From: an uncultured Acidimicrobiales bacterium | GTDB lineage: Bacteria > Actinomycetota > Acidimicrobiia > Acidimicrobiales > UBA8190 | Direction of reading: 5' to 3' | Length of the DNA stretch: 64,000 bases | Assembly (NCBI GenBank): GCA_963794615.1 | Contig: CAWCEP010000010.1 | Location: 43,221-107,220 of the forward strand | Shown here: positions 1-64,000 of the stretch, one piece after another | How the letters are laid out: each line of letters starts with the position of its first letter | Numbering within the stretch: position 1 is the first letter of the stretch | Notes under the pieces: model-generated | Databases searched by the model: none | Told to the model about the DNA's origin: nothing | The model's input: the letters and a program-made list of their open reading frames with translations, nothing else | Position numbers and translations under genes: made by a program

Positions 1-23
1 TTCTGCCGAGAGTTCAGAACAGG

Positions 24-596
24 GTGATGGGGGTCGAACGACTACACGAGGCGCGTACCCGCGTTTGTGAAGGACTGGAAGGCGCGGTGGTGGAAATCGG
101 GTTCGGTACCGGCCTAAATGCGTTCTATTACACGCCCAAGATCACGAAGCTCGTCGCCATCGAGCCGTCGAAGGTGTGTATGAAGATCGCAGAACCGCGT
201 ATCGCCAAGTCACCCATCCCAGTCGAGTATGGCGGCCTGACGGGCGAGCATCTCGACCTCCCGAGCGGGGAGTTCGACGCGGCGCTGTCGACGTGGACAC
301 TGTGCACGATCCCGAACATGAACGCCGCACTGGCAGAGGTCAGGCGCGTCCTGAAGCCGGGTGGCGTGTTCCATTTCGTCGAGCATGGTCACGCGCCTGA
401 CCCCTCGGTGGCCCGTTGGCAGGCCAGGATCGAACCACCCTGGAAGCACATAGCGGGCGGATGCCACATCACCCGGCGCATCGCCGAGGGCATCGGGCGT
501 GCCGGTTTCGATATCCAGAAGCTCGATACCTACTACTACAAGGGCGAGCCAAAGCCGATGGGTTACACCTACGAAGGCCGTGCGGTCAGCAGGTGA
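24..596 (+). CDS. class I SAM-dependent methyltransferase (Methyltransf_11-like); possibly 5'-partial
   Basis: The 190-aa ORF has SAM motif I 'VVEIGFGTGLN', plus 'KLVAIEPS' and 'LKPGGVFHFVEHGH'. The frame is open from nt 3, so the true start may lie upstream of the window. Confidence 0.8.
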   Translation: MMGVERLHEARTRVCEGLEGAVVEIGFGTGLNAFYYTPKITKLVAIEPSKVCMKIAEPRIAKSPIPVEYGGLTGEHLDLPSGEFDAALSTWTLCTIPNMNAALAEVRRVLKPGGVFHFVEHGHAPDPSVARWQARIEPPWKHIAGGCHITRRIAEGIGRAGFDIQKLDTYYYKGEPKPMGYTYEGRAVSR

Positions 597-662
597 TGGT
601 CACTGGCGGCTGAGGGTGGGGAAGCCACCGGGGCAGACGTCCCATGAGCGGTTCTCCCTCCC

Positions 663-891
663 TCACCAGTAGGTCGCGACGGGACGGATCTCGATCGTGC
701 CTCCGTGACGGGCGGCTGGGATCCGCGCTGCCAGGTCGATGGCAGCGTCGAGGTCGTCGGCCTCAAGGATGAGATAGCCGCCAACGCGTTCGCTCAGGTA
801 CGGACGCCCGGGTCACGGTCTTGCCATCTCGCACCTGCACGGTGGTGGCGTCCTGAGGCAGTCCAAGCGGCAGGCCGGGTCCCCTGAGCAT
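663..891 (-). pseudogene. YciI/DGPF-family protein remnant (frameshifted, N-terminal half missing)
   Basis: Minus-strand translation gives '...DATTVQVRDGKTV'. After a frame switch near nt 795-816 it continues 'PYLSERVGGYLILEADDLDAAIDLAARIPAARHGGTIEIRPVATYW*'. This matches the C-terminal half of YciI-like proteins. Confidence 0.55.
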
Positions 892-1021
892 TTTGGCCCT
901 TTGTGACAGCAACGCGAACAGACCCGTAGGTCTTGGCATCCCTCGCTGGGTTTGTGCTCAACTTTCGACGAACACCCGAACGGAGGTTCGCCTTCCTCCC
1001 CTGATGGGTAGGTGCCACGAC

Positions 1022-2056
1022 ATGAATATCTCTCGGATCGCCAAGCTAAGCGGAGTGATGGGCGTGGTGGCAACAGGGCTCCCGCTCACCCTCGGCGTAC
1101 TGGCCGCGTCCCCGTCGCCGGCATCAGCGTCTGGGGCGATATCCGCCGTCGACGTCACCGGGCCTCTACCCGCCGCGACTCTCGGTCGGAGGTACGAGGT
1201 CCGGCTCATCGGTGGAGGAGGCTCGTCGTACAGACTCGGCCAGCGCGGGGCGTTGCCAAAGGGCATCAGGCTGCATTCTGGCGGACTGCTGTCGGGGAAG
1301 CCAAAGAAGAAGGACCTTCCGGGGGAATATGCGTTCACGGTGCAAGACGGGTCGAACATCTTCTCTGAGACCCTGGCGTTGGTCACCGCGACTGGTGGGA
1401 ACTGCACTCATCCTGTTTGGTCGAGCAGTCAGTCCAAATGGACATATGACGTCAAAGTCAACGACGGTGAGTATTGGTCGGTAAATAACGATACCTGGAG
1501 TGGTTCACATGGACCGCAGACTATCCACGTCTGCAACCAGGCGAGCTGGTACGCCGTATCGGACCAGCCGAACAACGGGGGCGCGGTCGAGACGTACCCG
1601 GACACCGAGTACGACATCCGTGCCCGGAACAACCCGTCTACGAAACCTATTTCGCAGTACAACTCGATCAGTTCGACGTTCTCCGAGGATTACCCGTCCG
1701 CTGGCTCCTGGGACGCCGCCTATGACTTGTGGCTCAACAACTGGGGCATCGAGACAATGATCTGGAACCAGTGGTCGGGCACACAGGATTATTTGCCGGA
1801 CCAGGCGAAGATCTCACTTAGTTTGGGCGGCGTGCCCTACAAGTTCTACGACAACGGCGGCGAGCTGATGTTCTTCAGACAGAGTCAGGTGACTTCGGGT
1901 TCCGTGGACATCCTGGCCGCCTACGACTGGCTCGTGCAGAAGGGCTACATCAGTGCGAGCGACGCGCCAACCCAGCTGGAGTACGGCGTCGAGATCTGCT
2001 CGACCAACGGGAACGAGACGTTCCCCATGACCGGCCTTACATTCAAAACGAGCTAA
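1022..2056 (+). CDS. secreted GH12-like (concanavalin-fold) glycoside hydrolase with N-terminal Ig-like segment
   Basis: Signal peptide 'MNISRIAKLSGVMGVVATGLPLTLGVLAASPSPASA'. GH12-like motifs 'AAYDLWLNNWGIETMIWNQW' and 'LEYGVEICSTNG'. I took the start at the ATG at 1022 inside the longer track ORF 893..2056. Confidence 0.6.
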   Translation: MNISRIAKLSGVMGVVATGLPLTLGVLAASPSPASASGAISAVDVTGPLPAATLGRRYEVRLIGGGGSSYRLGQRGALPKGIRLHSGGLLSGKPKKKDLPGEYAFTVQDGSNIFSETLALVTATGGNCTHPVWSSSQSKWTYDVKVNDGEYWSVNNDTWSGSHGPQTIHVCNQASWYAVSDQPNNGGAVETYPDTEYDIRARNNPSTKPISQYNSISSTFSEDYPSAGSWDAAYDLWLNNWGIETMIWNQWSGTQDYLPDQAKISLSLGGVPYKFYDNGGELMFFRQSQVTSGSVDILAAYDWLVQKGYISASDAPTQLEYGVEICSTNGNETFPMTGLTFKTS

Positions 2057-2104
2057 ACGGCGATTGGCCCCGAGGGTCCCGTTTAGGTTGCATAGAGTCG
2101 GTCT

Positions 2105-2227
2105 GAACAGAAACCGCCGGCCCGAAGGTTGGCGGTTTCTTCATTTCGAGGGGTGGCGGAGAGTCAAAGACTCGTCGCCACATCCAACAATGGGCTCTCA
2201 TGAAGACTGCGGACTTCTTTGGGATGG
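2105..2227. repeat. direct repeat copy A (candidate distal att site of the ssrA-associated island)
   Basis: About 122 bp align with 37115-37236, with about a dozen mismatches and one gap. The shared core is 'gaacagaaaccgccggccc...ggcggtttcttcatttcgaggggtggcggagagtcaaagactc[g/a]tcgccac[a/c]tccaacaatggg'. Confidence 0.75.
2111..2145 (+). terminator. intrinsic terminator downstream of the GH12-like gene
   Basis: Hairpin 'aaaccgcc...ggcggttt' followed by the T-rich tract 'tttcttcattt'. It lies 55 nt after the stop at 2056. Confidence 0.65.
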
Positions 2228-2500
2228 TCACGAAACTTCCTGGCCATCCGGCCCAGGCGAGATGGATGTCTTTGGGACGCACCAAGTGCATTTTGGTCAC
2301 AAACAGCTCGAACACCTCTTGCGTCTCCCACACGTCGACCAAGCAGAGCCCATCTTCAGTCTTGGGCCGCCCAGCAAAACAGGACGCCAGTCGGGGTCGG
2401 GCCGCCGGTCAGGTAACCGAGATCCTCCTCGACAATGTCTTGGTAGTGTCTGAACGTGACGCCCCGGAAATCCGCTGGTACGGCGAGCGCCTCCGGAACT
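2228..2500 (-). pseudogene. frameshifted third paralogue of the ~100-aa ABM/Dabb-like family (see 2668..2967 and 17546..17845)
   Basis: The minus strand reads 'VPADFRGVTFRHYQDIVEEDLGYLTGGPTPTGVLFCWAAQ'. After a frame switch near nt 2355-2365 it continues 'EDGLCLVDVWETQEVFELF'. This is colinear with 'IDVPGVTIQQYD...GGLFHWVAKTDTGIRIVNVWASRDLFDEF'. No start codon is recognisable. Confidence 0.45.
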
Positions 2501-2667
2501 TCCGAACCCCACCGGTCGACTCGGAGCCAGCATCGCGCCAACGACCTGGTCCGTCGATTGGGACCAGGGTGGGAATCCCAGAAGCGAACCTGCCAAGAGG
2601 CTGCACTCCCGGGCGGAGCAGTTTCGGACGGTCCGGTCGTGCCCTGGCCATCCCGGCGGGAGTTCTG

Positions 2668-2967
2668 ATGGCAGTTGCAGTTCAGATCGACGTACCGGGT
2701 GTCACGATCCAACAGTACGACCTTGCCATCGAAGTCGCCGGGTTCTTGCGCGGGGGACCACTACCAGTCGGCGGACTGTTTCATTGGGTTGCCAAGACGG
2801 ACACGGGCATCCGCATCGTCAACGTGTGGGCCTCACGCGATCTATTCGATGAGTTCGCCGAGACGCAAGCCGCCATCATCGAGGAGATCGGGGTGGATCC
2901 GACATCCCTCGCGGTCCAGTTCTTGGATGTGCACAACTACCTTCGTGGTACTAACTGGCGGGACTAA
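2668..2967 (+). CDS. small (~99 aa) ABM/Dabb-like hypothetical protein, paralogue family member 1
   Basis: ATG at 2668 preceded by 'gggag'. 'MAVAVQIDVPGVTIQQYDLAIEVAGFLRGGPLPVGGLFHWVAKTDTGIRIVNVWASRDLFDEF' is colinear with the protein at 17546..17845. The long N-terminal extension of track ORF 2200..2967 is Arg/Pro/Ser-rich and implausible. Confidence 0.65.
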   Translation: MAVAVQIDVPGVTIQQYDLAIEVAGFLRGGPLPVGGLFHWVAKTDTGIRIVNVWASRDLFDEFAETQAAIIEEIGVDPTSLAVQFLDVHNYLRGTNWRD

Positions 2968-2971
2968 TAGG

Positions 2972-3697
2972 ATGCTTTCCGACACGCCGCGAACGCCTCA
3001 ACCTTCCCTGACTGAGGAGCACAGCCAGCTCACTCAGTCGCGGATCCGACAGGCAGCCATGCAGGTAGTCGCCCGCCGTGGGTTCGAAGCAACGGTCCTC
3101 GAGATTGCTGAGTTATCGGGCGTGAGCCCCCGGACCATCTTCCGCCGTTACAAGAGCCAGAGCGCCCTGATCGCGGCCACGCTACAGGACATGTTCGAGG
3201 CGGGGAACCGGCCGATCGACGGCCTGCCGCAACCCAGTGACGACCTCGACGGTTGGTTAGGGGTGTTGACGTTGACGCTGCACACGAGAGGCGTCCAGAT
3301 CTTCGGCGTGGTGATCTGGGACTTGCTGCAAGGGCCCGGGGCCGCTCTCCCTGCGGCGATTTCGGAGATCATCGAGGCCCAGGTCGTGTTCCGACGCCAC
3401 GCGGTCCAGCACTTCACCGAGGTCGCCTGGCAGGCCGCTGGAGGGAAAGGTCAAGCTCCCGACTCGCTGGCGTCGGAATTCACCGTGCAACTGTCGCCGT
3501 TTACGACCAGGACGCTAATGCTCGAGCGGGATCAAACCCCTGCCCAGATCGCTGCCCTGAGCGCCGATGTCCTGAAGACTCTCCTCGAGCGCGCCGTGGA
3601 CGAACGGAACCAGGCGCATCCCGATATCTCTGGCGCCGCGAGTGCAGGCGAGACCGAGAACCGAGCGGCCGCCGACAGAGGTCGAAAAGCCCATTGA
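2972..3697 (+). CDS. TetR/AcrR-family transcriptional regulator
   Basis: The N-terminal HTH 'IRQAAMQVVARRGFEATVLEIAELSGVSPRTIFRRYKSQSAL' is typical of TetR_N. The start is the ATG at 2972, in frame within track ORF 2675..3697. Confidence 0.85.
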   Translation: MLSDTPRTPQPSLTEEHSQLTQSRIRQAAMQVVARRGFEATVLEIAELSGVSPRTIFRRYKSQSALIAATLQDMFEAGNRPIDGLPQPSDDLDGWLGVLTLTLHTRGVQIFGVVIWDLLQGPGAALPAAISEIIEAQVVFRRHAVQHFTEVAWQAAGGKGQAPDSLASEFTVQLSPFTTRTLMLERDQTPAQIAALSADVLKTLLERAVDERNQAHPDISGAASAGETENRAAADRGRKAH

Positions 3698-3704
3698 GCG
3701 GGCG

Positions 3705-4409
3705 ATGACGGCTCCACTTGAACAACCGATATGCCCCGACGTAGTGTCGCTGCCGACATTGGCGCCCCGATGGGGGTGGCAAAGGCCAAGGATTGGTGCA
3801 GTAGCGACTCGGGACCCTGTGCGCCATGCCGATTCGGACCGGCGTAGTCTTGGCTCGGTGGACCATGAAACTTGTGGCGCGTGTGGCTTTGACGGAGCCA
3901 GCTATGACGACATTGCCTTGCTTGGGGCGCTCCGCAGTTTGGGATCGACTTGGCGTGCGCTCATCGACACCTGCGGTGGGGCACTTCGGGTTCGTCCCGA
4001 GCCCGAGGTCTGGAGTGCGCTCGAGTACGTAGCGCACAGCCGAGATGTCACCGCCTTACACGCCTTCGGGGTCGAACAAGCTCTGACCGCTGAGGAGCCG
4101 AGATTTCCAGCTGTAGAGGGTGAGGCGTTGATCCAGTCTGGGGCGATGTCGTATCGCGACGCCGACCCGGATCAGGTCGTCGATACGTTGGAGGGCGAAG
4201 CGACCCGTCTGGCTCTGCTCGCCGACGACGCGGGGACTCAGACTTGGTCGCGTGGACTGACGATTGGTGGGTCACGTATGGACGTGCGCCGACTCCTGGA
4301 ACACGCGCTCCATGATTCCCTTCATCATCTCATCGACGTGGAGGAAGGTCTGAGCGTGATTCACGCCCGACGACAGGCGGACGCGAAATCAGCCGACACC
4401 CCATCCTGA
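3705..4409 (+). CDS. DinB-fold protein (DinB_2 / mycothiol-maleylpyruvate-isomerase N-terminal-like)
   Basis: 'WSALEYVAHSRDVTALH' and the C-terminal 'LLEHALHDSLHHLIDV' are His-rich four-helix-bundle motifs. The start is uncertain: ATG 3705 or GTG 3858. Confidence 0.6.
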   Translation: MTAPLEQPICPDVVSLPTLAPRWGWQRPRIGAVATRDPVRHADSDRRSLGSVDHETCGACGFDGASYDDIALLGALRSLGSTWRALIDTCGGALRVRPEPEVWSALEYVAHSRDVTALHAFGVEQALTAEEPRFPAVEGEALIQSGAMSYRDADPDQVVDTLEGEATRLALLADDAGTQTWSRGLTIGGSRMDVRRLLEHALHDSLHHLIDVEEGLSVIHARRQADAKSADTPS

Positions 4410-4602
4410 ACGTGCCGGTTGCGATCGGCTCCCTTGCCAGAGTCGAGGTTCAGTCGGGACAACCGCGCAAAATCGTGACTCCCGTTCTCCACGGGACGAT
4501 CTGGGCGCCCGAGTCAGGGCAATCCCGACCCGCTGGCCCTCTCAGGCCATCACGGTCCCGGCAGTAGAGCCGCTCGTCGAACGGGCATTGCACCGTTCCC
4601 AA

Positions 4603-5136
4603 TCAGCGCTCCGCGACAATGGGAGCGACGTACCTTGCTGCCGTAGCCTCCTCGGAACTCTCTCCGGGCAATGCCTCCAGGGCGAACTCGACCGAGTCGA
4701 GAAGCGTTCGGTTCGTCACGGGCATCCGGGTGGCCCCCCAGCGGCCCTCGAACAGGGGTGCAAAGCGTGCAAGTTCCTCCGCCGGAGCCTCGATGATAAA
4801 CGGGGTCTCGGGGTGAAGGTACCGGAGCCCGGCGACGACCTCCCGCGAAGGCTTGTCGTCAAGATCGAGCGAGGTCACCACCACGTCGGCATAGCAGACG
4901 AGATCGCAAAGCCCACAGGCAACGAGCGGACACCGTCGTGGTCGTGAGCCTGCGGGCCCAGGGCACCATGACACCTCATACCCGTGCTCCTCAAGAAGAC
5001 GCCACGACGCGTAGGCCTCGACGACGTCGGGTTCTTCGATGAGTACACGGGGTCGGGTGTGTCCAGGTCCGATGGCGCCACCTCGTGGCTGCCAACGACG
5101 AGCCCAATCCCTTCCCAGCCACCTGTGATTCCACAT
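4603..5136 (-). CDS. receiver-like (CheY-fold-like) domain protein with degenerate acidic pocket
   Basis: 'RVLIEEPDVVEAYASWRLLEEHGYEVSWC...ADVVVTSLDLDDKPSREVVAGLRYLHPETPFIIEAP' follows the beta-alpha pattern of REC domains. Only the C-terminal ~177 aa of track ORF 4603..5679 look protein-like. Confidence 0.45.
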   Translation of the reverse strand: MWNHRWLGRDWARRWQPRGGAIGPGHTRPRVLIEEPDVVEAYASWRLLEEHGYEVSWCPGPAGSRPRRCPLVACGLCDLVCYADVVVTSLDLDDKPSREVVAGLRYLHPETPFIIEAPAEELARFAPLFEGRWGATRMPVTNRTLLDSVEFALEALPGESSEEATAARYVAPIVAER

Positions 5137-5467
5137 TGCCACCCTCCTTGCCCAACCTGACTGAGTTCCCCCTGGCAGCATCAACCCGGAACCTGGCAGA
5201 AAGTAGAGGCTTTCGTCCCAGTCTCCCGATCGACTCGATGCCTCGACACGCGGAGCGCGGCACCCCCATGATCCCGCAAGACAGATCGCCGAATGAGGTC
5301 TGTAGAGGTCAACCGCGATGTTCTTCTTGGTGGCGCTGTGGCTCTCTGGCACACCTGTCGTCCAAAGACTCGTACGGGTTAGTCCCGGTCGGGTTGAAAG
5401 AGCGACGGGGTGCAGATCCGCTGTCGAACGCCCCGCCAAGGCCGTTCGATGGATCGCCTGCACCCCG

Positions 5468-5722
5468 TCAGCCGAATCCCCTGGGCGCGAAGGGGGCGTG
5501 TCCAGGAGACGGCCAAGGATCAAGGGATGCCCCGACGAGCATCCTGTTGTGCCAATCACGCTCCTCATTCTCGGTGAGTTCGTCGAGATAACGAAATGCG
5601 CTGACAGCGCCCGTGTAGCGAGCAACGATGCCCTCTCTGCGCAGTCCGGCGTCGGGGAGACCAAGCGCTGCCCGGGCATCGGCCAGCGCCTCGGCCAGAT
5701 ACCACTGGCCCTCTTGCTTCAT
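5468..5722 (-). CDS. hypothetical protein
   Basis: ORF starting 'MKQEGQWYLAEALADARAALGL...YLDELTENEERDWHNRML'. The composition is balanced and I recognise no family. Confidence 0.3.
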   Translation of the reverse strand: MKQEGQWYLAEALADARAALGLPDAGLRREGIVARYTGAVSAFRYLDELTENEERDWHNRMLVGASLDPWPSPGHAPFAPRGFG

Positions 5723-5739
5723 GCAGACAAGGTTATGAC

Positions 5740-6174
5740 TTGCACATGGTTCGGATCTGGGCGGACGAGGACCGGCGTTCCAGACCACGCACTAACAGCG
5801 ATCCGTGCCTCATACCGGCTCCGACCCCTGCCCAAGTCCGTGTGATCGCGAGTGGCCTGAGGATGGGGAGGGCTCGCCTCGTCCTGAAAGGTGCCATCAG
5901 ACCCTGGTGCAGAGGCGTCTTGAGCTTCATCGTAAGCAATGTGTCCCTGGGAGCCCAGATCGAGAGCATCGCTTGCCGTCTCGCTGAAGGCGACGACAGT
6001 CGCCTGACGTGGTTCGTGATCACCGACACCGACGGCATGGAGGAGCACCGCCAAGGGACGCTCTTGGACGCAAGTACGCTGGCACGGGAGCATGGCCTGG
6101 CGATCGTCCCAACGTTGGGCGGATGGTTCCGATGGATGCGAGATGCAGGCACCTGGTGGGTGCCAGAGCCATAG
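5740..6174 (+). CDS. hypothetical protein
   Basis: The C-terminal two thirds look protein-like ('VSLGAQIESIACRLAEGDDSRLTWFVITDTDGMEEHRQGTLLDASTLAREHGLAIVPTLGGWFRW') and have G/C-rich third codon positions. Competing antisense ORFs look worse. The start is uncertain. Confidence 0.3.
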   Translation: MHMVRIWADEDRRSRPRTNSDPCLIPAPTPAQVRVIASGLRMGRARLVLKGAIRPWCRGVLSFIVSNVSLGAQIESIACRLAEGDDSRLTWFVITDTDGMEEHRQGTLLDASTLAREHGLAIVPTLGGWFRWMRDAGTWWVPEP

Positions 6175-6227
6175 GCCGTTCATTTGCGGGCGACCATCTT
6201 GTCGCTTCATTGCGCCACAATGTCTGT

Positions 6228-6710
6228 ATGCCCATCCCAGCAGACCCCGTTGGCTCCAACGACGTAGCTTCCACAGTGCTCATATTCTTCAGGCAAGTCC
6301 ATGACCAGATCAGAGAGGAGATCGAGGGTCTCGATGATCCCGGTCTAAACTGGACGCCGGACCCTGGGGCAAACAGTGTTGCCACGATAATCACTCATAT
6401 AGTCGGGTCCGAAGCCGAGACGCTCCGAACGGTGGCGGGCATTGCCGATCACCGAGACCGTGAGGCCGAGTTCCTTCACCCATTGCGATCGTTGGCGCAG
6501 GCCTCCTACGCCCTTCATCAGGCCGACGGCTTGATCACCGAGATCGGACCGCAGATCAACAGTCGTCGTCTCCGTGCTCGTGTGTCCCTGCCGACGCTCC
6601 CTCCCGGCGAGCGACGTTCCGGGCTCACTTGGCTGGTCGGCAACTACGGACATGCCCGAGAGCATGTCGGCCAGATCCAGCTAACAAAGCAGCTATACGC
6701 CTCGGCATGA
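6228..6710 (+). CDS. DinB-fold protein (DinB_2-like)
   Basis: 'ATIITHIVGSEAETL' and 'GNYGHAREHVGQIQL' are conserved His motifs. ATG at 6228, in frame within track ORF 6009..6710. Confidence 0.7.
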   Translation: MPIPADPVGSNDVASTVLIFFRQVHDQIREEIEGLDDPGLNWTPDPGANSVATIITHIVGSEAETLRTVAGIADHRDREAEFLHPLRSLAQASYALHQADGLITEIGPQINSRRLRARVSLPTLPPGERRSGLTWLVGNYGHAREHVGQIQLTKQLYASA

Positions 6711-6914
6711 CCTCTCAGAAGGTGCCCCGCGTTGCTCTCTGACGACGACGGTTTGGGTCGCAGGTTCGGGGACTCGAGGCGCCAACGGCGCTTCACTTAG
6801 CCGGCCGTGACCGGGAGGCCCGACTCCCAGCTGTCCCTTCTTGTTGCTCTGCGTTGAGTACGTGGCTCTTCTTCCGCATGAAGTGGCGGGCCACCGTGGT
6901 CAGCGCGGTGGGAG

Positions 6915-7814
6915 TCAGGCTGGAGTCGGTGTATTCGCAAGGATGCGGTTGAGAGTGCGATGACCCATGGTGCTCATCGGAGGGTTGGTCTGTGCGTAGT
7001 ACCAGATGGCTCCCATCGACTGTTCAAACGCCCACGCCTTGCTGCGTTCCCACTCCAACTCGTCGGGCGAGAGATCCTCTTTGAAGACTGCCCGCGGTTC
7101 GTCGTCGAGGAGGTGCCAGCCGGCAATGAGGTCCAACGCGGGGTCAGCCGGACCGAAGCCGCCGCAGTCAAGAAGTCCGGTCAACCTGGCCTCGGTCACG
7201 AGAACGTTGCTCGGCGTGAGGTCGCCGTGCGACATAACATCGGGCGAGGTGCGTGGCAACCCAACGAAATAGCCCCACAACGCGGCCAGTCTCGGCACGT
7301 CAAGGAACTGTCCACTCTTGTGCAGACTTAGTTGTACCCATTCGTCGTGGGTGCGCAGGTCACCGCCCCTCCAACCACGTTCAAAGCGACGCCCTCCTTT
7401 ATCCACTCGTCGGAGGGCGGCGATCAGGGTCGCAAGATCATGAGCGAATAAAGTGCTTCCGGAGGCAGCTCCATTCTCGGCGACAGTTCCGGGTAGCCAG
7501 GACTGAACCGACCAAGGCAATGGGTACCCTTCTCCAGGCTTACCGATGGCCACCGGAGTAGGACCGGGAAACGGCGAATGTCGGTTGAACTCGGCGCTGG
7601 CTTTGGCCTCGATCTCCAGGATCTGTCGCTCTGACCCCGGGTTGCGTGGCCGAAGTGGGAAGCGGGCGGCCAGCTCGTCGCCGATTCTGAAGATGGCGTT
7701 GACAGTGCCGCTCGACCTGATGCGACGGAGTGGTAGGTCCGCCCACTCGGGGAATTGGGTCGCCACCAGCTGTTGAGCGCCCTGGTCGGAGATCTGGATC
7801 TCATCATCGTGCAT
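6915..7814 (-). CDS. aminoglycoside/small-molecule phosphotransferase (APH family kinase)
   Basis: Catalytic loop 'MSHGDLTPSNVLV' and metal-binding 'LLDCGGFGPADPALDL'. The N-terminal 'GTVNAIFRIGDELAARFP' is nucleotide-lobe-like. Confidence 0.8.
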   Translation of the reverse strand: MHDDEIQISDQGAQQLVATQFPEWADLPLRRIRSSGTVNAIFRIGDELAARFPLRPRNPGSERQILEIEAKASAEFNRHSPFPGPTPVAIGKPGEGYPLPWSVQSWLPGTVAENGAASGSTLFAHDLATLIAALRRVDKGGRRFERGWRGGDLRTHDEWVQLSLHKSGQFLDVPRLAALWGYFVGLPRTSPDVMSHGDLTPSNVLVTEARLTGLLDCGGFGPADPALDLIAGWHLLDDEPRAVFKEDLSPDELEWERSKAWAFEQSMGAIWYYAQTNPPMSTMGHRTLNRILANTPTPA

Positions 7815-8259
7815 CGTCACCACGAGAGATTGTTGCAGGCATTCCGTGTCGGAGTCCGCGTCTTGGGATGGCCGGACAATGCATTTCGGACCGACAAATC
7901 GCCGAACACTCAATCTGCGAGACAGTCCGGACTGAGTTCGATGCCATCACTTTCTTTTGTCAGGCCCGCATTCGTTCATGGGCGAATCCGGTCCCGCGAT
8001 CCGACCTTCCAGCAAATGGGGGAAGCAATACAGCGGGACGGTGGCGTTGGCACCCGTGTCAGGCAACTTGACGCAAAGTGTCCAGCCCTCGGACTCTGAC
8101 TCCGTTGACGCTCACAATGCCGATCCGGACCGGGTGTGTGGGGCAGCGGTCCGTCGACCGGGATGGGGTTCTTGCGACCGGGCCGATGGGTGGGCACCTT
8201 TGCCGGTCAGGGCACCTGGGAACGGCTCCCGCACGGCTTCCGTGCCAGGATTGGATTCC

Positions 8260-8748
8260 ATGGACCCCGAAACACAGGTATTGCTTGACTGCCTTGAAAG
8301 CCAACGTGGCCACGTCCTTGGGATCTTGGACGGACTTACGGACGAGGAACTCCAACGGGCAATGTTGCCAAGTGGTTGGGCCATCCTCGGTCTGGTCAAC
8401 CATCTTGCCCTTGATGTGGAGCGGTTCTGGTTCCGTGAAGTCGTGGCTGGTGAGAGGCTGCCCGAAGGTACCAGTGGCTCCGTTTCTGCGTGGAGAGTTT
8501 CCCCAGAAACACCGGCAGCATCCGTTCTTGATTCCTACCGCCAGGAGATTCAACGAGCCAACGTCATTGTTGCGTCCACACCCCTGGGCGCCGAGCCCAG
8601 TATGTGGCCTGACTTCTTCGGCGAGTGGAGGCTGGCAGACCTGCGGGCCGTTTTGTTGCACGTAATCGCTGAGACCGCTTGTCACGCCGGTCACCTCGAT
8701 GCTGCCCGCGAACTCATTGACGGACGCACCTGGCTCAAGCTCACCTAG
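8260..8748 (+). CDS. DinB-fold protein (DUF664 / mycothiol-transferase-like)
   Basis: 'LGLVNHLALDVERFWF' and 'LLHVIAETACHAGHLDAARELIDG' are characteristic of DUF664/DinB. ATG at 8260 within track ORF 7957..8748. Confidence 0.75.
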   Translation: MDPETQVLLDCLESQRGHVLGILDGLTDEELQRAMLPSGWAILGLVNHLALDVERFWFREVVAGERLPEGTSGSVSAWRVSPETPAASVLDSYRQEIQRANVIVASTPLGAEPSMWPDFFGEWRLADLRAVLLHVIAETACHAGHLDAARELIDGRTWLKLT

Positions 8749-8836
8749 CCCAGCGCGCCATGCCGATGCCGTTCCCGACTGGGTCGGACCTTGTACCGCC
8801 GCCAGGGACACCCTGACCCGGCACTTCCGGACGGTG

Positions 8837-9124
8837 TCAGGCGGTGTGTTTGCCGACAGGGAACCGGTGTTCCCGACGGCCAAACAGCACGACCGTCCAG
8901 AGTGTCAGGACGGCAACGAGAGGGAGCGAAACGGGCACCAGTGCGATCACGCCGTAATGCTCGACCGCCGTTTGGTGAACGAGTACGAGACTCAGTCCGT
9001 TGATCGTCTGGGTGTACGCACGGATGTACGCCGCAGCGACAACGAGGCCAAGGCTTCCAAGCGCGGCTAGGGACAGGCCGACGAGCGCCAGCGGACTTGA
9101 TCGTTGGAAGCGACCTGAATCCAC
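8837..9124 (-). CDS. small integral membrane protein (about 3 TM)
   Basis: 95 aa with three hydrophobic segments ('LALVGLSLAALGSLGLVVAAAYI', 'VIALVPVSLPLVAVLTLWTVVLF'). Confidence 0.45.
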   Translation of the reverse strand: MDSGRFQRSSPLALVGLSLAALGSLGLVVAAAYIRAYTQTINGLSLVLVHQTAVEHYGVIALVPVSLPLVAVLTLWTVVLFGRREHRFPVGKHTA

Positions 9125-9376
9125 AGGCTGAAGTCTACGTTCTCGGGGACAGCCGATGCCCTCGGGCGTTGCACACCCTGTGTTCGGGGATCTCGTGCGC
9201 CATACCAGGCCCCGAACGGCGCCCGAGTCCTGGCAGTACCGGTCGGCTCATCTGAGTCGGTCTATCCAAGTATCTGCGTCGTTATCGGATGGGTGCGAGA
9301 GACTGCTCTTCTCGGTTGAGACTTAGGTCGTGACAGACCAAGAGGTCTGGACAGCGCTCTGAGGTATCTCGTCGTC

Positions 9377-10159
9377 CTAAGTGAGTACCAGGAGATCCAC
9401 GCCCATGGGCTGTGGTCGCTGACCCTCGGCGATTGCTCGGTCGAGGCGGGCGAGCCCTTCGGCGAACGCAGCATCCGAAATCGGTGCCAGAACCGAATCG
9501 GTGTGCCGCATTGCTACGGCCCATTCGCGAAAGGGTTGAAGATCCTGCCAACGGTCTTCGTACACTCGGACGAGGGCGGTGTACGCAAACCCAGCCCCAG
9601 CGAAGGTCCCGACGACCTCCTCGACGGTTGGCCATGCTGCTGCCACAGCGGCAGCGGCCGGGAAGTGCCGAAACAGCTCCACCTCGGCCTGGAGATCTGG
9701 AAAGTTGTTGCGGATCAGGACAGAGGCACCGTCGCTCAGCACGCGGCGTAGCTCCAGCGCACAAAGCTCGATGTCAGTGAGATGGTGTACGACGGTCGAC
9801 AACCAAGCTCCCCTGCAGGTCGAATCACCAAGCGGCAACGCCTCGGCCTGGGCAGCTAGGTAGTGTGCGCTCTCCGGAAGACCGGCAGTCCTCCCCACTG
9901 ACCGCATACCAGTTGAGGGCTCGACGGCAAGGACCGGGACGTGGAACCAAACGGAGAACGCACGGGTCCAGATCCCAGTCCCAGCGCCCAGATCGAGGAG
10001 AGGTTTCTCGCTCTGAGGCACAAAACGCTCGATCTGGCGGCGCCAGGGCTCAAGAACCTCGACGGGAAGCCGACGCCCGGCTTCGTAGTGCTCGGCTTCG
10101 TGGTCGTAGTCGACGCGTGCCACTGAGCCAGCATGGCACCAAGGGCGACTTGTGGCCAT
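9377..10159 (-). CDS. class I SAM-dependent methyltransferase
   Basis: 'LLDLGAGTGIWTRAF' (motif I), 'VLAVEPSTGM' and 'LRRVLSDGASVLIRN'. The start is taken at 'MATSRPW' and is uncertain. Confidence 0.75.
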   Translation of the reverse strand: MATSRPWCHAGSVARVDYDHEAEHYEAGRRLPVEVLEPWRRQIERFVPQSEKPLLDLGAGTGIWTRAFSVWFHVPVLAVEPSTGMRSVGRTAGLPESAHYLAAQAEALPLGDSTCRGAWLSTVVHHLTDIELCALELRRVLSDGASVLIRNNFPDLQAEVELFRHFPAAAAVAAAWPTVEEVVGTFAGAGFAYTALVRVYEDRWQDLQPFREWAVAMRHTDSVLAPISDAAFAEGLARLDRAIAEGQRPQPMGVDLLVLT

Positions 10160-10454
10160 CCACGGGTCAGTTTGATTCTGAGGTGGATGAATCCTGACTC
10201 GGCAGGTCTCGGCAACAGCACTCCGGATCGGCACATAGAGCCATGCGAACCCCGCGATCGACCACGCAGCCACAATCGGCGCAGGTCATGTTCACGATTC
10301 GGCTCCTTGTCGGAGAGGTGAGCCAAAGGTGTTCGGCACTCCCAAGAAGTTACCTCCTCAGTCGAGCAACCCGGCGACCTCCCACACGGGCCTAGCAGGG
10401 TGTCTGGTTCCTCTCGTTGCGATCCGATGATCTGGGTGCGGCAGACTGGGTTCC

Positions 10455-10850
10455 GTGCGTAAGCAGTACCACCTCTGGCCTGGAGAGAAGGGCCTGGACG
10501 CATGGGACATCGACAAGCTGATCCGGCGCAGTGCGGGACTCCCGGTCCGAGAGGTCCCGCTCGATACCCTTCGTGACGTGGACACGGACTACTGGTTCAA
10601 GGGAAGCATGGAGGTGGCCACCGTTCGGAAGGTGGTCGAGCACATCCGGCTCATCCAAGAGGTCGACCCCTCGTACCCAATCATCCTCGGCGTCGATGGT
10701 CGAGTGATGGACGGAATGCACAGGATCGCCCGTGCGCTGCTTGAAGGCCGCTCCGCCATCGCCGCGGTGCAGTTCCAGTTCCAGCCAGAACCGGACTACC
10801 GGAACTGCCGACCGAAGGATCTTCCCTACGATGAGGAGAGCGCACGATAG
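10455..10850 (+). CDS. ParB/sulfiredoxin-fold (ParB-like nuclease domain) small protein
   Basis: 'PIILGVDGRVMDGMHRIARALLEG' resembles the DGxHR motif of ParB/Srx-fold proteins. 131 aa. Confidence 0.5.
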   Translation: MRKQYHLWPGEKGLDAWDIDKLIRRSAGLPVREVPLDTLRDVDTDYWFKGSMEVATVRKVVEHIRLIQEVDPSYPIILGVDGRVMDGMHRIARALLEGRSAIAAVQFQFQPEPDYRNCRPKDLPYDEESAR

Positions 10851-10963
10851 TCGGGGCTACTTCTCATCATCCCGGCGCCGTTGGGCGCCCGAGCCTCGGT
10901 GATCCCGACTACTGCAGTGGTCCTGATATTGGTTTTGGGACGGCGTCAATGAAGTCCTGTCCA

Positions 10964-11251
10964 TCACTTTGGCGCGTTTCGCTCGATCGCAGACCAGGCC
11001 ACGTCTGCTGGTGCCTTTGGTGGGGGGTCTCGCCGTTCAACGTCGTCTGCATTGCGGAGGTCGGCTCCCCAGCTTTCCTCGTTGTTCTCGCCGAGCCTGA
11101 CGGGTTCCACTGTGAACGGCCCGTCAGGTGCAGGATCTTGTCCTTCGACTTCACCGTCCCGAACGAGTGGAGTCGGTGTGCCGTCTGACATCCACCGCGC
11201 CTCATGCCGAGCGTATGGGTCCGTAAACCAACCTTCAAGGTTGTCGTTCAC
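10964..11251 (-). CDS. DUF2510-like small protein
   Basis: The N-terminal 'GWFTDPYARHEARWMSDGTPT' matches the GW[YF]xDP...RWWDG motif. The tail is acidic and Pro-rich. Confidence 0.5.
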   Translation of the reverse strand: MNDNLEGWFTDPYARHEARWMSDGTPTPLVRDGEVEGQDPAPDGPFTVEPVRLGENNEESWGADLRNADDVERRDPPPKAPADVAWSAIERNAPK

Positions 11252-11385
11252 AGCTGAACCCTACGACGTCACAGGTAGCAGCGCTCGCGGCGGCGGTCCG
11301 TCGACCTGGACCGGTGATCGATGATGACCATCCTGAGGGGTGCCCTGTAGCCGTCACGTTCGTGCGGTTTCGACGCCGCCTGCAT

Positions 11386-12336
11386 CTATGGCGTCTCGGC
11401 TGGGCATCCGACCTTCCCCGCCTCGATAGTTGCAATCCGCGACACCTGACCCGGTTGGTTCGGCTCGTATGTCAGCAATCCCTCCAGGAAGTAGCCATCC
11501 GAGGTCGTCACCATCCAGCTTCCACCTTGAGCCAGCGAAGTCTGAAGGCGCGATCCGTAGCTCTTTTGAGCTTGTGCCAGTGTGTCGCCAACCCGCACGC
11601 CATTCGCCGTTGCCAGAGTGGCTGTGGCAGGAGCTTGAGGACCGTGAGGAGGTGAGCTATAGCCGACGAACATTTGGTTTGAAAAGTAGGCCGTAGCGGA
11701 TGCCCAGTTGACGTAGTGGTCGATCTGGCATTCGCCGATCCCGCTCATGGCCGATGCGACCATCGGAGCGCCAAGGAGATCGTTGAGCGTCGAGATGGCG
11801 TCGTTCTCAACCTCGCCGAACATCACTGAACCGATGCCGTAACTCAGCAACGTGGGGTGCCTGGCTGGGGGACTCGGTCCTCCCAGTCGCTTGAGCGTCT
11901 CGGAGGCCACATTGTAGGAATACCTCGCTTGGTCCGACGCAGTTAGCTGGAGGATGTTCCCGGAAAACGAGGCAATCCTAAGCGCCCCATCCTCCCCGCC
12001 GAGTACGTCACCAGTTGCGAAAATGTTCGTCGCTGGCTGGACGGACTCGTAGACCTCGGTCAGATTGGAATCTCCAACGTGACCGGTCGCCAGAATGGCG
12101 GGCTCCGACCCGGCCCACACTCTGACGCTCTGCGCCTCGACCGTCCGAGTCCATGAGTTGATGGAGTTGATGTCAACGCTCGTTGGAGGGAGAGACGGAT
12201 GCTCGACAATGACCCCAGGTTGTTCTGTGGTCGAGGAGGCGCCAGTCATTGGCCTGGGACTGGATTCTCCGCAGCCCAGGAGCAGGAGGCCGAACACCGT
12301 TGCTATGAGTCCGAGTCGGGGCAGGACGACCCTCAT
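11386..12336 (-). CDS. lipoprotein, unknown function
   Basis: Signal peptide with lipobox 'LLLLGCGES'. The 316-aa mature part looks protein-like. Confidence 0.65.
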   Translation of the reverse strand: MRVVLPRLGLIATVFGLLLLGCGESSPRPMTGASSTTEQPGVIVEHPSLPPTSVDINSINSWTRTVEAQSVRVWAGSEPAILATGHVGDSNLTEVYESVQPATNIFATGDVLGGEDGALRIASFSGNILQLTASDQARYSYNVASETLKRLGGPSPPARHPTLLSYGIGSVMFGEVENDAISTLNDLLGAPMVASAMSGIGECQIDHYVNWASATAYFSNQMFVGYSSPPHGPQAPATATLATANGVRVGDTLAQAQKSYGSRLQTSLAQGGSWMVTTSDGYFLEGLLTYEPNQPGQVSRIATIEAGKVGCPAETP

Positions 12337-12579
12337 GGCTGACCTCCTGAGCAGTCAGTGTGCCACCACCCGCTGCCGCACGGTACATGCCGATTCGGAT
12401 GGAGGTCGGCCTGAAGGTTGGGCCCGTCCCAAACAGCTACAGAGTCGGGCATCTCGTGCGCCAGACCGACTCGGACCGGCGCTTGAGTCAGGGTGATCCC
12501 GCGTAGCCCGAGGGCACCAACGTTTCGGCATTGCAGGAGATGTTGGAAGGTCGGGCATCGAAACCGTTCCCAATCAGAG

Positions 12580-13212
12580 TCATTCTGAGAGTTCGTAGGT
12601 GACTGCGACCCTGCAACTCACGGTCAGGCTGCCAGGCTCGACCTGAAGGTGCGTGGCGGCGGAACCAGACGCTCTAGTTGCAAAGCCGAGATACGAAGGG
12701 TCTTTCGGTAAGGATCCCTCATCGATGGAAAGGGTCCGCCCCAAGCGACCTCCCGCTGCTTCTGCAAGCTCAGTCGCCCTGGTGCGAGCGTCTTCCATCG
12801 CAGCAACTCGTGCTTCCCGCTTCAGGGGTGTGGGATCGGCGATGGTGAGAAGGATGGCCCGAATCTGAAGGCCATCACCTGCCACGGAGACGAGGCCCGC
12901 GACATGGTCGTCCAACTTGGTCACCTGTCGAATGGTGATCTCGAGCTGGTAACTGGCCACTCTGGCCGTCACCATCTGCTTGCTGTGATCGAAGAAGTCC
13001 TGCACGTTGAGGCCGGTCGTTTGTAGATCGGCGGGGGCTAGACCCGTCGCTTTCAACGATTCAGCAACCTGCGCCGAGAGAATGCCAACACGGGAAAGCG
13101 CATCCGCCACGGTGTCTGCCATCACGTTCAGGGTTGCGTGGACGATGCAACGGTCGGGAACCCCAACGACCGCCCCCTCGCCTACTACCGACAACCGCGG
13201 ATGCTCGGCCAT
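12580..13212 (-). CDS. SIMPL/DUF541-family protein
   Basis: 'LSVVGEGAVVGVPDRCIVHATLNV...VASYQLEITIRQV...REARVAAMEDARTRATELAEAAG' is colinear with SIMPL (26-kDa periplasmic immunogenic protein) family members. Confidence 0.75.
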   Translation of the reverse strand: MAEHPRLSVVGEGAVVGVPDRCIVHATLNVMADTVADALSRVGILSAQVAESLKATGLAPADLQTTGLNVQDFFDHSKQMVTARVASYQLEITIRQVTKLDDHVAGLVSVAGDGLQIRAILLTIADPTPLKREARVAAMEDARTRATELAEAAGGRLGRTLSIDEGSLPKDPSYLGFATRASGSAATHLQVEPGSLTVSCRVAVTYELSE

Positions 13213-13430
13213 GCGAAACGGTAACCCTCCTGCGTGACAGGTTCAACGTCGGGTATCCGATAGATGGTTCGCCGACAGGGTTCGGCTCAACGGTGAGGGC
13301 GTAGCCGCCCCGGTAGTCGGGATCTCGTGCGCCCCACCGGCTCCGCCCGGCGGCCGAACCAAGGTGATGCCGGTAGCCGCCGGACACTAGTTACGATTCT
13401 CGGTGCGGCTGAGGGCAACGGGAGGTGACG

Positions 13431-13868
13431 ATGATGGTCGATGTGACAACGGAGGTCTTGATCGGACGAGCAGTCGACGTTGTGGCCTCGTATGCCGGTG
13501 ACCCGTCTAATGCACCCTCCTGGTACGAGAACATCAAGTGCATCGAGTGGAAGACCGAACCGCCTCTGCGGGTGGGATCCAGGGTGGCATTCGTCGCTCA
13601 CTTCCTTAGGCGGGAACTCGCTTACACCTACGAAATCGTTGATCTTGTCCCCAAAGAACGCCTTGTCATGCGGACCGCTGAAGGGCCATTCCCGATGGAG
13701 ACCACCTACACCTGGTCCTCCGTCGAGGGATCGACCCGCATGACCCTACGAAATCGAGGAGAGCCGTCAGGATTCTCCAAGCTGTCCGCACCCTTCATGG
13801 CCATGGCGATGAAGCGAGCCAACCGTAAGGATCTCGATCACTTGCGGACTCTCATCGAATCCATGTAA
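13431..13868 (+). CDS. SRPBCC-superfamily (polyketide cyclase/dehydrase-like) protein
   Basis: 'VDVTTEVLIGRAVDVVASYAGDPSNAPSWYENI...ELAYTYEIVDLVPKERLVMRTAEGPFPMETTYTW' follows the SRPBCC pattern. RBS 'gggagg' lies 6 nt upstream of ATG 13431. Confidence 0.8.
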   Translation: MMVDVTTEVLIGRAVDVVASYAGDPSNAPSWYENIKCIEWKTEPPLRVGSRVAFVAHFLRRELAYTYEIVDLVPKERLVMRTAEGPFPMETTYTWSSVEGSTRMTLRNRGEPSGFSKLSAPFMAMAMKRANRKDLDHLRTLIESM

Positions 13869-14534
13869 CCCGTCGGCGCTCATCTCTGGCTCAGGCGCAA
13901 GGTGCCAATGCGGTTGTCGCGCCCGTGGAAAATGTCTGATGACGGGCGTACCCTATGGCCATGTTCCAGCGTTGGCGATGGTCCCGCCGTCTTCGCCAGC
14001 GGGCGAAGCCGCTCCACAGCCGTTGCCCAACCTGCTGGATTGGCGTGCTCCTGGCCCCGACCAACCCCGTTCCGGACGGTTACGAGTCCCGTTGTCGTCC
14101 CCAGGCGCATGAGCTACGGCCCTACGGCAAGGTGGAGTTGATCATTCCCCCCGTTGGTTCTCAGGACCGGCGAGGGCTGAGTCATTTGCCCTCATGTGGG
14201 CTGCTACATCGTTCGGGCCTGGGACGGGGGATGGGAGCGATTGGAGGAGCTTCCAGAAGGATGTATTCCGTCATCGAACTCTGCGATCGGTACTCTCAGA
14301 CTCCAGCCTGAAGATCCGTACTGACGTGAAAGTGCAACGCTTGGCGACTCCGATCGAGACGCGTGGTCCCGTCACCCGGGGACAATGTGCCGATACCGGT
14401 TATGGCGCCCGGGGTGCGATGGCCGCCAACCCTGCCGATTGTTTGGCCTTCGGTCAGGGCTGGTGGGCGTTGTTTGTCGTGCCAAGGGACGTACGCTTAG
14501 GCCGTCCTTCGCCTCTCAGTTGAAGGAGCATCAG

Positions 14535-14744
14535 ATGAACGAGACCGAAGACCGAATCCGAAGCGAGAACGCCGAGCTTCGTCGCCTCCTGAAGAAGCAC
14601 CAGTGGGGTGGACTGACGCCAACAGGTTCCAACGGATGTTGCCCCGAATGCTCGGGAGCGGCGCCCCCTTTCGGGAGTGGTCATCGTTCGGGCTGCGCCA
14701 TTGCGGCAGCGTTGGACGAAGCATCAAAAGCCGAGCCAGACTGA
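14535..14744 (+). CDS. small Cys-containing hypothetical protein (69 aa)
   Basis: Strong RBS 'gaaggag' 6 nt upstream of the ATG. 'MNETEDRIRSENAELRRLLKKHQW...CCPECSG...GCAIAAAL'. Confidence 0.5.
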   Translation: MNETEDRIRSENAELRRLLKKHQWGGLTPTGSNGCCPECSGAAPPFGSGHRSGCAIAAALDEASKAEPD

Positions 14745-14870
14745 TCAACTCGCAGAGGGGGACCGGGCTGATTCCGACCGACCTGGGTGGCCATCCCGGC
14801 CTCGTGCAGCACCGTCAACTGTACGGCAGGGAGCGGTTGATGTTCCGATGGAGGACTCACATACTGACGT

Positions 14871-15221
14871 ATGCGACTGGGCGCTGTGGCGCGCAGAGTT
14901 CTGACCGCGGGTTGCGGGGGGCTGTTCTTATTGGCCTGTGGAAACGGGTCGGGCTCCATCGTTGGGTCCGTATTGGTCGAAAGTCCACAGGCGGGATGGC
15001 AAGTCCCAGGCGTTACTGTGACGGTGGAACTGAGGTCGGGTTATCGTGTTGTGGCGAGCGAGCCAGTCCAACCGCATCAACAGTTTCATTTCAACGAGCC
15101 GTCAGGTAACTACGACCTGGCAGCGGTTGGGATCCGAAACTGCTCTCAAGCGACAACGATCCGTTCGGGAACGTCGATCACCCACGATCTGAGGTGCGTC
15201 CCGGCACCAGCAGCCGGTTAA
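14871..15221 (+). CDS. small lipoprotein
   Basis: Lipobox 'LFLLACGNG'. The beta-rich mature part is 'VTVTVELRSGYRVVASEP'. Confidence 0.55.
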   Translation: MRLGAVARRVLTAGCGGLFLLACGNGSGSIVGSVLVESPQAGWQVPGVTVTVELRSGYRVVASEPVQPHQQFHFNEPSGNYDLAAVGIRNCSQATTIRSGTSITHDLRCVPAPAAG

Positions 15222-15702
15222 CCGCAAGGTGGCCATGCGGGAAGTGCTACGGCCTGGTCCCGGTCGACCCGACCACTTGAGCACAACCAAGGACCATGCC
15301 GGCCACGCACACTCGGGGGATCTCGCGTCCTATGGCCGGCTCAGACGGGGCGACCAAGTCGGGTGTTCCCGACCGGTGCGGAGTTGAGTGCCCTTGCTCT
15401 GGCGAGGCGATCCGAACCCGAGCGGGTGCCGGGTCACCACAACTTTCGTGTGACCCCGCGACCCACCTGCTTCCACCACGAGCGTGGTCCCGTGATTCGA
15501 CTGCGTGTGCCGGACCCGTCGGCGAGGCGACCAAGTCCTCGATCAATCCTTCAGGAGGAAGCAAAACTTTCTCCTGGGGGCTCGCAGCCTGCGAGGTGTG
15601 AGGTGGAGTGCTTGTCCTACGAGCCTTGGTCCGGAGACTGCGACGGCCTGCCGAGCCCATACCCTCCGTCTCTCATTCAGGCCATTCCTACCGTCGTCAG
15701 AG

Positions 15703-16083
15703 TCAAAGGTTCTCGGCCAGCACCTCTATCGCCATCAGTAGTCCGGATTTCGCAACGTCCACGGCGTTGGTTTCATCGGGGAAGTCATCCTCGTTGGGAA
15801 GCTCCTCCCCGGCCACCAAGGCGTCGACATCCATTTCATCATCCTGGGCAACCGTGAGAAGACGCCCGTCAAAGTCGTACGGGATGCCGTTCTCATTGAG
15901 AGCGATCATGAGCGTCTCGCGTTGTTCTTCTGTCCAGGAACCGAGGTCGTAGGTCACATCGCCTGATTCATACTTCGGTCCGAACGGATCCCAGGCGGAA
16001 TCCGAAGGTGGTGGCACGCCCCAGTCGTGTACCTCGGAGGCTCCCCAGTCGTTGGTCGGGCGATCGCTTGGCACCAACACCAA
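15703..16083 (-). CDS. acidic hypothetical protein
   Basis: 126 aa. 'WTEEQRETLMIALNENGIPYDFDGRLLTVAQDDEMDVDALV' is a motif I recall from actinobacterial hypothetical proteins, but I cannot name a family. Confidence 0.5.
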   Translation of the reverse strand: MVLVPSDRPTNDWGASEVHDWGVPPPSDSAWDPFGPKYESGDVTYDLGSWTEEQRETLMIALNENGIPYDFDGRLLTVAQDDEMDVDALVAGEELPNEDDFPDETNAVDVAKSGLLMAIEVLAENL

Positions 16084-16301
16084 GAATATGCGTCATCGGG
16101 CAGCTACGAGAGGCGCGGCACCGTCTTCTGGATTGACCTACCCCGGGCTAGGTCGAGCGCTCCAAGCGTGAAGTGCGACCGTGGGTCGCAAATGGAAATA
16201 TCTCCCCGATCGATTCAGAGGCGACTGCCCGGGTTCGGAGCCACCGAGATCGAGCAACACGGCATCGGGTCAGCCCTAGCCCGTTGTGAAATGCTTGGAT
16301 C

Positions 16302-16862
16302 GTGGTCCGTTGGGGTTCCTCAGTAACGCTGTTCCTTCTCGTCTCAGCCCTGATCTCAGGCTGCTCCACAGGGGCTCCTGGCGTGGTGTCCAGTTCGGAT
16401 CTCCCCTCTAGCTGGGGTCTTCAGAGGACAACTGCGACCGTCCCTCGGTCCTTGATGTCGACCATGGCCCAGGGACCATTTGGCTGTCACGGCCCTGACT
16501 TGGTTCTGTTCGCACCTCCTGGCAAGCCGTACTTCGCCTTGAGCGCCTCCATCCGGACTCCCTACCGGGAGGTCAACTCGTCGGAATCAGCCTGCGGAAG
16601 CAAGGCAAATGCCAACCGTGTCTTCGACCAGATCACTGGCGGGTCACGACCAGTGCCGAGCGAGTTCGTGTCGAACATTCCTGGGATAGGTGACGACGCT
16701 CGTCTCATTTCCTTCAAGAATGCATTCGGGCGAACCGACGCCATCTACTGGCGTGCCGGTCAGGATCTCGGCATCGTCAGCGTTGCGGGGCCACCAGACG
16801 ACAGTCGCATCAATCGTGCCGTGGCCGAAGAACTTGCGAGAAAGGCCGTTGACGGTTCGTAG
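16302..16862 (+). CDS. lipoprotein, paralogue 1 of a tandem pair
   Basis: Lipobox 'LISGCSTG'. The C-terminal 'IPGIGDDARLISF...IYWRAGQDLGIVSVAGPPDDSRINRAVAEELARKAV' parallels the next gene. Confidence 0.65.
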   Translation: MVRWGSSVTLFLLVSALISGCSTGAPGVVSSSDLPSSWGLQRTTATVPRSLMSTMAQGPFGCHGPDLVLFAPPGKPYFALSASIRTPYREVNSSESACGSKANANRVFDQITGGSRPVPSEFVSNIPGIGDDARLISFKNAFGRTDAIYWRAGQDLGIVSVAGPPDDSRINRAVAEELARKAVDGS

Positions 16863-16872
16863 CTTCCGGCCC

Positions 16873-17416
16873 GTGGCATGGCTGATCGTCGCCCTCACTG
16901 CGGCAGTGATCCTGTCGGCCTGCGGTAGCTCTCCAACCCCGGGCGTGCTCACTAAGTCCGACATCCCGAGCTACCTGGGGGTGAAATACAACCCGTCTGA
17001 GTCCGCATCGGAAGCGTATCTGCGCGCCGCGCCCTGCAAGACCGCTGCAGCTGTCGTCTTCGAACTTGACGAAACCGTCTTTGAATACCAACATCAGCAG
17101 ACCGTATTTGCACACCATCATCAGCGTTGCGGTGTCCTGTGTCAGCGTCTCTCAAGCTCGGAAGTATTTCAACATGCACAAAGTCGGCGCTCGGGGGTAC
17201 CCGCTCCCTGGAGTCGAGGGCCACTCGGTCTCTGGGATGGGTGACGAAGCATGGTTGGTCGACTCCGGTATTGATACCGACTTACGTGATTACACCATCG
17301 GATGGCGCCAGGACGACCGAGTTGACTTTGTCAGTGTTCAGGGTGCGTCGATCGACAAGACCATCACACCAGCGTTGGTCGAGTTGCTGGCTCGTAGGGT
17401 GGCGGCGAGGTCGTGA
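16873..17416 (+). pseudogene. lipoprotein paralogue 2, reading frame broken
   Basis: The N-terminal part is in frame 1 ('VAWLIVALTAAVILSACGSSPTPGVLTKSDIPSYLG'). The C-terminal part is in frame 2 ('VSGMGDEAWLVDS...TIGWRQDDRVDFVSVQGASIDKTITPALVELLARRV'). The switch lies near nt 17,090-17,125. Confidence 0.45.
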
Positions 17417-17545
17417 CGTTACAGGCATGATTTGTCACCCGAGGAGCACAACAGGCCGAGGCCAGGCAAAGTTCCCTGAGTCTGGCGCACCTCTCCCTGG
17501 TAGCTTTGTCGTGGCGCATGTCGTGTTCATGAGACGGGGTTGTCA

Positions 17546-17845
17546 ATGCCAATCGGAGTGCGGATCGATCTCCCCGGTGCCACGCTGGAGTGGTACGACG
17601 AGGTCATTGCGAATGCCGGATTCCTTCCCGGTGGACCGCTCCCGACGGATGCTCTATCCCACTGGGTCACCACCACGGAAGATGGCATCTGCATCGTTGA
17701 AGTGTGGGAATCACGGGAAGCATTTGAGAGCAACGCGGAGCGAAGACGGGCTCAGATCGTCGGCGAACTTGGCCTTCCCGCTGATTCTTCAGTCGAGTTC
17801 TTTGAGATCCACAACTACCTTCCTGGTAGGTCACAACGAGCTTGA
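17546..17845 (+). CDS. small ABM/Dabb-like hypothetical protein, paralogue family member 2
   Basis: 'MPIGVRIDLPGATLEWYDEVIANAGFLPGGPLPTDALSHWVTTTEDGICIVEVWESREAFE...FFEIHNYLPG' is colinear with 2668..2967. Confidence 0.65.
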   Translation: MPIGVRIDLPGATLEWYDEVIANAGFLPGGPLPTDALSHWVTTTEDGICIVEVWESREAFESNAERRRAQIVGELGLPADSSVEFFEIHNYLPGRSQRA

Positions 17846-18406
17846 GCGAGGCCCGATCTGTCGTCTGACGACGTTTGCTGGGTGCGAGCCACGCCACGAT
17901 GACGGCTGAACAGCCCTATCGGCCAAGTGTCAGGGTGCGGCACTCGGCAGGGTCTGGGCCGAGCTTGGGAGTGTGCCCCTGCCCCCTCGTCGCCGGTTGG
18001 GAGTGTCATGCTTTGGCGACCAGCGCTATCCATTGTCCCATGTTGCGTTTTCCTGGGAAGTGAGCGTGCGGCGCGGGACGTCGGGTCAACGGCGTCATCA
18101 CCCTGTCGATTCGTCGTCTCGCCTTCATTGCCGCCGTGGACACGCCCAACCTCTGGGCATACCGTTGGTGTCGAGGTGGACGGGGGCAGCCGCCGCGATG
18201 GGGGGCAGGGACGCTTAGCCCAGTTCCTGCGCCCTCGTGGCGTTCGGGACGAAGGACCCTGGGAGCGGGATCACGCTGGGGGTAGCGTCACTCTTGGCCG
18301 ATCCCAAGGCGTACCCCCACGGTTCGGGATCGGCTGACGGGGTGCAGGCGACCCATCGAACGGCCATTGGCGGGGCGTTCGACAGCGAATCTGCACCCCG
18401 TCGCCT

Positions 18407-18607
18407 TTAACGTCGGTCTGCCACCCTGACCGCATGTCTAGAACAGAAGTCCTGGCCCTCCGGATCGGTCGTCCAGCCCTTCACCCACGCCCGGTGTTGG
18501 ATGATGTCGTCCACGGGCGGCAGGGACCTCTCGATGGGGCTGGAAACCACCAGGGCGCTCCAGCAGCCGTCGAAGTCGCACAGGATCGCACGGCGCCGCA
18601 AGGTCAC
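18407..18607 (-). CDS. small hypothetical protein
   Basis: 66-aa ORF 'MTLRRRAILCDFDGCWSALVVSSPIERSLPPVDDIIQHRAWVKGWTTDPEGQDFCSRH'. I recognise no family. Confidence 0.3.
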   Translation of the reverse strand: MTLRRRAILCDFDGCWSALVVSSPIERSLPPVDDIIQHRAWVKGWTTDPEGQDFCSRHAVRVADRR

Positions 18608-18808
18608 CGCACTCCACCGTAGGCCCCCCCGCTGCTGTAGCTGGTGCCGGGTTCCGGTTCATGTCATGTCCCAAGCCAGATGAGCAGGCACCTGAGTACT
18701 TTGCCTGCCGTGGGCTCGCGCTCCGGTGCCGCAACGTTCCCTCCGAGGAGCGCCTTTGTGACAAAGGACCCTGGTCCCGATTCCTGCTTGCCCTCATCAT
18801 TTGATTCT

Positions 18809-19042
18809 GTGTCGGAGCATGCCGAGGCCGAAACTGACCGCGAGCTGGTCGACGTTGTGTGGCGGCGATTCGGCCTCCACGTCTTCCTCACCTACGCCGA
18901 AGGCGACCGTGAGCACCTAACGGGGGATCTCGTCTTCGCCCTGGACATGGCACAGGACGCCGGACTGAGGATCCTCGACTCATCGGCCGCCACTGCCCAT
19001 TGGGTGAAGGACCCTGCGGCTTCCCCATCGGCGCAGGTTTAA
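18809..19042 (+). CDS. small hypothetical protein
   Basis: Only the C-terminal part of track ORF 18644..19042 looks protein-like ('ELVDVVWRRFGLHVFLTYAEGDREHLTGDLVFALDMAQDAGLRILD'). The GTG start at 18809 is a guess. Confidence 0.3.
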   Translation: MSEHAEAETDRELVDVVWRRFGLHVFLTYAEGDREHLTGDLVFALDMAQDAGLRILDSSAATAHWVKDPAASPSAQV

Positions 19043-19066
19043 GGTATCTACGTCGACCTCGCCCCG

Positions 19067-19252
19067 ATGAACACCGAGCGACAGATCGTCAGCATTGTCT
19101 GGTATCCGTACCGGCCCGACTGGTACGAACTGGACTATGCCGACGGCGCGTCGACGCGAATCCCAGGTACTCAGGTTGATGCCGCCGCTCTGGCTCAAGC
19201 TAGCGGGATGAAGCTCGTCCCCACCCGGGACGGCACAGTCCGATGGACATGA
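19067..19252 (+). CDS. small hypothetical protein (61 aa)
   Basis: 'MNTERQIVSIVWYPYRPDWYELDYADGASTRIPG...'. It is compact and protein-like, with no recognisable family. Confidence 0.4.
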   Translation: MNTERQIVSIVWYPYRPDWYELDYADGASTRIPGTQVDAAALAQASGMKLVPTRDGTVRWT

Positions 19253-19382
19253 ATAGGAACGTGCCAATCGAGATGGGGTGCGGCGACGCTCTTGTGGTCA
19301 CATGGTCGTGCTCCTGGCACGTCAGGCAGGAGCGAGGTCGTAGCGTGGCGCCACCGTCTCCGTAGTGGCACGATCATGAACG

Positions 19383-20411
19383 ATGGCTAGGGGTGTCGTC
19401 CAGGAGTGGGACGCGTTGGAACGTCGAGGCGTGATTATCTCGGACGAGACGCCGGACGGCTGTTTGGTCGGGTTCTTGCAGCTGGCGCTTTCGGGTTACC
19501 GTGAACTCACCGCCGGTCAAGGCGTCGAGTTTGAATACGAAACATCGGAAGAAGACGGGTACCGATACCGGGCGACGCAAGTGACAGTCGAGGGAGACGA
19601 CCCAATATCCATTCCCTTCGGAAACCCAACGTCCCGTCTCGCCATCAAGGCGTACAGCGTTACGAGTTGCCCGCAGTGCGGCGGACGAATTGTCAAGGAG
19701 GGTGGCCCAGGAGGATTGCTGGCGTGCAGCAAGTGTGGATACGAGAAAGAGCTACCACCGTTCCCGCCGCAGAGGGCAGGATCCGCCTCGCCCATGCGAG
19801 TCCTCTCCTTTCCCGCCGATGAGGTCGTAGGCACACTGGAATGGGTCGGCTCTTATAGCCAAGAGCGCGGCCCGGTCTTGGCCACTGGCAACGTCGACGC
19901 TCCAGTCGATAAACGGATTTCCCTCGATGTGCATCGGATCGATTCTGTGGAGCCGTCAGGGGATGGGTGGTCGATGAGAGGCGGGACTACTCCACTGGAT
20001 CTTCAGTTCTTGACCGGATTGCCCTCCGACAGCGTCGAGTCCCTCAAGATCGGTCCTGGCATTGTCCCTGCGTCCTTCAGATTCGTCGCGCATCTGGCGC
20101 CGGGTCTACGACGCTTGTACTTAGGTCACGCCGGGCTGACTGACCAAGCGCTCGACCATGTGGCCAAGCTCACAGGACTAACGCATCTCCAGACGTTCGA
20201 CAACTCCTTCACAGACGCTGGAGCCCAGCAACTTGCGACCCTTCAGAACCTCGAGAGCCTGTACTTAGAGGAAGAGACGCTATCGACAGCTTCGCTGGCA
20301 TTCGTCCGAGAGCTTCCGCACCTTTCTCGGCTCGACCTTCAGGACATGCCACTCACCGAAGAGGAGTTGGCAGACCTTCGTGCCGCCCTACCGGGAGTTC
20401 AGGTCGGATAG
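19383..20411 (+). CDS. cold-shock-domain-like / zinc-ribbon / leucine-rich-repeat fusion protein
   Basis: The N-terminus 'ARGVVQEWDALERRGVIISDETPDGCLVGF...GYRELTAGQGVEFEYE...YRATQVT' is CSD-like. 'CPQCGGRIV...CSKCGYEK' is a C4 ribbon. The C-terminus has RNI-type LRRs ('LRRLYLGHAGLTDQALDHVAKLTGLTHLQTFDNSFTDAGAQQLATLQNLESLYLEEETLS'). Confidence 0.7.
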   Translation: MARGVVQEWDALERRGVIISDETPDGCLVGFLQLALSGYRELTAGQGVEFEYETSEEDGYRYRATQVTVEGDDPISIPFGNPTSRLAIKAYSVTSCPQCGGRIVKEGGPGGLLACSKCGYEKELPPFPPQRAGSASPMRVLSFPADEVVGTLEWVGSYSQERGPVLATGNVDAPVDKRISLDVHRIDSVEPSGDGWSMRGGTTPLDLQFLTGLPSDSVESLKIGPGIVPASFRFVAHLAPGLRRLYLGHAGLTDQALDHVAKLTGLTHLQTFDNSFTDAGAQQLATLQNLESLYLEEETLSTASLAFVRELPHLSRLDLQDMPLTEEELADLRAALPGVQVG

Positions 20412-20427
20412 AAGATTGGCATTGGAC

Positions 20428-21295
20428 TCACGCCCCGCCCCAAGTTCCAACGTAGGAGTTCGATGGAACCGTGAGACTAAGTCCACTAAGGGAGCGGGTT
20501 CCTGCCAGGGTATTCGGAAGGGCTCCAGTCATCACCGCGTAACAGAGTTGGACCATGATGTGTCCATGAGGGTCGAGAGTTGCTTCCGCGTTCACATCAA
20601 TGGTGTCGTAGCACGACGGTGCGACGGGGCCAACCGAGTATGTGTCCCCTGTCTGATCCACCATCCGTAGATCCACGGGGGTGAAACTCACGGGCGAGGA
20701 ATGAGTGTTAGTGAACTCGACCACGAGATAGCAGTTGGCACCTCCACCTGTGTATGCAGCACCAAATGCGCCACAGCTCATCAGCTGGGTCATGTTCGGC
20801 GAACCCACCCGGCGGGACAACCTGAATCTCCAATCCGTTCACCGGAACTGAGGCAGGTGAGGGACGAACGCCAGATGTACTCGGCACAATGGAAGACGGT
20901 GACACGCGCGGTGTCGTCGACGTTGCGGCACTTGGTACGGTCGAGGATGACGGGGCGGTAGACAGCGACCGGTGCGATGATCCAGTGACGTGCTCCGGAG
21001 TACCGTGACTGACCAATGCGATGGTGATCACAACGATGGTCAGAGCGGCGGTCGCTGCAGCTAGGAGGTGCCGCTGTCGAGACCGCCACGGAATGTGGCG
21101 TGCCGGTGCCGTTAGATCTTCAGTCAGGTTGTGGAGCGATTCAACGGTGGTTGCGTCAAGGGCAGCCTGAAGGCGCTGCTCATGCTCATCGGCCTTAAGC
21201 TCCCCGATCGCGACCGCGTTGTTCAAGATGGCAATCGCCGCATCGCGGTCGGCATCGGATGCCCTTTGGGAGACCACACCGCTCTGTTGCGTCAT
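20428..21295 (-). pseudogene. DUF1707 / TM / Ser-Thr-Pro linker / DUF4352-like protein, apparently split by a frameshift
   Basis: The upstream frame reads 'RASDADRDAAIAILNNAVAIGELKADEHEQRL' (DUF1707-like), then the TM 'LLAAATAALTIVVITIALV', an S/T/P-rich linker and 'VNGLEIQVV'. The downstream frame reads '...GANCYLVVEFTNTHSSPVSFTPVDLRMVDQTGDTYS' (DUF4352-like). The switch lies near nt 20,800-20,825. Two overlapping genes remain a possible alternative. Confidence 0.45.
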
Positions 21296-21814
21296 TTCAG
21301 CCACCGACTCAATATCGGTCCCACCGAGCATCGGCTGAAGTGGTGACCTACTTGTCCAGGCTGGTGCACAAGACATCCCAAGGAGGCGTGGGAAACGGAG
21401 CAGGACGGCTGATCAGGTCCCATGTCTACGAAGGGGGATTGTTCTAGTGGTGGTGCGCGGGCTCGGTGCCTGAGGCTGTCGAGATTGGACCATTCGGGAC
21501 CCGTCGCTACTGGTCTATGGCCCGTCTGGTCGAGCGGCGACCTAGCCTCAACAAGTCCGCAACGATGCACGCTATCCCGAGAACGGCGGATAGCTCACCG
21601 AAGATCGTGAAGGCCAGAAGGAAAGTAAACACGAGGAGCACGGCACCGAGAACAATCAGGACGACGGCCACGGGGCCAAGGGTAGGTCGTTGGAGGCTGT
21701 GCCAAGGAATGTAGGCCGTCCACTAACCCACTCTCTGCCTTGCCTGAGCCGTTGGGACCGGCCCTCTCTTCGCCGGTCAAGTAGCTTTTCCAAGTCGACC
21801 GTTGGGAGCGCACT

Positions 21815-22504
21815 ATGAGGCACGGGCAGCACCCGGTCGGGAGACGAGAGGCGATTGTCGTCGGATGTGGAGTCTTGGCGTCCTTGCTCGCCGCATGCTC
21901 GTCCACCACGACAACCGACGAAACCGCAGTAGACCTGACCTTCACCAAGGATGGCCGACTCACCGGTTTGCTTGCTGGCCAACCCGTGAACCTGTCGAGC
22001 AAGGTCCCGGCGGAATCTGGGACGGTGGCGGGAGCCTTGTCGGGGCATCCACTCGATGCAAGCTGGCAAATCACCTATGACGGCCCTTCAACGCAGAAGG
22101 TCGTACCTGTCACGGTTCACGGCAAGCTCGCCAATCAGTCCCTTTCACTGAGCGCCGTCTTTCATCTCAAACCCAACTTTCTCTTTGACTCAGGGACCGT
22201 GACCGGTACCGCAGGTGGACGGACAGTCCGTGCCAAGGCGTCCAGTGCTCCCGGCGAGAGCAGTTCCTCGGTCAATGTGGACGGCTCGTTCGCCGGGACA
22301 CTCTTCTCCCTGTATGCCACCATCGCGAGCACCTTAGATAGTGGCCTCGTCCGAGGGACCGTTGGTGGCAAGCCAATACAGTTGACCGCCAGGGTGCAGT
22401 CGGCAGAGATTCACATCACCGGCAACTACACGGGGCCGTCGGAGTTGTTTGTCCTTGCCACAGGCAGTCTCCTTTACTTCCTCGGCGGGGTCTACGCCGT
22501 CTGA
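21815..22504 (+). CDS. lipoprotein, unknown function
   Basis: Lipobox 'LLAACSST'. The mature part is Thr/Ser/Gly-rich and beta-like. Confidence 0.6.
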   Translation: MRHGQHPVGRREAIVVGCGVLASLLAACSSTTTTDETAVDLTFTKDGRLTGLLAGQPVNLSSKVPAESGTVAGALSGHPLDASWQITYDGPSTQKVVPVTVHGKLANQSLSLSAVFHLKPNFLFDSGTVTGTAGGRTVRAKASSAPGESSSSVNVDGSFAGTLFSLYATIASTLDSGLVRGTVGGKPIQLTARVQSAEIHITGNYTGPSELFVLATGSLLYFLGGVYAV

Positions 22505-22766
22505 CCGACGTTTGCTGGCAGTGGTGTCGCCAGATCCCGGCCGGGTCGCAGATCGGCTCAGGGCAGGGAGGAGCCGTCCGGTAGTCGAGTCGACGTCAGA
22601 GACGACCGTCGTATGACTCCACCATGTTGTACGGGTTTGGGAAGAGAAGAGTCGGCGCGCAAGCCACCGAGGCAGACGTCCGGTAACGGTGTTCTCGTCG
22701 GGCCTGTCGATTGGGAGCTTGACCCGGTCAGGGTGACCAGAACCGGCAGTGTGTAGCCTATAGGCC

Positions 22767-23252
22767 ATGAAACCGAGGACACTTGGTGTGCAAAGGGTCC
22801 TCGTACTGGTGGGCTTCCTTCTTGTTGCGGGGGGTCAACTGGGTCCGCTTGGGATCTCTTCGTTCTCGCCACATAGTTTTGACTTCTACTTGATTGTCTC
22901 GGCGGTTGGGTACGTCCTCGTGGGGTGGGCATCCTGGACCTGGCTGGCCGCTCTTTCTCGCACAAGTGAGGGCAGGACGGGGATGCGCCCGGTTCTCAGA
23001 CTCGTAGCCCTTGCGTGTTTGGTTCTCGGGGTCGCTTATGTAGGGCTGATCAACGAGTTCATCGAACTTGATCGACAACTTCATCATTCTGGGCTGCAAC
23101 GACAATTGTTCAGCTACGGGTTATCGCTGGTCGGCTTCTGTGTGGCGGCATTCGGATTCGGGATGGCAGCCAGGCATCCGGTACTCGGGGAACCGGACAT
23201 GGCAGAGGCGGCAGATGAGAAGTCTGTAAACCAACACGCCCAGCCCGTCTAA
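22767..23252 (+). CDS. integral membrane protein (about 4 TM)
   Basis: Four hydrophobic segments, for example 'VLVLVGFLLVAGG', 'FYLIVSAVGYVLVGWASWTWLAAL', 'LVALACLVLGVAYVGLI' and 'LSLVGFCVAAFGFGMAA'. Confidence 0.55.
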   Translation: MKPRTLGVQRVLVLVGFLLVAGGQLGPLGISSFSPHSFDFYLIVSAVGYVLVGWASWTWLAALSRTSEGRTGMRPVLRLVALACLVLGVAYVGLINEFIELDRQLHHSGLQRQLFSYGLSLVGFCVAAFGFGMAARHPVLGEPDMAEAADEKSVNQHAQPV

Positions 23253-23443
23253 GCCGACGTCACCGTTCTGAGCGGCTAGGCCGAGGAGCCGACGTCCTCG
23301 ACCTACGACTTGCGGCTGACGGCTTCGGGGAAGCCAAGGGGGAGGCGCTCGGTGGCGAGTCAGATGTGCACCCCTGCTTCTTTCCCTGAGTTCCAACAGG
23401 GACAGCGTGTCAACCTCGCCGAGTCATTGGGCGTGAGATCATC

Positions 23444-24655
23444 ATGACGGGGAGGGCCGTGGCCAAACGGCGTGGTGTTCTGGGATTCCTCACAGCAATC
23501 CTGATTTGGCTGGGCTCTTCGTGCTCCTCGCCCCACGGGACAGCTACCAGCACGTCCGTTCCAAGTGGATCATCGACTACTAGGCCGCGCACGACGACTC
23601 CTCGGAATCCTTCCCCGCCCCTCGCAGACGGGACGTCGGTGCCGGGGTACCGAGTCGGCCCGATTTCGTTCGTCTCCCCGGCACATGGGTACGGACTGGT
23701 CGAGTTCGACACGACGGGACAGTCATCAGAACAGCAGCTTGTTGTGACCGAGGACGGTGGAGCCACCTGGCAGGTGGCCACATCGACAGTGGTTCCGTCA
23801 TGGGCGTCCACATTGGACTTCATCGACGCCACCGAGGGTTACGCCTGGGGTTCTGAGGGGCTCGACGTCACCCACGATGGGGGACAGCACTGGGCGTTCT
23901 CCCTCAACCTCGACACTGGTTACGAGGCCGTGTCACCCATAGGCATGAGCATCTGGGCAATCTCGTCATCAGACGTGCTGCAGACCTCCATCGACGGCGG
24001 GAACACCTGGCAAAAGGCCGTCCAAACACCCGTGCCCAGTCCGGCACTCCTCAGTCGGGTGAGCGCCAACGTGGCGTACGTCCTGGGCTGTGGGCAGAAC
24101 ACCGTGAGTGGCTCCCAGCCCGGTGCCCTGGCGCGTACCGAAGACGGCGGCAAGACGTGGCAGACCCTCTCGCTTCCGCAGGGCTGCACGGGACAAGCCG
24201 ACTGGTCCGATCTCGTGGCCCTCTCGACCAATGATCTTTGGCTTGTCCAGTTCGGGCAACCGGCAACCGATATGTCCTCCAAGTGGGTCTACCGGTCAGA
24301 TGACGGCGGGGTGCACTGGACCCTCAAGGCGTCGGAGAGCCTTGGCAACCCCAGCCAACAAACGGGGACGGTCTCCCCGATTGGCGATTTCGGTCCACTG
24401 AGCGTCCTCGCTTCAGAACCCAACCGAGCATGGCTTGCGGAGGATTGGGGTGGACTCCTCGTCACGACGGACGGCGGGTCGAACTGGCACTCGGCTTACA
24501 GCGACCCCAACGTTGACGCCGCTGGCCCGCCGTACGTCTCGTTCTCAGATGCTTCTCATGGTTGGGCAGGGAGCGGACACGGCCTCTGGCGGACAACCGA
24601 CGGTGATACATGGACAGAGATCGTGCATTCACCCGGGTCAGGTTCCAACCCATAG
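23444..24655 (+). CDS. secreted/lipoprotein beta-propeller with BNR (Asp-box) repeats (Ycf48/sialidase-like)
   Basis: Seven Asp-box motifs: 'TEDGGATWQ', 'THDGGQHW', 'SIDGGNTWQ', 'TEDGGKTWQ', 'SDDGGVHW', 'TTDGGSNW' and 'TTDGDTW'. The N-terminal signal has 'LGSSCSS'. Confidence 0.8.
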   Translation: MTGRAVAKRRGVLGFLTAILIWLGSSCSSPHGTATSTSVPSGSSTTRPRTTTPRNPSPPLADGTSVPGYRVGPISFVSPAHGYGLVEFDTTGQSSEQQLVVTEDGGATWQVATSTVVPSWASTLDFIDATEGYAWGSEGLDVTHDGGQHWAFSLNLDTGYEAVSPIGMSIWAISSSDVLQTSIDGGNTWQKAVQTPVPSPALLSRVSANVAYVLGCGQNTVSGSQPGALARTEDGGKTWQTLSLPQGCTGQADWSDLVALSTNDLWLVQFGQPATDMSSKWVYRSDDGGVHWTLKASESLGNPSQQTGTVSPIGDFGPLSVLASEPNRAWLAEDWGGLLVTTDGGSNWHSAYSDPNVDAAGPPYVSFSDASHGWAGSGHGLWRTTDGDTWTEIVHSPGSGSNP

Positions 24656-24712
24656 CCAGCGCCAGCTTCAGACTGCCGTTCTCGCTCCCACGCCTTGGAC
24701 CGGGAGGAAGCC

Positions 24713-24835
24713 ATGAGCCTCGTCAGCGAGCTTCAGGACGCGCTGCGACGGTTGAGAGCCCTCAGGGAGGGGCTGAAACGGCTCCTGGCCGACGACGCGC
24801 AGTTCCCCAGGAAATCGGAAGGAGAATCTCACTGA
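24713..24835 (+). CDS. possible 40-aa coiled-coil micro-protein
   Basis: RBS 'gggaggaag' is immediately upstream. 'MSLVSELQDALRRLRALREGLKRLLADDAQFPRKSEGESH'. Confidence 0.3.
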   Translation: MSLVSELQDALRRLRALREGLKRLLADDAQFPRKSEGESH

Positions 24836-24989
24836 GAGTGCCGGGGGTGCATGCCGTCCCCATCGGAACCAGACGTGCCGTGGAGTCGGTACGGGGTATC
24901 GGTGCGTCTCGCGACACGGTCGAAACTCAGACTCCGCGATCGTACGACAAACTCCTGTGTCCTATTCGTGTCCTACGGGGGATCGGTGC

Positions 24990-26205
24990 ACCTCCAACAA
25001 CGTTCTGACCTGGTCCTTGTTGGCCAAAACGCTCTTGGGGTGTTCTCGAAATCCCGCGACCAGGGTGGAGACGGAACCGGCGGGGGAGTGACCACAGCTT
25101 AAGGAGCCGAGCCTCCACGCCCCGGTCACGAGGGGTGGATGGACGGCAACTTCGAGTGGCCGACCGAGCCAGCTGTTGAGCTTATTCCATGGGGAAACGC
25201 GCCAATGCGACGGCGGTGAGCGATGCTGGCTATCAACGATTCGCTGCGCGACTACGTCCAGGAACGACTCTCGGGCGTCCAGCACACCCCTGATGGTCGA
25301 CTCGTCGGTCCTCCCGGTCCGAAGTGGAACGGGAAGGGCAAACCCCATCGAGCTGATCGCCGATGGGTGAAAGGCTGGAGTCCCGAACAGATCTCCAAGC
25401 GCCTCAGGGTTGATTTCCCCGATGATGAGTCCATGCGGATCAGCCACGAGGCGATCTACCAGGCTCTCTACGTCCAAGGCCGAGGAGCACTCAAGCGGGA
25501 GCTGGTTGCCTGCCTCCGGACCGGCCGGGCCTTGCGAGTGCCCCGTTCCAGGTCACAGCAGAAAGCCTGGGGCCACGTCACGCCTGAGGTGATGATCAGT
25601 GAGCGACCCGCCGAGGCCGACGATCGTGCCGTCCCCGGCCACTGGGAAGGCGACCTCATCATCGGGTTGGAACGCTCGGCGATCGGCACGTTGGTGGAGC
25701 GGACCACGAGGTTCACTGTGCTGATCCATCTGCCCCGAGAAGACGGCTATCGACACAAGCACACCGTCAAGAACGGTCCCGCGCTCGCCGGTTATGGAGC
25801 GATCACGATGAAAGACGTGCTCGCCGCCAAGATGACCGCCCTCCCAGAGCAGCTTCGCCGCTCCCTAACTTGGGACAGGGGCAAGGAGCTCTCCCAACAT
25901 GCAGCATTCAAAGTCGAGACTGGCATACCGGTCTACTTCGCCGACCCTCGCAGCCCCTGGCAACGCGGCAGCAACGAGAACACCAACGGACTCCTGCGCC
26001 AATATTTCCCCAAGGGAACTGACGTCTCGCGCTGGAACGCCGAAGAGATCGATTCGGTTGCAGCCATGCTCAACAGCCGACCCCGCAAGACCCTTGGTTG
26101 GAAGACACCCGCTGAAGCCTTCGATGAGCATGTACATTTGCTCCAGAAAGCCGGTGTTGCCACGATCGATTGAACCTAGTCAATACCGGTCGAGCGTTGG
26201 GGGTC
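24990..26205 (+). mobile_element. IS30-family insertion sequence remnant (boundaries approximate)
   Basis: Contains the IS30 transposase catalytic region. A weak imperfect inverted-repeat candidate lies around 24,994-25,020 versus 26,180-26,205. The ends were not rigorously determined. Confidence 0.5.
25223..26173 (+). pseudogene. IS30-family transposase lacking an intact N-terminal HTH region
   Basis: IS30 hallmarks: 'WSPEQISKRL', 'MRISHEAIYQALYVQGRGALKRELVACLRTGRALRVPR', 'PGHWEGDLI', 'LTWDRGKE' and 'PWQRGSNENTNGLLRQYFPKGTD'. An in-frame TGA at 25217-25219 interrupts the conserved segment ('PWGNAPMRRR*AMLAINDSLRDYV'). Farther upstream, no continuous frame is found. Confidence 0.7.
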
Positions 26206-26544
26206 GGAGTGCGCCCGACTCCCGGCACTATCGCCCGTTCAGAAGTCGCCGTCGAGCCCCGGTAATCAGGGTGATACCGGTCACTGCTGTAACGCTGATG
26301 CTGGTTCTGTAGAGGGCCCGGTATCCGGCGGGGCGCAGCGTGACCGGTCTTGTCTGTCGTCCAAGGCGTTAGATGGCAGACGGCTTCATGCACTGCACCA
26401 GCCCAGCATCCAGCTGGAACCTACACGGCGGGTAGGTGATAGCGCGATATCTGAAACGTCTGAGCACGCCGTAAAGCATTCGCGACTCCCTCACTCCGCT
26501 CGCTTCAACCGCGGAATGTGGAACCGCAGCCAACATTGTCAGAC

Positions 26545-28188
26545 TTACGTGATGCCGACGATGTCACTGACGTGGATGCCGAGTCCCGGTACCGAACCGT
26601 GGAAGGTGGCATTGCCGAAGGCGTAGACGCCGCCGTCCGATCCCACCAGCAGGTAACCACCGCCATCAGATGTCGGGGCGATGCCGACGATGTCACTGAC
26701 GTGGATGCCGAGTCCCGGTACCGAACCGTGGAAGGTGGCATTGCCGAAGGCGTAGACGCCGCCGTCCGATCCCACCAGCAGGTAACCACCGCCATCAGAT
26801 GTCGGGGCGATGCCGACGATGTCACTGACGTGGATGCCGAGTCCCGGTACCGAACCGTGGAAGGTGGCATTGCCGAAGGCGTAGACGCCGCCGTCCGATC
26901 CCACCAGCAGGTAACCACCGCCATCAGATGTCGGGGCGATGCCGACGATGTCACTGACGTGGATGCCGAGTCCCGGTACCGAACCGTGGAAGGTGGCATT
27001 GCCGAAGGCGTAGACGCCGCCGTCCGATCCCACCAGCAGGTAACCACCGCCATCAGATGTCGGGGCGATGCCGACGATGTCACTGACGTGGATGCCGAGT
27101 CCCGGTACCGAACCGTGGAAGGTGGCATTGCCGAAGGCGTAGACGCCGCCGTCCGATCCCACCAGCAGGTAACCACCGCCATCAGATGTCGGGGCGATGC
27201 CGACGATGTCACTGACGTGGATGCCGAGTCCCGGTACCGAACCGTGGAAGGTGGCATTGCCGAAGGCGTAGACGCCGCCGTCCGATCCCACCAGCAGGTA
27301 ACCACCCGTGGTGGCTGGGATCACAGGTGTCGGAGCAACCGGACAGGCTGCATAGGTGGCCGTGGCCGTTCCATTCCCAGTTTGCGTGGTGACAGCGTTC
27401 GTCGAGTTGGTGACGGATGGGTCCACGTAGTTCGAACCGCCGCCGCCGCCGCCGCCGCTGGCATCTTCGCTGGCCGCGCCGCCGCCACCGCCGAAGTACC
27501 CGCCGCCGCCGCCGCCACCGCCGTCGAAGTCGGAACCACCAGCACCACCGTTCTCACCAGACCCCGCCGAGCCACTCCCACCCATGTTGGGGACCTCGGC
27601 ACCGCCGGCGCCTGGCGCGCTCGTGGTGCCCGGCGCGCCACCCAGGCCTTGCGTGGCACCCCCGGTAGGCCCGTTGGTTCCCGCGGCACCAGCGTTGCCG
27701 CCGTCCCCACCTTCGCCAACCAGACCGTACGCGCCGCCGCCGCCTCCGCCACCAGCGACCAGTACGGGCGCGGCGGAACCACCAATCGTGACGATCGAGG
27801 CGCCGCCTCCGCCACCGCCGTCCCCGGCGTCGGTCCCACCCGCCCCGCCGGTATTCGCCCCGGCAGTGTCGGTGGCTCCCGCACCGCCGATGTACACCGA
27901 GTAGGACTGACCGGGTGTCACCGCAACCGTGCCAGTCACCACGCCGCCCAATCCGCCCAGACCGTAGGGCGCCATTGATATTCCGCCGTTGCCGCCCTCG
28001 CCGCCAACCACGTCAAAGGTGATGGCACACACTCCGCTCGGCACCGTCTCAGCGTTCGCTCCGAGCGAGAAGGTCGGAGCTGTGGGCACCGAGGCCGACG
28101 CCGTGGACTCAGACACTGCGAGCGTCGCCCCCGAGAGGGTGATCCCCGTTACGGCAAGCACCACGTTCTTTCGCAGCCAACCCAGCAT
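26545..28188 (-). CDS. secreted protein: ALK/LTK-type glycine-rich domain followed by six identical 43-aa blade-like repeats
   Basis: The start is taken at ATG 28188 ('MLGWLRKNVVLAVTGITLSGATLAVS', a signal peptide). The longer track ORF to 28554 overlaps the IS110 fragment. The Gly-rich domain reads 'VPSGVCAITFDVVGGEGGNGG...VAVTPGQSYSVYIGGAGA...GGGGGGASIVTIGG...VLVAGGGGGGG'. The C-terminus is 6 x 'GGYLLVGSDGGVYAFGNATFHGSVPGLGIHVSDIVGIAPTSDG'. Confidence 0.8.
   Translation of the reverse strand: MLGWLRKNVVLAVTGITLSGATLAVSESTASASVPTAPTFSLGANAETVPSGVCAITFDVVGGEGGNGGISMAPYGLGGLGGVVTGTVAVTPGQSYSVYIGGAGATDTAGANTGGAGGTDAGDGGGGGGASIVTIGGSAAPVLVAGGGGGGGAYGLVGEGGDGGNAGAAGTNGPTGGATQGLGGAPGTTSAPGAGGAEVPNMGGSGSAGSGENGGAGGSDFDGGGGGGGGYFGGGGGAASEDASGGGGGGGSNYVDPSVTNSTNAVTTQTGNGTATATYAACPVAPTPVIPATTGGYLLVGSDGGVYAFGNATFHGSVPGLGIHVSDIVGIAPTSDGGGYLLVGSDGGVYAFGNATFHGSVPGLGIHVSDIVGIAPTSDGGGYLLVGSDGGVYAFGNATFHGSVPGLGIHVSDIVGIAPTSDGGGYLLVGSDGGVYAFGNATFHGSVPGLGIHVSDIVGIAPTSDGGGYLLVGSDGGVYAFGNATFHGSVPGLGIHVSDIVGIAPTSDGGGYLLVGSDGGVYAFGNATFHGSVPGLGIHVSDIVGIT
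26551..27306. repeat. perfect 129-bp tandem repeat, 5.86 units (coding, in frame)
   Basis: Unit 'gatgccgacgatgtcactgacgtggatgccgag...catcagatgtcggggc'. Units start at 26551, 26680, 26809, 26938, 27067 and 27196. I saw no mismatch between copies by eye. Confidence 0.95.
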
Positions 28189-28350
28189 CGCCAGCACCTT
28201 TCGCCGATCTCCGTGGCACCCGCCATCACGAACGCCAAGAGGATAGGCAGGATCTGGACGACAACAGCGGACCACCACGCTCCCACACGGACAAGGCGCC
28301 CCGGAAGTGCGATCGGGCTGTTGGTCCGGAAGCCCTGTAGTCACACATAA

Positions 28351-28860
28351 TTGCTGCGAGAACGGGCGAGGCTCGTGCGCGTCCGCACCACGGCCAAGAA
28401 CCGGATTCGGGCGCAGATCGCCGATGAGGGCGTGCCGGCTCCGAGCCACGGCCTGTGGACCAAAGAGGGTGCCACCTGGCTCGACTCCTTGGACCTCTCG
28501 CCCATGCACCGCTGGGTGGTGACCGACTGCCAGGCGCTCATTGATGTCCTCCAATCACGGATCTCGCTGCTCGAGGCCGAGATCCGCCGCCAGGCGAAGC
28601 CCGACAAGCGCATCGACGCTCTCACCGCTATCCACGGCATCGGGCTTCTAAGCGCAATGACGCTTGTTTCTGAGATCGGGGACATCTCCCGCTTCGCCAC
28701 CGCCCGGAAACTCTGTGCGTGGGCCGGGATCATCCCCTCCATGCGCAACTCCGACCGGACTGTTCACCACGGCCACATCACCAGGGCCGGTCCGTCCGCC
28801 GTGCGCCACGTGCTCGCGGAGGCCGCGGAAGTAGCCATCCGCAAGGAGCCCTACTCTTGA
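28351..28860 (+). mobile_element. IS110-family transposase internal fragment (truncated at both ends)
   Basis: 'IDALTAIHGIGLLSAMTLVSEIGDISRFATARKLCAWAGIIPSMRNSDRTVHHGHITRAGPSAVRHVL' matches the Transposase_20 (HhH) region. The N-terminal DEDD domain is absent (a TAA lies directly upstream). The ORF stops about 50 aa short of a normal C-terminus. Confidence 0.75.
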
Positions 28861-29228
28861 CACCGGACCTTCTCATGGGCGGGGGTATGCGCTGCCCGTG
28901 AGCCCATCTGGGTCCGACCGGTTGTACCGGCTTCGGGTAACCGGGGACCGCGACCCGCGCAGTATTCGCGTCGGCTGAGTGATAGCGGATAGGTCAGGTC
29001 GAAGCCGAGTCCGTCACCTTCGGACTGACTCGGACTGGCAGACGGAGCGTCACCCATCAGGGTGATCCCAACCCTCTCACTCTCAACGGCCAAACACCCG
29101 GCTTGTGCCAAGCTGGGCACCGCGGCCGTCGCTCCCGAAGTCCAGAGGAATCCTCCCCCGTTCCTCGCTACGCTTCGGTCGCGCCTCCAGCCGGACGCGA
29201 GAGGCGCGTGAACCCAAGAGGGGGAAAC

Positions 29229-29861
29229 ATGTATCTGTTTTCACGACGGGCACACCTGAGCAATGCGGCAGGCGTAGAGTGGGCAACCAGCATCCTTGGT
29301 CGCGTCAACGAAGTGACCGGAAGTGGTACCCAGCTCTGGGCCAATGCCTTCTCGCCCGGATTCGGCACCGTCAGTTGGACCTCGTGGTGGGCGGACCTTG
29401 CTTCGCTCGAGACTGCCATGGCCAAGCTGCAAAGCGATGCGAAGTTCAACGCCTTGGCTGCTGATGGTGGTTCGTTCATCGACGGAATCGTCGACGATGG
29501 TCTGCTCCAGACCGTCTCCGGGGAGCCTGACCCTTCAGAGGCGAATGAAGCGCAGTACGTTGCCGGTGTCCAAGCTGTGTGTGCAGGAGGCAACATCGCT
29601 CGTGCCATGACCGTCGGCGTCGAGCTTGCTCAGAAGGGCGAGGCCATTTCCGGAGTGCGGACGCTGTTCATGCGGGCGATCACCGGGCCTTACGGCGCCG
29701 TGGGGTGGCTGAGCGCGTACCCGGACCTAGCTGCCTTCGAGACGGCGCAGGACAAGCTGGCCGTCGACCCGGGTTGGCTCACCCTGGTCGACAGCACCGA
29801 GGGCTGCTTCGTCGAGGATGCTGCTACGACCCAGCAGACCCTCTACACAAAGCTGGCCTGA
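29229..29861 (+). CDS. hypothetical protein with an internal two-fold duplication (~100 aa x 2)
   Basis: RBS 'agaggggg' upstream of ATG 29229. The halves align: 'FSPGFGTVSWTSWWADLASLETAMAKLQSD' versus 'ITGPYGAVGWLSAYPDLAAFETAQDKLAVD'. Confidence 0.6.
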   Translation: MYLFSRRAHLSNAAGVEWATSILGRVNEVTGSGTQLWANAFSPGFGTVSWTSWWADLASLETAMAKLQSDAKFNALAADGGSFIDGIVDDGLLQTVSGEPDPSEANEAQYVAGVQAVCAGGNIARAMTVGVELAQKGEAISGVRTLFMRAITGPYGAVGWLSAYPDLAAFETAQDKLAVDPGWLTLVDSTEGCFVEDAATTQQTLYTKLA

Positions 29862-29874
29862 TCGCAGCACTCGC

Positions 29875-29910
29875 CTGACGGGCCGGGTTCCGATGGACCC
29901 GGCCCGTCAG
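29875..29910. terminator. 14-bp perfect stem hairpin between convergent genes (no U-tract)
   Basis: 'ctgacgggccgggt-tccgatgg-acccggcccgtcag' lies between the stop at 29861 (+) and the stop at 30084 (-). Confidence 0.45.
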
Positions 29911-30083
29911 AAACGAGCCACAATGAGTTGGACATCGGTCGAGATAAGGGCCGCCAACCGTTGACCGCAATGTGTGGCTCGGCCCGTCCTGACGCCATCC
30001 GGACCATAACGTGGGGCCGGAGCGATCCTGAGCGTTTCGGGCAGGTTGGACACTCGAAGCAGCCCCGAGCATCACGGCCTGAG

Positions 30084-31058
30084 TCAGCTCCGTTGCACCC
30101 TCTCAAGTAGAGCCCCAGCGTCTTCGGTAAGGGAACGCACGAGCTGTGAGGCGGGCGCGACGGCGTTGACGAGGGCGACGGATTCCCCTGCATACATGCA
30201 CATCGCCTCGATGTGTCCGCTGACGTCTTGGGTCGGCGGTATCCAGGAGCGGCGCGGCACGGGAATCTCCCCGTCGGCGCCCCGCTTCGTCCCGACCACG
30301 TCGACGTCGATCGCCTCCACGGCATCGATCGCGCAGATGAGCACGCGGGCGCGTGGCGACGACGCGCACAGCGGACAGTCATTGAACGCGTCCGTGATGC
30401 GCGTGCTGTTTGCGCCTGCCGCGAGGATGGCGGCGACGTAGGCGGAATGCGCTGCCGATTCCTCTGTGGCGATGAATCGCGTCCCCATCCGCACGCCCGA
30501 GGCTCCTGCAGCAAGAGCGGCGGCGACACCGCGGGCATCGGCGATGCCTCCGGCGGCGAGGACGGGCACGTCGACGGCGTCGAGCACCTCGCAGAGCAGG
30601 GGCAGCAGGGGGCTGTCGCCGCGACAGTGGCCCCCAGCCTCGACACCCTGGGCGCAAACCATGTCGGCGCCCGCCCGGACCGCCGCTCGCGCCTCCCCCA
30701 CGGATCCGACCTGCCAGTTGACCAGCGCCCCACCCCTGTGGGCGATGTCGACCAGGTCCGGCCGGGGGTTGCTCCAGAAGAAGTCAATGACCCGCACTCG
30801 CGTTGCGGCATCCGCGACGGCGTCGACGTCGATGTCGTCGGTCAGGAAGCTCACCGCCAGCACGCCGTCGGTCTGTTGATGCATGTCGTCGAGATGCTGC
30901 CTAAGGGCTTCCCTCGCCATGCCGAGAGTGTTGATCGAGCCGATGCCTCCGGCCTCGGCGACCGCGACCGCGAGGCTCGGCGATGAAACCGTGCCCATCG
31001 GAGCCTGCTGGATGGGCGCCGTACATCCGACGAGATCGGTAAGACGCGTCCGGATCAT
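30084..31058 (-). CDS. nitronate monooxygenase / NMO-family FMN oxidoreductase
   Basis: 'PIQQAPMGTVSSPSLAVAVAEAGGIGSI' and 'VPVLAAGGIADARGVAAALAAGASGVRMGTRF' are typical of the NMO (2-nitropropane dioxygenase) family. Confidence 0.85.
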   Translation of the reverse strand: MIRTRLTDLVGCTAPIQQAPMGTVSSPSLAVAVAEAGGIGSINTLGMAREALRQHLDDMHQQTDGVLAVSFLTDDIDVDAVADAATRVRVIDFFWSNPRPDLVDIAHRGGALVNWQVGSVGEARAAVRAGADMVCAQGVEAGGHCRGDSPLLPLLCEVLDAVDVPVLAAGGIADARGVAAALAAGASGVRMGTRFIATEESAAHSAYVAAILAAGANSTRITDAFNDCPLCASSPRARVLICAIDAVEAIDVDVVGTKRGADGEIPVPRRSWIPPTQDVSGHIEAMCMYAGESVALVNAVAPASQLVRSLTEDAGALLERVQRS

Positions 31059-31473
31059 CCTGTGTCTGCCTCCCCGCCCTGGAGTGTCACCGCGGCGAAC
31101 TGTAGCGTCGCCCCCAGGTGGCCGCTTGGGTCGATGGTGTCAAAGGTCGCATGACCGACCGAGAAGTGCGGCCGTTCCCGACCGGGGTCTGAGAGCTTCG
31201 GCGAGGACCGTTGGGTAATCGGTGCAGGGGATACCGTGCGCGTTGTGTACCCATCTGGCCATCCTCAGGGATGCCGGAGTTGTGCACCTCGGCCCGGAGC
31301 TGAACCCGAACAGTATTCGCGGCCCCGGAACGATTTCGGATGGCCTGCCGCGCGACGAGCCTTCAAGTCCCCGAACTCACACAGCATTAGATGCTCTACC
31401 TCCAGCGTCGGCCCCAGCGGCACAAGACTCAGCGGACTAGTGTCGCTCGGCGATCGTGTTCCGAGGAGGCATC

Positions 31474-32292
31474 ATGGGCGGGCTTGAAGGTCTCTCAGCA
31501 TTTGTCACAGGCGGGGGAACCGGGATCGGCCTTGCCTGCGCCCAGGAGATCGTGGCGCAAGGCGGCACCGTTGCGATCGCCGGGCGCCGAGAGGACATCC
31601 TCCAGGACGCCGCTCGGGAGATCGGTGAGCGGGCCATTGCTGTGCAATGCGATGTGACCGACAACGATTCGGTCAAAAAGGCGGTGGAGACGGCCGTCGA
31701 ACACAACGGACCCCTCCGCCTGGCAGTGAACTGCGCATATCAGGCCATGGTCGGCAGTGTGTTGGCGACACCGCCAGACCTCTTTGCGATGACGGTCGAG
31801 AGCACTCTCACTGGCACGTATCGCTCTCTCCAGGCCGAGGCCAGAGCTATCCGAGAAGCTGGAGGCGGAAGCATCGTGAACGTCAGTTCGTTGGCTGCCA
31901 CCCATGTCAGCCGCTGGCAGTCGGCATACGGTGCCGCAAAGGCCGGAGTGGACATGCTCACTCGGGTTGCCGCTGACGAACTTGGGCCTCACGGCATCCG
32001 AGTGAACGCCGTTCTTCCCGGGCTGGTCACGACCGAGACAGCCTCACCACTGACCGAAGACGATGTGGTCCGGCAACAGTTTCTCGGCGAGATTCCTCTT
32101 GGGAGATTGGGCGATCCCGCCGACATCGCTCGCTGTGTCGGGTTCCTCCTGAGTTCAAACTCGTCTTACGTAACGGGCCAGTGCATCGGAGTCGACGGCG
32201 GCCAGTCTTTGAGGCGACTTCCAGATATCGGGTATCTCTTTCACAGTTTTGTCCCCGACTTCTTTGCAGAAGGTGAGCCCGGGGCTCCCTGA
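31474..32292 (+). CDS. short-chain dehydrogenase/reductase (SDR)
   Basis: 'AFVTGGGTGIGLA' (TGxxxGxG), 'NCA', and a catalytic 'YGAAKAG'-type motif. RBS 'gaggagg' upstream of ATG 31474. Confidence 0.85.
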   Translation: MGGLEGLSAFVTGGGTGIGLACAQEIVAQGGTVAIAGRREDILQDAAREIGERAIAVQCDVTDNDSVKKAVETAVEHNGPLRLAVNCAYQAMVGSVLATPPDLFAMTVESTLTGTYRSLQAEARAIREAGGGSIVNVSSLAATHVSRWQSAYGAAKAGVDMLTRVAADELGPHGIRVNAVLPGLVTTETASPLTEDDVVRQQFLGEIPLGRLGDPADIARCVGFLLSSNSSYVTGQCIGVDGGQSLRRLPDIGYLFHSFVPDFFAEGEPGAP

Positions 32293-32709
32293 TCTTGACC
32301 GTAGGAAGCCGTCCGGGAAGAAGCCGATCCCGACGGGTCGGATATCGCTCCCGCGACGGGGCTAAGGACGCACGGTACTCGGGGGTATACGTGCCCGATG
32401 TCTTCCTCTGCCTCCGACAGGTTGCACCGAAGTCGGGTAACCGGGCCGATTGGCGAACAACGCAGTTTCTGCGTCGCTGAACATTTCCGGGCGGCTCCCC
32501 TTGGGGCTCCCTATCCGGCGACGGGGCGACATTGGGGGTGGATCCGGACCTCGTCGGCATTGTCTTTCTGACATCACAGGCGCCGGACAATGAACTCCAT
32601 CGACAGCTATGCGCCAGGGTCCGATCCCGTTTTCGGACTAATGGCCCTGTGACCGCCGTCCCTGGGTTGTCAACATAGAAGCGGGCCGCTAGGAGGACGG
32701 CCGAGGAAG

Positions 32710-33174
32710 GTGGGTCTGGTGACGATGACGAAAACAACGCTACCCAGCCATCGGTGGGGGGACCCACAGTCACGATCCCTGCGGCCTCTCAACGAGAGAT
32801 CGTCGTTCGGCAAACGCCACGTCGCCTTGGCGTGTCTCCTCCTGGGCGTCGTCTTCGCTGGGATCTACTTCTTCACCGCTGAGTTCGGTGGTGTTGTAAA
32901 CACCTATAGCGCAACTATTGACGAGATCAACCCGGTCGGATATAGCCAGCTCGCGGTATGGGTCGAGGTGAAAAATCTCGGAAGCTCCTCGGGGACGCCA
33001 ACATGCCGGATCCAAGTGAACTCACCCGACGGGTCCGTCACCGGTGCGTGGACCCAAGAGGTCACCAGCCCCATCCTCGGAGGATCGGAAACCGACTTCG
33101 AGTTTACGATTCCGGTCACGACCAGTGGCGCAAACAGCGTGACGGCTGGCGCCTCGAATGTGAGTTGTCAGTAG
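32710..33174 (+). CDS. membrane-anchored hypothetical protein (N-terminal TM, beta-rich ectodomain)
   Basis: TM 'VALACLLLGVVFAGIYFF' followed by 'LAVWVEVKNLGSSSGTPTCRIQVNSPDGSVTG'. Confidence 0.55.
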   Translation: MGLVTMTKTTLPSHRWGDPQSRSLRPLNERSSFGKRHVALACLLLGVVFAGIYFFTAEFGGVVNTYSATIDEINPVGYSQLAVWVEVKNLGSSSGTPTCRIQVNSPDGSVTGAWTQEVTSPILGGSETDFEFTIPVTTSGANSVTAGASNVSCQ

Positions 33175-33371
33175 TTGGTGCTGGAACACACTGGGGAACA
33201 CCGCTCGTCGCATCGCCACGGCGTTGCTGACCGTACGGTAATCGGGGATCCCGGTCGCATCGTGTATCCACCTGGACCGCGCTGGAGTGTCGTTTGGGCG
33301 CTATGGATTGAAGCCAATGCGGAGTCCATGGGCCATCCGGTATCACGCGTTTCGGGTTCTCGGGTTCTCGG

Positions 33372-34298
33372 TCAGCTGGCTTCTTGAAAACGCTGCCAAC
33401 GAACCTCAAGGAGCTCCGGATTCGGGTGAGCAGCCCTACGATTGGGGAGCTGGATCCTCTGGCCGTCGATCTCCTGCAGTGTGTGCCGAAGCGTGGGCCC
33501 ATCGAGTTCTTTCATGACATCAGGGCGGACCCCCACCTCGTACTTGGGGTTAATGCCGAAGATGTCTGCGTCATAGGCGGCGTGATGGATCTTGCACATG
33601 GCGATGCCATTGGTGACGATGGGCTGACCGCCTTCTGCGTCGGCCAGGACGTGGGCTGCGTCGAGAAGACGCGTGTGACGAAGACGGCAGATAGAGCATT
33701 GGTTCTCGTAGGCGAGAAGCACGCGTTGTCGAAACAGGGGCTGGTGCAGGCGGGCCTTCACGACCCGTTCGGCGTAGGAGCGGACGAGTTCGGGGTCCTC
33801 GTCTAACAGGTCGTGACGGACTCGGAGGGCCTCCTCGGAAAGAGAGACCACAAATTGCTGCGCGTACGACTCCTCGTCAGCCAACCAAACCGGATAGATG
33901 GGGTAGTAGACACCTGACGCGACCCCTTGGAACCAGATGAGCGGCAGAGCAAGCGTCATGGCCAGGCGAAGGGCGCGATTGTCGGGATGCGTCGGATCGA
34001 CGCCCCGCCACTTATAGCGGATGAACCCATCGGGTCCGACCTCGTCGTCGTAGGGGCGTTGGCTCGGATCCGACGCGAATACGGTGCGGAAGCTGAGCGC
34101 GGCTTGAAGCCGGCGGGGCTTCCAGATCCCTTGCTGGGTGGCCATGAGACGAAGAGGCGACCCCTCGAAACTGAAGGGCGTGAGGTCGTCCTGGCGCACC
34201 AAGGCTTGTCCCCTCGTCGCCAGCCCGTCGAGATAGGCGAAGGCGGCTGCCCGTAGGCGCCCATCAGTCTCTGCATCGAAGGCCGGCATCGACAGCAA
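33372..34298 (-). CDS. HNH endonuclease with SRA/PUA-like N-terminal domain (candidate modification-dependent, type IV-like restriction enzyme)
   Basis: The C-terminus 'CSICRLRHTRLLDAAHVLADAEGGQPIVTNGIAMCKIHHAAYD' is the HNH_2 pattern. The N-terminus 'QQGIWKPRRL...PYDDEVGPDGFIRYKWRGVDPTHPDNRALRLAM...PLIWFQGVASGVYYPIYPVWL' is reminiscent of the SRA/YDG architecture. Confidence 0.65.
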   Translation of the reverse strand: MLSMPAFDAETDGRLRAAAFAYLDGLATRGQALVRQDDLTPFSFEGSPLRLMATQQGIWKPRRLQAALSFRTVFASDPSQRPYDDEVGPDGFIRYKWRGVDPTHPDNRALRLAMTLALPLIWFQGVASGVYYPIYPVWLADEESYAQQFVVSLSEEALRVRHDLLDEDPELVRSYAERVVKARLHQPLFRQRVLLAYENQCSICRLRHTRLLDAAHVLADAEGGQPIVTNGIAMCKIHHAAYDADIFGINPKYEVGVRPDVMKELDGPTLRHTLQEIDGQRIQLPNRRAAHPNPELLEVRWQRFQEAS

Positions 34299-34539
34299 TC
34301 TAGCTATCAGTGCCCCGACCTGGGAGTTGTCGATTGCGGGCAGCGATACACCCTCTTGCTATGAATGACCGGATCGGTGCCTCTGGCGCCCGCAATGTGG
34401 ACTCGATCGTGAAACGGACACGACGTGCGCCAGCGCGAGCATCCAGGGAAACGCGGACCGAATACCCCCTAGTCCCACGCGGGGTACGTCCAGCCTCTCC
34501 AAGGAAGGGGACGATCTCGACACCCCGGTTGGATCTTTC

Positions 34540-35367
34540 GTGCGCGCCTTGGCCGTGGATCTCGGTTTGGACCAAGACACGCCAGCCAACTACCGAACTC
34601 GTCGTCAGCTGCTCCGACTGTCGTTATGGGCGACGGGGGAGGGACTCGCCCTCGACCGAGAAGTAATCCTCGATCCCAGCACCGTCGATCGCTTCGCCGA
34701 GATGGCCCTGGCCAATGACCGTTCCCGAGCCACCTACCGAGCTGCGCTCCGCCGGGTAGGTCCCCTTCTCACTAAGCGTGCGCCGTGGGAGCCGCGTCCC
34801 GCGTCGCTGGCGCGCCGCCAGGTTGCCCCGCCCTACACCGCACCCGAGGTGCTGATTCTTCGCAAGGACGCCCTCGTCCAACCCACCGCCGCTCGCCGTA
34901 GAGCGGCACGCGCACTTCTGGCGCTGGGTCTCGGTACGGGACTCGATGGTCGCTGGGTGACCCAAGTGACTGCCCGTGACGTCCACGCGTCGAGTTCGGG
35001 GGTCGTGGTGGAAGTAGGGGCGCCCATGGGGAGGCCCGTGATCGCCCGTGCCGAGTGGGAAGAGGAGCTCATTGCCTTGGCGGAGACCGCAGGTGATGAG
35101 TTTCTGGTCGGCGGGTATTCCACCTCGATCCGTCGAACCGGGCACCTCACCGAGAGGCTGGTGGTGCCGACGGGCCATCCTCGACTGGCACCGGCGCGAC
35201 TGCGCTCGACCTGGCTCGTCACCCATCTGAGCGCTGGGACCCGGCTGCCCGAGCTGTGTCGAGCGGCGGGCTTGGAAGGTGTCACCGTGGTCTCGGACCT
35301 TCTCGAGTTGGTCGAGCCCCTGGACGTCGCATCGTCCACGGCCATGCTGCGAGGAATCCCACGGTGA
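34540..35367 (+). CDS. tyrosine-recombinase-like protein (catalytic residues not all recognisable)
   Basis: 'RALLALGLGTGLDGRWVTQVTARDV' is box-I-like. 'PARLRSTWLVTHLSAGTRLPELCRAAGLEGV' is box-II-like, but I could not locate the canonical His and Tyr. The stop overlaps the next start (GTGA at 35364-35367). Confidence 0.45.
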   Translation: MRALAVDLGLDQDTPANYRTRRQLLRLSLWATGEGLALDREVILDPSTVDRFAEMALANDRSRATYRAALRRVGPLLTKRAPWEPRPASLARRQVAPPYTAPEVLILRKDALVQPTAARRRAARALLALGLGTGLDGRWVTQVTARDVHASSSGVVVEVGAPMGRPVIARAEWEEELIALAETAGDEFLVGGYSTSIRRTGHLTERLVVPTGHPRLAPARLRSTWLVTHLSAGTRLPELCRAAGLEGVTVVSDLLELVEPLDVASSTAMLRGIPR

Positions 35368-37034
35368 CCCGAGCTCCGATCGACACGAGCGCGGGACGAC
35401 CGACGAGCTCAGCCGAGCTGAACATCGCTCGGCAGGTGATCCGGCGCTCCGGCCTCGTCGACATCTTGGCGCCGTGTATCGATGCCGAGGTCGGCCGCCC
35501 TCGCCTCCTCGGTCTTGAGGCCCTGTTGGTCGCGTTCCAGCTCAATGCCCTGCACCGCCACCATCAAGCGCATCTGGTCGAGGGGGCTCGGATCCTCAAC
35601 GCCCTCACCGACGATCAGCGCGCTGCGCTCTCGATCACGAACTGGGACCGTGACGAGACTTATGACCGGGTGGAACGGCTCTTCGTGAGGTTGTGTCAGG
35701 TTCTCGAATCTCACGAGGCCGGCATCGACTCCACGGGGTTCACCAACGAGCTCGCCCGAGCCGCCATTCCGAAGGAACTGCTGACGAGTCGATCGGTGGC
35801 GGTCGACGGCACCGACGTCGAAACCTGGGGCGCGCTGCGCGGCGCGTCGTTCACCGTCGAGCTCGACGGTGATGCGGCGGACACGCAACTCATCGATGAG
35901 GGAACCGCTTCGCCGTCAGCTAAGACGAAGGTGAAGACGGCCAAGGTATTCAACATCGGTACCGATGGGCGTAAGCGCTACACCGCCGACCCCGACGCCC
36001 GCGCCGGCCACCGATCGTCGACCGGCTCTCGCAACGCCGGACCGTATGTCGGATACGAGCTTCATCTCGCCGTGCAGACCCGAGATGTGCGCTGGACCAA
36101 TCACATCGACAAGACCACGCTCGGCGCCGAGGTCCCCGGCGTGATCACGACCTGCAACCTGGTGCCGGCCGGATCGCACCGGGGAGATGCCGTCGTCGGC
36201 GCCTTGATCGCTTCGAAGAAGTCCGTGTGTGACATCGACGACGTGATCTGGGACCCGGGCTACTCGTTGTGTCAGCCTGGCACCACCTCATACCCTCTCG
36301 CCCAGGCTGGGATCGAGCAGACTCTGGAGCTCGTGACCCACCAACGGGGCATCCGTCCCTTTGCCGGGGAGGCGCTTCTGCTCGACGGCCAGCTCTATTC
36401 CCCGTTGTTGCCGGCCGAGCTCCGTGACCTGGCGGCCCCGCCACGGTTCGCGACCGGGGCCTATCGGCGCGCCTATGAGGAGAAGTTCAATCGACGGGCC
36501 AGGTGGCGCCTGGTGCGCCACGCCGCTCCCGATGCAGATGGTGTCACACGCTGGCGCTGTCCGTTCTGTGCGGGGCTCCTCCGGAGTCGTCGGTTCCCGA
36601 GAACCATGCGACGCTCTCGCCAAGCACCCATGGTGGAGATCCCCGAAGGCGTGACGCAGTGCTGCTCTGGCATCTTGTCCGCCCCGCCCGCGGAACTTCC
36701 CATCACCCAGAAGATCCCGTTCGGCACCACCGCCTGGCGAATCTCGATGTACCGACGTCAGGTCGTCGAATCGGCCAACTCCGCGCTCAAGGGTGCATTC
36801 GCTGACCTGTCACGAGGATTCTTCCGGGTCTTCGGTCAGACCAAGATCTCCGTACTGCTCGGATTCACCCTGGCTGCCTACAACCTCGACCGCGTCCGCA
36901 GCTTCAGGGCCAAGAAGGCTGAAGAAGAGGCCAAGCCCGTCCGGAGAGCCAAACGACGGTTGGGTACGTGGAACGACTGCATCTCGAGAGATGCCGATGT
37001 CGTCCCGCCCAGTGCGACGGGGCCACCGGACTAG
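35364..37034 (+). CDS. DDE transposase-like protein (IS4/IS1182-type signature) with inserted Cys4 ribbon
   Basis: 'VAVDGTDVETW' (D1), 'YVGYELHLAVQ', 'VIWDPGYS' (D2), 'RRQVVESANSALKGAFADLSRGFFRVFGQTKISVLLGFTLAAYNLDRV' (E plus the C-terminal signature), and 'WRCPFCAG...CCSG'. The GTG start overlaps the upstream stop. Confidence 0.6.
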   Translation: MTRAPIDTSAGRPTSSAELNIARQVIRRSGLVDILAPCIDAEVGRPRLLGLEALLVAFQLNALHRHHQAHLVEGARILNALTDDQRAALSITNWDRDETYDRVERLFVRLCQVLESHEAGIDSTGFTNELARAAIPKELLTSRSVAVDGTDVETWGALRGASFTVELDGDAADTQLIDEGTASPSAKTKVKTAKVFNIGTDGRKRYTADPDARAGHRSSTGSRNAGPYVGYELHLAVQTRDVRWTNHIDKTTLGAEVPGVITTCNLVPAGSHRGDAVVGALIASKKSVCDIDDVIWDPGYSLCQPGTTSYPLAQAGIEQTLELVTHQRGIRPFAGEALLLDGQLYSPLLPAELRDLAAPPRFATGAYRRAYEEKFNRRARWRLVRHAAPDADGVTRWRCPFCAGLLRSRRFPRTMRRSRQAPMVEIPEGVTQCCSGILSAPPAELPITQKIPFGTTAWRISMYRRQVVESANSALKGAFADLSRGFFRVFGQTKISVLLGFTLAAYNLDRVRSFRAKKAEEEAKPVRRAKRRLGTWNDCISRDADVVPPSATGPPD

Positions 37035-37114
37035 CTGCGTCAGCTCCAGCAGCAACAGGAAACCCGTCCCGCGGGATTTCTGCGCGCCCGGACACGCGAA
37101 TCTGATCCGTTCCG

Positions 37115-37236
37115 AACAGAAACCGCCGGCCCTCGGGCCGGCGGTTTCTTCATTTCGAGGGGTGGCGGAGAGTCAAAGACTCATCGCCACCTCCAACAAT
37201 GGGTTTCATGAACACTCCGGGCTTCATTTCATGAAC
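37115..37236. repeat. direct repeat copy B (candidate ssrA-proximal att site)
   Basis: Aligns with 2105-2227 and ends 10 bp from the ssrA 3' end at 37246. Confidence 0.75.
37121..37148. terminator. bidirectional intrinsic terminator (ssrA on the minus strand, transposase gene on the plus strand)
   Basis: Perfect hairpin 'aaaccgccggccc-tcg-ggccggcggttt' with T-tracts on both strands ('tttcttcattt' on plus, 'tttctgttc' on minus). Confidence 0.7.
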
Positions 37237-37245
37237 ACCCACGAG

Positions 37246-37594
37246 TGGAGGTGGCGGGAATCGAACCCGCGTCCTTCGGCTTCTCATCGGGCCTTCTCCG
37301 AGCGCAGCCGGCAGCTAGATCTCGGGGCCCTCGCCGCCGCCGGCGAATTCGAGGGCCCCCAACCGACCTTTGGTGTCCCCGGCGGCCAATCGGTGGAACC
37401 GCTCGGGTAAGCCCCGCTGAATGACGCCCGCTACCGGCCTGCAGGGCTGAGACCGGACGGACGGGCTACTTATTAAGCAGCCAGCGCGAGCTGAGGCTCG
37501 GCATTTGTTTTTTGTTCCGGCTCTTTAACGTGGTTCCGGAGACCACGGCTCGCTTCTCCCGAATTGACGACCAAAGTCGAAACCGATCACCCCC
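37246..37594 (-). ncRNA. ssrA: tmRNA (transfer-messenger RNA)
   Basis: The 5' end 'GGGGGTGATCGGTTTCGAC' pairs with the 3' end '...GGGTTCGATTCCCGCCACCTCCA'. That gives a 7-bp acceptor with a G3:U wobble, a T-arm 'GCGGGTTCGATTCCCGC', and no encoded CCA. The tag reading frame is '...AAT GCC GAG CCT CAG CTC GCG CTG GCT GCT TAA TAA' = '...NAEPQLALAA**'. It lies directly downstream of smpB. Confidence 0.92.
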
Positions 37595-37653
37595 GTGTAC
37601 TTGTGTGCACTCCATCCTACCCCGGGGCGGTGCCTAGGTCGTCGGGCGAGGAT

Positions 37654-38208
37654 TCAGTCGTATTCCTTGCGGGCCCCCCGTCCCACGCTCTTGCCCGCCG
37701 CGAAGCGCGCCTCGCGCTCGGCGTCGCGCTCGGCGTCGCGGGTGGCGATGGCGTGGCGCTTGTCGTAGAGGCGCCGGCCCTTGGCCAGGGCCAATTCCAC
37801 TTTGGCCCGTCCGTCTTTGAAATAGATCGAGAGCGGTACGAGGGTCAGGGCCTTCTGCTGGGTCTGGCCCATGAGCTCGTCGATCTGGTCGCGGTGCAGG
37901 AGGAGCTTCCGCCTCCGCTCGGGATCGTGGGCACCGAAGCCCGCCGCGTGCTCGTAGGGGGGGATGTGGACCCCGAGCAACCAGGCCTCGCCCTCTTCCA
38001 CGCGCGCGTAGGCGTCGGCCAGGGTGACCCGGCCCGCCCGGAGGGATTTCACCTCGCTTCCCTGGAGGGCCAGTCCGCATTCGTAGGTCTCGAGAATGTC
38101 GTAGTCGTGACGGGCCCGACGGTTCCGGGCCACCGTCTTGATGCGGTCCGTGCCGTCGTCGGGCACGCGGCGCGACGCTCGACGTCCCGGACCCTTCGCC
38201 GCTGCCAT
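37654..38208 (-). CDS. smpB: SsrA-binding protein SmpB
   Basis: '[29 protein letters not shown]...[10 protein letters not shown]...[15 protein letters not shown]...[27 protein letters not shown]' is canonical SmpB. Confidence 0.95.
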
Positions 38209-38282
38209 CGCGCGGAACGGTACCCGGCGGTGCCCCCAGTCCGTCCGTGCCGGCCGGGGGAGACCCCCGGTACCCTCGGAGG

Positions 38283-38690
38283 ATGCTCCGGTTGCCCGCC
38301 CCCGTGTACGCCGAGATCGTCGGGCACTGCCTGGGCGGGCTCCCCGACGAGGCGTGCGGGTTGATCGGTGGCGACCCCGCCACCGGGGACGCGGTGCGGT
38401 GCTACCCGACCCGCAACCTGGCCGCCTCGGCCAAGCTTTATACCGTCGACCCCCTTGAGCACCTCCGAGCCGATCGCGACGCCGAGGCGCGTGGCTTCGA
38501 GATCATCGGCGTGTTCCACTCCCACACCCACACCGACGCTTATCCGTCGCCCACCGACGTCGCCCAGGCCCCCGATCCGGGGTGGCACTACGTGCTCGTG
38601 TCACTGCGCGACACCTATCCCACCTTGCGGTCGTACCGGATCCACGGGGAGGTGGTCGACGAGGAGCCGGTCGTGGTCGAGCCCCGGTGA
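38283..38690 (+). CDS. mec: JAMM/MPN+ metalloprotease Mec (CysO C-terminal processing)
   Basis: 'EACGLIGG' and the JAMM motif '[14 protein letters not shown]'. It sits upstream of cysO-cysM as in M. tuberculosis. The start is ATG 38283 or GTG 38247. Confidence 0.85.
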
Positions 38691-38785
38691 CCGGTGACCC
38701 GGTAGAATGCTGACCGAAGTCGTCGACATTCGTCGGGCCGGTCCGTGTCCCCGGGGCGCGGCGGCCTCCGACCCGGGAGGGCATC

Positions 38786-39061
38786 GTGGCCGTCGAAGTG
38801 AGGCTCCCCACCGTCTTGCGCCAGCACGCCGGTGGGAGAGCGGCGGTGATCGCCGAGGGTTCGACCATCGGTGAGGTGCTCAATGATCTCGTGCGCAGCT
38901 ACCCGGGCATGAAGGGCCAGGTCCTCACCGAGGACGGGTCGCTGCACCGGTTCGTGAACGTCTACGTCGACGACGACGACGTCCGCTACCTCGATCAGCT
39001 CGACACCAAGGTGGCCGACGGCGTCACGGTGTCGATCCTCCCCGCCGTGGCCGGCGGCTGA
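38786..39061 (+). CDS. cysO: sulfur-carrier protein CysO (ThiS/MoaD fold)
   Basis: 91 aa ending '...SILPAVAGG*' with a C-terminal Gly-Gly. RBS 'gggagg' upstream of the GTG. Located between mec and cysM. Confidence 0.85.
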   Translation: MAVEVRLPTVLRQHAGGRAAVIAEGSTIGEVLNDLVRSYPGMKGQVLTEDGSLHRFVNVYVDDDDVRYLDQLDTKVADGVTVSILPAVAGG

Positions 39062-39101
39062 GGGCTCGCCCCTCACCGGCGCGACGCGAAGACGACAGCC
39101 C

Positions 39102-40049
39102 ATGGCCCAGGTCTCGAGCGTGCTCGACCTCATCGGGAACACCCCGCTGGTGGACGTGAGCTCGCTCAGCCCCAATCCCGCGGCGCGCATCCTCATCAAG
39201 CTCGAGGGCCAGAACCCGGGTGGGTCGGTGAAGGACCGCATCGCGCTGTCGATGGTGGAGGAAGCGGAGAAGGACGGTCGGCTCTCGCCCGGTGACACCC
39301 TTCTCGAGCCGTCCTCGGGGAACACCGGCATCGGCCTCGCCCTGGTGGCGCGGGTCAAGGGGTACCACCTCAAGGTGGTGCTGCCCTCCAACGTGTCGGT
39401 CGAGCGTCGCCAGCTCCTCGAGGTGTGGGGGGCCGAGGTCATCGAGTCACCGGGCACGGAGGGATCGAACGGGGCGGTGCGGTTGGCCCAGCGCATCCAC
39501 GACGAGCACCCCGAATGGGTCTTCCTCTACCAGTACGCCAACTCCGCCAACCCCAAGGCGCACTACGAGGGGACCGGTCCCGAGATCTGGCGGGACTGTC
39601 CCGAGGTGACCCACTTCGTCGCCGGGCTCGGCACGTCGGGGACGTTGCTCGGGGCGGGCCGGTTCCTCAAGGAGCGCAATCCCGCCATCGAGGTGTGGGC
39701 CGTCGAGCCTCCCGCCGGGGAGATGGTCGACGGACTGCGCAATCTCGACGACGGCTACATCCCTCCCATCTTCACCGACCTCCACGGCGCCGAGTTGCTC
39801 GACCGGAAGACCATGGTGGGGCCCCGGGCGTCGGTGGAGTGGACCCGGCGATTGGCCGAGGTGGGCGTGTTCGCGGGGATCTCCTCGGGGGCGGCCATGG
39901 CCGGCGCGGCGAAGTGCGCGCTCGGCATCGGGTCCGGGGTGATCGTGGTGGTGTCGGCCGACGGTGGTTGGAAGTACCTGTCCACCGGAGCGTGGACCGA
40001 CGATCTCGACGCCGTCGTCGAGCGCGCCGAGCACACCATCTACTTCTGA
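39102..40049 (+). CDS. cysM: PLP-dependent cysteine synthase CysM (O-phosphoserine sulfhydrylase type)
   Basis: PLP-lysine motif 'NPGGSVKDRIAL', 'SSGNTGIGLA' and 'GLGTSGTLLG'. Confidence 0.9.
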   Translation: MAQVSSVLDLIGNTPLVDVSSLSPNPAARILIKLEGQNPGGSVKDRIALSMVEEAEKDGRLSPGDTLLEPSSGNTGIGLALVARVKGYHLKVVLPSNVSVERRQLLEVWGAEVIESPGTEGSNGAVRLAQRIHDEHPEWVFLYQYANSANPKAHYEGTGPEIWRDCPEVTHFVAGLGTSGTLLGAGRFLKERNPAIEVWAVEPPAGEMVDGLRNLDDGYIPPIFTDLHGAELLDRKTMVGPRASVEWTRRLAEVGVFAGISSGAAMAGAAKCALGIGSGVIVVVSADGGWKYLSTGAWTDDLDAVVERAEHTIYF

Positions 40050-40055
40050 TCGGGG

Positions 40056-40868
40056 CTACTTCTTGGCCTTGGTGCGCAGCTGCACGGCCGCGTCCGGCTC
40101 GAGGACACGGAAGCTGAAGCTCTCTTCGAGGTAGAGCGCCACGACCTCGGCGTCGTGCGAGGCGTAGCCGATGGAGATGTCCTGGCCCGACTCGAGGACG
40201 AAGTCCCCGCCCCGCAGGCTGAGGACGATGCCGCACTCGACCCCGGGCGCCCACACCAGGGGGCCGCCCAGGATCTGACGGAGGTGGTCGAGGAGCAGGT
40301 GGCCGCCGTGCTCGGCGGTGTGGACGATCTCGGTGTAGATCCCCGGCGACAGGGCCAGTCCGTAGGGGCCGCCGATCCCCGCCCCCCGGAGCACGTCGAC
40401 GGCCTCGGCCACGGCGGTGGGGTAGTGCTCGGCGTCGGCCGAGAGCGTGAGCGCGGTGTGGGAGGTGTTCTCGGTGATGCCCCTGATCTGACCGGCCCCG
40501 TAGCCGTGGAAGACGGCGGTGTTCTCGGCCAGGGCGATGCGCCGACCCGCCTCCTCGAGGCCGGGCAGGTCGAGGTCGGTGGCGCCCCGCTCGGCCGCGT
40601 CGACCTCGGAGCGGCTGACCACGAAGGGGGCGCGCAGCTCCACCAGCGGGAGCACCTGGCGTTGGGCGCCGGTGACGTCGGGGAGGGGGCCGGCGATCGG
40701 CGCCGTGCGCCCCAGGGTGGTGGCCGAATGGGTCCAGCCCAGGGGCCCCTCGAAGTCGACGAGCTTGCGGGCCGCCAGGTAGGTCTCGAGGCGGGGCTTG
40801 ATCTCGTCTTCGATGGCCTGCCATCCCGCGTCGGCGATGGGGGCGAGCTGGCGGTGGAGGTGGTTCAT
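40056..40868 (-). CDS. family 1 encapsulin shell protein (linocin M18-like, HK97 fold)
   Basis: 'MNHLHRQLAPIADAGWQAIEDEIKPRLETYLAARKLVDFEGPLGW...LVELRAPFVVSRSEVD...' is typical of encapsulin. The ATG at 40868 overlaps the cargo-gene stop (ATGA). Confidence 0.9.
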   Translation of the reverse strand: MNHLHRQLAPIADAGWQAIEDEIKPRLETYLAARKLVDFEGPLGWTHSATTLGRTAPIAGPLPDVTGAQRQVLPLVELRAPFVVSRSEVDAAERGATDLDLPGLEEAGRRIALAENTAVFHGYGAGQIRGITENTSHTALTLSADAEHYPTAVAEAVDVLRGAGIGGPYGLALSPGIYTEIVHTAEHGGHLLLDHLRQILGGPLVWAPGVECGIVLSLRGGDFVLESGQDISIGYASHDAEVVALYLEESFSFRVLEPDAAVQLRTKAKK

Positions 40869-41254
40869 GATTGCCGTCCCTTCAGGCTCCCGATCCCGAG
40901 CGATCCCGAGCTCTCGCCCGCCGCCCCGGCCGGTTCTTCCGGTCCCGAGCCCGATTCGGCCTCGGCTTCGATCTCGAGGATCGACCCCGTCGTGAACAGG
41001 TAGGTGCGGAGGTGGCGGTCGAGGGTGGGGTCGCGGCGCCGGAGCCACTCGAGGGTCATCGAGGCGTGCTCCTTCTCCTCGTCGCGGTTGTGGGCGAGGA
41101 CATCGGCCAGGCTGGGGTCGGACGTGGCCTTCACGCGCTGGTCGTACCAGTCGACGGCCTCGAGCTCCTCGCACAGCGAGGTGACGGCCCGGTGGTGGTC
41201 GATGGTCTCCTCGTCGAGGAGGTCAGCGGACTCGTGCAGCCCTTCGCTCGCCAT
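40865..41254 (-). CDS. encapsulated ferritin-like cargo protein (EncFtn) with C-terminal targeting peptide
   Basis: Di-iron-type motifs 'CEELEAVDWY' and 'HNRDEEKEHASMTLEW'. A flexible Gly/Ser/Glu linker precedes the C-terminal 'SGSLGIGSLKGRQS', which matches the encapsulin cargo-loading consensus. Confidence 0.85.
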   Translation of the reverse strand: MASEGLHESADLLDEETIDHHRAVTSLCEELEAVDWYDQRVKATSDPSLADVLAHNRDEEKEHASMTLEWLRRRDPTLDRHLRTYLFTTGSILEIEAEAESGSGPEEPAGAAGESSGSLGIGSLKGRQS

Positions 41255-41401
41255 GTCGTGCTCCTGTCGCCGGTCGGGGGGCCATACCCGGCGCGCCCCC
41301 CGGTACTCCTCGGGTCCACGGGACACGGTATAGGTTTCGACCATGGCCGACCTCCGCCCCGCCGTCGTGGTCCCACCCGGCCCGGCCCGGTGGGCGCGGC
41401 G

Positions 41402-41716
41402 GTGACCCCGAGGTCGGCGAAGCCCAAGGAGAAGGTGCGGGCGCTTCCCGAGCACCTCCACCGCAGCGAGCGGTGGAACGGGCTGCGACGCGGCGATCCC
41501 GTCGAGATCGAGGGCCCGGTGCTGCGGGGGGCGGTGTGGCGGTTCCTCGGCTACGTCCGGAACGAACGCAACGGGGCCGAGTCGGTCGAGGTCATCGGGG
41601 GCCGACCCGGGGAGGACCGGATGCGGTCGTTCCTCCCCGAGCAGGTCTTCCCGGTGGGAGGGCGGCGGACGGGCCAGGCCTCGCTGGCCGACGCGCCCCG
41701 GCTCCCCCTCACCTAA
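41402..41716 (+). CDS. conserved-looking small hypothetical protein
   Basis: The GTG-initiated frame reads '...LPEHLHRSERWNGLRRGDPVEIEGPVLRGAVWRFLGYVRNERNGAESVEVIGGRPGEDRMRSFLPEQVF'. I cannot name a family. Confidence 0.45.
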   Translation: MTPRSAKPKEKVRALPEHLHRSERWNGLRRGDPVEIEGPVLRGAVWRFLGYVRNERNGAESVEVIGGRPGEDRMRSFLPEQVFPVGGRRTGQASLADAPRLPLT

Positions 41717-41777
41717 AGCACCGGCGGTACGCCAGCGTCGCCCTCGGCGCCCGGTCGGGTGCCGTAGCCTTCGGGGC

Positions 41778-42662
41778 ATGGACAGCCGTCCCATCGGCAT
41801 GTTCGACAGCGGGTTCGGTGGGCTGACCGTGGCTCGGGCGCTGATCGACCTCGCCCCCCACGAGGAGCTCGTCTACGTGGGCGACACCGGCCGCTACCCC
41901 TACGGGCCGCGCCAGCTCGACGAGGTGCGGTCGTTCGCGGTGCAGATCGCCCGCTGGTTGATCGACGAGATCGACGTCAAGCTCATCGTGGTTGCCTGCA
42001 ACACCGCCTCGGCCGCCGCGCTCGACACCCTGCGCGCCCTGGTGCCGGTGCCCATCGTGGGGGTCATCGACCCCGGGGTGCGCGCCCTGGCCCGGGCCAC
42101 TCGCAACCGTCGGGTGGGCGTGGTGGGGACCGTCGGCACCATCCGGTCGGGCGCCTACCAGCGCGCCATCGGGGAGCTGGCCGTCCCCCTCGAGCTCGTG
42201 CCCGCCTCGTGCCCGGGTTTCGTGGAGTTCGTGGAACGGGGCGAGACGCGCTCTGACCAGGTGGCCGTGCTGGCCGAGCGCCTCCTGGCGCCGGTGCGCG
42301 ACGCCGGCGTCGACGCGCTGCTGCTGGGGTGCACCCACTACCCGTTCCTGGCCCGGACCATCGCCGATGTGATGGGGCGCGACGTCGTGCTCGTGTCCTC
42401 GGCCGACGAGACCGCCTTCGAGGTGCGGGCCATCCTCGGTGGCGCCGAGCAGGCCGGGGGAGCCGTGGGGCGGGGCGAAGACGACAAGCCGGGCACGCTG
42501 CGGGTGTACTCGTCGGGGGACGTGGGGTGGTTCCGCACCGTGGGGAGCAGGCTCTTCGGTGAGGAGCTCGGCGAGGTGGGGGGGCTGTCGTGGCCCGACC
42601 CGCCTCCCGTGGCCGACGCCGGCCACGGGGGCGCGGTGGTCGGCGAGCGCGGCGCCGGCTGA
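41778..42662 (+). CDS. murI: glutamate racemase
   Basis: 'IGMFDSGFGGLTV', 'VVACNTASAAAL' and 'LLLGCTHYPFL' (both catalytic Cys motifs). Confidence 0.95.
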   Translation: MDSRPIGMFDSGFGGLTVARALIDLAPHEELVYVGDTGRYPYGPRQLDEVRSFAVQIARWLIDEIDVKLIVVACNTASAAALDTLRALVPVPIVGVIDPGVRALARATRNRRVGVVGTVGTIRSGAYQRAIGELAVPLELVPASCPGFVEFVERGETRSDQVAVLAERLLAPVRDAGVDALLLGCTHYPFLARTIADVMGRDVVLVSSADETAFEVRAILGGAEQAGGAVGRGEDDKPGTLRVYSSGDVGWFRTVGSRLFGEELGEVGGLSWPDPPPVADAGHGGAVVGERGAG

Positions 42663-42666
42663 GCGG

Positions 42667-43398
42667 GTGCTGACCCTCACCGTCCTCGGCTGTGACGGCA
42701 GCCATCAGGCCGCGGGCGGGGCCGCCAGCGGCTACCTGGTGCGGTCGTGGGCCTCGGGGACGTCGGTGTGGATGGACGCCGGTCCCGGGACCTTCGCCAA
42801 CCTCCAGCGCTTCACCGATCCGCTCGAGCTCTCGGCCGTGGTGCTCACCCACGAGCACCACGACCACTGCAGCGACGTCGAGGACTTCATCACCGCGGCG
42901 CGCTGGGTGTACCCGTTCGAGCGCGACCCCGTTCCCGTCTACGCCGCGCCCGGGGTGCTCGGGCGTCTGACCCAGGAGGTGGAGGGGATCCTCGATTGGC
43001 ACGAGGTGGGCGACGGTGATGGCGTCGACGTCGGTGATCTGCGCCTGGCCTTCAGCCGCACCGACCACCCGCCCGTCACCCTGGCGACGCGGCTCGAGGG
43101 ACCGTCGGGCGCGCTGGGATACTCTGCGGACTCCGGGCCCGACTGGTCGCTGTCCGCCCTCGGCCCCGGGCTCGACCTCGCCCTGTGCGAGGCCACCTAT
43201 ACCTCCGACCGCAAAGGCCCCCCCATCCACATGAGTGGTGCAGAAGCAGGTTCCAACGCCCGGGGGGCGCGTGCCCGGCGCCTCGTGATCACCCATCGCT
43301 GGCCCACCGCCGACGCGGCCGAGGTCCTGGCCGAGGCCACCGACGCCTTCGGGGGCCGGGTCGAGCAGGCCGCCGTGGGCCGGGGCTACTCGCTGTGA
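42667..43398 (+). CDS. MBL-fold metallo-hydrolase (Rv1339-like position between murI and rph)
   Basis: '[13 protein letters not shown]' metal-binding motif. The GTG start is at 42667. The stop overlaps the rph start (GTGA). Confidence 0.8.
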
Positions 43399-44144
43399 CC
43401 GACCGGCGCGCCTTGCGGGCCGACGGCCGGGACGTGGCCGAGCTGCGCCCGGTGACGTTCGAGCGCGACTTCACCGAGTTCGCCAACGGCTCGGTCCTGG
43501 TGTCGATGGGCAAGACCAAGGTCCTGTGCACGGCGTCGGTCGAGGACCGCGTCCCGCCCTGGTTGCGCGGCGGCGGCAAGGGCTGGGTCACCGCCGAGTA
43601 CTCGCTGCTGCCGGGTTCGTCGGCCGAGCGGGTGGGCCGCGAGGCGGCCAAGGGCAAGCAGTCGGGCCGGACGCATGAGATCCAGCGCCTCATCGGCCGG
43701 TCGCTGCGGGCCGTGACCGACCTCGTCGCCATGGGCGAGCTGTCGGTGACGGTGGACTGCGACGCCTTGCAGGCCGACGGCGGGACGCGCACCGCCTCGA
43801 TCTGCGGCGCCTACGTGGCGTTGCACGACTGCTTCACGCGCCTGGTCCATACACGGGTGCTGTCGTCGCACCCCCTCACCGACGCCTGCGCGGCGGTGTC
43901 GGTGGGCGTCGTCGACGGCGCCTGCCTGTTGGACCTCGACTACTCCGAGGACTCGCGGGCCGAGGTGGACATGAACGTCGTCATGACGGGGTCGGGCCGG
44001 TTCGTGGAGGTCCAGGGCACCGCCGAGGGGATGGCCTTCACCCGCGGCGAGCTCGACGAGCTGGTGGGCCTGGCCGAAAAGGGCATCGGGGTGCTGCTCG
44101 ACGAGCAACGCGCCGTCCTCGCCGAGCCGCCCCCTCCTCGGTGA
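43395..44144 (+). CDS. rph: ribonuclease PH
   Basis: '[43 protein letters not shown]...[16 protein letters not shown]...[15 protein letters not shown]'. Confidence 0.95.
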
Positions 44145-44791
44145 CCACCGGCGGGGGCGACGGCAACGGCGTGGGCGCCACCGGGAGGCTCCGCATGGTG
44201 CTCGCCACCGCCAACCCCGACAAGGCGGCCGAGATCGTGGCGCTCGTGTCCGACACGGTGGGGGACCGGGTCGAGCTCGTGGCCCGGCCCCCGTCGGTCG
44301 GCGAGGTGGAGGAGACCGGCGACACTCTCGAGGACAACGCCCGGCTCAAGGCGGTGGCGCTCGTGAAGGCGACGGGGTTGCCCGCTATCGCCGATGACAC
44401 CGGGCTCGAGGTCGAGGCGCTCGGAGGCGGGCCGGGTGTGCGCTCGTCGCGCTACTCGGGCGAGCACGCCACCTACGACGACAACGTGACCAAGCTCCTC
44501 GCCGAGCTCGACGCGGCCGGCGCCCACGCTCCCGAGGCCCGCCGGGCCCGGTTCCGGACCGTGGCCATGGCCTGCTTCCCGGGCGGGCGCGAGGTGGCGG
44601 CCCACGGTGTGGTGGAGGGGACGATCTCGCCCGAGCGGCGGGGGACGGGCGGCTTCGGCTACGACCCCGTGTTCATCCCCGACGGCGGGGACGGGCGGAC
44701 CTACGCCGAGATGCCGAGCACCGAGAAGAACACTCGCTCGCACCGGGCCCGGGCCTTCCGGGCCCTCGCCATCGGCCTGCTGTCGGGCTGA
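44141..44791 (+). CDS. rdgB: non-canonical purine NTP pyrophosphatase (RdgB/HAM1)
   Basis: '[12 protein letters not shown]', '[22 protein letters not shown]', '[10 protein letters not shown]' and '[10 protein letters not shown]'. Confidence 0.9.
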
Positions 44792-44801
44792 GGGCGCCGG
44801 G

Positions 44802-45689
44802 TCACCGCAGGCGCCACGTCACCCGTTCCCCCGAGGCGAAACGGGCCTGACCCTCCGCCAGGGCGGCGGGGTCGTTGCCGAGGCCCACGAACGCCCACCC
44901 CAGCCCGAGCGCCTGGCTGCGAGACAGCTCGCGCCCCGCCCACAGGGCCCGCAGGGTCCCCTGGACCGCCACCGGATGGGCCTTGGCGATCTCCGCCGCC
45001 GCCCACTGGGCCCGGTCCCGGAGCTCGTCGGCCGGCACCACCTCGGTGACGAGGCCGATCTGGAGGGCCCGCTGGGCGCTCATGCGCTCCGCGCTCCCGA
45101 GCAGGGTGAGCCGGACGAGGTCACCGAAGGGCATGCGATCGGTCATCTGGAGGGGCTCGAAGGCGGCCGCCATGTTGAAGGTGAGATGGGGGTCGAAGAA
45201 GGTGGCGTGGTCGGCCGCGATCATGAAGTCGACCTCGCCCAGCATGTAGAAGGCGCCCCCGCAGGCGATGCCGTTGATCGCCGCGATGACCGGCTTCCAC
45301 AGGTCGTTGGCCTTGGGGCCGAGGTTCTCCCCGGGGTCGTCGAACATGAACGGCGTCGAGCCCGACCCGATGTGCACGGGCTCGTCCTCGGCGGGGCCCG
45401 ACGCGGGGCTGCCCGATCCAGAAGCGCCCGACCCCGGTGCCCCCGACCGTCCCGGTCGGGGCCCGTCGGCCAGCGCCTCGGAGCGGTCGATGCCGGTGCA
45501 GAAGGCCTTGTCCCCGGCCCCGGTCAGGACCACCACCCGGACGTCGTCGTGGCGCCGGAGCCAGCGCCACACGCTGCGCAGCTCGCGCTGCATGGTGGTG
45601 TTGAAGGCGTTCATGACGTCGGGCCGGTTCAGGGTGACCCACGCCACGCCCTCGGACTCCTCGTAGCCGAGCGTCTCGAACTCGGGCAT
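44802..45689 (-). CDS. enoyl-CoA hydratase/isomerase (crotonase) family protein
   Basis: 'VAWVTLNRPDVMNAF', 'VVVLTGAGDKAFCTGID' and 'PVIAAINGIACGGAFYML'. It contains a Gly/Ser/Pro-rich insertion. Confidence 0.85.
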   Translation of the reverse strand: MPEFETLGYEESEGVAWVTLNRPDVMNAFNTTMQRELRSVWRWLRRHDDVRVVVLTGAGDKAFCTGIDRSEALADGPRPGRSGAPGSGASGSGSPASGPAEDEPVHIGSGSTPFMFDDPGENLGPKANDLWKPVIAAINGIACGGAFYMLGEVDFMIAADHATFFDPHLTFNMAAAFEPLQMTDRMPFGDLVRLTLLGSAERMSAQRALQIGLVTEVVPADELRDRAQWAAAEIAKAHPVAVQGTLRALWAGRELSRSQALGLGWAFVGLGNDPAALAEGQARFASGERVTWRLR

Positions 45690-46107
45690 CGCTTCCTCGC
45701 CGTGGTCGTCGGGACCGCCGGAGGCGTCCGGCGTCTCGGGCGGGCCGCGGGCACGGTAGCAGGGGCGAGAAGCGGTGGGCACGCCGGGGCCTGTCCGATC
45801 ACTCTGGGGGCTGCTCGATCGGACAGGCCCGGCGGTCCGTACAGCTCCGGGTGGTGGCCGGGGGCATGTTCGGCACCGGCCCGGTGCTCGCCTCCGACCG
45901 GGAAAAGCAGCGGGCGACGAAGCTCCCGACATCTTGAGCCATGGCCGCTCGCCCCCACTAGGGACCAAAGTCCCTATTGCGCCCCGAGCGGGCGTGGCCC
46001 GCATTGGCGGTGTGGCCTCCATTGGCGGCACAGTGTCACGGCGCCGATGGGGCTCGGCGCCTATGGGGAAGACCGGTCGCACCGGTCACGGCCAGGGGAG
46101 GAGCACG

Positions 46108-46605
46108 ATGTCGGACGACGAGCTGAGCAAGATCATCGGCAAGCCCATGAGCAAGTCCCGGGTCGTCGTCGAACGCGGACCGGTCGCCAACTTCGCCACC
46201 GCCGTGTGCGACGCCAACCCCGTCTATCGCGACCCCCGGGCCGCCGCCGAGGCCGGCTTCGACGCCATCCCGGTGCCGCCGACGTTCCCCTTCGTCATGC
46301 AGACCTGGGGCGAGTTCCCCGAGGCGCAGCCCACCGACAAGCCCAAGGGCAATCCCATGGGCGAGGTCATCGGCCCGCTCATGGCCAAGGGCGGCATCAT
46401 CCTCCACGGCGAGCAGGAGTTCATCTACCACCGGCCCGTGGTGGTGGGGGACGTGCTCGTGGGGGAGGGCCACGTCACCGACGCCTACGCCAAGGAGTCC
46501 AAGGGCACGACCATGACCTTCCTCGTGACCGAGACGGTGTGGCGGGACGAGGCGACGTCGGAGCCCGTGGTCACGTCGCGCTTCAACCTCATCCACCGCG
46601 GCTGA
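46108..46605 (+). CDS. MaoC-family dehydratase, N-terminal-type (HadA-like hotdog subunit)
   Basis: 'VERGPVANFATAVCDANPVYRDPRAAAEAGFDAIPVPPTFPF...ILHGEQEFIYHRPVVVGD'. RBS 'ggggaggag'. Confidence 0.8.
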   Translation: MSDDELSKIIGKPMSKSRVVVERGPVANFATAVCDANPVYRDPRAAAEAGFDAIPVPPTFPFVMQTWGEFPEAQPTDKPKGNPMGEVIGPLMAKGGIILHGEQEFIYHRPVVVGDVLVGEGHVTDAYAKESKGTTMTFLVTETVWRDEATSEPVVTSRFNLIHRG

Positions 46606-46618
46606 CCCGACCCCCGGC

Positions 46619-47069
46619 GTGAAGACGTCTCTGCTCACCGGGGCCGCAGTGGGCGGCGGTCCTGCGCATCGGGCTCGGGCTGTGGTGGCTCGAGAGCTTC
46701 CGGCACAAGAACCTCGAGGCCTGGATCAAGCGCCAGGCGGGGATCAACTGGGCCGCCGACATCGCCGCCAAGCACCGGTGGAAACTCGTCGGCACGGGCT
46801 TCGACGCCGTGGTGAAGCCCCATCCCAAGGCCATGACCTGGGTCATCCTCATGAGCGAGCTGTCGCTCGGGATCGGGCTGACCTTCGGGTTCCTCACCCC
46901 CGTCGCCGCCTTCGCCAGCATCGCCCTCAACCTCTTGTACTTCGTCCTCATGATCCATGACTGGGCGGAGCAAGGGCAGAACGCCATGATGGTCCTGGCC
47001 GCGGCGGTGATCCTGGGGACCCACGGCTGGCAGGTGTGGTCCATCGACCACCTCATCGGTTGGTTCTGA
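46619..47069 (+). pseudogene. DoxX/DoxD-like membrane protein with a frame break just after the start
   Basis: GTG 46619 gives 'MKTSLLTG', then the frame shifts (G-run near 46,641) into 'WAAVLRIGLGLWWLESF...LSLGIGLTFGFLTPVAAFASIALNLLYFVLM...'. The long frame has no start codon before 46806. Confidence 0.5.
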
Positions 47070-47142
47070 CGGACCGCCGGACGCAGCAGCACCGGCAACG
47101 CAGCAACACCGGGCAACACGGACAGCGGACAGGGAGTCGGGC

Positions 47143-49393
47143 ATGCCCATCGGCATCGGGGAGGACCACGAGGAGCTGCGCCGCACCGTGCGGCGCTGGC
47201 TCGAGGCGCGCTGCCCGCCCGCGGTGGCCCGCGCCCTGCTCGACGCCGAGACCGAGACCATGCCGCCGTTCTGGGACGAGTTGGCCGCGCCAGGGTTGGC
47301 TCGGGCATCCACGTGGCCGAGGAGTACGGCGGCCAGGGCTTCGGCATGCTCGAGCTCGCCGTGGTCGTCGAGGAGATGGCCCGGGCCGTGATGCCCGGGC
47401 CGGCCCTGCCCACCATGCTCGGCGCCGCCGTGGTGGCGGCCGGGGCCGACGACCCCCAGCGCAAGGCGCTGCTGCCGGCCATGGTCGACGGCACCGTCCC
47501 CACCGCCGTGGTCCTGCCCGGCGCCGGGACCCTCGACGGCCCGGCGCGCCGGCGACGGCTCGCTCGACGTCGATGGTGCGGTGGGGCCCGTGCTCGGCGC
47601 CACCCTGGCCAGGCGGCTCCTCGCCCCCGTGGCCGTCGAGGGTGGCGGCGTCGAGGGTGGCCGCCGTCGTGTGGTGCGTCATCGACCTCGACGGCGCCGG
47701 GGTCAGCGCCGCTCCGCTCGGCCAGCCTCGACCCGACCCGCCGGGTGGGAACGGTGCGCGTGGAGGGCCTCGTGGTCGAGCCCGAACGCCAGCTGCCGGC
47801 GGTGTCGAGCACCACGGTGCGAGACCTGGCCCTCGTGCTCGCCGCCGCCGAGTGCGCCGGCGGGGCGCGCTGGTGTCTCGACGTCGGGACGGCCTACGCC
47901 ATCGAGCGGCGCCAGTTCGGCCGCCCCATCGGGCAGTTCCAGGCCATCAAGCACCGCCTGGCCGACATGCTGGTGGCGGTCGAGCAGGTCACCGCGCTGG
48001 CGTGGGACACCGCCCAGGCCGCCGACGCCGGCGACGCCGCCCAGGCCCAGCTGTCGGCCGTGCTGGCCGGGGCCTTCGCCCTCGACGCCTCGTCGAGTGC
48101 GCCAAGGGCTGCATCCAGATCCTGGGGGGGATGGGCTTCACCTGGGAGCACGACGCCCACCTGTACCTGCGCCGGGCGCTGTCGCTGCGCCAGCTGGTGG
48201 GCCCGAGCTCGGCGCCTGCGGGTCGAGGCGCACGCGCGCCGCCCTCGACGGCAGCCGGCGCCGGCTCGTGCTGGATCTCCCCGAGGAAGCCGAGCGCATC
48301 CGGGAGCAGGTCCGCGCCGGTGGTGGCCGAGGTGGCCGCCGCGCCCGACCACGACGAGCGACGTCGGCGGCTGGTCGACGCCGGGCTTCTCACCCCGCAC
48401 TGGCCGGTGCCGTGGGGACGGGGTGCGGGCCCGGTCGAGCAGCTCGTGATCGACGAGGAGCTCGCCGCCGCCCGCGTGCACCGGCCCCATCTGGCCGTGG
48501 GCGCGTGGGCGCTGCCCACCATCATCGCCCACGGGACCGCTCGAGCAGCAGGAGCGCTGGGTGGGTCCCACCATGCGGGGCGAGCTCGTGTGGTGCCAGC
48601 TGTTCAGCGAGCCCGGGGCCGGCAGCGACCTCGCCGCCCTGGCGATGCGGGCCACGCGCCACGACGGCGGCTGGGTGCTCAACGGCCAGAAGGTGTGGAC
48701 CTCGATCGCCATGCGCGCCGACTGGGGGATCTGCCTGGCCCGCAGCGACCCCGACGCCGCCAAGCACGAGGGCATCACCTACTTCATCGTCGACATGCAC
48801 ACCGAGGGCATCGAGGTGCGGCCGCTGCGCGAGATCACCGGGGCGGCGATGTTCAACGAGGTGTTCTTCACCGACGTCTTCGTGCCCGACGACTGCGTGG
48901 TGGGGCAGGTCAACGGGGGATGGCGCCTGGCCCGCACCACCCTGGCCAACGAGCGGGTGTCCATGGCCTCGGGGGCCACGTGGGGATTCGGGATCGAGGG
49001 GATCCTCAAGGGCATCCAGGCCGGCTCCGAAGACACCGCGGCTCGAAGACGCCGTCGTCCTCGACGGTGTCGGGAGCCTGCTGGCCGAGGCCCAGTCGCT
49101 GGCGCTGCTCGGCGCCCGGACCACGCTGCGGTCGGTGTCGGGCGTCGAGCCCGGTCCCGAGGCGAGCGTGCGCAAGCTGCTCGGCGCCGAGCACGAGCAA
49201 CGCCTCCAGGAGTTCGGGCTCGTGCAGCTCGGTGCCCGCGAGCGCCACCACCGAGGGCGACGCGGGCCGGTGGAGCCAGGGCTTTCTCTCGGCCCGGTGT
49301 CTGACCATCGCCGGGGGCACGAGCGAGGTGCAGCGCAACGTGATCGGGGAGCGCATCCTGGGCCTGCCCCGCGACCCCGAGCCCGGGAGCTGA
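47143..49393 (+). pseudogene. large two-module acyl-CoA dehydrogenase, reading frame broken at least 10 times
   Basis: ACAD sequence can be followed across all three frames. Examples: 'FWDELAAPG/WLG/IHVAEEYGGQGFGMLELAVVVEEM', '...RQFGRPIGQFQAIKHRLADM...', 'VECAKGCIQILGGMGFTWEHDAHLYLRRA', '...GELVWCQLFSEPGAGSDLAAL...GWVLNGQKVWTS...', '...LTIAGGTSEVQRNVIGERILGLPRD'. Switches lie near 47.29, 47.30, 47.54, 47.66, 47.72, 48.10, 48.20, 48.32, 48.54, 49.04 and 49.25 kb, mostly at G/C runs. Confidence 0.8.
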
Positions 49394-49487
49394 GCGTCAC
49401 CGGGGTGTGAGCACAGGAACGGTTTTGACACGGTGACGGACACCGACGCCCAAGCTGCGGCGACCGGGCGAGAAGGGACGGAGGGAC

Positions 49488-49920
49488 ATGGCTGAGGCCA
49501 CGCGGTACTACGAGGACGTCAAAGAGGGCGACGAGGCGCCGGCCGTCGAGCCACACCCTGACCCGGACCGATCTGGTGCGCTATGCCGGCGCCTCGGGGG
49601 ACTACAACCCCATGCACCACGACGAGATCCTCGCCACCGCGGCCGGCCAGCCCAGCGTGTTCGGCCACGGGATGTTCTCCATGGGCCTGCTCGGCACGGC
49701 CCTCACCGACTACGTCGGGCCCGGCAACCTCACCCACTACAAGGTGCGCTTCTCCCGCCAGACCTGGCCCGGGGAGGAGCTCACCACCAAGATCGTGGTG
49801 ACGGGCAAGCGCGTCGAGGACGGCCGCAACCTGGTCGACCTCGAGTGCAGCCTCGCCAACGGCGACGGCGAGGTGAAGGTCGTGGGCGAGGCCACGGCGG
49901 TGCTGCCCAGCAAGGCCTGA
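49488..49920 (+). pseudogene. MaoC-like (R)-hydratase hotdog subunit (HadB-like) with one frame break
   Basis: 'MAEATRYYEDVKEGDEAPAVE' in one frame, then 'HTLTRTDLVRYAGASGDYNPMHHDEILATAAGQPSVFGHGMFSMG...' in the next. The switch is near nt 49,551. Confidence 0.7.
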
Positions 49921-50014
49921 GGCGGCGCCCCCGGGGGCGCTCGCTCAGGACCTGGTGCTGGGTTCGAAATGGACCGGACTCGCGGCCCGACCCGGGGCCG
50001 GCGCCGCGTGTGAC

Positions 50015-50600
50015 TCAGCAGCCCGGCGGGCTCCCGGTCTTGCCTTCGGCCGAGTAGAAGAGCCCGAGCAGCGTGCAGATCGTCATCTTGGCCACGAGCC
50101 AGTGGCCGTCGGTGAACACGGCGTAGCCGTTGTTGTTGGGCAGGATGGCCGTTCCCCCCGTGCCGAGGATGTCGTAGACGACCTTGGCGCACTGCGACCG
50201 GCAGGTGCTGCGCGGTGCACTGGCTCGCGGTCAGGATGCTGACGCTGTCGATCTTCGACCCTTGCGACGCGCTCGCCTCGGACGACGACAGCGCCTGCTG
50301 CATCGCGGCGGTGATCGACTGCCCGTCCTGGATGACGGCCACCTTGCTGGCCAGGTCCGGGTTCGCGAGGTTGAACAGCGTGTTGTAGGTGGTGGCGATG
50401 TCGGCCTGGGCCGTGGTGGGGTCGATGGCGACGGTGGTGGTGGTCGCCTTGGTGGTGGTCGTCGCCGAGGGGGTGCTGCTGCAAGCGGCCGCACCGAGGG
50501 TGAGCCCGGCCATGACGGCGACCGCTATGACACGCGGTGTGCGGCGTCGGCCGCGGTGCCTCGTGCCGTCCGCCGTGGTGGTGCTGAGTAGTCCGAGCAT
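50015..50600 (-). pseudogene. lipoprotein with one frame break
   Basis: '...AVMAGLTLGAAACSSTPS...AVIQDGQSITAAMQQAL...SILTASQCTAQHLPV', then a frame switch near nt 50,190-50,200 into 'CAKVVYDILGTGGTAILPNNNGYAVFTDGHWLVAKMTICTLLGLFYSAEGKTGSPPGC*'. Confidence 0.6.
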
Positions 50601-50769
50601 GGTGTGGGCCTCCCCTTGAATCGGTGCGCCGCTTCCCCTTGGGCTGCCAGAGGTTAACCGGATCCCCGGCGCCGTACCTGACATTCTCGTCAGGGACGTG
50701 CCGATCCGCTGCCGGGGGCCCTCCGGCCCCGAGCCGACCGCCCCGGAAGGTCGGAGGAGGCGGAGCGGA

Positions 50770-51675
50770 TCAGAAGGTGAAGGGAGGCAGGCCCGAGGCC
50801 GCGGGTGGCGAAGAGCGTCGCCTTGTTGTCGGCCAGCTCCTTCGGTGTCCACCCCGTGTCCCGCTTGAGCTGGCCGGCCGGCTGCCACCCCTGCATGACC
50901 CAGACCGACCCGCCGTACACGACGAAGTTCTGCCCGTTCACGTCGGCGGCCTCGTCCGAGGCCAGGAACACCACCAGCGGGGCCACGTTCTCGGGGGCGA
51001 AGGCGTCGAACTTGCCCTCCTCGGCCTTGGCCATGTCGCCGAAGAGGTCCTCGGTCATGCGGGTGCGGGCCCGCGGCGAGATGGCGTTGACGGTCACGCC
51101 GTAGCGCTCCAGCTCGCGGCCCGAGGATGATGGTCATGGCCGCGATGCCGGCCTTGGCGGCGCCGTAGTTGGCCTGCCCGGCGTTGCCGAAGAGCCCGGC
51201 CTCCGACGCCGTGTTGATGATGCGGCCCGAGACGTCCTCGCCCGCCTTGGCGCGGTTGCGCCAGTGGACCGCGGCGAAGTGCGACAGTGGCGAAGTGGCC
51301 CTTCAGGTGGACGCGGATGACGTCGTCCCAGTCGGACTCGTCCATGTTGAAGCTCATCTTGTCCCGAAGGATGCCGGCGTTGTTGACGAGGATGTCGAGC
51401 TTGCCCCAGGCGTCCACCGCCTGGGCCACCAGCGCCTCGGCCCCGGCCCACGAGCTCACGTCGCAGCTGTTGAGCAGGGCTTCGCCTCCGGCCGACTTGA
51501 TGTCCTGCACGGTCTGCTCGGCGGGGTGCACGTCGCTGCCTTCGCCCGCACGCGAGGCGCCGACGTCGTTCACGATGACCTTGGCACCTTCGGCCGCCAG
51601 CAGGAGGGCCTCGGCGCGCCCGATCCCTCGTCCGGCGCCGCTGACGATGGCGGTCTTTCCCTCGAGCATGCCCAT
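50770..51675 (-). pseudogene. SDR-family oxidoreductase with about three frame breaks
   Basis: 'MGMLEGKTAIVSGAGRGIG...ILVNNAGILRD...VHLKGHFAT/SHFAAVHWRNRAKAGEDVSGRIINTASEAGLFGNAGQANYGAAKAGIAAMTIILG/RELERYGVTVNAISPRA.../LPPFTF*'. Switches lie near 51,285, 51,120 and 50,793. Confidence 0.7.
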
Positions 51676-51874
51676 CAGGTGTCCTCCTGCTTCTGCTTCA
51701 CAGCCTCGGGCCCGACGCCCGCCGCCGGGTCCTGCGCCACGTTGACGTCGGATCTGGAACCCGGGCAGCATGGCCGATGGTGCGAGCCAGGGTCAACATG
51801 GCCGCACGCCCGGAAGCGGCCCCTGCCGGGACCGGCGACGACGACATTCCTGAGCGTGAACGAGGCAGAAACCC

Positions 51875-52286
51875 ATGGCGAGGACCCGGTTCGATCTCCC
51901 CACCCCCGACGATTTCACCCAGGCGTGGTGGGACGCGGTCGGCGAGGGCCGTCTCCTGCTCATGCGCTGCTCCACCTGCGGCCGAGGCGCACTACTACCC
52001 CCGGCCCTTCTGCCCCCGTTGCGGCGCCGACACGGTGTCGTGGGAGGAGGCGAGCGGTGACGCCACGCTCTACACGTGGTCGGTCGTGTACCAGAACGAC
52101 CTTCCGCCCTTCAACGAGCGGGTGCCCTACGTGGCCGCGGTGGTCGACCTGGCCGAGGGCCCCCGGATGATGACCAACGTCGTCGGGTGCGAGATCGACG
52201 ACCTCGCCGTGGGCATGGCGCTGCGCGTGGAGTTCACCGACATCGGCGACGGGTACCACGTGCCCATGTTCCGTCCCGCGGCGTAG
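51875..52286 (+). pseudogene. DUF35-type Zn-ribbon/OB-fold protein with one frame break
   Basis: 'MARTRFDLPTPDDFTQAWWDAVGEGRLLLMRCSTCGR', then a frame switch near 51,985 into 'HYYPRPFCPRCGADTVSWEEASGDATLYTWSVVYQ...RVEF'. Confidence 0.7.
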
Positions 52287-52297
52287 CGGACCCGGCG

Positions 52298-53053
52298 ATG
52301 CAGCGTTCGGGGGGCAGGGTCGCGCTGGTCACCGGGGGGAGCCGGGGGATCGGCCGGGCGTGCGCCTTGGCCCTGGCCGGCGACGGCTTCGACGTGGCCG
52401 TCAACTACCGGCGCGACGCCGAGGCGGCCGCCGACACGGTGGCGGCCATCGAGGCGCTGGGCGCTTGCGCCAAGAGCTACCCGGCCTCGGTCGAGTCCGC
52501 GGCCGAGGACCAGTCCATGGTGGAGGCGGTGCTCGAGGACTTCGGCGCCATCGACGCCCTCGTGCACTCGGCGGGCATCGCCAGCCGCGGCCACACCGTG
52601 GCCGAGACCGACCCGGCCGAGCTCGAGCGCGTCGTGGCCGTCCACGCCTTCGGGGCGCACCACCTGTGCCGGCTCGCGCTCCCGTCGATGCGGACGCGGC
52701 CGCGCGGCGACGTCGTCTTCGTCTCGAGCGTCGCAGCCCGGATGCTCGCCCCCAACAGCGCCCCGTACAACATGGGCAAGGCCGCGCTCGAGGCCCTGGC
52801 CGTGACCCTCGCCAAGGAGGAGCGCCGTCATGGGATCCACGTGAACGTGGTCGCCCCCGGCCTTGTCGTCACCGAGATGGGTCGTCGCCTGGTCCGAGCC
52901 ATGGGGGTCGAAGACATCGCCACTATGGACGCCGGCGCCGCCTTCGGGCGGGTGTGTCGGCCCGAAGACGTGGCCGGCGTCGTGCGGTTCCTGTGCTCGG
53001 ACGAGGCCGGCTACGTGACCGGCCAGGTGATAGCGGTGGACGGGGGAGGCTGA
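52298..53053 (+). CDS. SDR-family oxidoreductase (FabG-like), intact
   Basis: 'ALVTGGSRGIGRA', 'HSAGI' and 'YNMGKAALE'. Confidence 0.85.
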   Translation: MQRSGGRVALVTGGSRGIGRACALALAGDGFDVAVNYRRDAEAAADTVAAIEALGACAKSYPASVESAAEDQSMVEAVLEDFGAIDALVHSAGIASRGHTVAETDPAELERVVAVHAFGAHHLCRLALPSMRTRPRGDVVFVSSVAARMLAPNSAPYNMGKAALEALAVTLAKEERRHGIHVNVVAPGLVVTEMGRRLVRAMGVEDIATMDAGAAFGRVCRPEDVAGVVRFLCSDEAGYVTGQVIAVDGGG

Positions 53054-53151
53054 CGCTCCGAACTCGGCCCTCGAGCCCATCGATCGGGCGCTCTGCACGA
53101 CTTCTTGACAATCAGCGGGCGCGGCCGAGGATAGCCCCGGGGCCGACGTGC

Positions 53152-53685
53152 TCAGCCCGCCAGGCGCGCCAGCGTCGTCACGGTCTTGAGGGTGCGTGTG
53201 GTCGCGGTCACGCCCAAGCGACGCTCGATGAAGGCGTTGTTGATCTTGGTGGTGCCATAGCCCCGGGGGCAGTGCACGAAGACCTCGCTGCGAACCACCC
53301 GGAACTCGTCGGGGAGGAAGGCCTCGGTGTCGAGGGGCGTGACGCGCGAGGACGGCGGTCGAGAAGCCAAGAAGGTCACGTGCAGCTTGGCGGGGTCGCG
53401 CCCCCCACCGGCGAGGGGGTTGCCATCGATGACGTCGGCGAGCTGGGCGCCGGTGCGCAGGACGACGTTGATGCCGAGGCCGAACCGGGCCTCGAGCCCT
53501 TGTTCGATGACCGAACGAAGGTGGGCGGCCGACCCCGACGCGCTGAACACCACGTTGCCGCTCTGGATGTAGGTGCGGGCGTCGTCGAAGCCCATGGCGA
53601 CGAAGCTGTCGCGCAGCTCCGGCATGGACACCTTGTTGTGGCCACCGACGTTGATCCCCCTCAGCATCGCTGCGTACGCCGTCAC
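53152..53685 (-). CDS. DUF1697-family protein
   Basis: 'YAAMLRGINVGGHNKVSMPELRDSF...ARTYIQSGNVVF' is the characteristic DUF1697 N-terminus. The GTG start is at 53685. Confidence 0.75.
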   Translation of the reverse strand: MTAYAAMLRGINVGGHNKVSMPELRDSFVAMGFDDARTYIQSGNVVFSASGSAAHLRSVIEQGLEARFGLGINVVLRTGAQLADVIDGNPLAGGGRDPAKLHVTFLASRPPSSRVTPLDTEAFLPDEFRVVRSEVFVHCPRGYGTTKINNAFIERRLGVTATTRTLKTVTTLARLAG

Positions 53686-53695
53686 GGCGGGCTCA

Positions 53696-54265
53696 TCACG
53701 GCCTTCGTCCCGTGAAGTCCAACAACCGCTGTTGCAGGGGGGCGTTCTCGGCGACGTCCCCGCTCGGGCCCGTCCCGAACACGCCGATCTGACCGATGAA
53801 CGGGGCCATGGGCTGCATGGCGTTCCAGGTGGTGACGACCAGGTCGGGGTCCAGTCGTTCGTCACCGCCGGTGGACCGGGCCACGTCCCAACTGTGGAGG
53901 AGATAGTCCCCGGTCCGGAATCCGAACAGGGTCGCCCCCGGGACGTCACCGGCGGCGGGGTGATGCACGGTCGTCTCGAACGCGTCGGGCGCCCCGAAGG
54001 CGGCGAGCTCGTCGGCCATCGCCGCGTCGAGCTCGGCCGGGAGGTCCGTTCCGTGCTCGACACCGAACGCCGAGCGGCTCTCGTCTGCTGATGCCCCGCC
54101 GAGCAATAGGACCGTCATGTGGCTTCCCTCGATCAGGTGCACCACCAGGTCTGTGACGGTCCAGCCCGCGCACGGCGTCACGAGGTCCCACTGCCCGGGG
54201 GCGATGGCCGCCACCCGGCGCCGGATCTCGGTCTGCGACGTGGCGAGATCGGTTACGTCGGCCAC
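53696..54265 (-). CDS. DinB-fold / maleylpyruvate-isomerase N-terminal-like (TIGR03086-type) protein
   Basis: 'PCAGWTVTDLVVHLIEG' and 'DYLLHSWDVARSTG'. RBS 'aaaggagac' upstream of the GTG at 54265. Confidence 0.7.
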   Translation of the reverse strand: MADVTDLATSQTEIRRRVAAIAPGQWDLVTPCAGWTVTDLVVHLIEGSHMTVLLLGGASADESRSAFGVEHGTDLPAELDAAMADELAAFGAPDAFETTVHHPAAGDVPGATLFGFRTGDYLLHSWDVARSTGGDERLDPDLVVTTWNAMQPMAPFIGQIGVFGTGPSGDVAENAPLQQRLLDFTGRRP

Positions 54266-54302
54266 GGTGTCTCCTTTCGGTCGGGTGAGCCCAGGGGTGG
54301 GG

Positions 54303-55901
54303 TCACCGCATCTCCACGTCCTCGAGGTATTCCTCGCGCCACAATTCGTAGCGCTCCTCGGGCAGGTGCAGCGCATGGGTCGGACGCAGGGCGTCGACGA
54401 AGGGCCGGTCGTGGCTCACGGCCACGACCGTGCCGGGCCAGGTGCTGAGCATCGCACCGACGGCCTCGACCGACGCCGGGTCCAGGTTGTTGGTGGGCTC
54501 GTCCAGCACCAGGAGGTTGGCGCGGCCCGCCGACAGCATGGCCAAGCTGAGCTTGGCCCGCTCTCCCCCCGAGAGCGACGCCGGCAGCTGCTCGGCCGTG
54601 GCGCCGGTGAGCCCGAACGAGCCCAGGAGCGCCCGGCGCTCGGACACCGTCCGCAGCACGGTGTCGTCGATCTGCTCCAACGCACAGAGGGCGGGGTCGA
54701 GTTGTTCGTGCTCCTGCGCGAAGTAGCCCAGCGAGACGTTGTGCCCGACCTCCACCGCGCCCTGGGTCGGTTCCTGGACCGCGGCCAGGCACCGGAGCAG
54801 GCTGCTCTTGCCCGCCCCGTTCCGGCCGATCACCACCACCCGGTCACCGCGCCCCACCACGAAGTCGATGTTGAGGAGCACCTTCTTCGCACCGTAGGAG
54901 ACCTGGACGCCCTGGACGGCCAGGGGCAAGGCACCCGAGCGTGCCGGCGTGGGGAGGCGGAACCGTGTCTTGCGGTCCCGCTTCACGAGTTCGGTGCGGT
55001 TGCCTTTCATGCGCTCGACCCGGCGATCGAGCACTTTGGCCTTGCGGGCCCGGTCCTCGGTGCTGGCCCGCATGGAGTCGGCCAGGGTGCTGAGCTTGCG
55101 GATCTGGCGGTCTTCGAGCGACCGTCGCTTCTCGCGCTGCTCGATGTCGGCCATGAGCTGGTGGCGGTAGGAGGTGTAGTTCCCCTTGAACTCCCGCAGT
55201 CCTCCTTCGGCCAGGCTCAGCACCTTGGTGATGACCTTGTCGAGCAGCTTCAGGTCGTGGCTGATGACGAGCATGGCCCCGGCGAAGCGCGACAGCTCGG
55301 CCGTGAGCCACCGCTTGGCGGCGAGGTCGAGATGGTTGGTCGGCTCGTCGAGCACGAGCGTGTCGGGCCGCCCGAACAGGACCCGGACGATGTCGACGCG
55401 CCGGCGCTGTCCACCCGACAGGGAGTCGATGTCGTCGAACAACGTTTCCTGGCGCAGTCCGATCCCCTCGGCCAGGCGGGCGATGTCGGCCTCGAGGTTG
55501 TACCCGCCGGCGGCGCCATAGCGCTCTTCGAGGTCGGTGAAGCGGGTGATGGCCTCGGTGGTGGGATCGGCCGCCACCGCCCGGCGAGCGGTGTGCATCT
55601 CCTCGTCGAGGACGTCGAGGCCCCGGGCGGAGAGCACGTGGGAGAAGCCGGTGGGCTCGAGCCCGAGACCGCCTGCGGTCGGCACCTGGGGCAAGAAGCC
55701 GATGGTCCCCTGGATATCCACGTCCCCCGCCACCCGCAGATGCGGGGGGACCTGGCGGCAGATGACCGAGACCAGCGACGACTTGCCGGTCCCGTTCCGG
55801 CCCACCAGGCCCACCTTGTCTTCGGGCCCGACCATGAACGACGCCTCGCGCAGCAACGTCCTCCCACCGATCTCGATGGTGACGTCGCGGCCCGTGATCA
55901 T
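54303..55901 (-). CDS. ABC-F family ATPase (two ABC cassettes, no TM domain)
   Basis: Walker A 'GRNGTGKSS' and 'GRNGAGKSS'. Signatures 'LSGGQRRR' and 'LSGGERAK'. Walker B 'LVLDEPTNHLD' and 'LVLDEPTNNLD'. Confidence 0.9.
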   Translation of the reverse strand: MITGRDVTIEIGGRTLLREASFMVGPEDKVGLVGRNGTGKSSLVSVICRQVPPHLRVAGDVDIQGTIGFLPQVPTAGGLGLEPTGFSHVLSARGLDVLDEEMHTARRAVAADPTTEAITRFTDLEERYGAAGGYNLEADIARLAEGIGLRQETLFDDIDSLSGGQRRRVDIVRVLFGRPDTLVLDEPTNHLDLAAKRWLTAELSRFAGAMLVISHDLKLLDKVITKVLSLAEGGLREFKGNYTSYRHQLMADIEQREKRRSLEDRQIRKLSTLADSMRASTEDRARKAKVLDRRVERMKGNRTELVKRDRKTRFRLPTPARSGALPLAVQGVQVSYGAKKVLLNIDFVVGRGDRVVVIGRNGAGKSSLLRCLAAVQEPTQGAVEVGHNVSLGYFAQEHEQLDPALCALEQIDDTVLRTVSERRALLGSFGLTGATAEQLPASLSGGERAKLSLAMLSAGRANLLVLDEPTNNLDPASVEAVGAMLSTWPGTVVAVSHDRPFVDALRPTHALHLPEERYELWREEYLEDVEMR

Positions 55902-55970
55902 CCCTCTATTGCATCAGGTCGGTGACCTGGTGCTGAACACACAGGTGATCGGTCGCGGCAGGGTGCCCAG

Positions 55971-56053
55971 TGCGGGCGAGAGGAGTCGAACCTCCACCCC
56001 CCGTAAGGGACGGGGACCTAAACCCCGCGCGTCTACCGTTCCGCCACGCCCGC
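55971..56053 (-). tRNA. tRNA-Leu (anticodon UAG), class II with long variable arm
   Basis: 'GCGGGCGTGGCGGAACGGTAGACGCGCGGGGTTTAGGTCCCCGTCCCTTACGGGGGGTGGAGGTTCGACTCCTCTCGCCCGCA'. It is colinear with E. coli tRNA-Leu. The anticodon loop is TT-TAG-GT. CCA is not encoded. Confidence 0.9.
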
Positions 56054-56158
56054 ATTGCCCCACGCCGGCATCTCGCCGCCTCCCGGGACACGCCGAGCCT
56101 ATCGGTCGCCCTGCGCACCCTCGCCGACCCTGGCCGGCATCCCAGGTAGCCTCGTGGC

Positions 56159-56797
56159 ATGGCATCGCACCCCACGCACGTATCGCCCCTGGTCACAGCG
56201 CCGCCCCCGTCGATGCGGACGGGCAACCTGCCCGACCTGGCCTCGGCGGACGTCTTCCAGCGCCTGCTCAAGGAGCGCATCATCTTCCTGGGGAGCGCCA
56301 TCGATGACACCGTGGCGAACCAGGTGTGCGCGCAGCTCCTCCTGCTCGCGGCCGAGAACGCCGAGCGGGACGTGGCGCTGTACATCAACTCCCCGGGGGG
56401 CTCGGTGACCGACGGCATGGCCATCTACGACACGATGCAGTACGTCAGCTGCGACGTGAGCACGATCTGTGTCGGCCTGGCGGCCTCGATGGGCCAGTTC
56501 CTGCTCTGCGCCGGGGCACCGGGGAAGAGGTTCGCGCTGCCTCACAGCCGGATCCTCATGCACCAGCCGTCGGGGCAGATGCAGGGCCAGGCGACCGACA
56601 TCGCCATCCAGGCCGAGCAAATCGTCTATATGAAGCGGATGATGGCCGAACGCATCGCCTTCCACACCGGCCAGCCCCTCGAGCGCATCGAGGCGGACTC
56701 GGACCGTGACCGGTGGTTCACCGCCGAGGAGGCGAACGACTACGGGTTCATCGACCGGGTGATCGAACACTCCACCCCGCAGGCAGCGGCCCGCTGA
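56159..56797 (+). CDS. clpP: ATP-dependent Clp protease proteolytic subunit
   Basis: '[10 protein letters not shown]', 'YINSPGGSV', the catalytic '[11 protein letters not shown]', and 'MHQPSG'. An alternative start is the ATG at 56213. Confidence 0.92.
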
Positions 56798-56831
56798 GCA
56801 CGAGGCCCAGGGAGTCGAACGGAGCGATCCG

Positions 56832-57890
56832 ATGACCGACGTCCAGTCTGACGTCGAGGCCGCCACCGAGGCGACGGCCTCCGAGGTTGGTGGCGCGACG
56901 GCGACGACGGACCCGCTCGCCGACCAGATCGCCCGGCGGGCCGAGCGCATCGCCCGACGGTCGAAGCCGACCCGGGTCGTCGCCGCCCGGGTCAGCATCT
57001 GGCTGCGCCTCGCCGAGTTGTGGCGTGCCCGGGAGCTGTTCTTCTTCTTGGTCCGCAAGGAGATCAAGGTCAAGTACAAGAATTCGGCGCTCGGCTTCTT
57101 GTGGTCCATGCTCAACCCGGCACTGACCCTGGCCGTCTTCTACGTCCTGTTCACCTTCTTCCTCCCCAACGGGATCCCCAACTTCGTCATCTACATGTTC
57201 TCGGCCATGCTGGTCTGGAACCTCTTCCAGACCGCCGTGCTCACCGGGACCAGCACCATCGTGTCCAACGCGGCCATCGTGAAGAAGGTCGCCTTCCCGC
57301 GCGAGATCCTCTCCCTCGCCGCGGTCGGGTCCGCCTTCATGTTCTTCTTGTTCCAGTCCATCGTCCTGCTCGCTTTCATGATCGCCTTTTGGCACCGGCC
57401 CGACTGGAGCGCGCTCTGGCTCGTCGTCCCCGCCTTGGCGGCCATCGTGGTGTTCTCCGCTGCGCTGGCGGTCTTCCTCTCCGCGGTGAACGTCTATCTG
57501 CGCGACACCCAGCATCTGGTCGAGGTCGTCTTGATGGCGTGGTTCTGGGCCATCCCCGGCATCTACGCCTACTCGGGTCGGGTCCACGACGGCCTGGTGA
57601 AGCACACCATCTTCGGCATCCCCGGTACCCACCTGATCTGGCTGTACTTCGCCAACCCGGTGAGCCCGGTGGTGATGACGTTCCAGCGCGTCTTCTACAA
57701 CGTGGTCCACCCCCGCTCGACGCTGGCCTCCCAGCACCATCGGCTCATCCCCGACGGGGTCATGGCGTCGTACGGCATCCACTGGTACGTGGCGACGGAC
57801 CTCATCGTCCTGGGGGTGTCGCTCGTGCTCCTGGTGGGCGCCATGGTCGTGTTCGGGCGGCTCGAAGGCAACTTCGCCGAGGAGCTCTGA
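56832..57890 (+). CDS. ABC-2 type polysaccharide/teichoic-acid export permease (Wzm/TagG-like)
   Basis: 'RELFFFLVRKEIKVKYKNSALGFLWSMLNP' is the ABC-2 signature region. Six hydrophobic segments. Confidence 0.85.
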   Translation: MTDVQSDVEAATEATASEVGGATATTDPLADQIARRAERIARRSKPTRVVAARVSIWLRLAELWRARELFFFLVRKEIKVKYKNSALGFLWSMLNPALTLAVFYVLFTFFLPNGIPNFVIYMFSAMLVWNLFQTAVLTGTSTIVSNAAIVKKVAFPREILSLAAVGSAFMFFLFQSIVLLAFMIAFWHRPDWSALWLVVPALAAIVVFSAALAVFLSAVNVYLRDTQHLVEVVLMAWFWAIPGIYAYSGRVHDGLVKHTIFGIPGTHLIWLYFANPVSPVVMTFQRVFYNVVHPRSTLASQHHRLIPDGVMASYGIHWYVATDLIVLGVSLVLLVGAMVVFGRLEGNFAEEL

Positions 57891-57897
57891 GCTCGAC

Positions 57898-59118
<1,221 letters not shown>

Positions 59119-59132
59119 ACCCGGTCGATCCG

Positions 59133-61370
59133 ATGTTCCGCCCCGGCCGCCGCCCCCGTCGCCGTCGCCTGGTCCCAGGGGTCGTGCTCGTGGGTCTCGG
59201 ACTCGCCGTCACGGTCGGCGCCTCGCCCCCGACGGTGGACGGCGCCGCGCAGCCCCGGGTGTCGCCCACCTTCACCTTGACGTGGTCGACCGGCCCTCTC
59301 GCCGACCAGGGGAGCCCGATCGCGGAGTCCTCCCCGGGGGTGGCGACCCTCGACGCCGGTGGCCCGGCCGTCGTCGTCGGCGACCGCAACGGATCGGTGT
59401 ACGCGTACCACGTCGCCGACGGATCACCGGTGGCGGGATGGCCCGCCTCCGACGGTGGTATCCCCATCGACTCGTCTCCGTCGGTGTTGGCCACGACGGG
59501 TGGACTGGATTCGGTCTTCGTGGGCACCGGCAATGCGGCTGACCCCGGCCAGGGTGGGTACGACGCCTTCGCGGCGTCGGGGGCGCCGCTGTGGTTCACC
59601 CCGGTGACCGATCCTCCCAGCGATGCCGAGCCCGCCGCCGGTGTCCAGGCGTCGATGACGGTGGCCGACCTCCAGGGCACGGCGAGCGTCGTGGCCGGTT
59701 CCCTCGACCAGGAGGAGTACGCGCTCGACGCGTCCACGGGGGCGACGCTGCGGGGCTGGCCCTTGTTCACCTCCGACAGTGTGTTCTCGACCGCCGCGGT
59801 GGGCGACCTCTACGGCACGGCCACCGCGGACATCGTCGAGGGCGGGGACCAGAGCAGCGGCTTCGCCGTCGGCCGCCACTACCAGCAGGGCGGCCACCTT
59901 CGCATCGTCAACCAGAACGGCGGCGTCATCTGCGACGCGCCGACCACCCAGACCGTGGACTCTTCACCCGCGGTCGGGCCCTTCCTGTCGGGTGGGGCGA
60001 CGGGCATCGCGGTGGGAACGGGAGCGTTCTTCGCCGGTGCCACCGACACCGACGCCGTGAAGTCCTTCGACACCGACTGCTACCAGGTCTGGTCCCGGAC
60101 CCTCGACGGCGCCACCACCAGCAGCCCGGCCCTCGCCGATGTGACCGGGAGCGGACGGCTCGACGTGGTCGAGGGCACCGACGCCGGCACGGGCGGCTCG
60201 GTGTGGGTCCTCGACGGGGCGACGGGGGCCACGGTGTGGCAGGCGCCGGTGGTGGGGCGCGTCATCGGGTCGGTGGTGGTCGCCGATCTGGCCGGGACGA
60301 GCAACCAGGACGTCCTCGTTCCCACCACGGCCGGGGTCGAGATCCTGGACGGGGCGTCGGGAACCGAGTTGACCGTGCTCAGTCCCGACCTCGGATTCCA
60401 GAACTCGCCGCTCGTCACCGACGATCCCAACGGGGACGTCGGGATCACGGTGGCGGGATACGACGGCACCAACCGGGGAGAGATCCGGCACTACGAGATC
60501 CTCGGCTCCGACGGTGCGTCGGCCGTCGGCCCCACGTCGTGGCCGATGTTCCACCACGACCCGCAGCGCAGTGGCGTCACCGGTGCCCTCGCGCCGCCGC
60601 CGTCGTGCTCGGTGCCCTCGGGCGCCTATACGGGGTACACCCTGGCGTCGGCCGACGGCGGGGCCTTCGACTTCGCCAGCCCGTTCTGCGGGTCGGCCGG
60701 GGGGTTGCGGTTGCGGGCGCCCGTCGTGGGCATGGCCACGGCACCCGACAGCGGGGGCTACTGGCTGGTGGGGGCGGACGGGGGGGTCTTCGCCTATGGC
60801 GGCGCCCAGTACTACGGCTCGATGGGCGGCACGGCGCTCGCCCGACCGGTGGTCGCCATGGCGGCCACCCGCGACGGCCACGGCTACTGGCTCGTCGGGG
60901 CCGACGGGGGGGTGTTCGCCTTCGGAGACGCCGGCTACTTCGGCACGGTCTCGAACCTGCATCTGGCCGCGCCCGTGGTGGGCATGGCCGCGTCCCTCGA
61001 CGGCGAGGGCTACTGGCTCGTCGGGGCCGACGGGGGGGTGTTCGCCTTCGGCGACGCCCAATACTTCGGCTCGATGGCCAAGCACCGACTGAAAGCGCCC
61101 GTGGTGGGCCTCGCCGTCGACGTCGCCACGGCCGGCTACTGGCTCGTCGCCGCCGACGGCGGGGTCTTCGGCTTCGGTGGCACGTTCTACGGTTCGCTGG
61201 GCGCGCTCACCCTGGCGCGTCCCATCGTCGGCATGGCGGCGACCGACGACGGGTACGGCTACTGGTTGGTGGGCGCTGACGGTGGTGTCTTCGCCTTCGG
61301 CGATGCTCCCTTCGACGGCTCGATGGCCCAGACCCGTCTCGCCGCCCCGGTCCGCGCCATCGCGCCCTGA
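59133..61370 (+). CDS. secreted protein with an FG-GAP/PQQ-like N-terminal propeller and six C-terminal 41-42-aa 'GYWLVGADGGVF' repeats
   Basis: Arg-rich signal 'MFRPGRRPRRRRLVPGVVLVGLGLAV'. 'VGDRNGSVYAYHVADGSPVAGWP', 'VGDLYGTATADIVEGGD', 'LADVTGSGRLDVVEGTD' and 'VADLAGTSNQDVLV' are FG-GAP-like. C-terminal repeats are described below. Confidence 0.8.
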   Translation: MFRPGRRPRRRRLVPGVVLVGLGLAVTVGASPPTVDGAAQPRVSPTFTLTWSTGPLADQGSPIAESSPGVATLDAGGPAVVVGDRNGSVYAYHVADGSPVAGWPASDGGIPIDSSPSVLATTGGLDSVFVGTGNAADPGQGGYDAFAASGAPLWFTPVTDPPSDAEPAAGVQASMTVADLQGTASVVAGSLDQEEYALDASTGATLRGWPLFTSDSVFSTAAVGDLYGTATADIVEGGDQSSGFAVGRHYQQGGHLRIVNQNGGVICDAPTTQTVDSSPAVGPFLSGGATGIAVGTGAFFAGATDTDAVKSFDTDCYQVWSRTLDGATTSSPALADVTGSGRLDVVEGTDAGTGGSVWVLDGATGATVWQAPVVGRVIGSVVVADLAGTSNQDVLVPTTAGVEILDGASGTELTVLSPDLGFQNSPLVTDDPNGDVGITVAGYDGTNRGEIRHYEILGSDGASAVGPTSWPMFHHDPQRSGVTGALAPPPSCSVPSGAYTGYTLASADGGAFDFASPFCGSAGGLRLRAPVVGMATAPDSGGYWLVGADGGVFAYGGAQYYGSMGGTALARPVVAMAATRDGHGYWLVGADGGVFAFGDAGYFGTVSNLHLAAPVVGMAASLDGEGYWLVGADGGVFAFGDAQYFGSMAKHRLKAPVVGLAVDVATAGYWLVAADGGVFGFGGTFYGSLGALTLARPIVGMAATDDGYGYWLVGADGGVFAFGDAPFDGSMAQTRLAAPVRAIAP
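60633..61367 (+). repeat. six diverged protein-level repeats (41-42 aa) homologous to the 43-aa unit at 26551-27306
   Basis: The consensus 'GYWLVGADGGVFAFGDAxYFGSMxxxxLxAPVVGMAAxxDGx' appears six times. Compare the island unit 'GGYLLVGSDGGVYAFGNATFHGSVPGLGIHVSDIVGIAPTSDG'. Confidence 0.85.
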
Positions 61371-61401
61371 ACCGACGGCCGGCCATGTGTCGGTGGGTAC
61401 A

Positions 61402-62490
61402 ATGCCGCCGGTGCGCGTCGACCAGGTGATCCCTTCGCTCGCCAGTCGCGACGCGATCGGTGTGCACACCGTGGCGATCACCGAGGCGTTGCGCACCGTC
61501 GGGATCGAGTCGGACATCTTCTACGGCGAGTGCACGCGCGACCTCGCTGACCGGGCGAGGCCCATGAGCAGCCTGGGCCGGCCGGGCAAGCACCGGTGGT
61601 TGATGTACCAGGCGTCGATCGGCAGCCCCGTGTTCGATATCTTCGCCAGCCGGTCCGAGCCCAAGCTCCTCAACTACCACAACATCACCCCGGCGGTGCT
61701 CCTCGACGGGTGGGAGCCCGCCGTCGGCCACGAGGTGACCCTCGGTCGCTCCCAGGTCACGCGGGTGGCGGGGGAATGCCGTCTCGCCATCGCCGATTCC
61801 GCCTTCAACGAGGAGGAGCTGCGCGACGTCGGCTTTCGGCACACCGCCGTGGCGCCGCTGCTCATCGACATGACCGCGGCGGCGGAGCCCGATCCCGTGT
61901 TGTCGCGCCGCCTGGTGGCCGCCCAGGGCGACGGTGGTCCCGACTTCCTGTTCGTCGGCAAGGTGTCTCCGCACAAGGCCCAACACGACCTCGTCAAGAT
62001 GCTGGCCCTGTACCGCCGCCTCTACAACGACCGGGCCCGGCTCCATCTCGTCGGCACGCCGCTCGGCAAGACCTACGGGCCCGCCCTGTCGGCGTTCATC
62101 GCCGAGCTGGGCCTGAGCGAGGCGGTGTCGATCACGGGGACGGTGTCCCCGGCGGAGCTCGAGTCCTACTACCGCGAAGCCGACGTGTTCGTGTGCGCAT
62201 CGGAGCACGAGGGATTCTGCGTCCCCCTGGTCGAGGCCATGGGACACGGGCTCCCCGTCGTCGCCTACTCGAGCGCGGCGGTCCCCGAGACCGTCGCCGA
62301 TGCCGGGCTGCTGCTGTCGACGAAGGACCCCCTGCTCTTCGCGGCGTCGGTGCACAGGGTGGTCGAAGACGCCCGCCTGCGCACCCAGTTCGTGGAGGCG
62401 GGCCGCCGCCGGGCCGAGGACTTCTCGCTCTCGAAGGCGCGCCGGCGCTTCGTCGACCTCCTCGTCGACGCGCTGGGATCGACGCCGTGA
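61402..62490 (+). CDS. GT4-family glycosyltransferase
   Basis: The C-terminal 'ADVFVCASEHEGFCVPLVEAMGHGLPVVAY' is the E-x7-E motif of the GT-B/GT4 family. Confidence 0.8.
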   Translation: MPPVRVDQVIPSLASRDAIGVHTVAITEALRTVGIESDIFYGECTRDLADRARPMSSLGRPGKHRWLMYQASIGSPVFDIFASRSEPKLLNYHNITPAVLLDGWEPAVGHEVTLGRSQVTRVAGECRLAIADSAFNEEELRDVGFRHTAVAPLLIDMTAAAEPDPVLSRRLVAAQGDGGPDFLFVGKVSPHKAQHDLVKMLALYRRLYNDRARLHLVGTPLGKTYGPALSAFIAELGLSEAVSITGTVSPAELESYYREADVFVCASEHEGFCVPLVEAMGHGLPVVAYSSAAVPETVADAGLLLSTKDPLLFAASVHRVVEDARLRTQFVEAGRRRAEDFSLSKARRRFVDLLVDALGSTP

Positions 62491-62537
62491 CCGAGGCGGC
62501 GCTCAGTCGTCGTGGTGAGGGCCGGTCGTCGGTCTGA

Positions 62538-63746
62538 TCACGGGCCGCCGTCGCCAACGGGGGCCGTGTCCCAGACCTTGTCGACACCGGCCCAACGGTC
62601 CCACACGGCGCGCGGCGTCGTGGTCCAGTGCCGCCGCAGGCGCAGCCGCGACGCCAGCGCCCAGGGAAGCTTGGTGAGCACCGCCTTGCGGAGCTCGGGC
62701 CCGGGGTCGTCGTGCCTGGCGCGCCACAGGGCATGGCCCGCCACATCGACGGGAGCATTGCGCACCAGGCACAGCAGGGCGTTGCGCTGGGCCAGGAACC
62801 GGACCATGGGGGAGCGTGGTCCGTCGCTCGTCGCCGACAGACGGTGGCGCACCGTCGCCGACGGGTCGTAGAGGATCCGCAACCCGGCCAGTCGGGCGCG
62901 CAGGCACCAGTCGGTGTCCTCGTTGTAGGCGAAGAACTGCGGGGACAGCCCACCCAGGCGGCGCAGGGTCTCGGCCCTGAACACCGGGGCGGTGCCGCTG
63001 AAGCCGAAGCGCTCGGCGGCGTGGTCGAAGCGTCCGTCATCGGGCGCACCCAAGCCGTACTCGCCCGCGACGCCGTGCCGTTCGAGATAGGAGCCGGCGT
63101 GATTGACGAGGCGGCACGTGGTGCGCACCGGGACCGGCGCACCGTTCACGGCGACAACGCCGAGGTGGGCGGGGTCGGCGACGGGGACGTAGAAAGGACG
63201 GCGTCCCGAGGTCCATCGCCATCGCGTCTCCTCGCCGTCGACCACGGCCCGCTCCGCGTCGTAGACCCCGGCCCCCTTGACGGCGTCGAGGACATCGACC
63301 CCGTCCACCGTCACCGATCGGAGCTGTCGTCCCAGCGGCCGGGCGTCGCCGACGGCGCGCCACGGCTCGTCGTCGAGGATGATCTCGGCGTACTCCCCGT
63401 CGAGGACCACCTTCGGCGTGACGGCGGCCACCGTCGGATCGGCCAGGGCGGCGCGCGCCGCCTCGATCCAACCCGGACCGGCCACGGCGTCGTCGTTGAG
63501 GAGGGCGACGAGCGCACCCCGGGCATGGCGCAGGCCCAGCTCGACGCCTCCCGCGAACCCGAGATTGACGGCGGATCGCACCACCTCGGCGCCCATGGGG
63601 GCGGCGACGGCCGTGGCCCGTGCGGCGGCCGACCCGTTGTCGACGACGACGACCTGGGTGGCCTGGGCCAGGGCCGAGGCCACGCACGGGCCCAGCCAGT
63701 CCCCGGGGCGATACGAGACGACGACCACCGACGAATCCGGTGGCAT
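62538..63746 (-). CDS. GT2-family glycosyltransferase (rhamnosyltransferase-like)
   Basis: 'VVVVSYRPGDWLGPCVASAL', 'LLNDDAV' and 'FFAYNEDTDWCLRARLAG'. The ATG at 63746 overlaps the upstream stop (ATGA). Confidence 0.85.
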   Translation of the reverse strand: MPPDSSVVVVSYRPGDWLGPCVASALAQATQVVVVDNGSAAARATAVAAPMGAEVVRSAVNLGFAGGVELGLRHARGALVALLNDDAVAGPGWIEAARAALADPTVAAVTPKVVLDGEYAEIILDDEPWRAVGDARPLGRQLRSVTVDGVDVLDAVKGAGVYDAERAVVDGEETRWRWTSGRRPFYVPVADPAHLGVVAVNGAPVPVRTTCRLVNHAGSYLERHGVAGEYGLGAPDDGRFDHAAERFGFSGTAPVFRAETLRRLGGLSPQFFAYNEDTDWCLRARLAGLRILYDPSATVRHRLSATSDGPRSPMVRFLAQRNALLCLVRNAPVDVAGHALWRARHDDPGPELRKAVLTKLPWALASRLRLRRHWTTTPRAVWDRWAGVDKVWDTAPVGDGGP

Positions 63747-64000
63747 CAGCGGGTGGCGACGACGTTCCCGTAGGGCAGGTCGAGGAGCTGGTTGCGTTCG
63801 ACGGACGCGAGGTCGTCTTCGAGGAGGCGAAAGCGCAGTCCGTGCCCCTCGAGAAGATCGATGAGCGCCTCGGCCTTGTCGCCGACCCCTTCCATGAGGG
63901 CGGGAGCCCACTCGAACATCACGGCGATCCTCGGGCTCGCCTCGAGCGTTCGGGTCAGCCCGGTGAAGGCCTGGAGCTCGGCACCTTCGATATCCATCTT
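63746..64000 (-). CDS. FkbM-family methyltransferase, C-terminal part (N-terminus beyond window)
   Basis: 'DIEGAELQAFTGL' matches the FkbM 'K[IM]D[IV]EGAE' motif. The ORF runs off the right edge. Confidence 0.65.
   Translation of the reverse strand, partial: KMDIEGAELQAFTGLTRTLEASPRIAVMFEWAPALMEGVGDKAEALIDLLEGHGLRFRLLEDDLASVERNQLLDLPYGNVVATR

What the first reader, a model, noticed from the sequence alone, without database searches (positions are those of the whole stretch)
2105..37256. 35-kb AT-richer island bracketed by ~120-bp imperfect direct repeats, with the right repeat 10 bp from the ssrA 3' end
Seen in the sequence:
- 2105-2227 and 37115-37236 are direct repeats of about 122 bp. There are about a dozen mismatches plus one gap, concentrated in a hairpin loop and the right third.
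- Copy B ends 10 bp from the mature 3' end of tmRNA (37246).
- Sequence composition changes abruptly there: AT-richer codon third positions to the left, very G+C-rich core genes to the right.
- The interval holds IS debris, pseudogenes, a nuclease and a recombinase/transposase pair at the ssrA-proximal end.

Established knowledge: ssrA is a classic integration hotspot for genomic islands.

What is unusual: the duplicated segment is not the 3' end of ssrA itself. No second copy of 'ggttcgattcccgccacc' exists in the window. The duplicated segment is instead the ssrA trailer plus terminator. This suggests integration into the terminator/trailer region rather than into the RNA gene.
Basis: partly seen in the sequence, partly recalled or inferred. 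Interest (0 to 1): 0.7.

Follow-up and report, generated by a model that had tools for sequence, protein, structure and literature searches.

The report
Transposon ends beside the tmRNA gene
The two 120-base repeats are real, but they are the right-hand ends of an undescribed transposon family that lands four bases after the tmRNA gene in Acidimicrobiales, not a duplicated tmRNA trailer left by one 35-kb island.

Summary
The repeat is confirmed: 2099-2220 and 37108-37230, 91% identical over 96 nt, and the only two copies in the window. Copy B ends beside ssrA (tmRNA, minus strand, 3' end at 37246). G+C rises there from about 0.62-0.65 to above 0.70.

G+C does not change at copy A, so the low-GC DNA runs off the window's left edge.

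The repeat is not a private ssrA trailer. It is a module of a bidirectional terminator hairpin plus a 35-nt palindromic hairpin. The module sits at the right end of a mobile element. That element encodes a tyrosine-recombinase-fold protein with no catalytic tyrosine and a 556-aa DDE transposase distantly related to IS1182. Both belong to large families annotated only as hypothetical.

Related elements have terminal inverted repeats and 4-bp target duplications (L008, L009). In 6 of 9 sampled loci their right end lies 4 nt past ssrA. Others lie beside tRNA-like 3' fragments. Close relatives have a different or empty ssrA flank (L014, L016).

Copy B belongs to an element bounded by inverted repeats at 25036 and 37241. 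Copy A is a truncated right end abutting another left-end-like sequence.

The parts
2099..2220 (+). Copy A. A solo, truncated right-end module: terminator hairpin 2109-2140, palindromic hairpin 2150-2184, and the first half of the terminal spacer. It lacks the about 50 nt upstream of hairpin 1 and the terminal 17 nt of the right inverted repeat.
   Evidence: module profile hit 2102-2220, E 9e-35
2220..2246 (+). Tentative left-inverted-repeat-like sequence (TGGGATGGTCACGAAAC...) directly abutting copy A, as at the right-end/left-end junction in L002.
   Evidence: nhmmer with the left-end profile, E 0.05, window 2218-2246; alignment A6; 20 of 29 positions match the L002 left end by my own count on that alignment
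24973..25035 (-). Probable former ssrA trailer, displaced by the insertion. It contains GTTGGAGGTGCACCGA, as found 28 nt after ssrA in L014.
   Evidence: Best-scoring tile of the whole window against the L014 trailer: score 33 against shuffles 14.6 +/- 2.1, 0 of 1000 reaching it; exact 16-mer
25036..25125 (+). Left terminal inverted repeat (TGGGGTGTTCTCGAAATCCC) plus about 90 nt of conserved subterminal sequence.
   Evidence: left-end profile E 7.7e-25. The same sequence is in L002 and L008, where no IS30 gene follows it (for L002; for L008)
25220..26170 (+). IS30-family transposase gene, either cargo or a nested IS. No right inverted repeat of its own was found.
   Evidence: NCBIfam transpos_IS30, 233.5 bits; Pfam rve; inverted-repeat search
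28351..28860 (+). IS110-family transposase C-terminal fragment.
   Evidence: Pfam Transposase_20, 1.1e-19; 93% identical to L014 6644-7149
33239..33350 (+). Left boundary of the conserved 4-kb core. It is shared with L005 and with the internally deleted L002 copy. It sits where L009 has its left inverted repeat and may be a degenerate one.
33375..34358 (-). HNH endonuclease-like gene, similar to a phosphorothioated-DNA restriction endonuclease. It is part of the 4-kb core in the window, L005, L009 and L020.
   Evidence: Pfam HNH_2, 6e-6; NCBIfam PT-DNA_restrict, 1e-19
34420..35367 (+). Tyrosine-recombinase-fold protein (about 313 aa in relatives) with no catalytic tyrosine. In the window the first canonical start codon is at 34540, which would drop the conserved first 40 residues.
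   Evidence: No Pfam or NCBIfam hit; at least 512 homologues; AF2 pLDDT 86.6; Foldseek XerA/Cre/XerH, E 5e-7; no conserved C-terminal Tyr in 42 sequences, with R178 and R262 invariant; ORF list
35364..37034 (+). 556-aa DDE transposase-like protein, distantly related to IS1182/IS5. Its GTG start overlaps the stop codon of the upstream gene.
   Evidence: At least 368 close homologues, all 'hypothetical' with no Pfam domain; 1976 clusters at 50% identity; invariant D148, D297, E469 with RRQVVESxNxxLK; weak IS1182/DDE_Tnp_1 hits in distant members; weak RNase-H-fold matches
37060..37241 (+). Copy B and its context, i.e. the right end of the element. It comprises a conserved 3' UTR (37060-37107), bidirectional terminator hairpin 1 (37118-37149), palindromic hairpin 2 (37159-37193, with CGCCACCTCCA ending at 37195), and the terminal spacer with two TTTCATGAACAC repeats ending ...AACACCCA at 37241 (right inverted repeat).
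37242..37245 (.). 4-nt spacer CGAG between the transposon end and ssrA. This is the position of the target duplication in L008 and L009.
37246..37594 (-). ssrA (tmRNA), tag AEPQLALAA, intact to the discriminator base. CCA is not encoded.
37654..38208 (-). smpB, the first core gene to the right.
   Evidence: Pfam SmpB on the identical protein; homologues

Best explanation
The 120-bp repeat is the subterminal right-end module of a transposon family specific to Acidimicrobiales. The basic element is about 4 kb: left inverted repeat, often an HNH gene, a Tyr-less tyrosine-recombinase-fold gene, an IS1182-related DDE transposase gene, about 80 nt of 3' UTR, a bidirectional terminator hairpin, a palindromic hairpin, and the right inverted repeat ...TTTCATGAACACCCA. 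Larger versions carry cargo between the left repeat and the gene pair.

Shown:
- The element has inverted repeats and 4-bp target duplications in relatives.
- It occurs at several kinds of site.
- In most sampled genomes its right end lies exactly 4 nt after the last templated base of ssrA, so the element's own terminator replaces the native ssrA terminator.
- In this window copy B is the intact right end of such an element. The clearest left end is at 25036 (12.2 kb), and the old ssrA trailer now lies just outside it.
- Copy A is the truncated right end of a second, neighbouring copy, joined head-to-tail to another left-end-like sequence at 2220.

Inferred:
- The DDE protein does the cutting and joining.
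- The Tyr-less recombinase-like protein is a DNA-binding partner. It would recognise the palindromic hairpin, whose right arm CGCCACCTCCA equals the last 11 nt of ssrA, and the ssrA/tRNA acceptor end, and so place the insertion.
- The 37 kb of AT-richer DNA is a mosaic built by repeated insertions and decay at this hotspot.
For: The module is part of the element.
- Window 33239-37241 is 87% identical to L005 4514-8492, in a locus with no tmRNA.
- L002 holds an internally deleted copy, with the left boundary fused to the transposase C-terminus plus the module.
- L008 and L013 carry the gene pair plus module away from ssrA.

Inverted repeats and target duplications.
- L009 has left end TGGGGTGATCACAAAAG and reverse-complemented right end GAGGTGTTCACAAAAG. 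Both carry the same departure from the family consensus, and both flanks are GGAG.
- L008 has left end TGGGGTGTTCATGAAAC and right end TTTCATGAACACCC, with both flanks CGAG.

Target.
- The gene pair reads toward ssrA, with a constant 8 nt from GAACA to TGG, in the window, L004, L007, L009, L012, L019 and L020.
- That is 6 of the 9 loci reached through the transposase or through the window itself.
- L013 abuts a tRNA-Lys(CUU)-like 3' fragment.

Presence or absence at ssrA.
- L014 (SmpB 95%) breaks exactly at 37246.
- L016-L018 have an empty site.

The proteins.
- Tyrosine-recombinase fold without a conserved Tyr.
- DDE motif and distant IS1182/DDE_Tnp_1 links.

The window itself.
- Left end at 25036.
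- Displaced trailer at 24973-25035.
- Left-end-like sequence abutting copy A.
Against: - In the window itself the flanks of the 25036 left end (CTCT) and the 37241 right end (CGAG) differ, so no target duplication proves a single insertion here. The close relative L004 has CTCT at its ssrA junction.
- The left boundary of the conserved 4-kb core (33239) shows no clear inverted repeat.
- No left end was found within 4-6 kb in L007, L012, L013, L019 or L020.
- Transposase identity between ssrA-linked copies tracks SmpB identity. Many ssrA-linked copies may therefore descend from one old insertion rather than from repeated targeting.
- The transposase model is poor (pLDDT 62.8) and its fold matches have E above 0.01.
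- A variant of the module follows ssrA in L015 without a transposon end. The module may therefore have been captured from a native trailer.
- The left-end-like match at 2220 is weak on its own (E 0.05).
- The DNA-binding and target-selector role of the recombinase-like protein is untested.
Confidence: 0.6

Rival explanations
1. One 35-kb island integrated by site-specific recombination into the ssrA trailer/terminator, and the two modules are attL and attR.
For: - The two copies are in direct orientation, and the recombinase-like/transposase pair sits at the ssrA-proximal end, as integrases do in tRNA/tmRNA islands.
- In L015 a module variant is the direct ssrA trailer, so an attB-like state exists.
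- L001 and L003 hold module copies next to degenerate ssrA-3'-like fragments, which resemble displaced att sites.
- The palindromic hairpin has the 11-9-11 layout of a recombinase core site (sequence).
Against: - The recombinase-fold protein has no conserved nucleophile tyrosine in 42 homologues.
- Composition does not change at copy A, and the gene to its left is as AT-rich as the interval.
- Copy A lacks the flank shared by all other copies upstream of hairpin 1.
- Copy A contains transposon-specific terminal spacer followed by a left-end-like sequence.
- The same 4-kb unit with sharp ends occurs elsewhere (L005, L002).
- L008 and L009 have inverted repeats plus 4-bp duplications, which are hallmarks of DDE transposition.
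Confidence: 0.12
2. The whole interval 2220-37241 is one giant transposon whose left end is the degenerate repeat at 2220. The left ends at 25036 and 33239 are internal relics of nested or older copies.
For: - A left-end-like sequence begins exactly where copy A stops, and the only intact right end to its right is at 37241.
- Family members carry variable cargo of 4 to at least 5.3 kb.
Against: - The 2220 match covers only about 30 nt at E 0.05 and lacks the 90-nt subterminal conservation seen at 25036.
- A trailer-like remnant lies just outside 25036, which fits a 12.2-kb insertion next to ssrA.
- The flanks at 2216-2219 (TCTT) and 37242-37245 (CGAG) do not match.
Confidence: 0.13
3. The gene pair and module are a long-resident, effectively domesticated part of the ssrA locus. 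The module would be the working ssrA terminator or processing signal. Copy A arose by segmental duplication or illegitimate recombination, not by transposition.
For: - Transposase identity among ssrA-linked loci matches SmpB identity pair by pair (68/66, 68/69, 64/66, 63/60).
- Both proteins are under strong conservation, with many invariant columns.
- On the minus strand hairpin 1 is followed by a T-run, so it can terminate ssrA.
Against: - Copies occur at non-ssrA sites with target duplications (L008), beside a tRNA-Lys fragment (L013), as a deletion derivative (L002) and as a second partial copy in L012.
- Relatives with SmpB 95% and 84% identical lack the element at ssrA.
Confidence: 0.1
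4. The module is an independent small mobile or dispersed element (MITE/REP-like), or a small RNA gene, that merely happens to lie near ssrA.
For: Solo copies of about 85-145 nt in unrelated contexts: window copy A, L001, L003 and L006. Hairpin 2 folds very stably (z = -5.7).
Against: - Low copy number: one exact core per GTDB genome, three in the metagenome collection, none in viral contigs.
- The solo copies have no inverted repeats or duplications of their own.
- Most copies are contiguous with the transposase gene.
- No Rfam family matches.
Confidence: 0.05

Closest known systems
tRNA/tmRNA-gene genomic islands integrated by tyrosine integrases
   Same: It sits at the 3' end of ssrA. The recombination genes lie next to the RNA gene. 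Variable AT-richer cargo lies beyond. Close relatives differ in what follows ssrA.
   Different: The junction is 4 nt after the gene, not inside it. No ssrA 3' segment is duplicated. The recombinase-fold protein lacks the nucleophile tyrosine. A DDE transposase, inverted repeats and 4-bp duplications are present.
IS1182 family / IS4-IS5 superfamily DDE insertion sequences
   Same: A D..D..E triad with an R-x3-E-x6-K-like motif. Distant family members give weak DDE_Tnp_1, DDE_Tnp_1_6 and IS1182 hits. There are terminal inverted repeats and short target duplications.
   Different: All scores are far below family cut-offs (best 49 bits against 270). A second conserved gene for a recombinase-fold protein is present. 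The right end is long and structured. The element carries cargo and shows strong site preference.
Tn7 and Tn7-like elements, which insert at a fixed distance downstream of a conserved gene by means of a dedicated target-selector protein (from my own knowledge)
   Same: It works alike in outline: a DDE transposon that lands in one orientation at a fixed distance just past an essential, conserved gene without damaging it, is then inherited vertically for long periods, and carries cargo.
   Different: No TnsA/B/C/D/TniQ-like domains were detected. The proposed selector would be a Tyr-less tyrosine-recombinase-fold protein. The target is an RNA gene end. The duplication is 4 bp, not 5 bp.
Tn3-family transposons with a tyrosine-recombinase resolvase (TnpI of Tn4430; TnpS/TnpT) (from my own knowledge)
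   Same: A DDE transposase gene is paired with a tyrosine-recombinase-fold gene in one element.
   Different: Those recombinases are catalytically active and resolve cointegrates at an internal site. The transposase there is the about 1000-aa Tn3 type. They have no ssrA specificity.
IS30-family targeting of its own inverted repeats (from my own knowledge)
   Same: A right end abuts a left end with a short spacer (L002, and probably at copy A). The targets all begin TGGRG, like the left end itself.
   Different: The inverted repeats co-vary with the gene pair, not with an IS30 gene (L009). The IS30-family gene in the window looks like cargo or a nested insertion.

Membership tests
tyrosine-integrase tRNA/tmRNA genomic island | Integrase with the catalytic R-H-R-Y residues, including the nucleophile tyrosine | tested here: not met
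   The fold is that of a tyrosine recombinase and both arginines are invariant. No tyrosine is conserved in the C-terminal half of 42 homologues.
tyrosine-integrase tRNA/tmRNA genomic island | Island flanked by direct repeats that contain the 3' part of the RNA gene | tested here: not met
   The 21-nt ssrA 3' end occurs once, even with up to 3 mismatches. No tmRNA or tRNA fragment lies near copy A.
tyrosine-integrase tRNA/tmRNA genomic island | Precise presence or absence of the whole island between relatives (empty site) | tested here: inconclusive
   Relatives break exactly at the ssrA end (L014) or have an empty ssrA flank (L016). None shows the state ssrA, one repeat, then the 893-2056 gene.
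DDE transposon (IS1182 / IS4-IS5 superfamily) | DDE catalytic triad in an RNase-H-like fold | tested here: inconclusive
   D148, D297 and E469 are invariant with a YREK-like motif. Distant members hit DDE_Tnp_1 and IS1182 below cut-off. Foldseek gives integrase cores at probability 0.9-0.99 but E above 0.01, on a model with pLDDT 62.8.
DDE transposon (IS1182 / IS4-IS5 superfamily) | Terminal inverted repeats | tested here: met
   L008 and L009 have matching left and right ends, co-varying in L009. The window has 25036 against 37241.
DDE transposon (IS1182 / IS4-IS5 superfamily) | Target-site duplication flanking the two ends | tested here: met
   CGAG/CGAG in L008 and GGAG/GGAG in L009. Not met in the window itself (CTCT against CGAG).
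DDE transposon (IS1182 / IS4-IS5 superfamily) | Score above the curated family cut-off (NCBIfam transpos_IS1182, Pfam DDE_Tnp_1) | tested here: not met
   Window protein 26 bits against 270. The best distant member scores 49 bits. The window protein has no Pfam hit.
REP / MITE-like dispersed repeat | Many copies per genome | tested here: not met
   Two copies in 64 kb. One exact core in each of three GTDB species genomes. Whole-genome profile counts could not be run.
Tn7-like transposons | TnsA/TnsB/TnsC plus TnsD/TniQ gene set | tested here: not met
   Pfam and NCBIfam scans of the genes of the conserved 4-kb core (33375-37034) and of the other larger ORFs selected between 25036 and 37241 give no such domains.
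IS30 family | Inverted repeats belong to an element whose only gene is an IS30-type transposase | tested here: not met
   The same left end occurs in L002, L008 and L009 with no IS30 gene. No right repeat follows the IS30 gene in the window.

The most novel reading that the evidence does not exclude
A previously undescribed class of site-specific transposon, in three parts.
- An IS1182-related DDE transposase works with a catalytically dead tyrosine-recombinase-fold protein. That protein acts as target selector by binding the acceptor-end DNA of the tmRNA gene (and tRNA-like ends), which the element mimics in its own palindromic hairpin.
- Insertion falls exactly 4 bp after the RNA gene.
- The element supplies a replacement terminator.

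It would be a protein-guided counterpart of Tn7 at attTn7, aimed at an RNA gene end, and a new fate for a tyrosine recombinase.
Probability: 0.35. Interest if true: 0.8.

Novelty: new variant of a known kind. Interest (0 to 1): 0.6.

Why it matters
Islands next to tRNA and tmRNA genes are normally explained by tyrosine integrases that cross over inside the gene. Here the same hotspot seems to be served by a different machine: a DDE transposase paired with a recombinase-fold protein that has lost its nucleophile.

The two protein families are large. The transposase has about 2000 clusters at 50% identity. The best-matching homologues listed in the searches carry either no name or 'hypothetical protein', apart from one recombinase-like homologue that JGI labels 'integrase', so the elements are largely invisible to current mobile-element finders.

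If the targeting model holds, it gives two things:
- a compact, orientation-specific system that inserts beside a universally conserved RNA gene without harming it;
- a testable example of a recombinase turned into a DNA-targeting subunit.

For annotation, long direct repeats next to ssrA need not be att sites.

Tried and rejected
- **Displaced ssrA or tRNA fragment beside copy A.** Rfam scan at E<=10 and a 21-mer search with 3 mismatches found none. Local alignment of the flank beyond copy A against the ssrA end was no better than shuffles.
- **Phage origin.** The core 19-mer is absent from viral contigs.
- **A third full module copy left of 25036.** Gapped local alignment was not significant (34 against 26.8 +/- 4.8). 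The short match there is better explained as an old ssrA trailer like that of L014.
- **Inverted repeats belonging to the IS30 gene at 25220.** Rejected. The same left end occurs without IS30 genes, and in L009 it co-varies with the right end next to ssrA.
- **The 93% match between L014 and window 28352-28854 as synteny.** It is an IS110 fragment.
- **An RNA-guide reading of hairpin 2.** Its right arm is complementary to the plus strand at the ssrA end. The one element at a tRNA-Lys-type site (L013) has a related hairpin region that does not match that target. This is n=1, so the idea is unsupported rather than excluded.
- **Sequence search of both protein profiles against PDB.** No hits at E<=1.
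- **Look-up of the source contig through the identical transposase.** Not on record, so the DNA left of the window could not be read.
- **Literature searches for such a gene pair or for ssrA-targeting DDE elements.** Nothing relevant was found.

Full report
**1. The observation**

The two copies align at 2099-2220 and 37108-37230. Identity is 91% over an ungapped 96 nt, followed by one gap and a more diverged tail. A profile built from five related copies finds only these two full hits in the window.

tmRNA lies on the minus strand at 37245-37594 with tag AEPQLALAA (Rfam 149.7 bits). Read from the sequence, the acceptor strand ends at A73 = 37246 and CCA is not encoded. smpB follows at 37654-38208.

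G+C is 0.60-0.66 from position 1 to about 37000 and 0.70-0.75 beyond. The right-hand discontinuity is therefore real. There is none at copy A: the DNA left of 2105 is as AT-rich as the interval.

No second copy of the ssrA 3' end exists, even with three mismatches. No tmRNA or tRNA fragment is detectable beside copy A.

**2. Anatomy of the repeat**

Each copy has two parts.
- Hairpin 1 is G+C-rich, with T-runs on both strands, so it can act as a bidirectional terminator (B: 37118-37149).
- Hairpin 2 is a 35-nt imperfect palindrome, GGGGTGGCGGAGAGTC-AAA-GACTCATCGCCACCTC (B: 37159-37193). It is very stable: -25.9 kcal/mol, z = -5.7.

The right arm of hairpin 2 with the two bases that follow it, CGCCACCTCCA (37185-37195), equals the last 11 nt of ssrA in the opposite orientation (read from the sequence).

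Copy B continues with a 46-nt spacer holding two TTTCATGAACAC repeats and ending ...AACACCCA at 37241. Then come CGAG and the ssrA end.

**3. The repeat elsewhere**

A 22-mer from hairpin 2 occurs once in each of three uncultured Acidimicrobiales genomes (L001-L003). None has a tmRNA within the 8-kb locus. A 19-mer finds three metagenome contigs (L004-L006) and nothing in viral contigs.

| Locus | What it holds |
|---|---|
| L004 | Same arrangement as the window (ssrA, module, transposase 3' end), 87% identity |
| L005 | Window 33239-37241 at 87% (HNH gene, recombinase-like gene, transposase-like gene, module); no tmRNA; different right flank |
| L002 | Internally deleted copy: about 105 nt matching window 33245-33350 fused to the last about 90 codons of the transposase, plus the module |
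| L001, L003 | Share only about 145 nt with each other |
| L006 | Truncated module after an unrelated gene |

The repeat is therefore not private to the ssrA trailer. It is the end of a discrete, movable unit, and solo fragments of it exist.

**4. The two genes**

Neither protein has a Pfam hit, and only the transposase gives a weak IS1182 signal. Both have hundreds of close homologues. These come almost all from Acidimicrobiales metagenome-assembled genomes, are named 'hypothetical protein', and have no Pfam domain.

*The upstream protein*
- The model is confident (pLDDT 86.6).
- It matches XerA, Cre, XerH, the Tn1549 integrase and lambda integrase over both domains (E down to 5e-7).
- In a 42-sequence alignment the two catalytic arginines are invariant (R178 in GLDGRW, R262 in RLRSTW). 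No tyrosine is conserved anywhere in the C-terminal half.
- In the window its conserved first 40 residues have no canonical start codon before 34540.

*The 556-aa protein*
- It has invariant D148 (AVDGTD), D297 (WDPGYS) and E469 within RRQVVESxNxxLK.
- A profile search finds 1976 clusters at 50% identity.
- Distant members give sub-threshold hits to DDE_Tnp_1, DDE_Tnp_1_6 and NCBIfam IS1182.
- Its structure model is poor (pLDDT 62.8). It gives only weak matches to retroviral integrase cores and Mos1.

I read it as a divergent DDE transposase of the IS1182/IS5 lineage. This is not proven.

**5. Ends, duplications and target**

The strongest evidence for transposition comes from two relatives.

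| Locus | Element | Left end | Right end | Flanks |
|---|---|---|---|---|
| L009 | about 4 kb (HNH, recombinase-like, transposase) | TGGGGTGATCACAAAAG | reverse complement GAGGTGTTCACAAAAG | GGAG / GGAG |
| L008 | 5.3 kb with a glycosyltransferase cargo gene | TGGGGTGTTCATGAAAC | TTTCATGAACACCC | CGAG / CGAG |

In L009 both ends share the same departure (CACAAAAG) from the family consensus (CATGAAAT).

Ten right junctions are summarised. The distance from GAACA to a following TGG is 8 nt in nine of them.
- In the window, L004, L007, L009, L012, L019 and L020, that TGG is the complement of the last CCA of the ssrA acceptor strand.
- In L013 it begins the complement of a tRNA-Lys(CUU)-like 3' half.
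- In L008 (and in L001's module copy), L003 and L005, it begins short sequences that resemble ssrA or tRNA 3' ends but are not genes.
- In L002 it begins another left end.

Of nine loci reached through the transposase or the window itself, six are at ssrA.

**6. Presence or absence at ssrA**

Loci reached through SmpB show that the site varies.

| Locus | SmpB identity to window | What follows ssrA |
|---|---|---|
| L014 | 95% | Matches the window up to exactly 37246, then entirely different DNA |
| L016-L018 | 84% | ssrA, its own terminator, then a GGDEF/EAL gene and other ordinary genes |
| L015 | 86% | A 30-nt spacer, hairpin 2 and hairpin 1, with no transposon end; the contig stops 150 nt later |

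The same spacer variant occurs in L001 and L003 next to the ssrA-like fragments. Whether the transposon captured a native trailer, or these are decayed transposon ends, cannot be decided here.

Against repeated independent targeting, transposase identity between ssrA-linked loci follows SmpB identity closely. That fits long vertical residence after few insertions.

**7. The window re-read**

- A clear left end with the conserved 90-nt subterminal region lies at 25036-25125.
- Just outside it, 24973-24999 is the best match in the whole window to the first 60 nt of the L014 ssrA trailer (score 33; shuffles 14.6 +/- 2.1; 0 of 1000).
- This fits a 12.2-kb element (25036-37241) inserted between ssrA and its former trailer.
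- Its flanks differ (CTCT against CGAG), so a simple single event is not shown. L004 has CTCT at its ssrA junction. A later replacement or recombination of the right end is possible (inference).
- Inside the element lie an IS30-family gene, a glycine-rich repeat protein, an IS110 fragment, nitronate monooxygenase and short-chain dehydrogenase genes, and the conserved 4-kb core.
- Copy A lacks the about 50 nt that all other copies share upstream of hairpin 1. It keeps the first half of the terminal spacer.
- Copy A then runs straight into TGGGATGGTCACGAAAC, which resembles a left end (nhmmer E 0.05 at 2218-2246; alignment). This is the head-to-tail arrangement seen intact in L002.

The two repeats are therefore paralogous right ends of two neighbouring elements. 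The AT-rich 37 kb is a mosaic that extends beyond the window.

**8. Mechanism**

Shown: the gene content, the fold, the missing tyrosine, the inverted repeats, the duplications and the junction geometry.

Inferred:
- The DDE protein catalyses transposition.
- The Tyr-less recombinase-fold protein binds the palindrome and the identical half-site at the ssrA end, and so fixes position and orientation.
- Hairpin 1 terminates both the transposase transcript and the ssrA transcript.

**9. Verdict**

What is there is best described as a new variant of a site-specific DDE transposon. I could not find it described in the held literature.

Noticed in passing
window 26422-27366 and 60720-61380: Six to seven tandem 129-bp repeats, four of them identical, lie inside a 669-aa glycine-rich ORF on the minus strand (26548-28554). 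They are 73% complementary to 126-bp repeats in a core-region gene at about 59133-61370.
   Followed up: no
window 5402-5475 and 18330-18404: Inverted repeats of 38 nt (97%) and 45 nt (89%) bracket about 13 kb of the interval. They may be the ends of another composite element or of an inversion.
   Followed up: no
window 28880-28945 and 32380-32445; L005 2462-2674; L014 7865-7929: A 66-nt direct repeat (73%) flanks the 3.5 kb that holds the monooxygenase and dehydrogenase genes. It recurs in two other loci, next to the IS110 fragment.
   Followed up: partly
window 34369-34540: The conserved N-terminal 40 residues of the recombinase-fold protein are in frame, but no ATG, GTG or TTG precedes 34540. 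The gene either uses an unusual start or is damaged.
   Followed up: partly
window 55970-56053 and 56000-59000: tRNA-Leu lies on the minus strand with a G+C dip to 0.65 just to its right. This may be a second small island at a tRNA gene.
   Followed up: no
L014 1509-1536; window 24973-24999: ssrA trailers carry TTGGAGGTGCACCGA about 30 nt after the gene. It is complementary to the tmRNA acceptor 3' strand and could pair with it in the precursor, as hairpin 2 does within itself.
   Followed up: partly
L012 667-1103: A second, partial copy of the transposase gene lies about 4 kb upstream of the complete ssrA-linked copy in the same genome.
   Followed up: no
L005 8493-8600 and L001 2859-2966: The right flank of the L005 element (TGGAGCTAACGGGAATGCTTTCGAACCCC...) is itself a repeated sequence. 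It occurs at 86% in another genome and is possibly the end of a further mobile element.
   Followed up: partly

Follow-up and report, generated by a model that had tools for sequence, protein, structure and literature searches.

The 64,000-nucleotide stretch of Acidimicrobiales DNA analyzed here, which we refer to as the window, carries a minus-strand gene for a 547-residue protein whose C-terminal part is encoded by a base-perfect tandem array. Table 1 lists the features of the locus. Tandem Repeats Finder (TRF) reported a single array with a period of 129, 5.9 copies, 100% matches, and 0% indels, in full agreement with the 5.86 mismatch-free copies described in an initial annotation of this DNA. 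Written out, the array consists of five identical 129-nt copies and a sixth copy in which 111 identical nucleotides are followed by ACG TAA. Chance could not produce identity at every base across 756 bp. On the minus strand, the open reading frame from ATG 28188 to the stop codon at 26545–26547 reads through the array in frame, and translation showed the six 43-residue repeats that had been proposed, that is, 6 x GGYLLVGSDGGVYAFGNATFHGSVPGLGIHVSDIVGIAPTSDG, with the final copy shortened to ...IVGIT before the stop. The stop codon lies 3 nt from the array edge, as had been noted, the intervening triplet being one Thr codon. The start codon is ambiguous by three codons, since GTG 28197 (adding three residues) could be used instead of ATG 28188. 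A longer open reading frame, up to TTG 28554, enters an IS110 remnant and lacks conservation in the ortholog described later.

Table 1. Features of the locus, with positions in the window, strand, and the evidence used
Feature	Position	Strand	Evidence
5'-truncated IS30-family transposase remnant, 3' side of the gene	25220..26173	+	Pfam rve; cluster named IS30 family transposase; tblastn
Gene for 547-residue predicted secreted GRD-propeller protein, including stop codon	26545..28188	-	ORF and translation; collinear 547-residue ortholog
Predicted six-bladed β-propeller domain with three-stranded blades, residues 295–547	26548..27306	-	AF2, Foldseek, six-repeat family norm
Base-perfect tandem array, 129 bp x 5.86 copies	26551..27306	-	TRF and units written out
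Predicted C-terminal strand IVGI, residues 543–546	26551..26562	-	Last strand of the model, E255–258
Glycine-rich domain (PF12810, ALK_LTK_GRD type), residues about 38–285	27334..28077	-	Pfam, PDB phmmer, AF2/Foldseek
Predicted Sec signal peptide, residues 1–32	28093..28188	-	MLGWLRKN, hydrophobic core, then cleavage between ASA and S; read from sequence
Upstream region traveling with the gene	28189..28351	-	blastn limits; sequence
IS110-family transposase remnant, only the C-terminal Transposase_20 part	28351..28860	+	Pfam PF02371, E 1.1e-19
tmRNA gene at GC step	37245..37594	-	ARAGORN; GC profile
Paralogous blade-family member, 745 residues, six diverged C-terminal repeats	59133..61370	+	tblastn, hmmsearch

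A genome scan for orthologs of this gene gave one, from an Acidimicrobiales MAG (L001), and a metagenome scan gave one truncated short-read contig (L002). The latter carries a 99.8% identical allele adjoining tRNA genes and an integrase, and stops inside the gene, at codon 110. Upstream of the gene, conservation reaches 28280 in L001, compared with 28351 in L002; the upstream region holds the Shine-Dalgarno-like motifs GGAGA and GAAAGG. A scan for promoters and terminators found none, a result that says little for a high-GC actinobacterium because the scan uses the sigma-70 consensus.

The gene lies within an island between remnants of IS30 and IS110, as the initial annotation stated; Pfam, tblastn, and the GC profile agree. 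The IS30 open reading frame at 25223–26173 covers only residues 150–466 of a 466-residue IS30 transposase (tblastn), and the IS110 remnant begins exactly where homology to L002 stops (blastn). The gene flanks in the window and in L001 are not syntenic. This island is mobile and low in GC, and the tmRNA gene is the probable integration site that bounds it. No second copy of the tmRNA 3' end was present within the window to mark the island's far end. Elsewhere, the mobile island encodes an LRR protein and a BNR protein.

The N terminus of the protein reads as a Sec signal peptide, which suggests that the protein is secreted; residues 1–23 have pLDDT values below 50 in the AF2 model. The domain that follows comprises a β-sandwich and four runs of six to eight consecutive glycines. 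When residues 1–293 were used as query, PF12810 matched residues 58–259 with 26.7 bits (E 6.6e-6; gathering cutoff, 24.5), whereas the full-length protein scores 23.9 bits, slightly below the cutoff. In a phmmer search against PDB sequences, ALK was the sole match. The AF2 model of the domain has a pLDDT of 86.8 and eight strands; residues 150–259 lack DSSP structure, with a block-mean pLDDT that is mostly above 85 and dips to 63 at residues 171–180. The top 17 Foldseek matches in the PDB are ALK/LTK, with a probability of 1.0 but with TM scores of 0.35–0.44 and an rmsd of approximately 11 Å, and phage glycine-rich proteins match the model with TM scores up to 0.62. The PF12810 fold forms the ligand-binding domain of ALK/LTK and is also found in many phage virion and tail-fiber proteins. 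A PHROGs search gave weak, uninformative matches only. Taken together, Pfam, PDB sequences, and Foldseek support the earlier assignment of the N-terminal half as an ALK/LTK-type glycine-rich domain (GRD). We collected 77 sequence homologs of this domain, most of them with PF12810; the closest ones are bacterial and at most 45–53% identical.

With the TG domain of ALK/LTK, which combines a TNF-like sandwich with a polyglycine lattice, the GRD shares PF12810 and runs of six to eight glycines; its model shows a β-sandwich and a long, ordered stretch that lacks regular secondary structure. Unlike ALK/LTK receptors, the protein has no kinase, EGF-like, MAM, or transmembrane context. Its only parts are a signal peptide, the GRD, and the propeller, so that it has the domain, but not the receptor system, in common with receptor tyrosine kinases that bind the ALKAL cytokine.

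For the repeat half, AF2 modeling of residues 289–547 gave a pLDDT of 92.7, a pTM of 0.89, and 18 strands, three per repeat. The best structural match in the PDB is 2ymu, “a highly repetitive propeller,” along with designed symmetric WRAP propellers (TMq 0.66–0.67, probability 1.0). All 50 PDB matches listed are β-propellers with a probability of 1.0, each with at least seven blades, and the TM scores are only about 0.66. Both model and matches support the six-bladed propeller proposed in the initial annotation, and a solenoid was rejected on their basis. In the model, just two strands of the first repeat precede the first IVGIAP strand. Judging from the strand pattern, the pTM, and the Foldseek matches, the C-terminal IVGI strand most likely closes the ring by providing blade 1 with its inner strand. 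Such closure would explain both the count of 5.86 copies and the end of the array 3 nt before the stop codon.

The blades belong to a family that is very large and found mostly in Acidimicrobiales. More than 5341 clusters (at 90% identity) match the repeat half only, at 45–71% identity. The family is without a Pfam model of its own and without a solved structure, no NCBIfam family matches either half of the protein, and a sequence search of the PDB with the propeller alone gave only a chance-level match to a WD-repeat protein (FAP52, E 0.035). Six repeats were found in 108 of 120 homologs, and in 77 of these 120, no tail follows the last repeat. The family is ancestrally six-bladed; its blades form a six-repeat module, usually C-terminal, that is joined to many different extracellular domains. 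Partners confirmed by Pfam are YkuD with PG_binding_1, SpoIID, CHAP, Beta-lactamase2, Peptidase_A4, GH43, TIG, and DUF4397, and the proteins carrying the module include peptidoglycan-active enzymes. In two members (P0007 and P0096), the propeller is N-terminal rather than C-terminal. Across the 120 homologs, the median of the mean within-protein blade identity is 0.54, and the maximum is 0.89. The most symmetric database member (P0025) has 85% nucleotide identity and the same layout of 129 bp x 5.9 as the gene studied here. The window itself provides an internal control, a paralogue in the high-GC core with a mean blade identity of 48%, whose named homologs are almost all from Acidimicrobiales.

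The initial annotation did not recognize the combination of GRD and propeller. The combination is rare, but it is not unique and does not constitute a novel fusion, being present in L001 and in a 650-residue metagenomic protein (P0380; GRD, He_PIG, and propeller). In the latter, signal peptide, GRD, and blades follow one another as in the window protein, the blades come from the same family, and the GRD opens with a similar motif (GANSETVPAGVCALT against GANAETVPSGVCAIT). It differs by an extra Ig-like domain and by having five diverged blades, and its GRD is approximately 53% identical to the one studied here. The full window protein was not found in a collection of 15 billion proteins, in which neighbors from the same contig are present. 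Exact searches of contig and cluster indexes with three variants of the protein, starting at ATG 28188, GTG 28197, and GTG 28275, likewise gave no match.

Comparison with the ortholog allowed the uniformity of the array to be placed in time. L001 encodes a collinear protein of 547 residues; the genes are 85% identical in nucleotides, with 85.4% identity over the N-terminal half. The array of L001 has 129 bp x 5.9 copies at 99%, with a single copy-specific change (one mismatch). Between the units of the two genes, 14 of 129 sites differ, and at every one of these sites, the copies within each gene all agree. The differences affect 12 codons, 10 of which change synonymously, and 41 of the 43 blade residues are common to both proteins. 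Because the 14 differences are fixed within each gene, homogenization came after the split between the two lineages. By our calculation, one substitution in 755 bp, set against approximately 0.054 substitutions per site per lineage, puts the last homogenization in roughly the last 2–3% of post-split time. This pattern fits a single recent reamplification per lineage as well as it fits continuous gene conversion.

We consider it likely that the gene encodes a secreted two-module protein, consisting of a GRD and a six-bladed propeller, that its array was recently homogenized, and that it resides on a mobile island, with an envelope-binding role suggested for the protein. Very recent homogenization of the 129-bp array accounts for the identity of the blades. 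The initial annotation inferred recent amplification from one blade or concerted evolution. The sites fixed relative to L001 bear out the recent amplification or concerted evolution, but not the creation of the propeller from a lone blade: six repeats are the norm of the family, and the event therefore was the rehomogenization of an existing array and not the birth of a propeller.

One alternative is that the gene is a contingency locus, in which frequent in-frame changes in copy number produce four to eight blades, or oligomerizing fragments, and vary a surface protein, so that six copies are a snapshot. The length of the unit is divisible by three, slippage or unequal recombination acts readily on identical repeats, other repeat proteins (LRR and BNR) are encoded around the gene on its mobile island, and the related P0380 has five blades. 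In addition, according to one report (PMC6805158), fragments with few identical blades can oligomerize into propellers. However, both orthologs have exactly six copies, as do 90% of the sampled family members, which points to a constrained count, and we regard this alternative as unlikely.

The perfection of the array could also be an assembly artifact, the true locus having fewer, more, or slightly different units from which the assembler made identical consensus copies. Short-read assemblers have difficulty with 756 bp of identical 129-bp units. L002 breaks off within the gene, and the protein is absent from the large protein collection. On the other hand, the 5.86 copies equal the exact family norm, and a collapsed or inflated array is unlikely to yield six by accident. 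The count also matches that of the independent ortholog, which is equally near-perfect, yet with a different unit sequence. By its name and its 1.6-Mb contig, the MAG of this ortholog fits the Microflora Danica catalogue, which is based on Nanopore sequencing with a read N50 of 6.1 kb (PMC12313526). An artifact is thus improbable. Purifying selection alone, acting on an old amplification without homogenization, fits the well-conserved blade protein but is effectively ruled out, since protein-level selection cannot freeze the synonymous sites that make up most of the differing codons and that are invariant among the six copies of either gene, and since the blades of other family members, including the paralogue in the window, are only approximately 48–54% identical.

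Recent homogenization of propeller arrays has precedents. Full blade identity was found in half of the sampled lineages (Pereira and Lupas 2022, PMC9218822), which contradicts the view in the initial annotation that nucleotide-identical blades are rare, and independent amplification was reported for close orthologs (PMC9218822). Of the features that define this group, consecutive-blade identity of at least 60% is exceeded, identity being 100% in protein and DNA over 5.86 units; a propeller fold is predicted by AF2 and Foldseek only; and all blades differ from those of a homolog, at the 14 positions that distinguish them from L001. The likeness lies in uniform arrays with fixed differences between close orthologs. 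The blades of WRAP from Nostoc punctiforme (Npun_R6612; 2ymu, PMC9218822) are likewise bacterial and identical in nucleotides, but WRAP is a 14-bladed WD40-type domain, whereas the window protein has six 43-residue, three-stranded blades. Moreover, the nucleotide sequence of the first strand of WRAP differs from the amplified region (PMC9218822), whereas the array in the window is homogenized throughout, including its first unit. Membership in the WD40 group was rejected; no WD40 Pfam model matched at E values up to 1, WD40 was absent from the 25 most-matched families when 24 members of the blade family were searched at E values up to 0.1, and the likeness is at the fold level only.

RCC1/BLIP-II, which ranks third in size among the groups of highly repetitive propellers (PMC9218822), shows some likeness at the sequence level. 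The GxDGGVYAFG motif aligns with Pfam RCC1_2, for which the summed whole-sequence score is 29.5 bits (cutoff, 22), with no single repeat passing the domain threshold. RCC1_2 matches 7 of 24 blade-family members, and a family profile searched against the PDB gave weak matches to the RCC1-like domains of HERC2 and RPGR (E 0.005–0.08; HERC2, 0.005). BLIP-II itself is an actinobacterial propeller that is secreted and built from short blades of three strands. Propellers of the RCC1/BLIP-II type have seven blades, in contrast to the six of the window protein and of 108 of the 120 homologs, and no BLIP-II or RCC1 structure is among the 50 Foldseek matches listed.

Under recent homogenization of an existing array, the most likely route would be in-frame contraction followed by re-expansion, through unequal recombination or replication slippage between units, with selection for a closable ring restoring the count to six. 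The L001 lineage would have undergone a separate homogenization by the same process. As a result of homogenization, a change in the founding unit shows in all six blades at once. In all six blades of the window protein, Asn replaces the family-conserved Asp of FGDA, and Leu replaces the Trp of GYW. As for function, the co-occurring domains suggest that the propeller may bind a cell-envelope or other extracellular ligand, thereby tethering or targeting the GRD.

A more far-reaching idea is that the array is a device for one-step respecification, contracting to about one blade and re-expanding to six. We consider this a long shot worth stating. If true, a mutation in the founding blade would be copied onto all six faces of a secreted binding propeller, and a gene on a mobile island would switch ligand specificity in jumps. 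Repeated adaptive resets, and not neutral turnover, would then account for the spread of blade identity in the family (48% to 100%).

The gene provides a further clear-cut case of a process that is already known from other propeller families. It does not represent a new kind of system, and it leaves the current understanding of propeller evolution unchanged. What it adds is a natural pair of orthologs, independent and the second of its kind, whose blades are uniform within each gene and differ between genes by fixed, mostly synonymous changes. This pattern places homogenization after a speciation or transfer event and dates it relative to that event. Six identical natural blades are also a convenient target for structural work and for tests of few-blade oligomerization. 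Finally, the locus points to a very large six-bladed propeller family of the Acidimicrobiales, with more than 5000 clusters at 90% identity.

Tandem Repeats Finder detected a single array at 26551–27306 (period 129 bp, 5.9 copies) whose units match at 100% without indels, in line with the 5.86 perfect copies read there in the initial annotation. Translation likewise confirmed that the array is in frame: it lies on the minus strand within an ORF running from ATG 28188 to the stop codon at 26545–26547, and the C-terminal half of the 547-aa product consists of six copies of GGYLLVGSDGGVYAFGNATFHGSVPGLGIHVSDIVGIAPTSDG, the final one cut back to ...IVGIT*. Compared unit by unit, five agree over all 129 nt and the sixth over its first 111 nt; the array ends one codon short of the stop codon, matching the 3 nt noted earlier. 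The start codon is ambiguous by three codons (GTG 28197 or ATG 28188), and the N terminus (MLGWLRKN, a hydrophobic stretch, and ASA|S) is predicted to be a Sec signal peptide. The protein was not found in a collection of 15 billion proteins, either by look-up under three alternative starts or by similarity search, which gave no close match; by contrast, that collection does include three other proteins encoded on this 142,360-bp contig.

An AlphaFold2 model of the repeat half (residues 289–547; alignment A1 of 24 homologs; pLDDT 92.7, pTM 0.89) has 18 β-strands, three per repeat, and supports the six-bladed β-propeller proposed from sequence. Two strands of the first repeat precede the first IVGIAP strand, and a lone IVGI strand ends the chain. 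This terminal strand would complete blade 1 and close the ring, which would account for both the 5.86 copies and the end of the array one codon before the stop. Among the matches listed in a Foldseek search of the PDB, all were β-propellers, led by 2ymu (“a highly repetitive propeller”) and followed by designed symmetric WRAP propellers (TMq 0.66–0.67, prob 1.0).

Scans of Pfam and NCBIfam yielded no family covering the repeat. Scores for RCC1_2 (29.5 bits; cutoff 22) and DUF5818 (36.6 bits) arise only when summed over the six copies, no single stretch passing. A profile of the blade family gave weak PDB matches to the RCC1-like domains of HERC2 and RPGR (E 0.005–0.08). At most, a distant kinship with the RCC1/BLIP-II lineage is possible.

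In more than 5,341 clusters (90% identity), similarity is limited to the repeat half, at 45 to 71% identity; the few matches with a source name and taxon are all Acidimicrobiales MAGs. Exactly six repeats with a period of 42–43 occur in 108 of the 120 best matches, and 77 of the 120 have no tail beyond the last repeat. Mean blade identity within each of these 120 proteins reached 0.89 at most (median 0.54); the sample is skewed to consensus-like members because the query repeated a single unit six times. P0025, of all database members the most symmetric, shares the 129 bp x 5.9 layout (85% nucleotide identity), and a paralogue elsewhere in the window has six repeats of period 42 with a mean identity of only 48%; close homologs of this paralogue carry the PQQ-like Pfam families PF13360 and PF13570. 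Together, the six-repeat norm, P0025, and the diverged paralogue argue that the family is ancestrally six-bladed. The gene thus stands at one extreme of a continuous range, and the event was a re-homogenization of an existing propeller rather than the making of a new one from a lone blade.

Searching species-representative genomes for the N-terminal half returned one ortholog, L001, on a 1.63-Mb contig of the uncultured Acidimicrobiales MAG MFD03399.bin.2.90. Its protein is likewise 547 aa long, and its N-terminal half is 85.4% identical to ours at the nucleotide level. The array (129 bp x 5.9 at 99%) has the same boundaries and contains a single copy-specific C-to-T change. The units of the two genes differ at 14 of 129 positions, across 12 codons, 10 of which are synonymous, and each difference is fixed in every copy of both genes. 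Had no homogenization followed the split, the units inside one gene should be no more alike than those of the two orthologs; in fact, copy-to-copy differences number zero (window) and one (L001), so both arrays have been homogenized since then. The very recent amplification or concerted evolution put forward in the initial annotation is thus supported, whereas protein-level selection as the cause of identity is ruled out by the uniform synonymous sites. Given one substitution in 755 bp in L001 and a divergence of ~0.054 per site per lineage, we calculate that the last homogenization would fall within roughly the last 2 to 3% of the time since the gene split.

The simplest mechanism would be contraction of the array and in-frame re-expansion through unequal recombination or slippage, with selection for a closable ring returning the copy count to six. 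A single recent re-amplification per lineage and continuous gene conversion would be indistinguishable here. The same uniform-blade pattern was described earlier for the WRAP propellers of Nostoc, and half of the lineages that Pereira and Lupas (2022, PMC9218822) sampled were reported to show full blade identity; the phenomenon, previously called rare, is thus on record and not unusual among bacterial propellers.

Homogenization also means that minority residues at conserved positions are carried by all six blades at once. All blades (26548–27306, minus strand) have Asn at the FGNA position (6% of the family; Asp in 80%), Leu at the GYL position (8%; Trp in 78%), and Tyr at the VY position (11%; Phe in 87%), and L001 shares these residues.

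That the six identical copies are an assembly artifact is very improbable. The copy number is the family norm and that of L001, and the L001 MAG name and 1.63-Mb contig fit the Nanopore Microflora Danica catalogue (read N50 6.1 kb, Flye and Medaka assembly; PMC12313526).

The N-terminal half had been likened to the ALK/LTK glycine-rich domain (GRD), and the analysis supports this assignment. Residues 1–293 score 26.7 bits against PF12810 (ALK_LTK_GRD; cutoff 24.5), and ALK ectodomains are the only PDB sequence matches (E about 0.01). An AF2 model (alignment of 27 sequences; pLDDT 86.8, pTM 0.82) has eight strands and a long, mostly high-confidence stretch without regular secondary structure. 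Its top 17 PDB fold matches are ALK/LTK TG/GRD structures (prob 1.0), yet with TM of only 0.35–0.44, followed by the tail tip of mycobacteriophage Bxb1 and a cyanophage fiber. Predicted viral structures match better (TM up to 0.62), namely phage virion and glycine-rich proteins. In BFVD, the GRD is common in cyanophage and Caulobacter-phage virion/fiber proteins, many auto-named “receptor protein-tyrosine kinase.” Exhaustive phmmer searching gave 3,931 representatives (E up to 0.001), none above about 53% identity; many are giant proteins with several domain copies, and P0232–P0251 are bacterial proteins of 2,000–7,800 aa with up to eight to nine.

The repeat was found in 0 of 77 word-indexed GRD homologs and in one of the 150 best of the 3,931 representatives, P0380, which also joins a GRD to blades of this family but adds He_PIG and has five diverged blades. 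The domain combination, unrecognized in the initial annotation, is thus rare, though not unique, and the fusion is older than the homogenization unless it arose twice.

Together with 163 bp upstream, the gene forms a discrete block between the two IS remnants reported earlier, both of which were confirmed (see the table). Homology to L001 is confined to 26548–28280. The JGI metagenome contig Ga0116215_1007602 (L002) holds the same allele, 99.8% identical over 27859–28351 (493 bp), and the match stops exactly where the IS110 remnant begins; there (positions 1–4330), the gene is preceded by tRNA-Gln, tRNA-Glu, and a Phage_integrase (tyrosine integrase) gene, and the contig stops at codon 110. 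Across the window (1–64000), GC content is 60 to 66% up to about 38 kb and 70 to 74% further on. Homologs of one protein from this high-GC core are named Acidimicrobiales, save one Acidobacteriota entry, so the host probably belongs to the Acidimicrobiales. We take the low-GC 1–37 kb stretch to be a probable genomic island with ssrA as its integration site, and the GRD–propeller gene to be its probable cargo. The window contains no second copy of the tmRNA 3′ end, which places the far boundary beyond it unless that boundary has been lost. The island carries several repeat proteins, possibly extracellular.

Features of the island, the gene's surroundings, and the core
Feature	Position	Strand	Remarks
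Leucine-rich-repeat protein	19383–20411	+	Island; weak LRR_8 match
BNR/Asp-box propeller protein	23444–24655	+	Island; Sortilin or YCF48-like
IS30 transposase remnant			One side of gene; 5′-truncated, residues 150–466 of 466
IS110 remnant	starts at 28351		Other side of gene
ORF with HNH_2 endonuclease domain	33372–34298	-	Island, near tmRNA end
tmRNA gene	37245–37594	-	Tag AEPQLALAA; at GC step
Paralogue	59133–61370	+	High-GC core; 745 aa, signal-peptide-like N terminus, six C-terminal repeats

Elsewhere in the family, Pfam partner domains of the propeller include YkuD with PG_binding_1, SpoIID, CHAP, Beta-lactamase2, Peptidase_A4, GH43, SQHop_cyclase_C, DUF4397, TIG, Flg_new, and Ice_binding. 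Each of these domains is extracellular, with several active on peptidoglycan, and we therefore propose, from these partners, that the propeller may be a binding or tethering module. In P0007 and P0096, an N-terminal propeller precedes PG_binding_1 and YkuD in one and a class A β-lactamase-like domain in the other. The latter fusion stands out, given that BLIP-II, whose propeller has three-stranded blades, is an inhibitor of β-lactamases. The family is a very large one without a Pfam model of its own or a solved structure, and a naturally six-fold identical propeller is suited to structural work. In its genes, a clean ortholog pair displays homogenization after divergence.

Follow-up and report, generated by a model that had tools for sequence, protein, structure and literature searches.

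A block of frame-broken genes between intact flanks

Six consecutive genes at 46.6-52.3 kb of the window, the whole 64-kb stretch of DNA analysed here, have interrupted reading frames in the assembly (Table 1). They encode a small membrane protein, a two-module acyl-CoA dehydrogenase, a MaoC-like hydratase, a putative lipoprotein, a short-chain dehydrogenase/reductase (SDR) and a DUF35-type protein. Codon-by-codon comparison with the intact orthologues of the related genome G011 reveals 19 frame-breaking indels in the six genes (1, 12, 1, 1, 3 and 1 in gene order), and the same comparison finds none in the eight flanking genes. An earlier reading of the letters and open reading frames (the sequence-only reading) had claimed just such a block of six broken genes between clean flanks, with break counts per gene nearly identical to ours. 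It had also described protein that stays family-like across the breaks, with no in-frame stops; when the frame is followed through the six genes, no stop codon is encountered and the amino-acid identity to G011 is 88-98%. Its 'DoxX-like' label for the first gene finds no Pfam match at E<=1e-4 in 46619-47069 and is not supported. The open frames at 47.0-52.3 kb give partial Pfam matches, split over several frames. The fourth label of the left flank, a hot-dog dehydratase, corresponds to a Pfam match to FAS1_DH_region. The other left-flank genes we take, from labels without a Pfam check, to be RNase PH, ITPase and an enoyl-CoA hydratase; those of the right flank, labelled in the same way, are presumably a second SDR-like gene, two small proteins and an ABC-F-like ATPase.

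Table 1. Features of the frame-broken block and its flanks (positions in the window; +1, inserted base relative to G011)
Feature	Position	Strand	Details
Left flank, four genes	43395..46605	.	Zero frame-breaking indels
Zone of assembly-private 1-nt indels	45951..51985	.	21 events vs all three relatives, 19 insertions + 2 deletions
Small membrane protein ('DoxX-like', without Pfam confirmation)	46619..47069	+	+1 at 46647; G011 orthologue intact, 149 aa
Finely interleaved mosaic of A and B alleles	47138..51956	.	41/128 informative sites = B, in 23 runs of 1-5 sites
Two-module acyl-CoA dehydrogenase	47143..49393	+	12 indels; 760 aa in G011
Acyl-CoA dehydrogenase, domain order	47143..49393	+	Acyl-CoA_dh_N/1, then N/M/1 (Pfam)
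Acyl-CoA dehydrogenase, +1 sites (n=10)	47289, 47303, 47534, 47661, 47722, 48214, 48231, 48319, 48539, 49240	+	vs G011
Acyl-CoA dehydrogenase, losses	48091; 49042-49045	+	-1 at 48091; -2 at 49042-49045; vs G011
MaoC-like hydratase	49488..49920	+	+1 at 49543; 143 aa in G011
Putative lipoprotein, without Pfam family	50015..50528	-	+1 at 50200; 170 aa in G011
Short-chain dehydrogenase/reductase (SDR)	50770..51675	-	+1 at 50801, 51118, 51288; 301 aa in G011
Additional insertion just upstream of the DUF35-type gene	51807-51814		+1
DUF35-type protein, ChsH2-like zinc ribbon + OB fold	51875..52286	+	+1 at 51985; 136 aa in G011
Right flank, four genes	52298..55901	.	Zero frame-breaking indels

The available relatives belong to the MFD series of soil Acidimicrobiales MAGs. 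Assemblies of this series rely on Nanopore reads alone and were built with metaFlye, followed by a single Medaka round (PMC12313526). Three of them, G008:C4 (95% identity), G011 and G003, were used to call private indels, and all six genes are intact in each. Bin G008 contains two congeneric lineages, on contigs C4 and C3. We considered the C3 copy as a local duplication and rejected this, since it is syntenic across the whole window at 80-85% identity and represents a second lineage in the bin. Below, A denotes the lineage of the assembly itself, which G008:C4 and G011 resemble, and B the other lineage, like G003 and G008:C3.

Comparison with intact orthologues and sister genomes, which the sequence-only reading had recommended, shows 21 single-base indels to be private to this assembly. 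Elsewhere in 37-64 kb, comparison with the same three relatives gives a few shared indels, which sit at gene boundaries. A frame tracker that needs no reference yields 8 candidates in the window, all of them at 47297-51287, a density ~13x the genome mean. G008:C4 has a separate storm of +1 insertions at 59-64 kb of the window, a region in which this assembly has the same length as G011. We found no second copy or alternative contig of the 47-52 kb segment in this bin, and exact-protein matching of two intact flanking proteins yielded no independent assembly of the same strain.

The six genes carry no signs of relaxed selection in the form of nonsense codons, a raised non-synonymous share or a preponderance of deletions (19 insertions to 2 deletions among the private indels). 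Synonymous and non-synonymous substitutions number 221:88 in the six genes and 278:109 in the flanks, an unchanged ratio, and no larger deletions are present in the interval.

Inserted bases and the alleles of another lineage

At 18/18 testable +1 sites the relatives 'prefer' deleting different bases. Simulated insertions in the flanks produce this both-allele outcome in 95/302 cases when placed at random and in 111/300 when of homopolymer type (31-37%). With G011 left out, the result is 14/14, against 32-34% for insertions simulated within the same interval. Since the relatives prefer deleting different bases, such an insertion coincides with a substitution between lineages and contributes the other lineage's allele. 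Judging from the sequence comparison, the extra base is the allele of another lineage at that position at all testable sites.

The substitutions in the interval show a related pattern, in which A and B alleles are finely interleaved. B alleles occupy 32% of the A/B-informative sites in 47-52 kb (41/128) versus 6% in the flanks (32/531; Fisher P=7e-14). Departures from the assembly's own lineage match other-lineage alleles in 86/97 cases in the storm, compared with ~40% in the flanks. Substitutions private to the assembly are scarcer in the storm, at 3.9/kb versus 9.5-12.5/kb in the flanks. With fewer private substitutions and departures that are mostly other-lineage alleles, the storm is not random noise.

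Other storms in the genome

The sequence-only reading saw a storm of breaks confined to one block, which holds within the 64-kb window but not genome-wide. The tracker yields 684 strongly clustered frame-switch candidates in the genome, and there are at least 16 storms, each with 7-16 candidates within 3-6 kb; examples lie at C6:549-555 kb and C9:234-240 kb. Two further storms were compared with the relatives: the first contains 32 private indels (27 insertions, 5 deletions) and the second 53 (46 insertions, 7 deletions). Both display the same split-gap pattern and the shift towards other-lineage alleles, the mosaic test being noisier there, where G011 is a poorer sister. One of the two cuts the only MurJ gene (single-copy by local tblastn of the genome) into 6 pieces over 3 frames, and TrxB and DegV are also split; storms are thus not limited to dispensable genes. 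We found no clear relation between storm edges and stretches of high A-B lineage similarity of the kind expected from a collapse threshold. As the storms are not obviously bounded by A-B similarity, the limitation of merging to this segment is a point against the explanation set out below, and so is the lack of a second copy or alternative contig of the segment in the bin.

Origin of the frame breaks

That the six genes are intact in the organism is almost certain, and the frame breaks are very probably not biological. We consider it highly likely that they arose as a consensus artefact when strains were collapsed in a long-read metagenome assembly, and from its contig statistics and its relatives we infer that this assembly belongs to the same Nanopore/metaFlye/Medaka series as the latter. 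Two related haplotypes in the sample would cover the ~5.5 kb segment, one of the assembly's own lineage A and the other with alleles characteristic of the more distant, congeneric lineage B. The assembler would have kept a single path, while consensus or polishing drew on reads from both haplotypes. At substitutions between the haplotypes, the reads of one haplotype may have been represented as a deletion and an adjacent insertion; a consensus retaining both bases would gain +1 base, and elsewhere it would switch from one allele to the other. The software step held responsible for the insertions is presumed. The outcome would be a mosaic with about 20 extra bases, which shatter six otherwise intact genes. 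The part of the sequence-only reading that saw an assembly or consensus artefact in one stretch agrees with this explanation, under which its warning that the annotation of the block is unreliable also stands. Its aside on 'a patch from another read type or strain' comes close to the data as regards the strain, given the both-allele signature and the A/B mosaic.

Ordinary long-read indel noise, that is, random or homopolymer-length errors from one haplotype in a poorly polished or low-coverage patch, is an unlikely source of the breaks. Such noise would agree with the abundance of frame-switch candidates across the assembly, with the highest densities on short contigs; with the assembly being 87.5% complete with only 17 contigs; and with the relatives being Nanopore-only assemblies. 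The position of the breaks in or next to G/C runs, from which homopolymer errors due to poor polishing or low coverage had been read, turns out to be no more frequent than chance. Counted with the inserted base, the run measures 1 nt at 10 sites, 2 nt at 6 and 3 nt at 1, which does not differ from background. No homopolymer preference of the inserted bases was found, and the runs of 7 and 6 nt, the longest in the interval, carry no indel. Private substitutions fall rather than rise in the storm, every testable insertion lies on an inter-lineage substitution at a frequency far from the simulated null, and foreign alleles that are real are enriched 5-fold. Nanopore consensus errors lean towards deletions, whereas insertions outnumber deletions by 19:2 here.

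The mosaic itself might be real, resulting from patchy recombination import from another lineage, with only the +1 bases erroneous and derived from piled-up reads of a co-occurring non-recombinant strain. The size of this storm (~5.5 kb) and of the others (3-6 kb) is plausible for recombination tracts, the foreign alleles are real ones found in relatives, and two congeneric lineages do co-occur, both being present in bin G008. We nevertheless regard a real mosaic as highly improbable, since B alleles in 23 separate runs, each of 1-5 sites, within 5 kb demand dozens of switch points in one genome. It would still require two haplotypes in the reads, which makes it a sub-case of strain collapse rather than a genuine rival to it.

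In the alternative offered by the sequence-only reading, slippage would have inactivated a lipid-catabolic cluster in the organism very recently, through many independent events. Such genuine pseudogenisation would suit six genes that share one functional neighbourhood between intact flanking genes, in an accessory-like cluster whose loss would be tolerable, but it is the least probable of these origins and is contradicted by 19 frame-breaking indels that come with neither a nonsense codon nor a larger deletion and with the substitution ratio unchanged, by the insertion bias, by inserted bases that each supply the other lineage's allele where testable (which no mutational process predicts), by identical storms that shatter the single-copy MurJ, TrxB and DegV genes, and by the intact state of all six genes in three relatives.

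Consequences

With strain collapse as the preferred explanation, we advise regarding the cluster as intact and basing no claim of gene loss or of lipid-catabolic decay on 46.6-52.3 kb. With ~700 frame-switch candidates or more concentrated in a few dozen patches, gene calls, completeness estimates and pseudogene counts are unreliable in those places, a matter of relevance to users of this genome and of sister long-read MAGs. The signature consists of a +1 bias, an extra base that equals the other lineage's allele, and a local allele mosaic. As it can be recognised from sequence alone given a few relatives, it could serve to flag patches for re-polishing or phasing.

It is conceivable, if rather doubtful, that the storms mark 3-6 kb tracts where co-existing strains differ sharply because one of them acquired the tract from a congeneric species through homologous recombination. 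In that case, recent inter-species recombination tracts that segregate in natural populations could be mapped without recourse to reads, by means of both-allele +1 storms in Nanopore-only MAGs.

Comparison with known systems

MaoC and hot-dog hydratases, ChsH2-type DUF35 proteins, SDRs and acyl-CoA dehydrogenases form the domain set of steroid and lipid side-chain beta-oxidation clusters in Actinomycetota, which include ChsE-type acyl-CoA dehydrogenases, ChsH MaoC hydratases and DUF35/Ltp2 partners. The underlying intact genes at this locus resemble such clusters in comprising MaoC and hot-dog hydratases, a ChsH2-type zinc-ribbon/OB protein (DUF35), SDRs and an acyl-CoA dehydrogenase. They differ in that the dehydrogenase is a single 760-aa two-module fusion and not a two-subunit enzyme, and in that the block has no thiolase or Ltp gene.

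Homopolymer indel errors in Nanopore assemblies produce frameshifted genes and lower the completeness of Nanopore-only MAGs (Sereika et al. 2022, PMC9262707). This storm has both effects in common with those errors. Unlike them, the breaks described here lie outside homopolymers, are biased towards insertion and track inter-lineage substitutions.

In long-read metagenome assembly, strain variation is suppressed in favour of a consensus, and metaFlye contigs interleave collapsed unitigs with resolved ones (Strainy preprint, 10.1101/2023.01.31.526521). Such interleaving of strain-collapsed unitigs matches the patchy distribution of storms in this assembly, whose metaFlye origin is presumed. The Strainy work treats collapse as lost strain information, and both-allele +1 insertions are not described there.

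A further parallel comes from haplotype-collapsed long-read assemblies, in which nearby allelic variants cause wrong read alignments, leading to INDEL errors and apparent frameshifts in a mosaic consensus, and in which genes become full-length after haplotype separation (Cosentino et al. 2021, PMC8445201). As in that case, the breaks at our locus fall on variant sites inside a mosaic consensus. That case concerns a diploid eukaryote sequenced with PacBio, with about 4 variants per kb across the genome, whereas ours is a prokaryotic soil-community MAG with a second haplotype that is roughly 10% divergent and an effect confined to 3-6 kb patches.

Frame breaks and coding signal in the six-gene interval

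The window covers C10:43221-107220 of the assembly under study (G000; 4.32 Mb in 17 contigs, ~69% G+C, 87.5% complete). At such a G+C content each of the six frames has long open stretches, so ORF lists by themselves tell little. In the open frames at 47.0-52.3 kb, Pfam matches are fragmentary and distributed across frames (acyl-CoA dehydrogenase N, M and C domains; MaoC; short-chain dehydrogenase; ChsH2-type zinc ribbon and OB fold), which indicates that the genes are truly interrupted in the G000 sequence. Five of the six gene labels are backed by Pfam; the 'DoxX-like' protein has no Pfam match, and 'small membrane protein' is the best name for it.

We projected three related genomes onto the window: G008 (contig C4, 93-95% identity), G011 (C42, about 91%) and G003 (C26, 83-86%), according to their named records all MAGs of uncultured soil Acidimicrobiales. 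All six genes are intact in G011, against which G000 was read codon by codon to list the frame breaks (see table). The counts match those of the sequence-only reading almost exactly, and its intact flanks and absence of in-frame stops are likewise borne out: once the frame is followed, none of the six genes contains a stop. Indels private to G000, seen against all three relatives, are concentrated at 45951-51985 (n=21; 19 insertions and 2 deletions); the few others at 37-64 kb lie at gene boundaries. The proteins of the six genes are 88-98% identical to those of G011, no different from the flanks, and synonymous to non-synonymous changes number 221:88 in this cluster of indels ("storm") vs 278:109 outside. 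True pseudogenisation of the six-gene cluster, which the sequence-only reading had offered as its alternative, is very unlikely: pseudogenes would not be expected to show nineteen independent frame-destroying mutations yet no other trace of relaxed selection, nor insertions in a 19:2 majority over deletions.

The interval also carries repeats. A tandem repeat in the spacer that separates the membrane-protein gene from the dehydrogenase gene (units like ACGCAGCAGCACCGGCA) differs in copy number among the relatives. Two short repeat-bearing stretches within the dehydrogenase gene, whose length differences include an 'EDTAV'-like repeat in G011, are suggestive of natural variation in the length of surface or linker segments, with artefactual indels on top.

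Features of the window and of related loci (window positions unless a contig is named)
Feature	Coordinates	Strand	Observation
Small membrane protein	46619-47069		frame-breaking indels: 1
Two-module acyl-CoA dehydrogenase (760 aa)	47143-49393		frame-breaking indels: 12 (ten +1, one -1, one -2)
MaoC	49488-49920		frame-breaking indels: 1
Lipoprotein	50015-50528	-	frame-breaking indels: 1
SDR	50770-51675	-	frame-breaking indels: 3
DUF35 protein	51875-52286		frame-breaking indels: 1
Eight flanking genes	43395-46605 and 52298-55901		frame-breaking indels: 0
Insertion site	47288		G008/G011 GCCGC-CCAGG; G003 GCCG-GCCAGG; G000 GCCGCGCCAGG
Insertion site	51286		G008/G011 GACAG-CGCG; G003 GAC-GTGGCG; G000 GACAGTGGCG
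Intergenic tandem repeat	47080-47120		G000 +17 nt vs G008:C4, +32 nt vs G003
Dehydrogenase repeat stretches	47654-47671 and 49026-49045		13-21 nt length difference among relatives
Storm, G000	C9:230-244 kb		32 private 1-nt indels (27 insertions, 5 deletions)
Storm, G000	C6:545-559 kb		53 private 1-nt indels (46 insertions, 7 deletions)
Largest validated storm, G000 (the C6 storm above)	C6:549000-555200
+1 storm of G008:C4	59-64 kb		about 67 single bases more than the window
Smaller +1 storms of G008:C4	41-44 kb
Window-region copies, G008	C3:36000-75999 and C4:293000-365000

Insertions that hold both alleles

Where G000 has an inserted base, a substitution separates the relatives and G000 shows their two alleles one after the other; in other places it passes between the lineages' local sequences with one base in excess. 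Of the 18 +1 sites that allow the test, all 18 have relatives that prefer different bases for removal, vs 95 of 302 random and 111 of 300 homopolymer-type insertions simulated in the clean flanks. With G011 left out, the pattern holds at 14 of 14 sites, vs 32-34% for insertions simulated in the same interval of G011's clean sequence. No mutational process yields insertions that fall on lineage-variable sites and are filled with the other allele; a consensus of two haplotypes does.

The substitutions show the same mixture. Informative sites were those at which lineage A, G000's own (G008:C4 = G011), differs from the more distant congeneric lineage B (G003 = G008:C3). The B allele is found in G000 at 41 of 128 such sites at 47-52 kb, compared with 32 of 531 flanking sites (P=7e-14). 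These B alleles form 23 runs of 1-5 sites, from 47138 to 51956, interspersed with A alleles and insertions; the interval begins and ends abruptly. Departures from lineage A in the storm are alleles of other lineages in 86 of 97 cases (about 40% in the flanks). The simplest reading of the mosaic is site-by-site toggling between two real haplotypes.

Homopolymer-length or low-coverage noise is not the cause of the breaks, because run lengths at the inserted bases (themselves counted: 1 at ten sites, 2 at six, 3 at one) are spread as in the background, and random error should add private substitutions, whereas the storm has fewer (3.9/kb vs 9.5 and 12.5/kb in the flanks). Runs of 7 and 6 nt, the longest in the interval, are untouched. 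Thus the artefact proposed in the sequence-only reading stands and its homopolymer mechanism does not: the storm is very probably not biological and most likely arises from merged haplotypes.

From the both-allele signature we infer two read populations and a software step. Two haplotypes, roughly 10% apart over a ~5.5 kb tract, would have been collapsed to a single path. During consensus or polishing, an inter-haplotype substitution would be rendered in some reads as a deletion with an adjacent insertion; calling both the base column and the insertion column would give both alleles and one extra base, while at the remaining variant sites the call would merely toggle between alleles. That the storms mark recombination tracts differing between co-existing strains is conceivable, though rather doubtful.

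Storms elsewhere in the assembly

A reference-free frame tracker (codon-usage Viterbi, six frames plus non-coding) flagged 684 points across G000 at which the frame switches on the same strand with no stop close by, a rough figure, as 8 of 19 breaks were recovered in the window storm and some singletons will be false. Candidates are heavily clustered: 61% of 6-kb bins hold none, and at least 16 clusters hold 7-16 within 3-6 kb. The window storm, with 8 candidates, is among such clusters, and the rest of the window, its accessory region at 663-26173 included, has none. Both additional storms compared with the relatives, on contigs C9 and C6, are real; they show the split-gap pattern of the window and drift to other-lineage alleles, with more noise. 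The C6 storm crosses the genes for thioredoxin reductase (TrxB), DegV and the lipid II flippase MurJ. By local tblastn, MurJ has one locus only in G000, in six pieces and three frames, and TrxB and DegV are as fragmented. Loss of these genes by a free-living bacterium is very unlikely. Annotation pipelines would label these housekeeping genes pseudogenes. The storms are a property of the assembly and not of the window locus.

The short contigs C3, C13 and C14 (20-40 kb) have the highest frame-switch density (6-8 per 10 kb vs 1.6 genome-wide) and may consist mostly of sequence that is strain-collapsed or of low depth. G008:C4 has +1 storms of its own; in the larger of these regions G011 and G000 are nearly free of length differences.

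Provenance of the genomes

G003 is a short-read MAG. The other two relatives, G011 and G008, come from the 'MFD...bin' series, for which metaFlye assembly of Nanopore reads alone was followed by a single Medaka round (PMC12313526). G000 is probably the same kind of assembly as its MFD relatives, with which its contig sizes and completeness are compatible. An exact look-up with two intact flanking proteins found no second independent assembly of its strain. The G008 bin (MFD00964.bin.2.170) contains A-type and B-type copies of the entire window region, so one sample does hold both lineages, and they are hard to separate; this suggests that two congeneric populations were combined in the bin, although its estimated contamination is only 3%. 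The copies are syntenic, lie on contigs of 1.47 Mb and 0.55 Mb, and are each about 80-85% identical to the lineage of the other.

Beyond its use as a recognisable flag of quality in long-read MAGs, the storm is of low interest. Strain-collapsed and strain-resolved segments alternate in metaFlye contigs (10.1101/2023.01.31.526521), and in collapsed long-read assemblies close allelic variants lead to misalignment, INDEL errors and truncated ORFs (PMC8445201).
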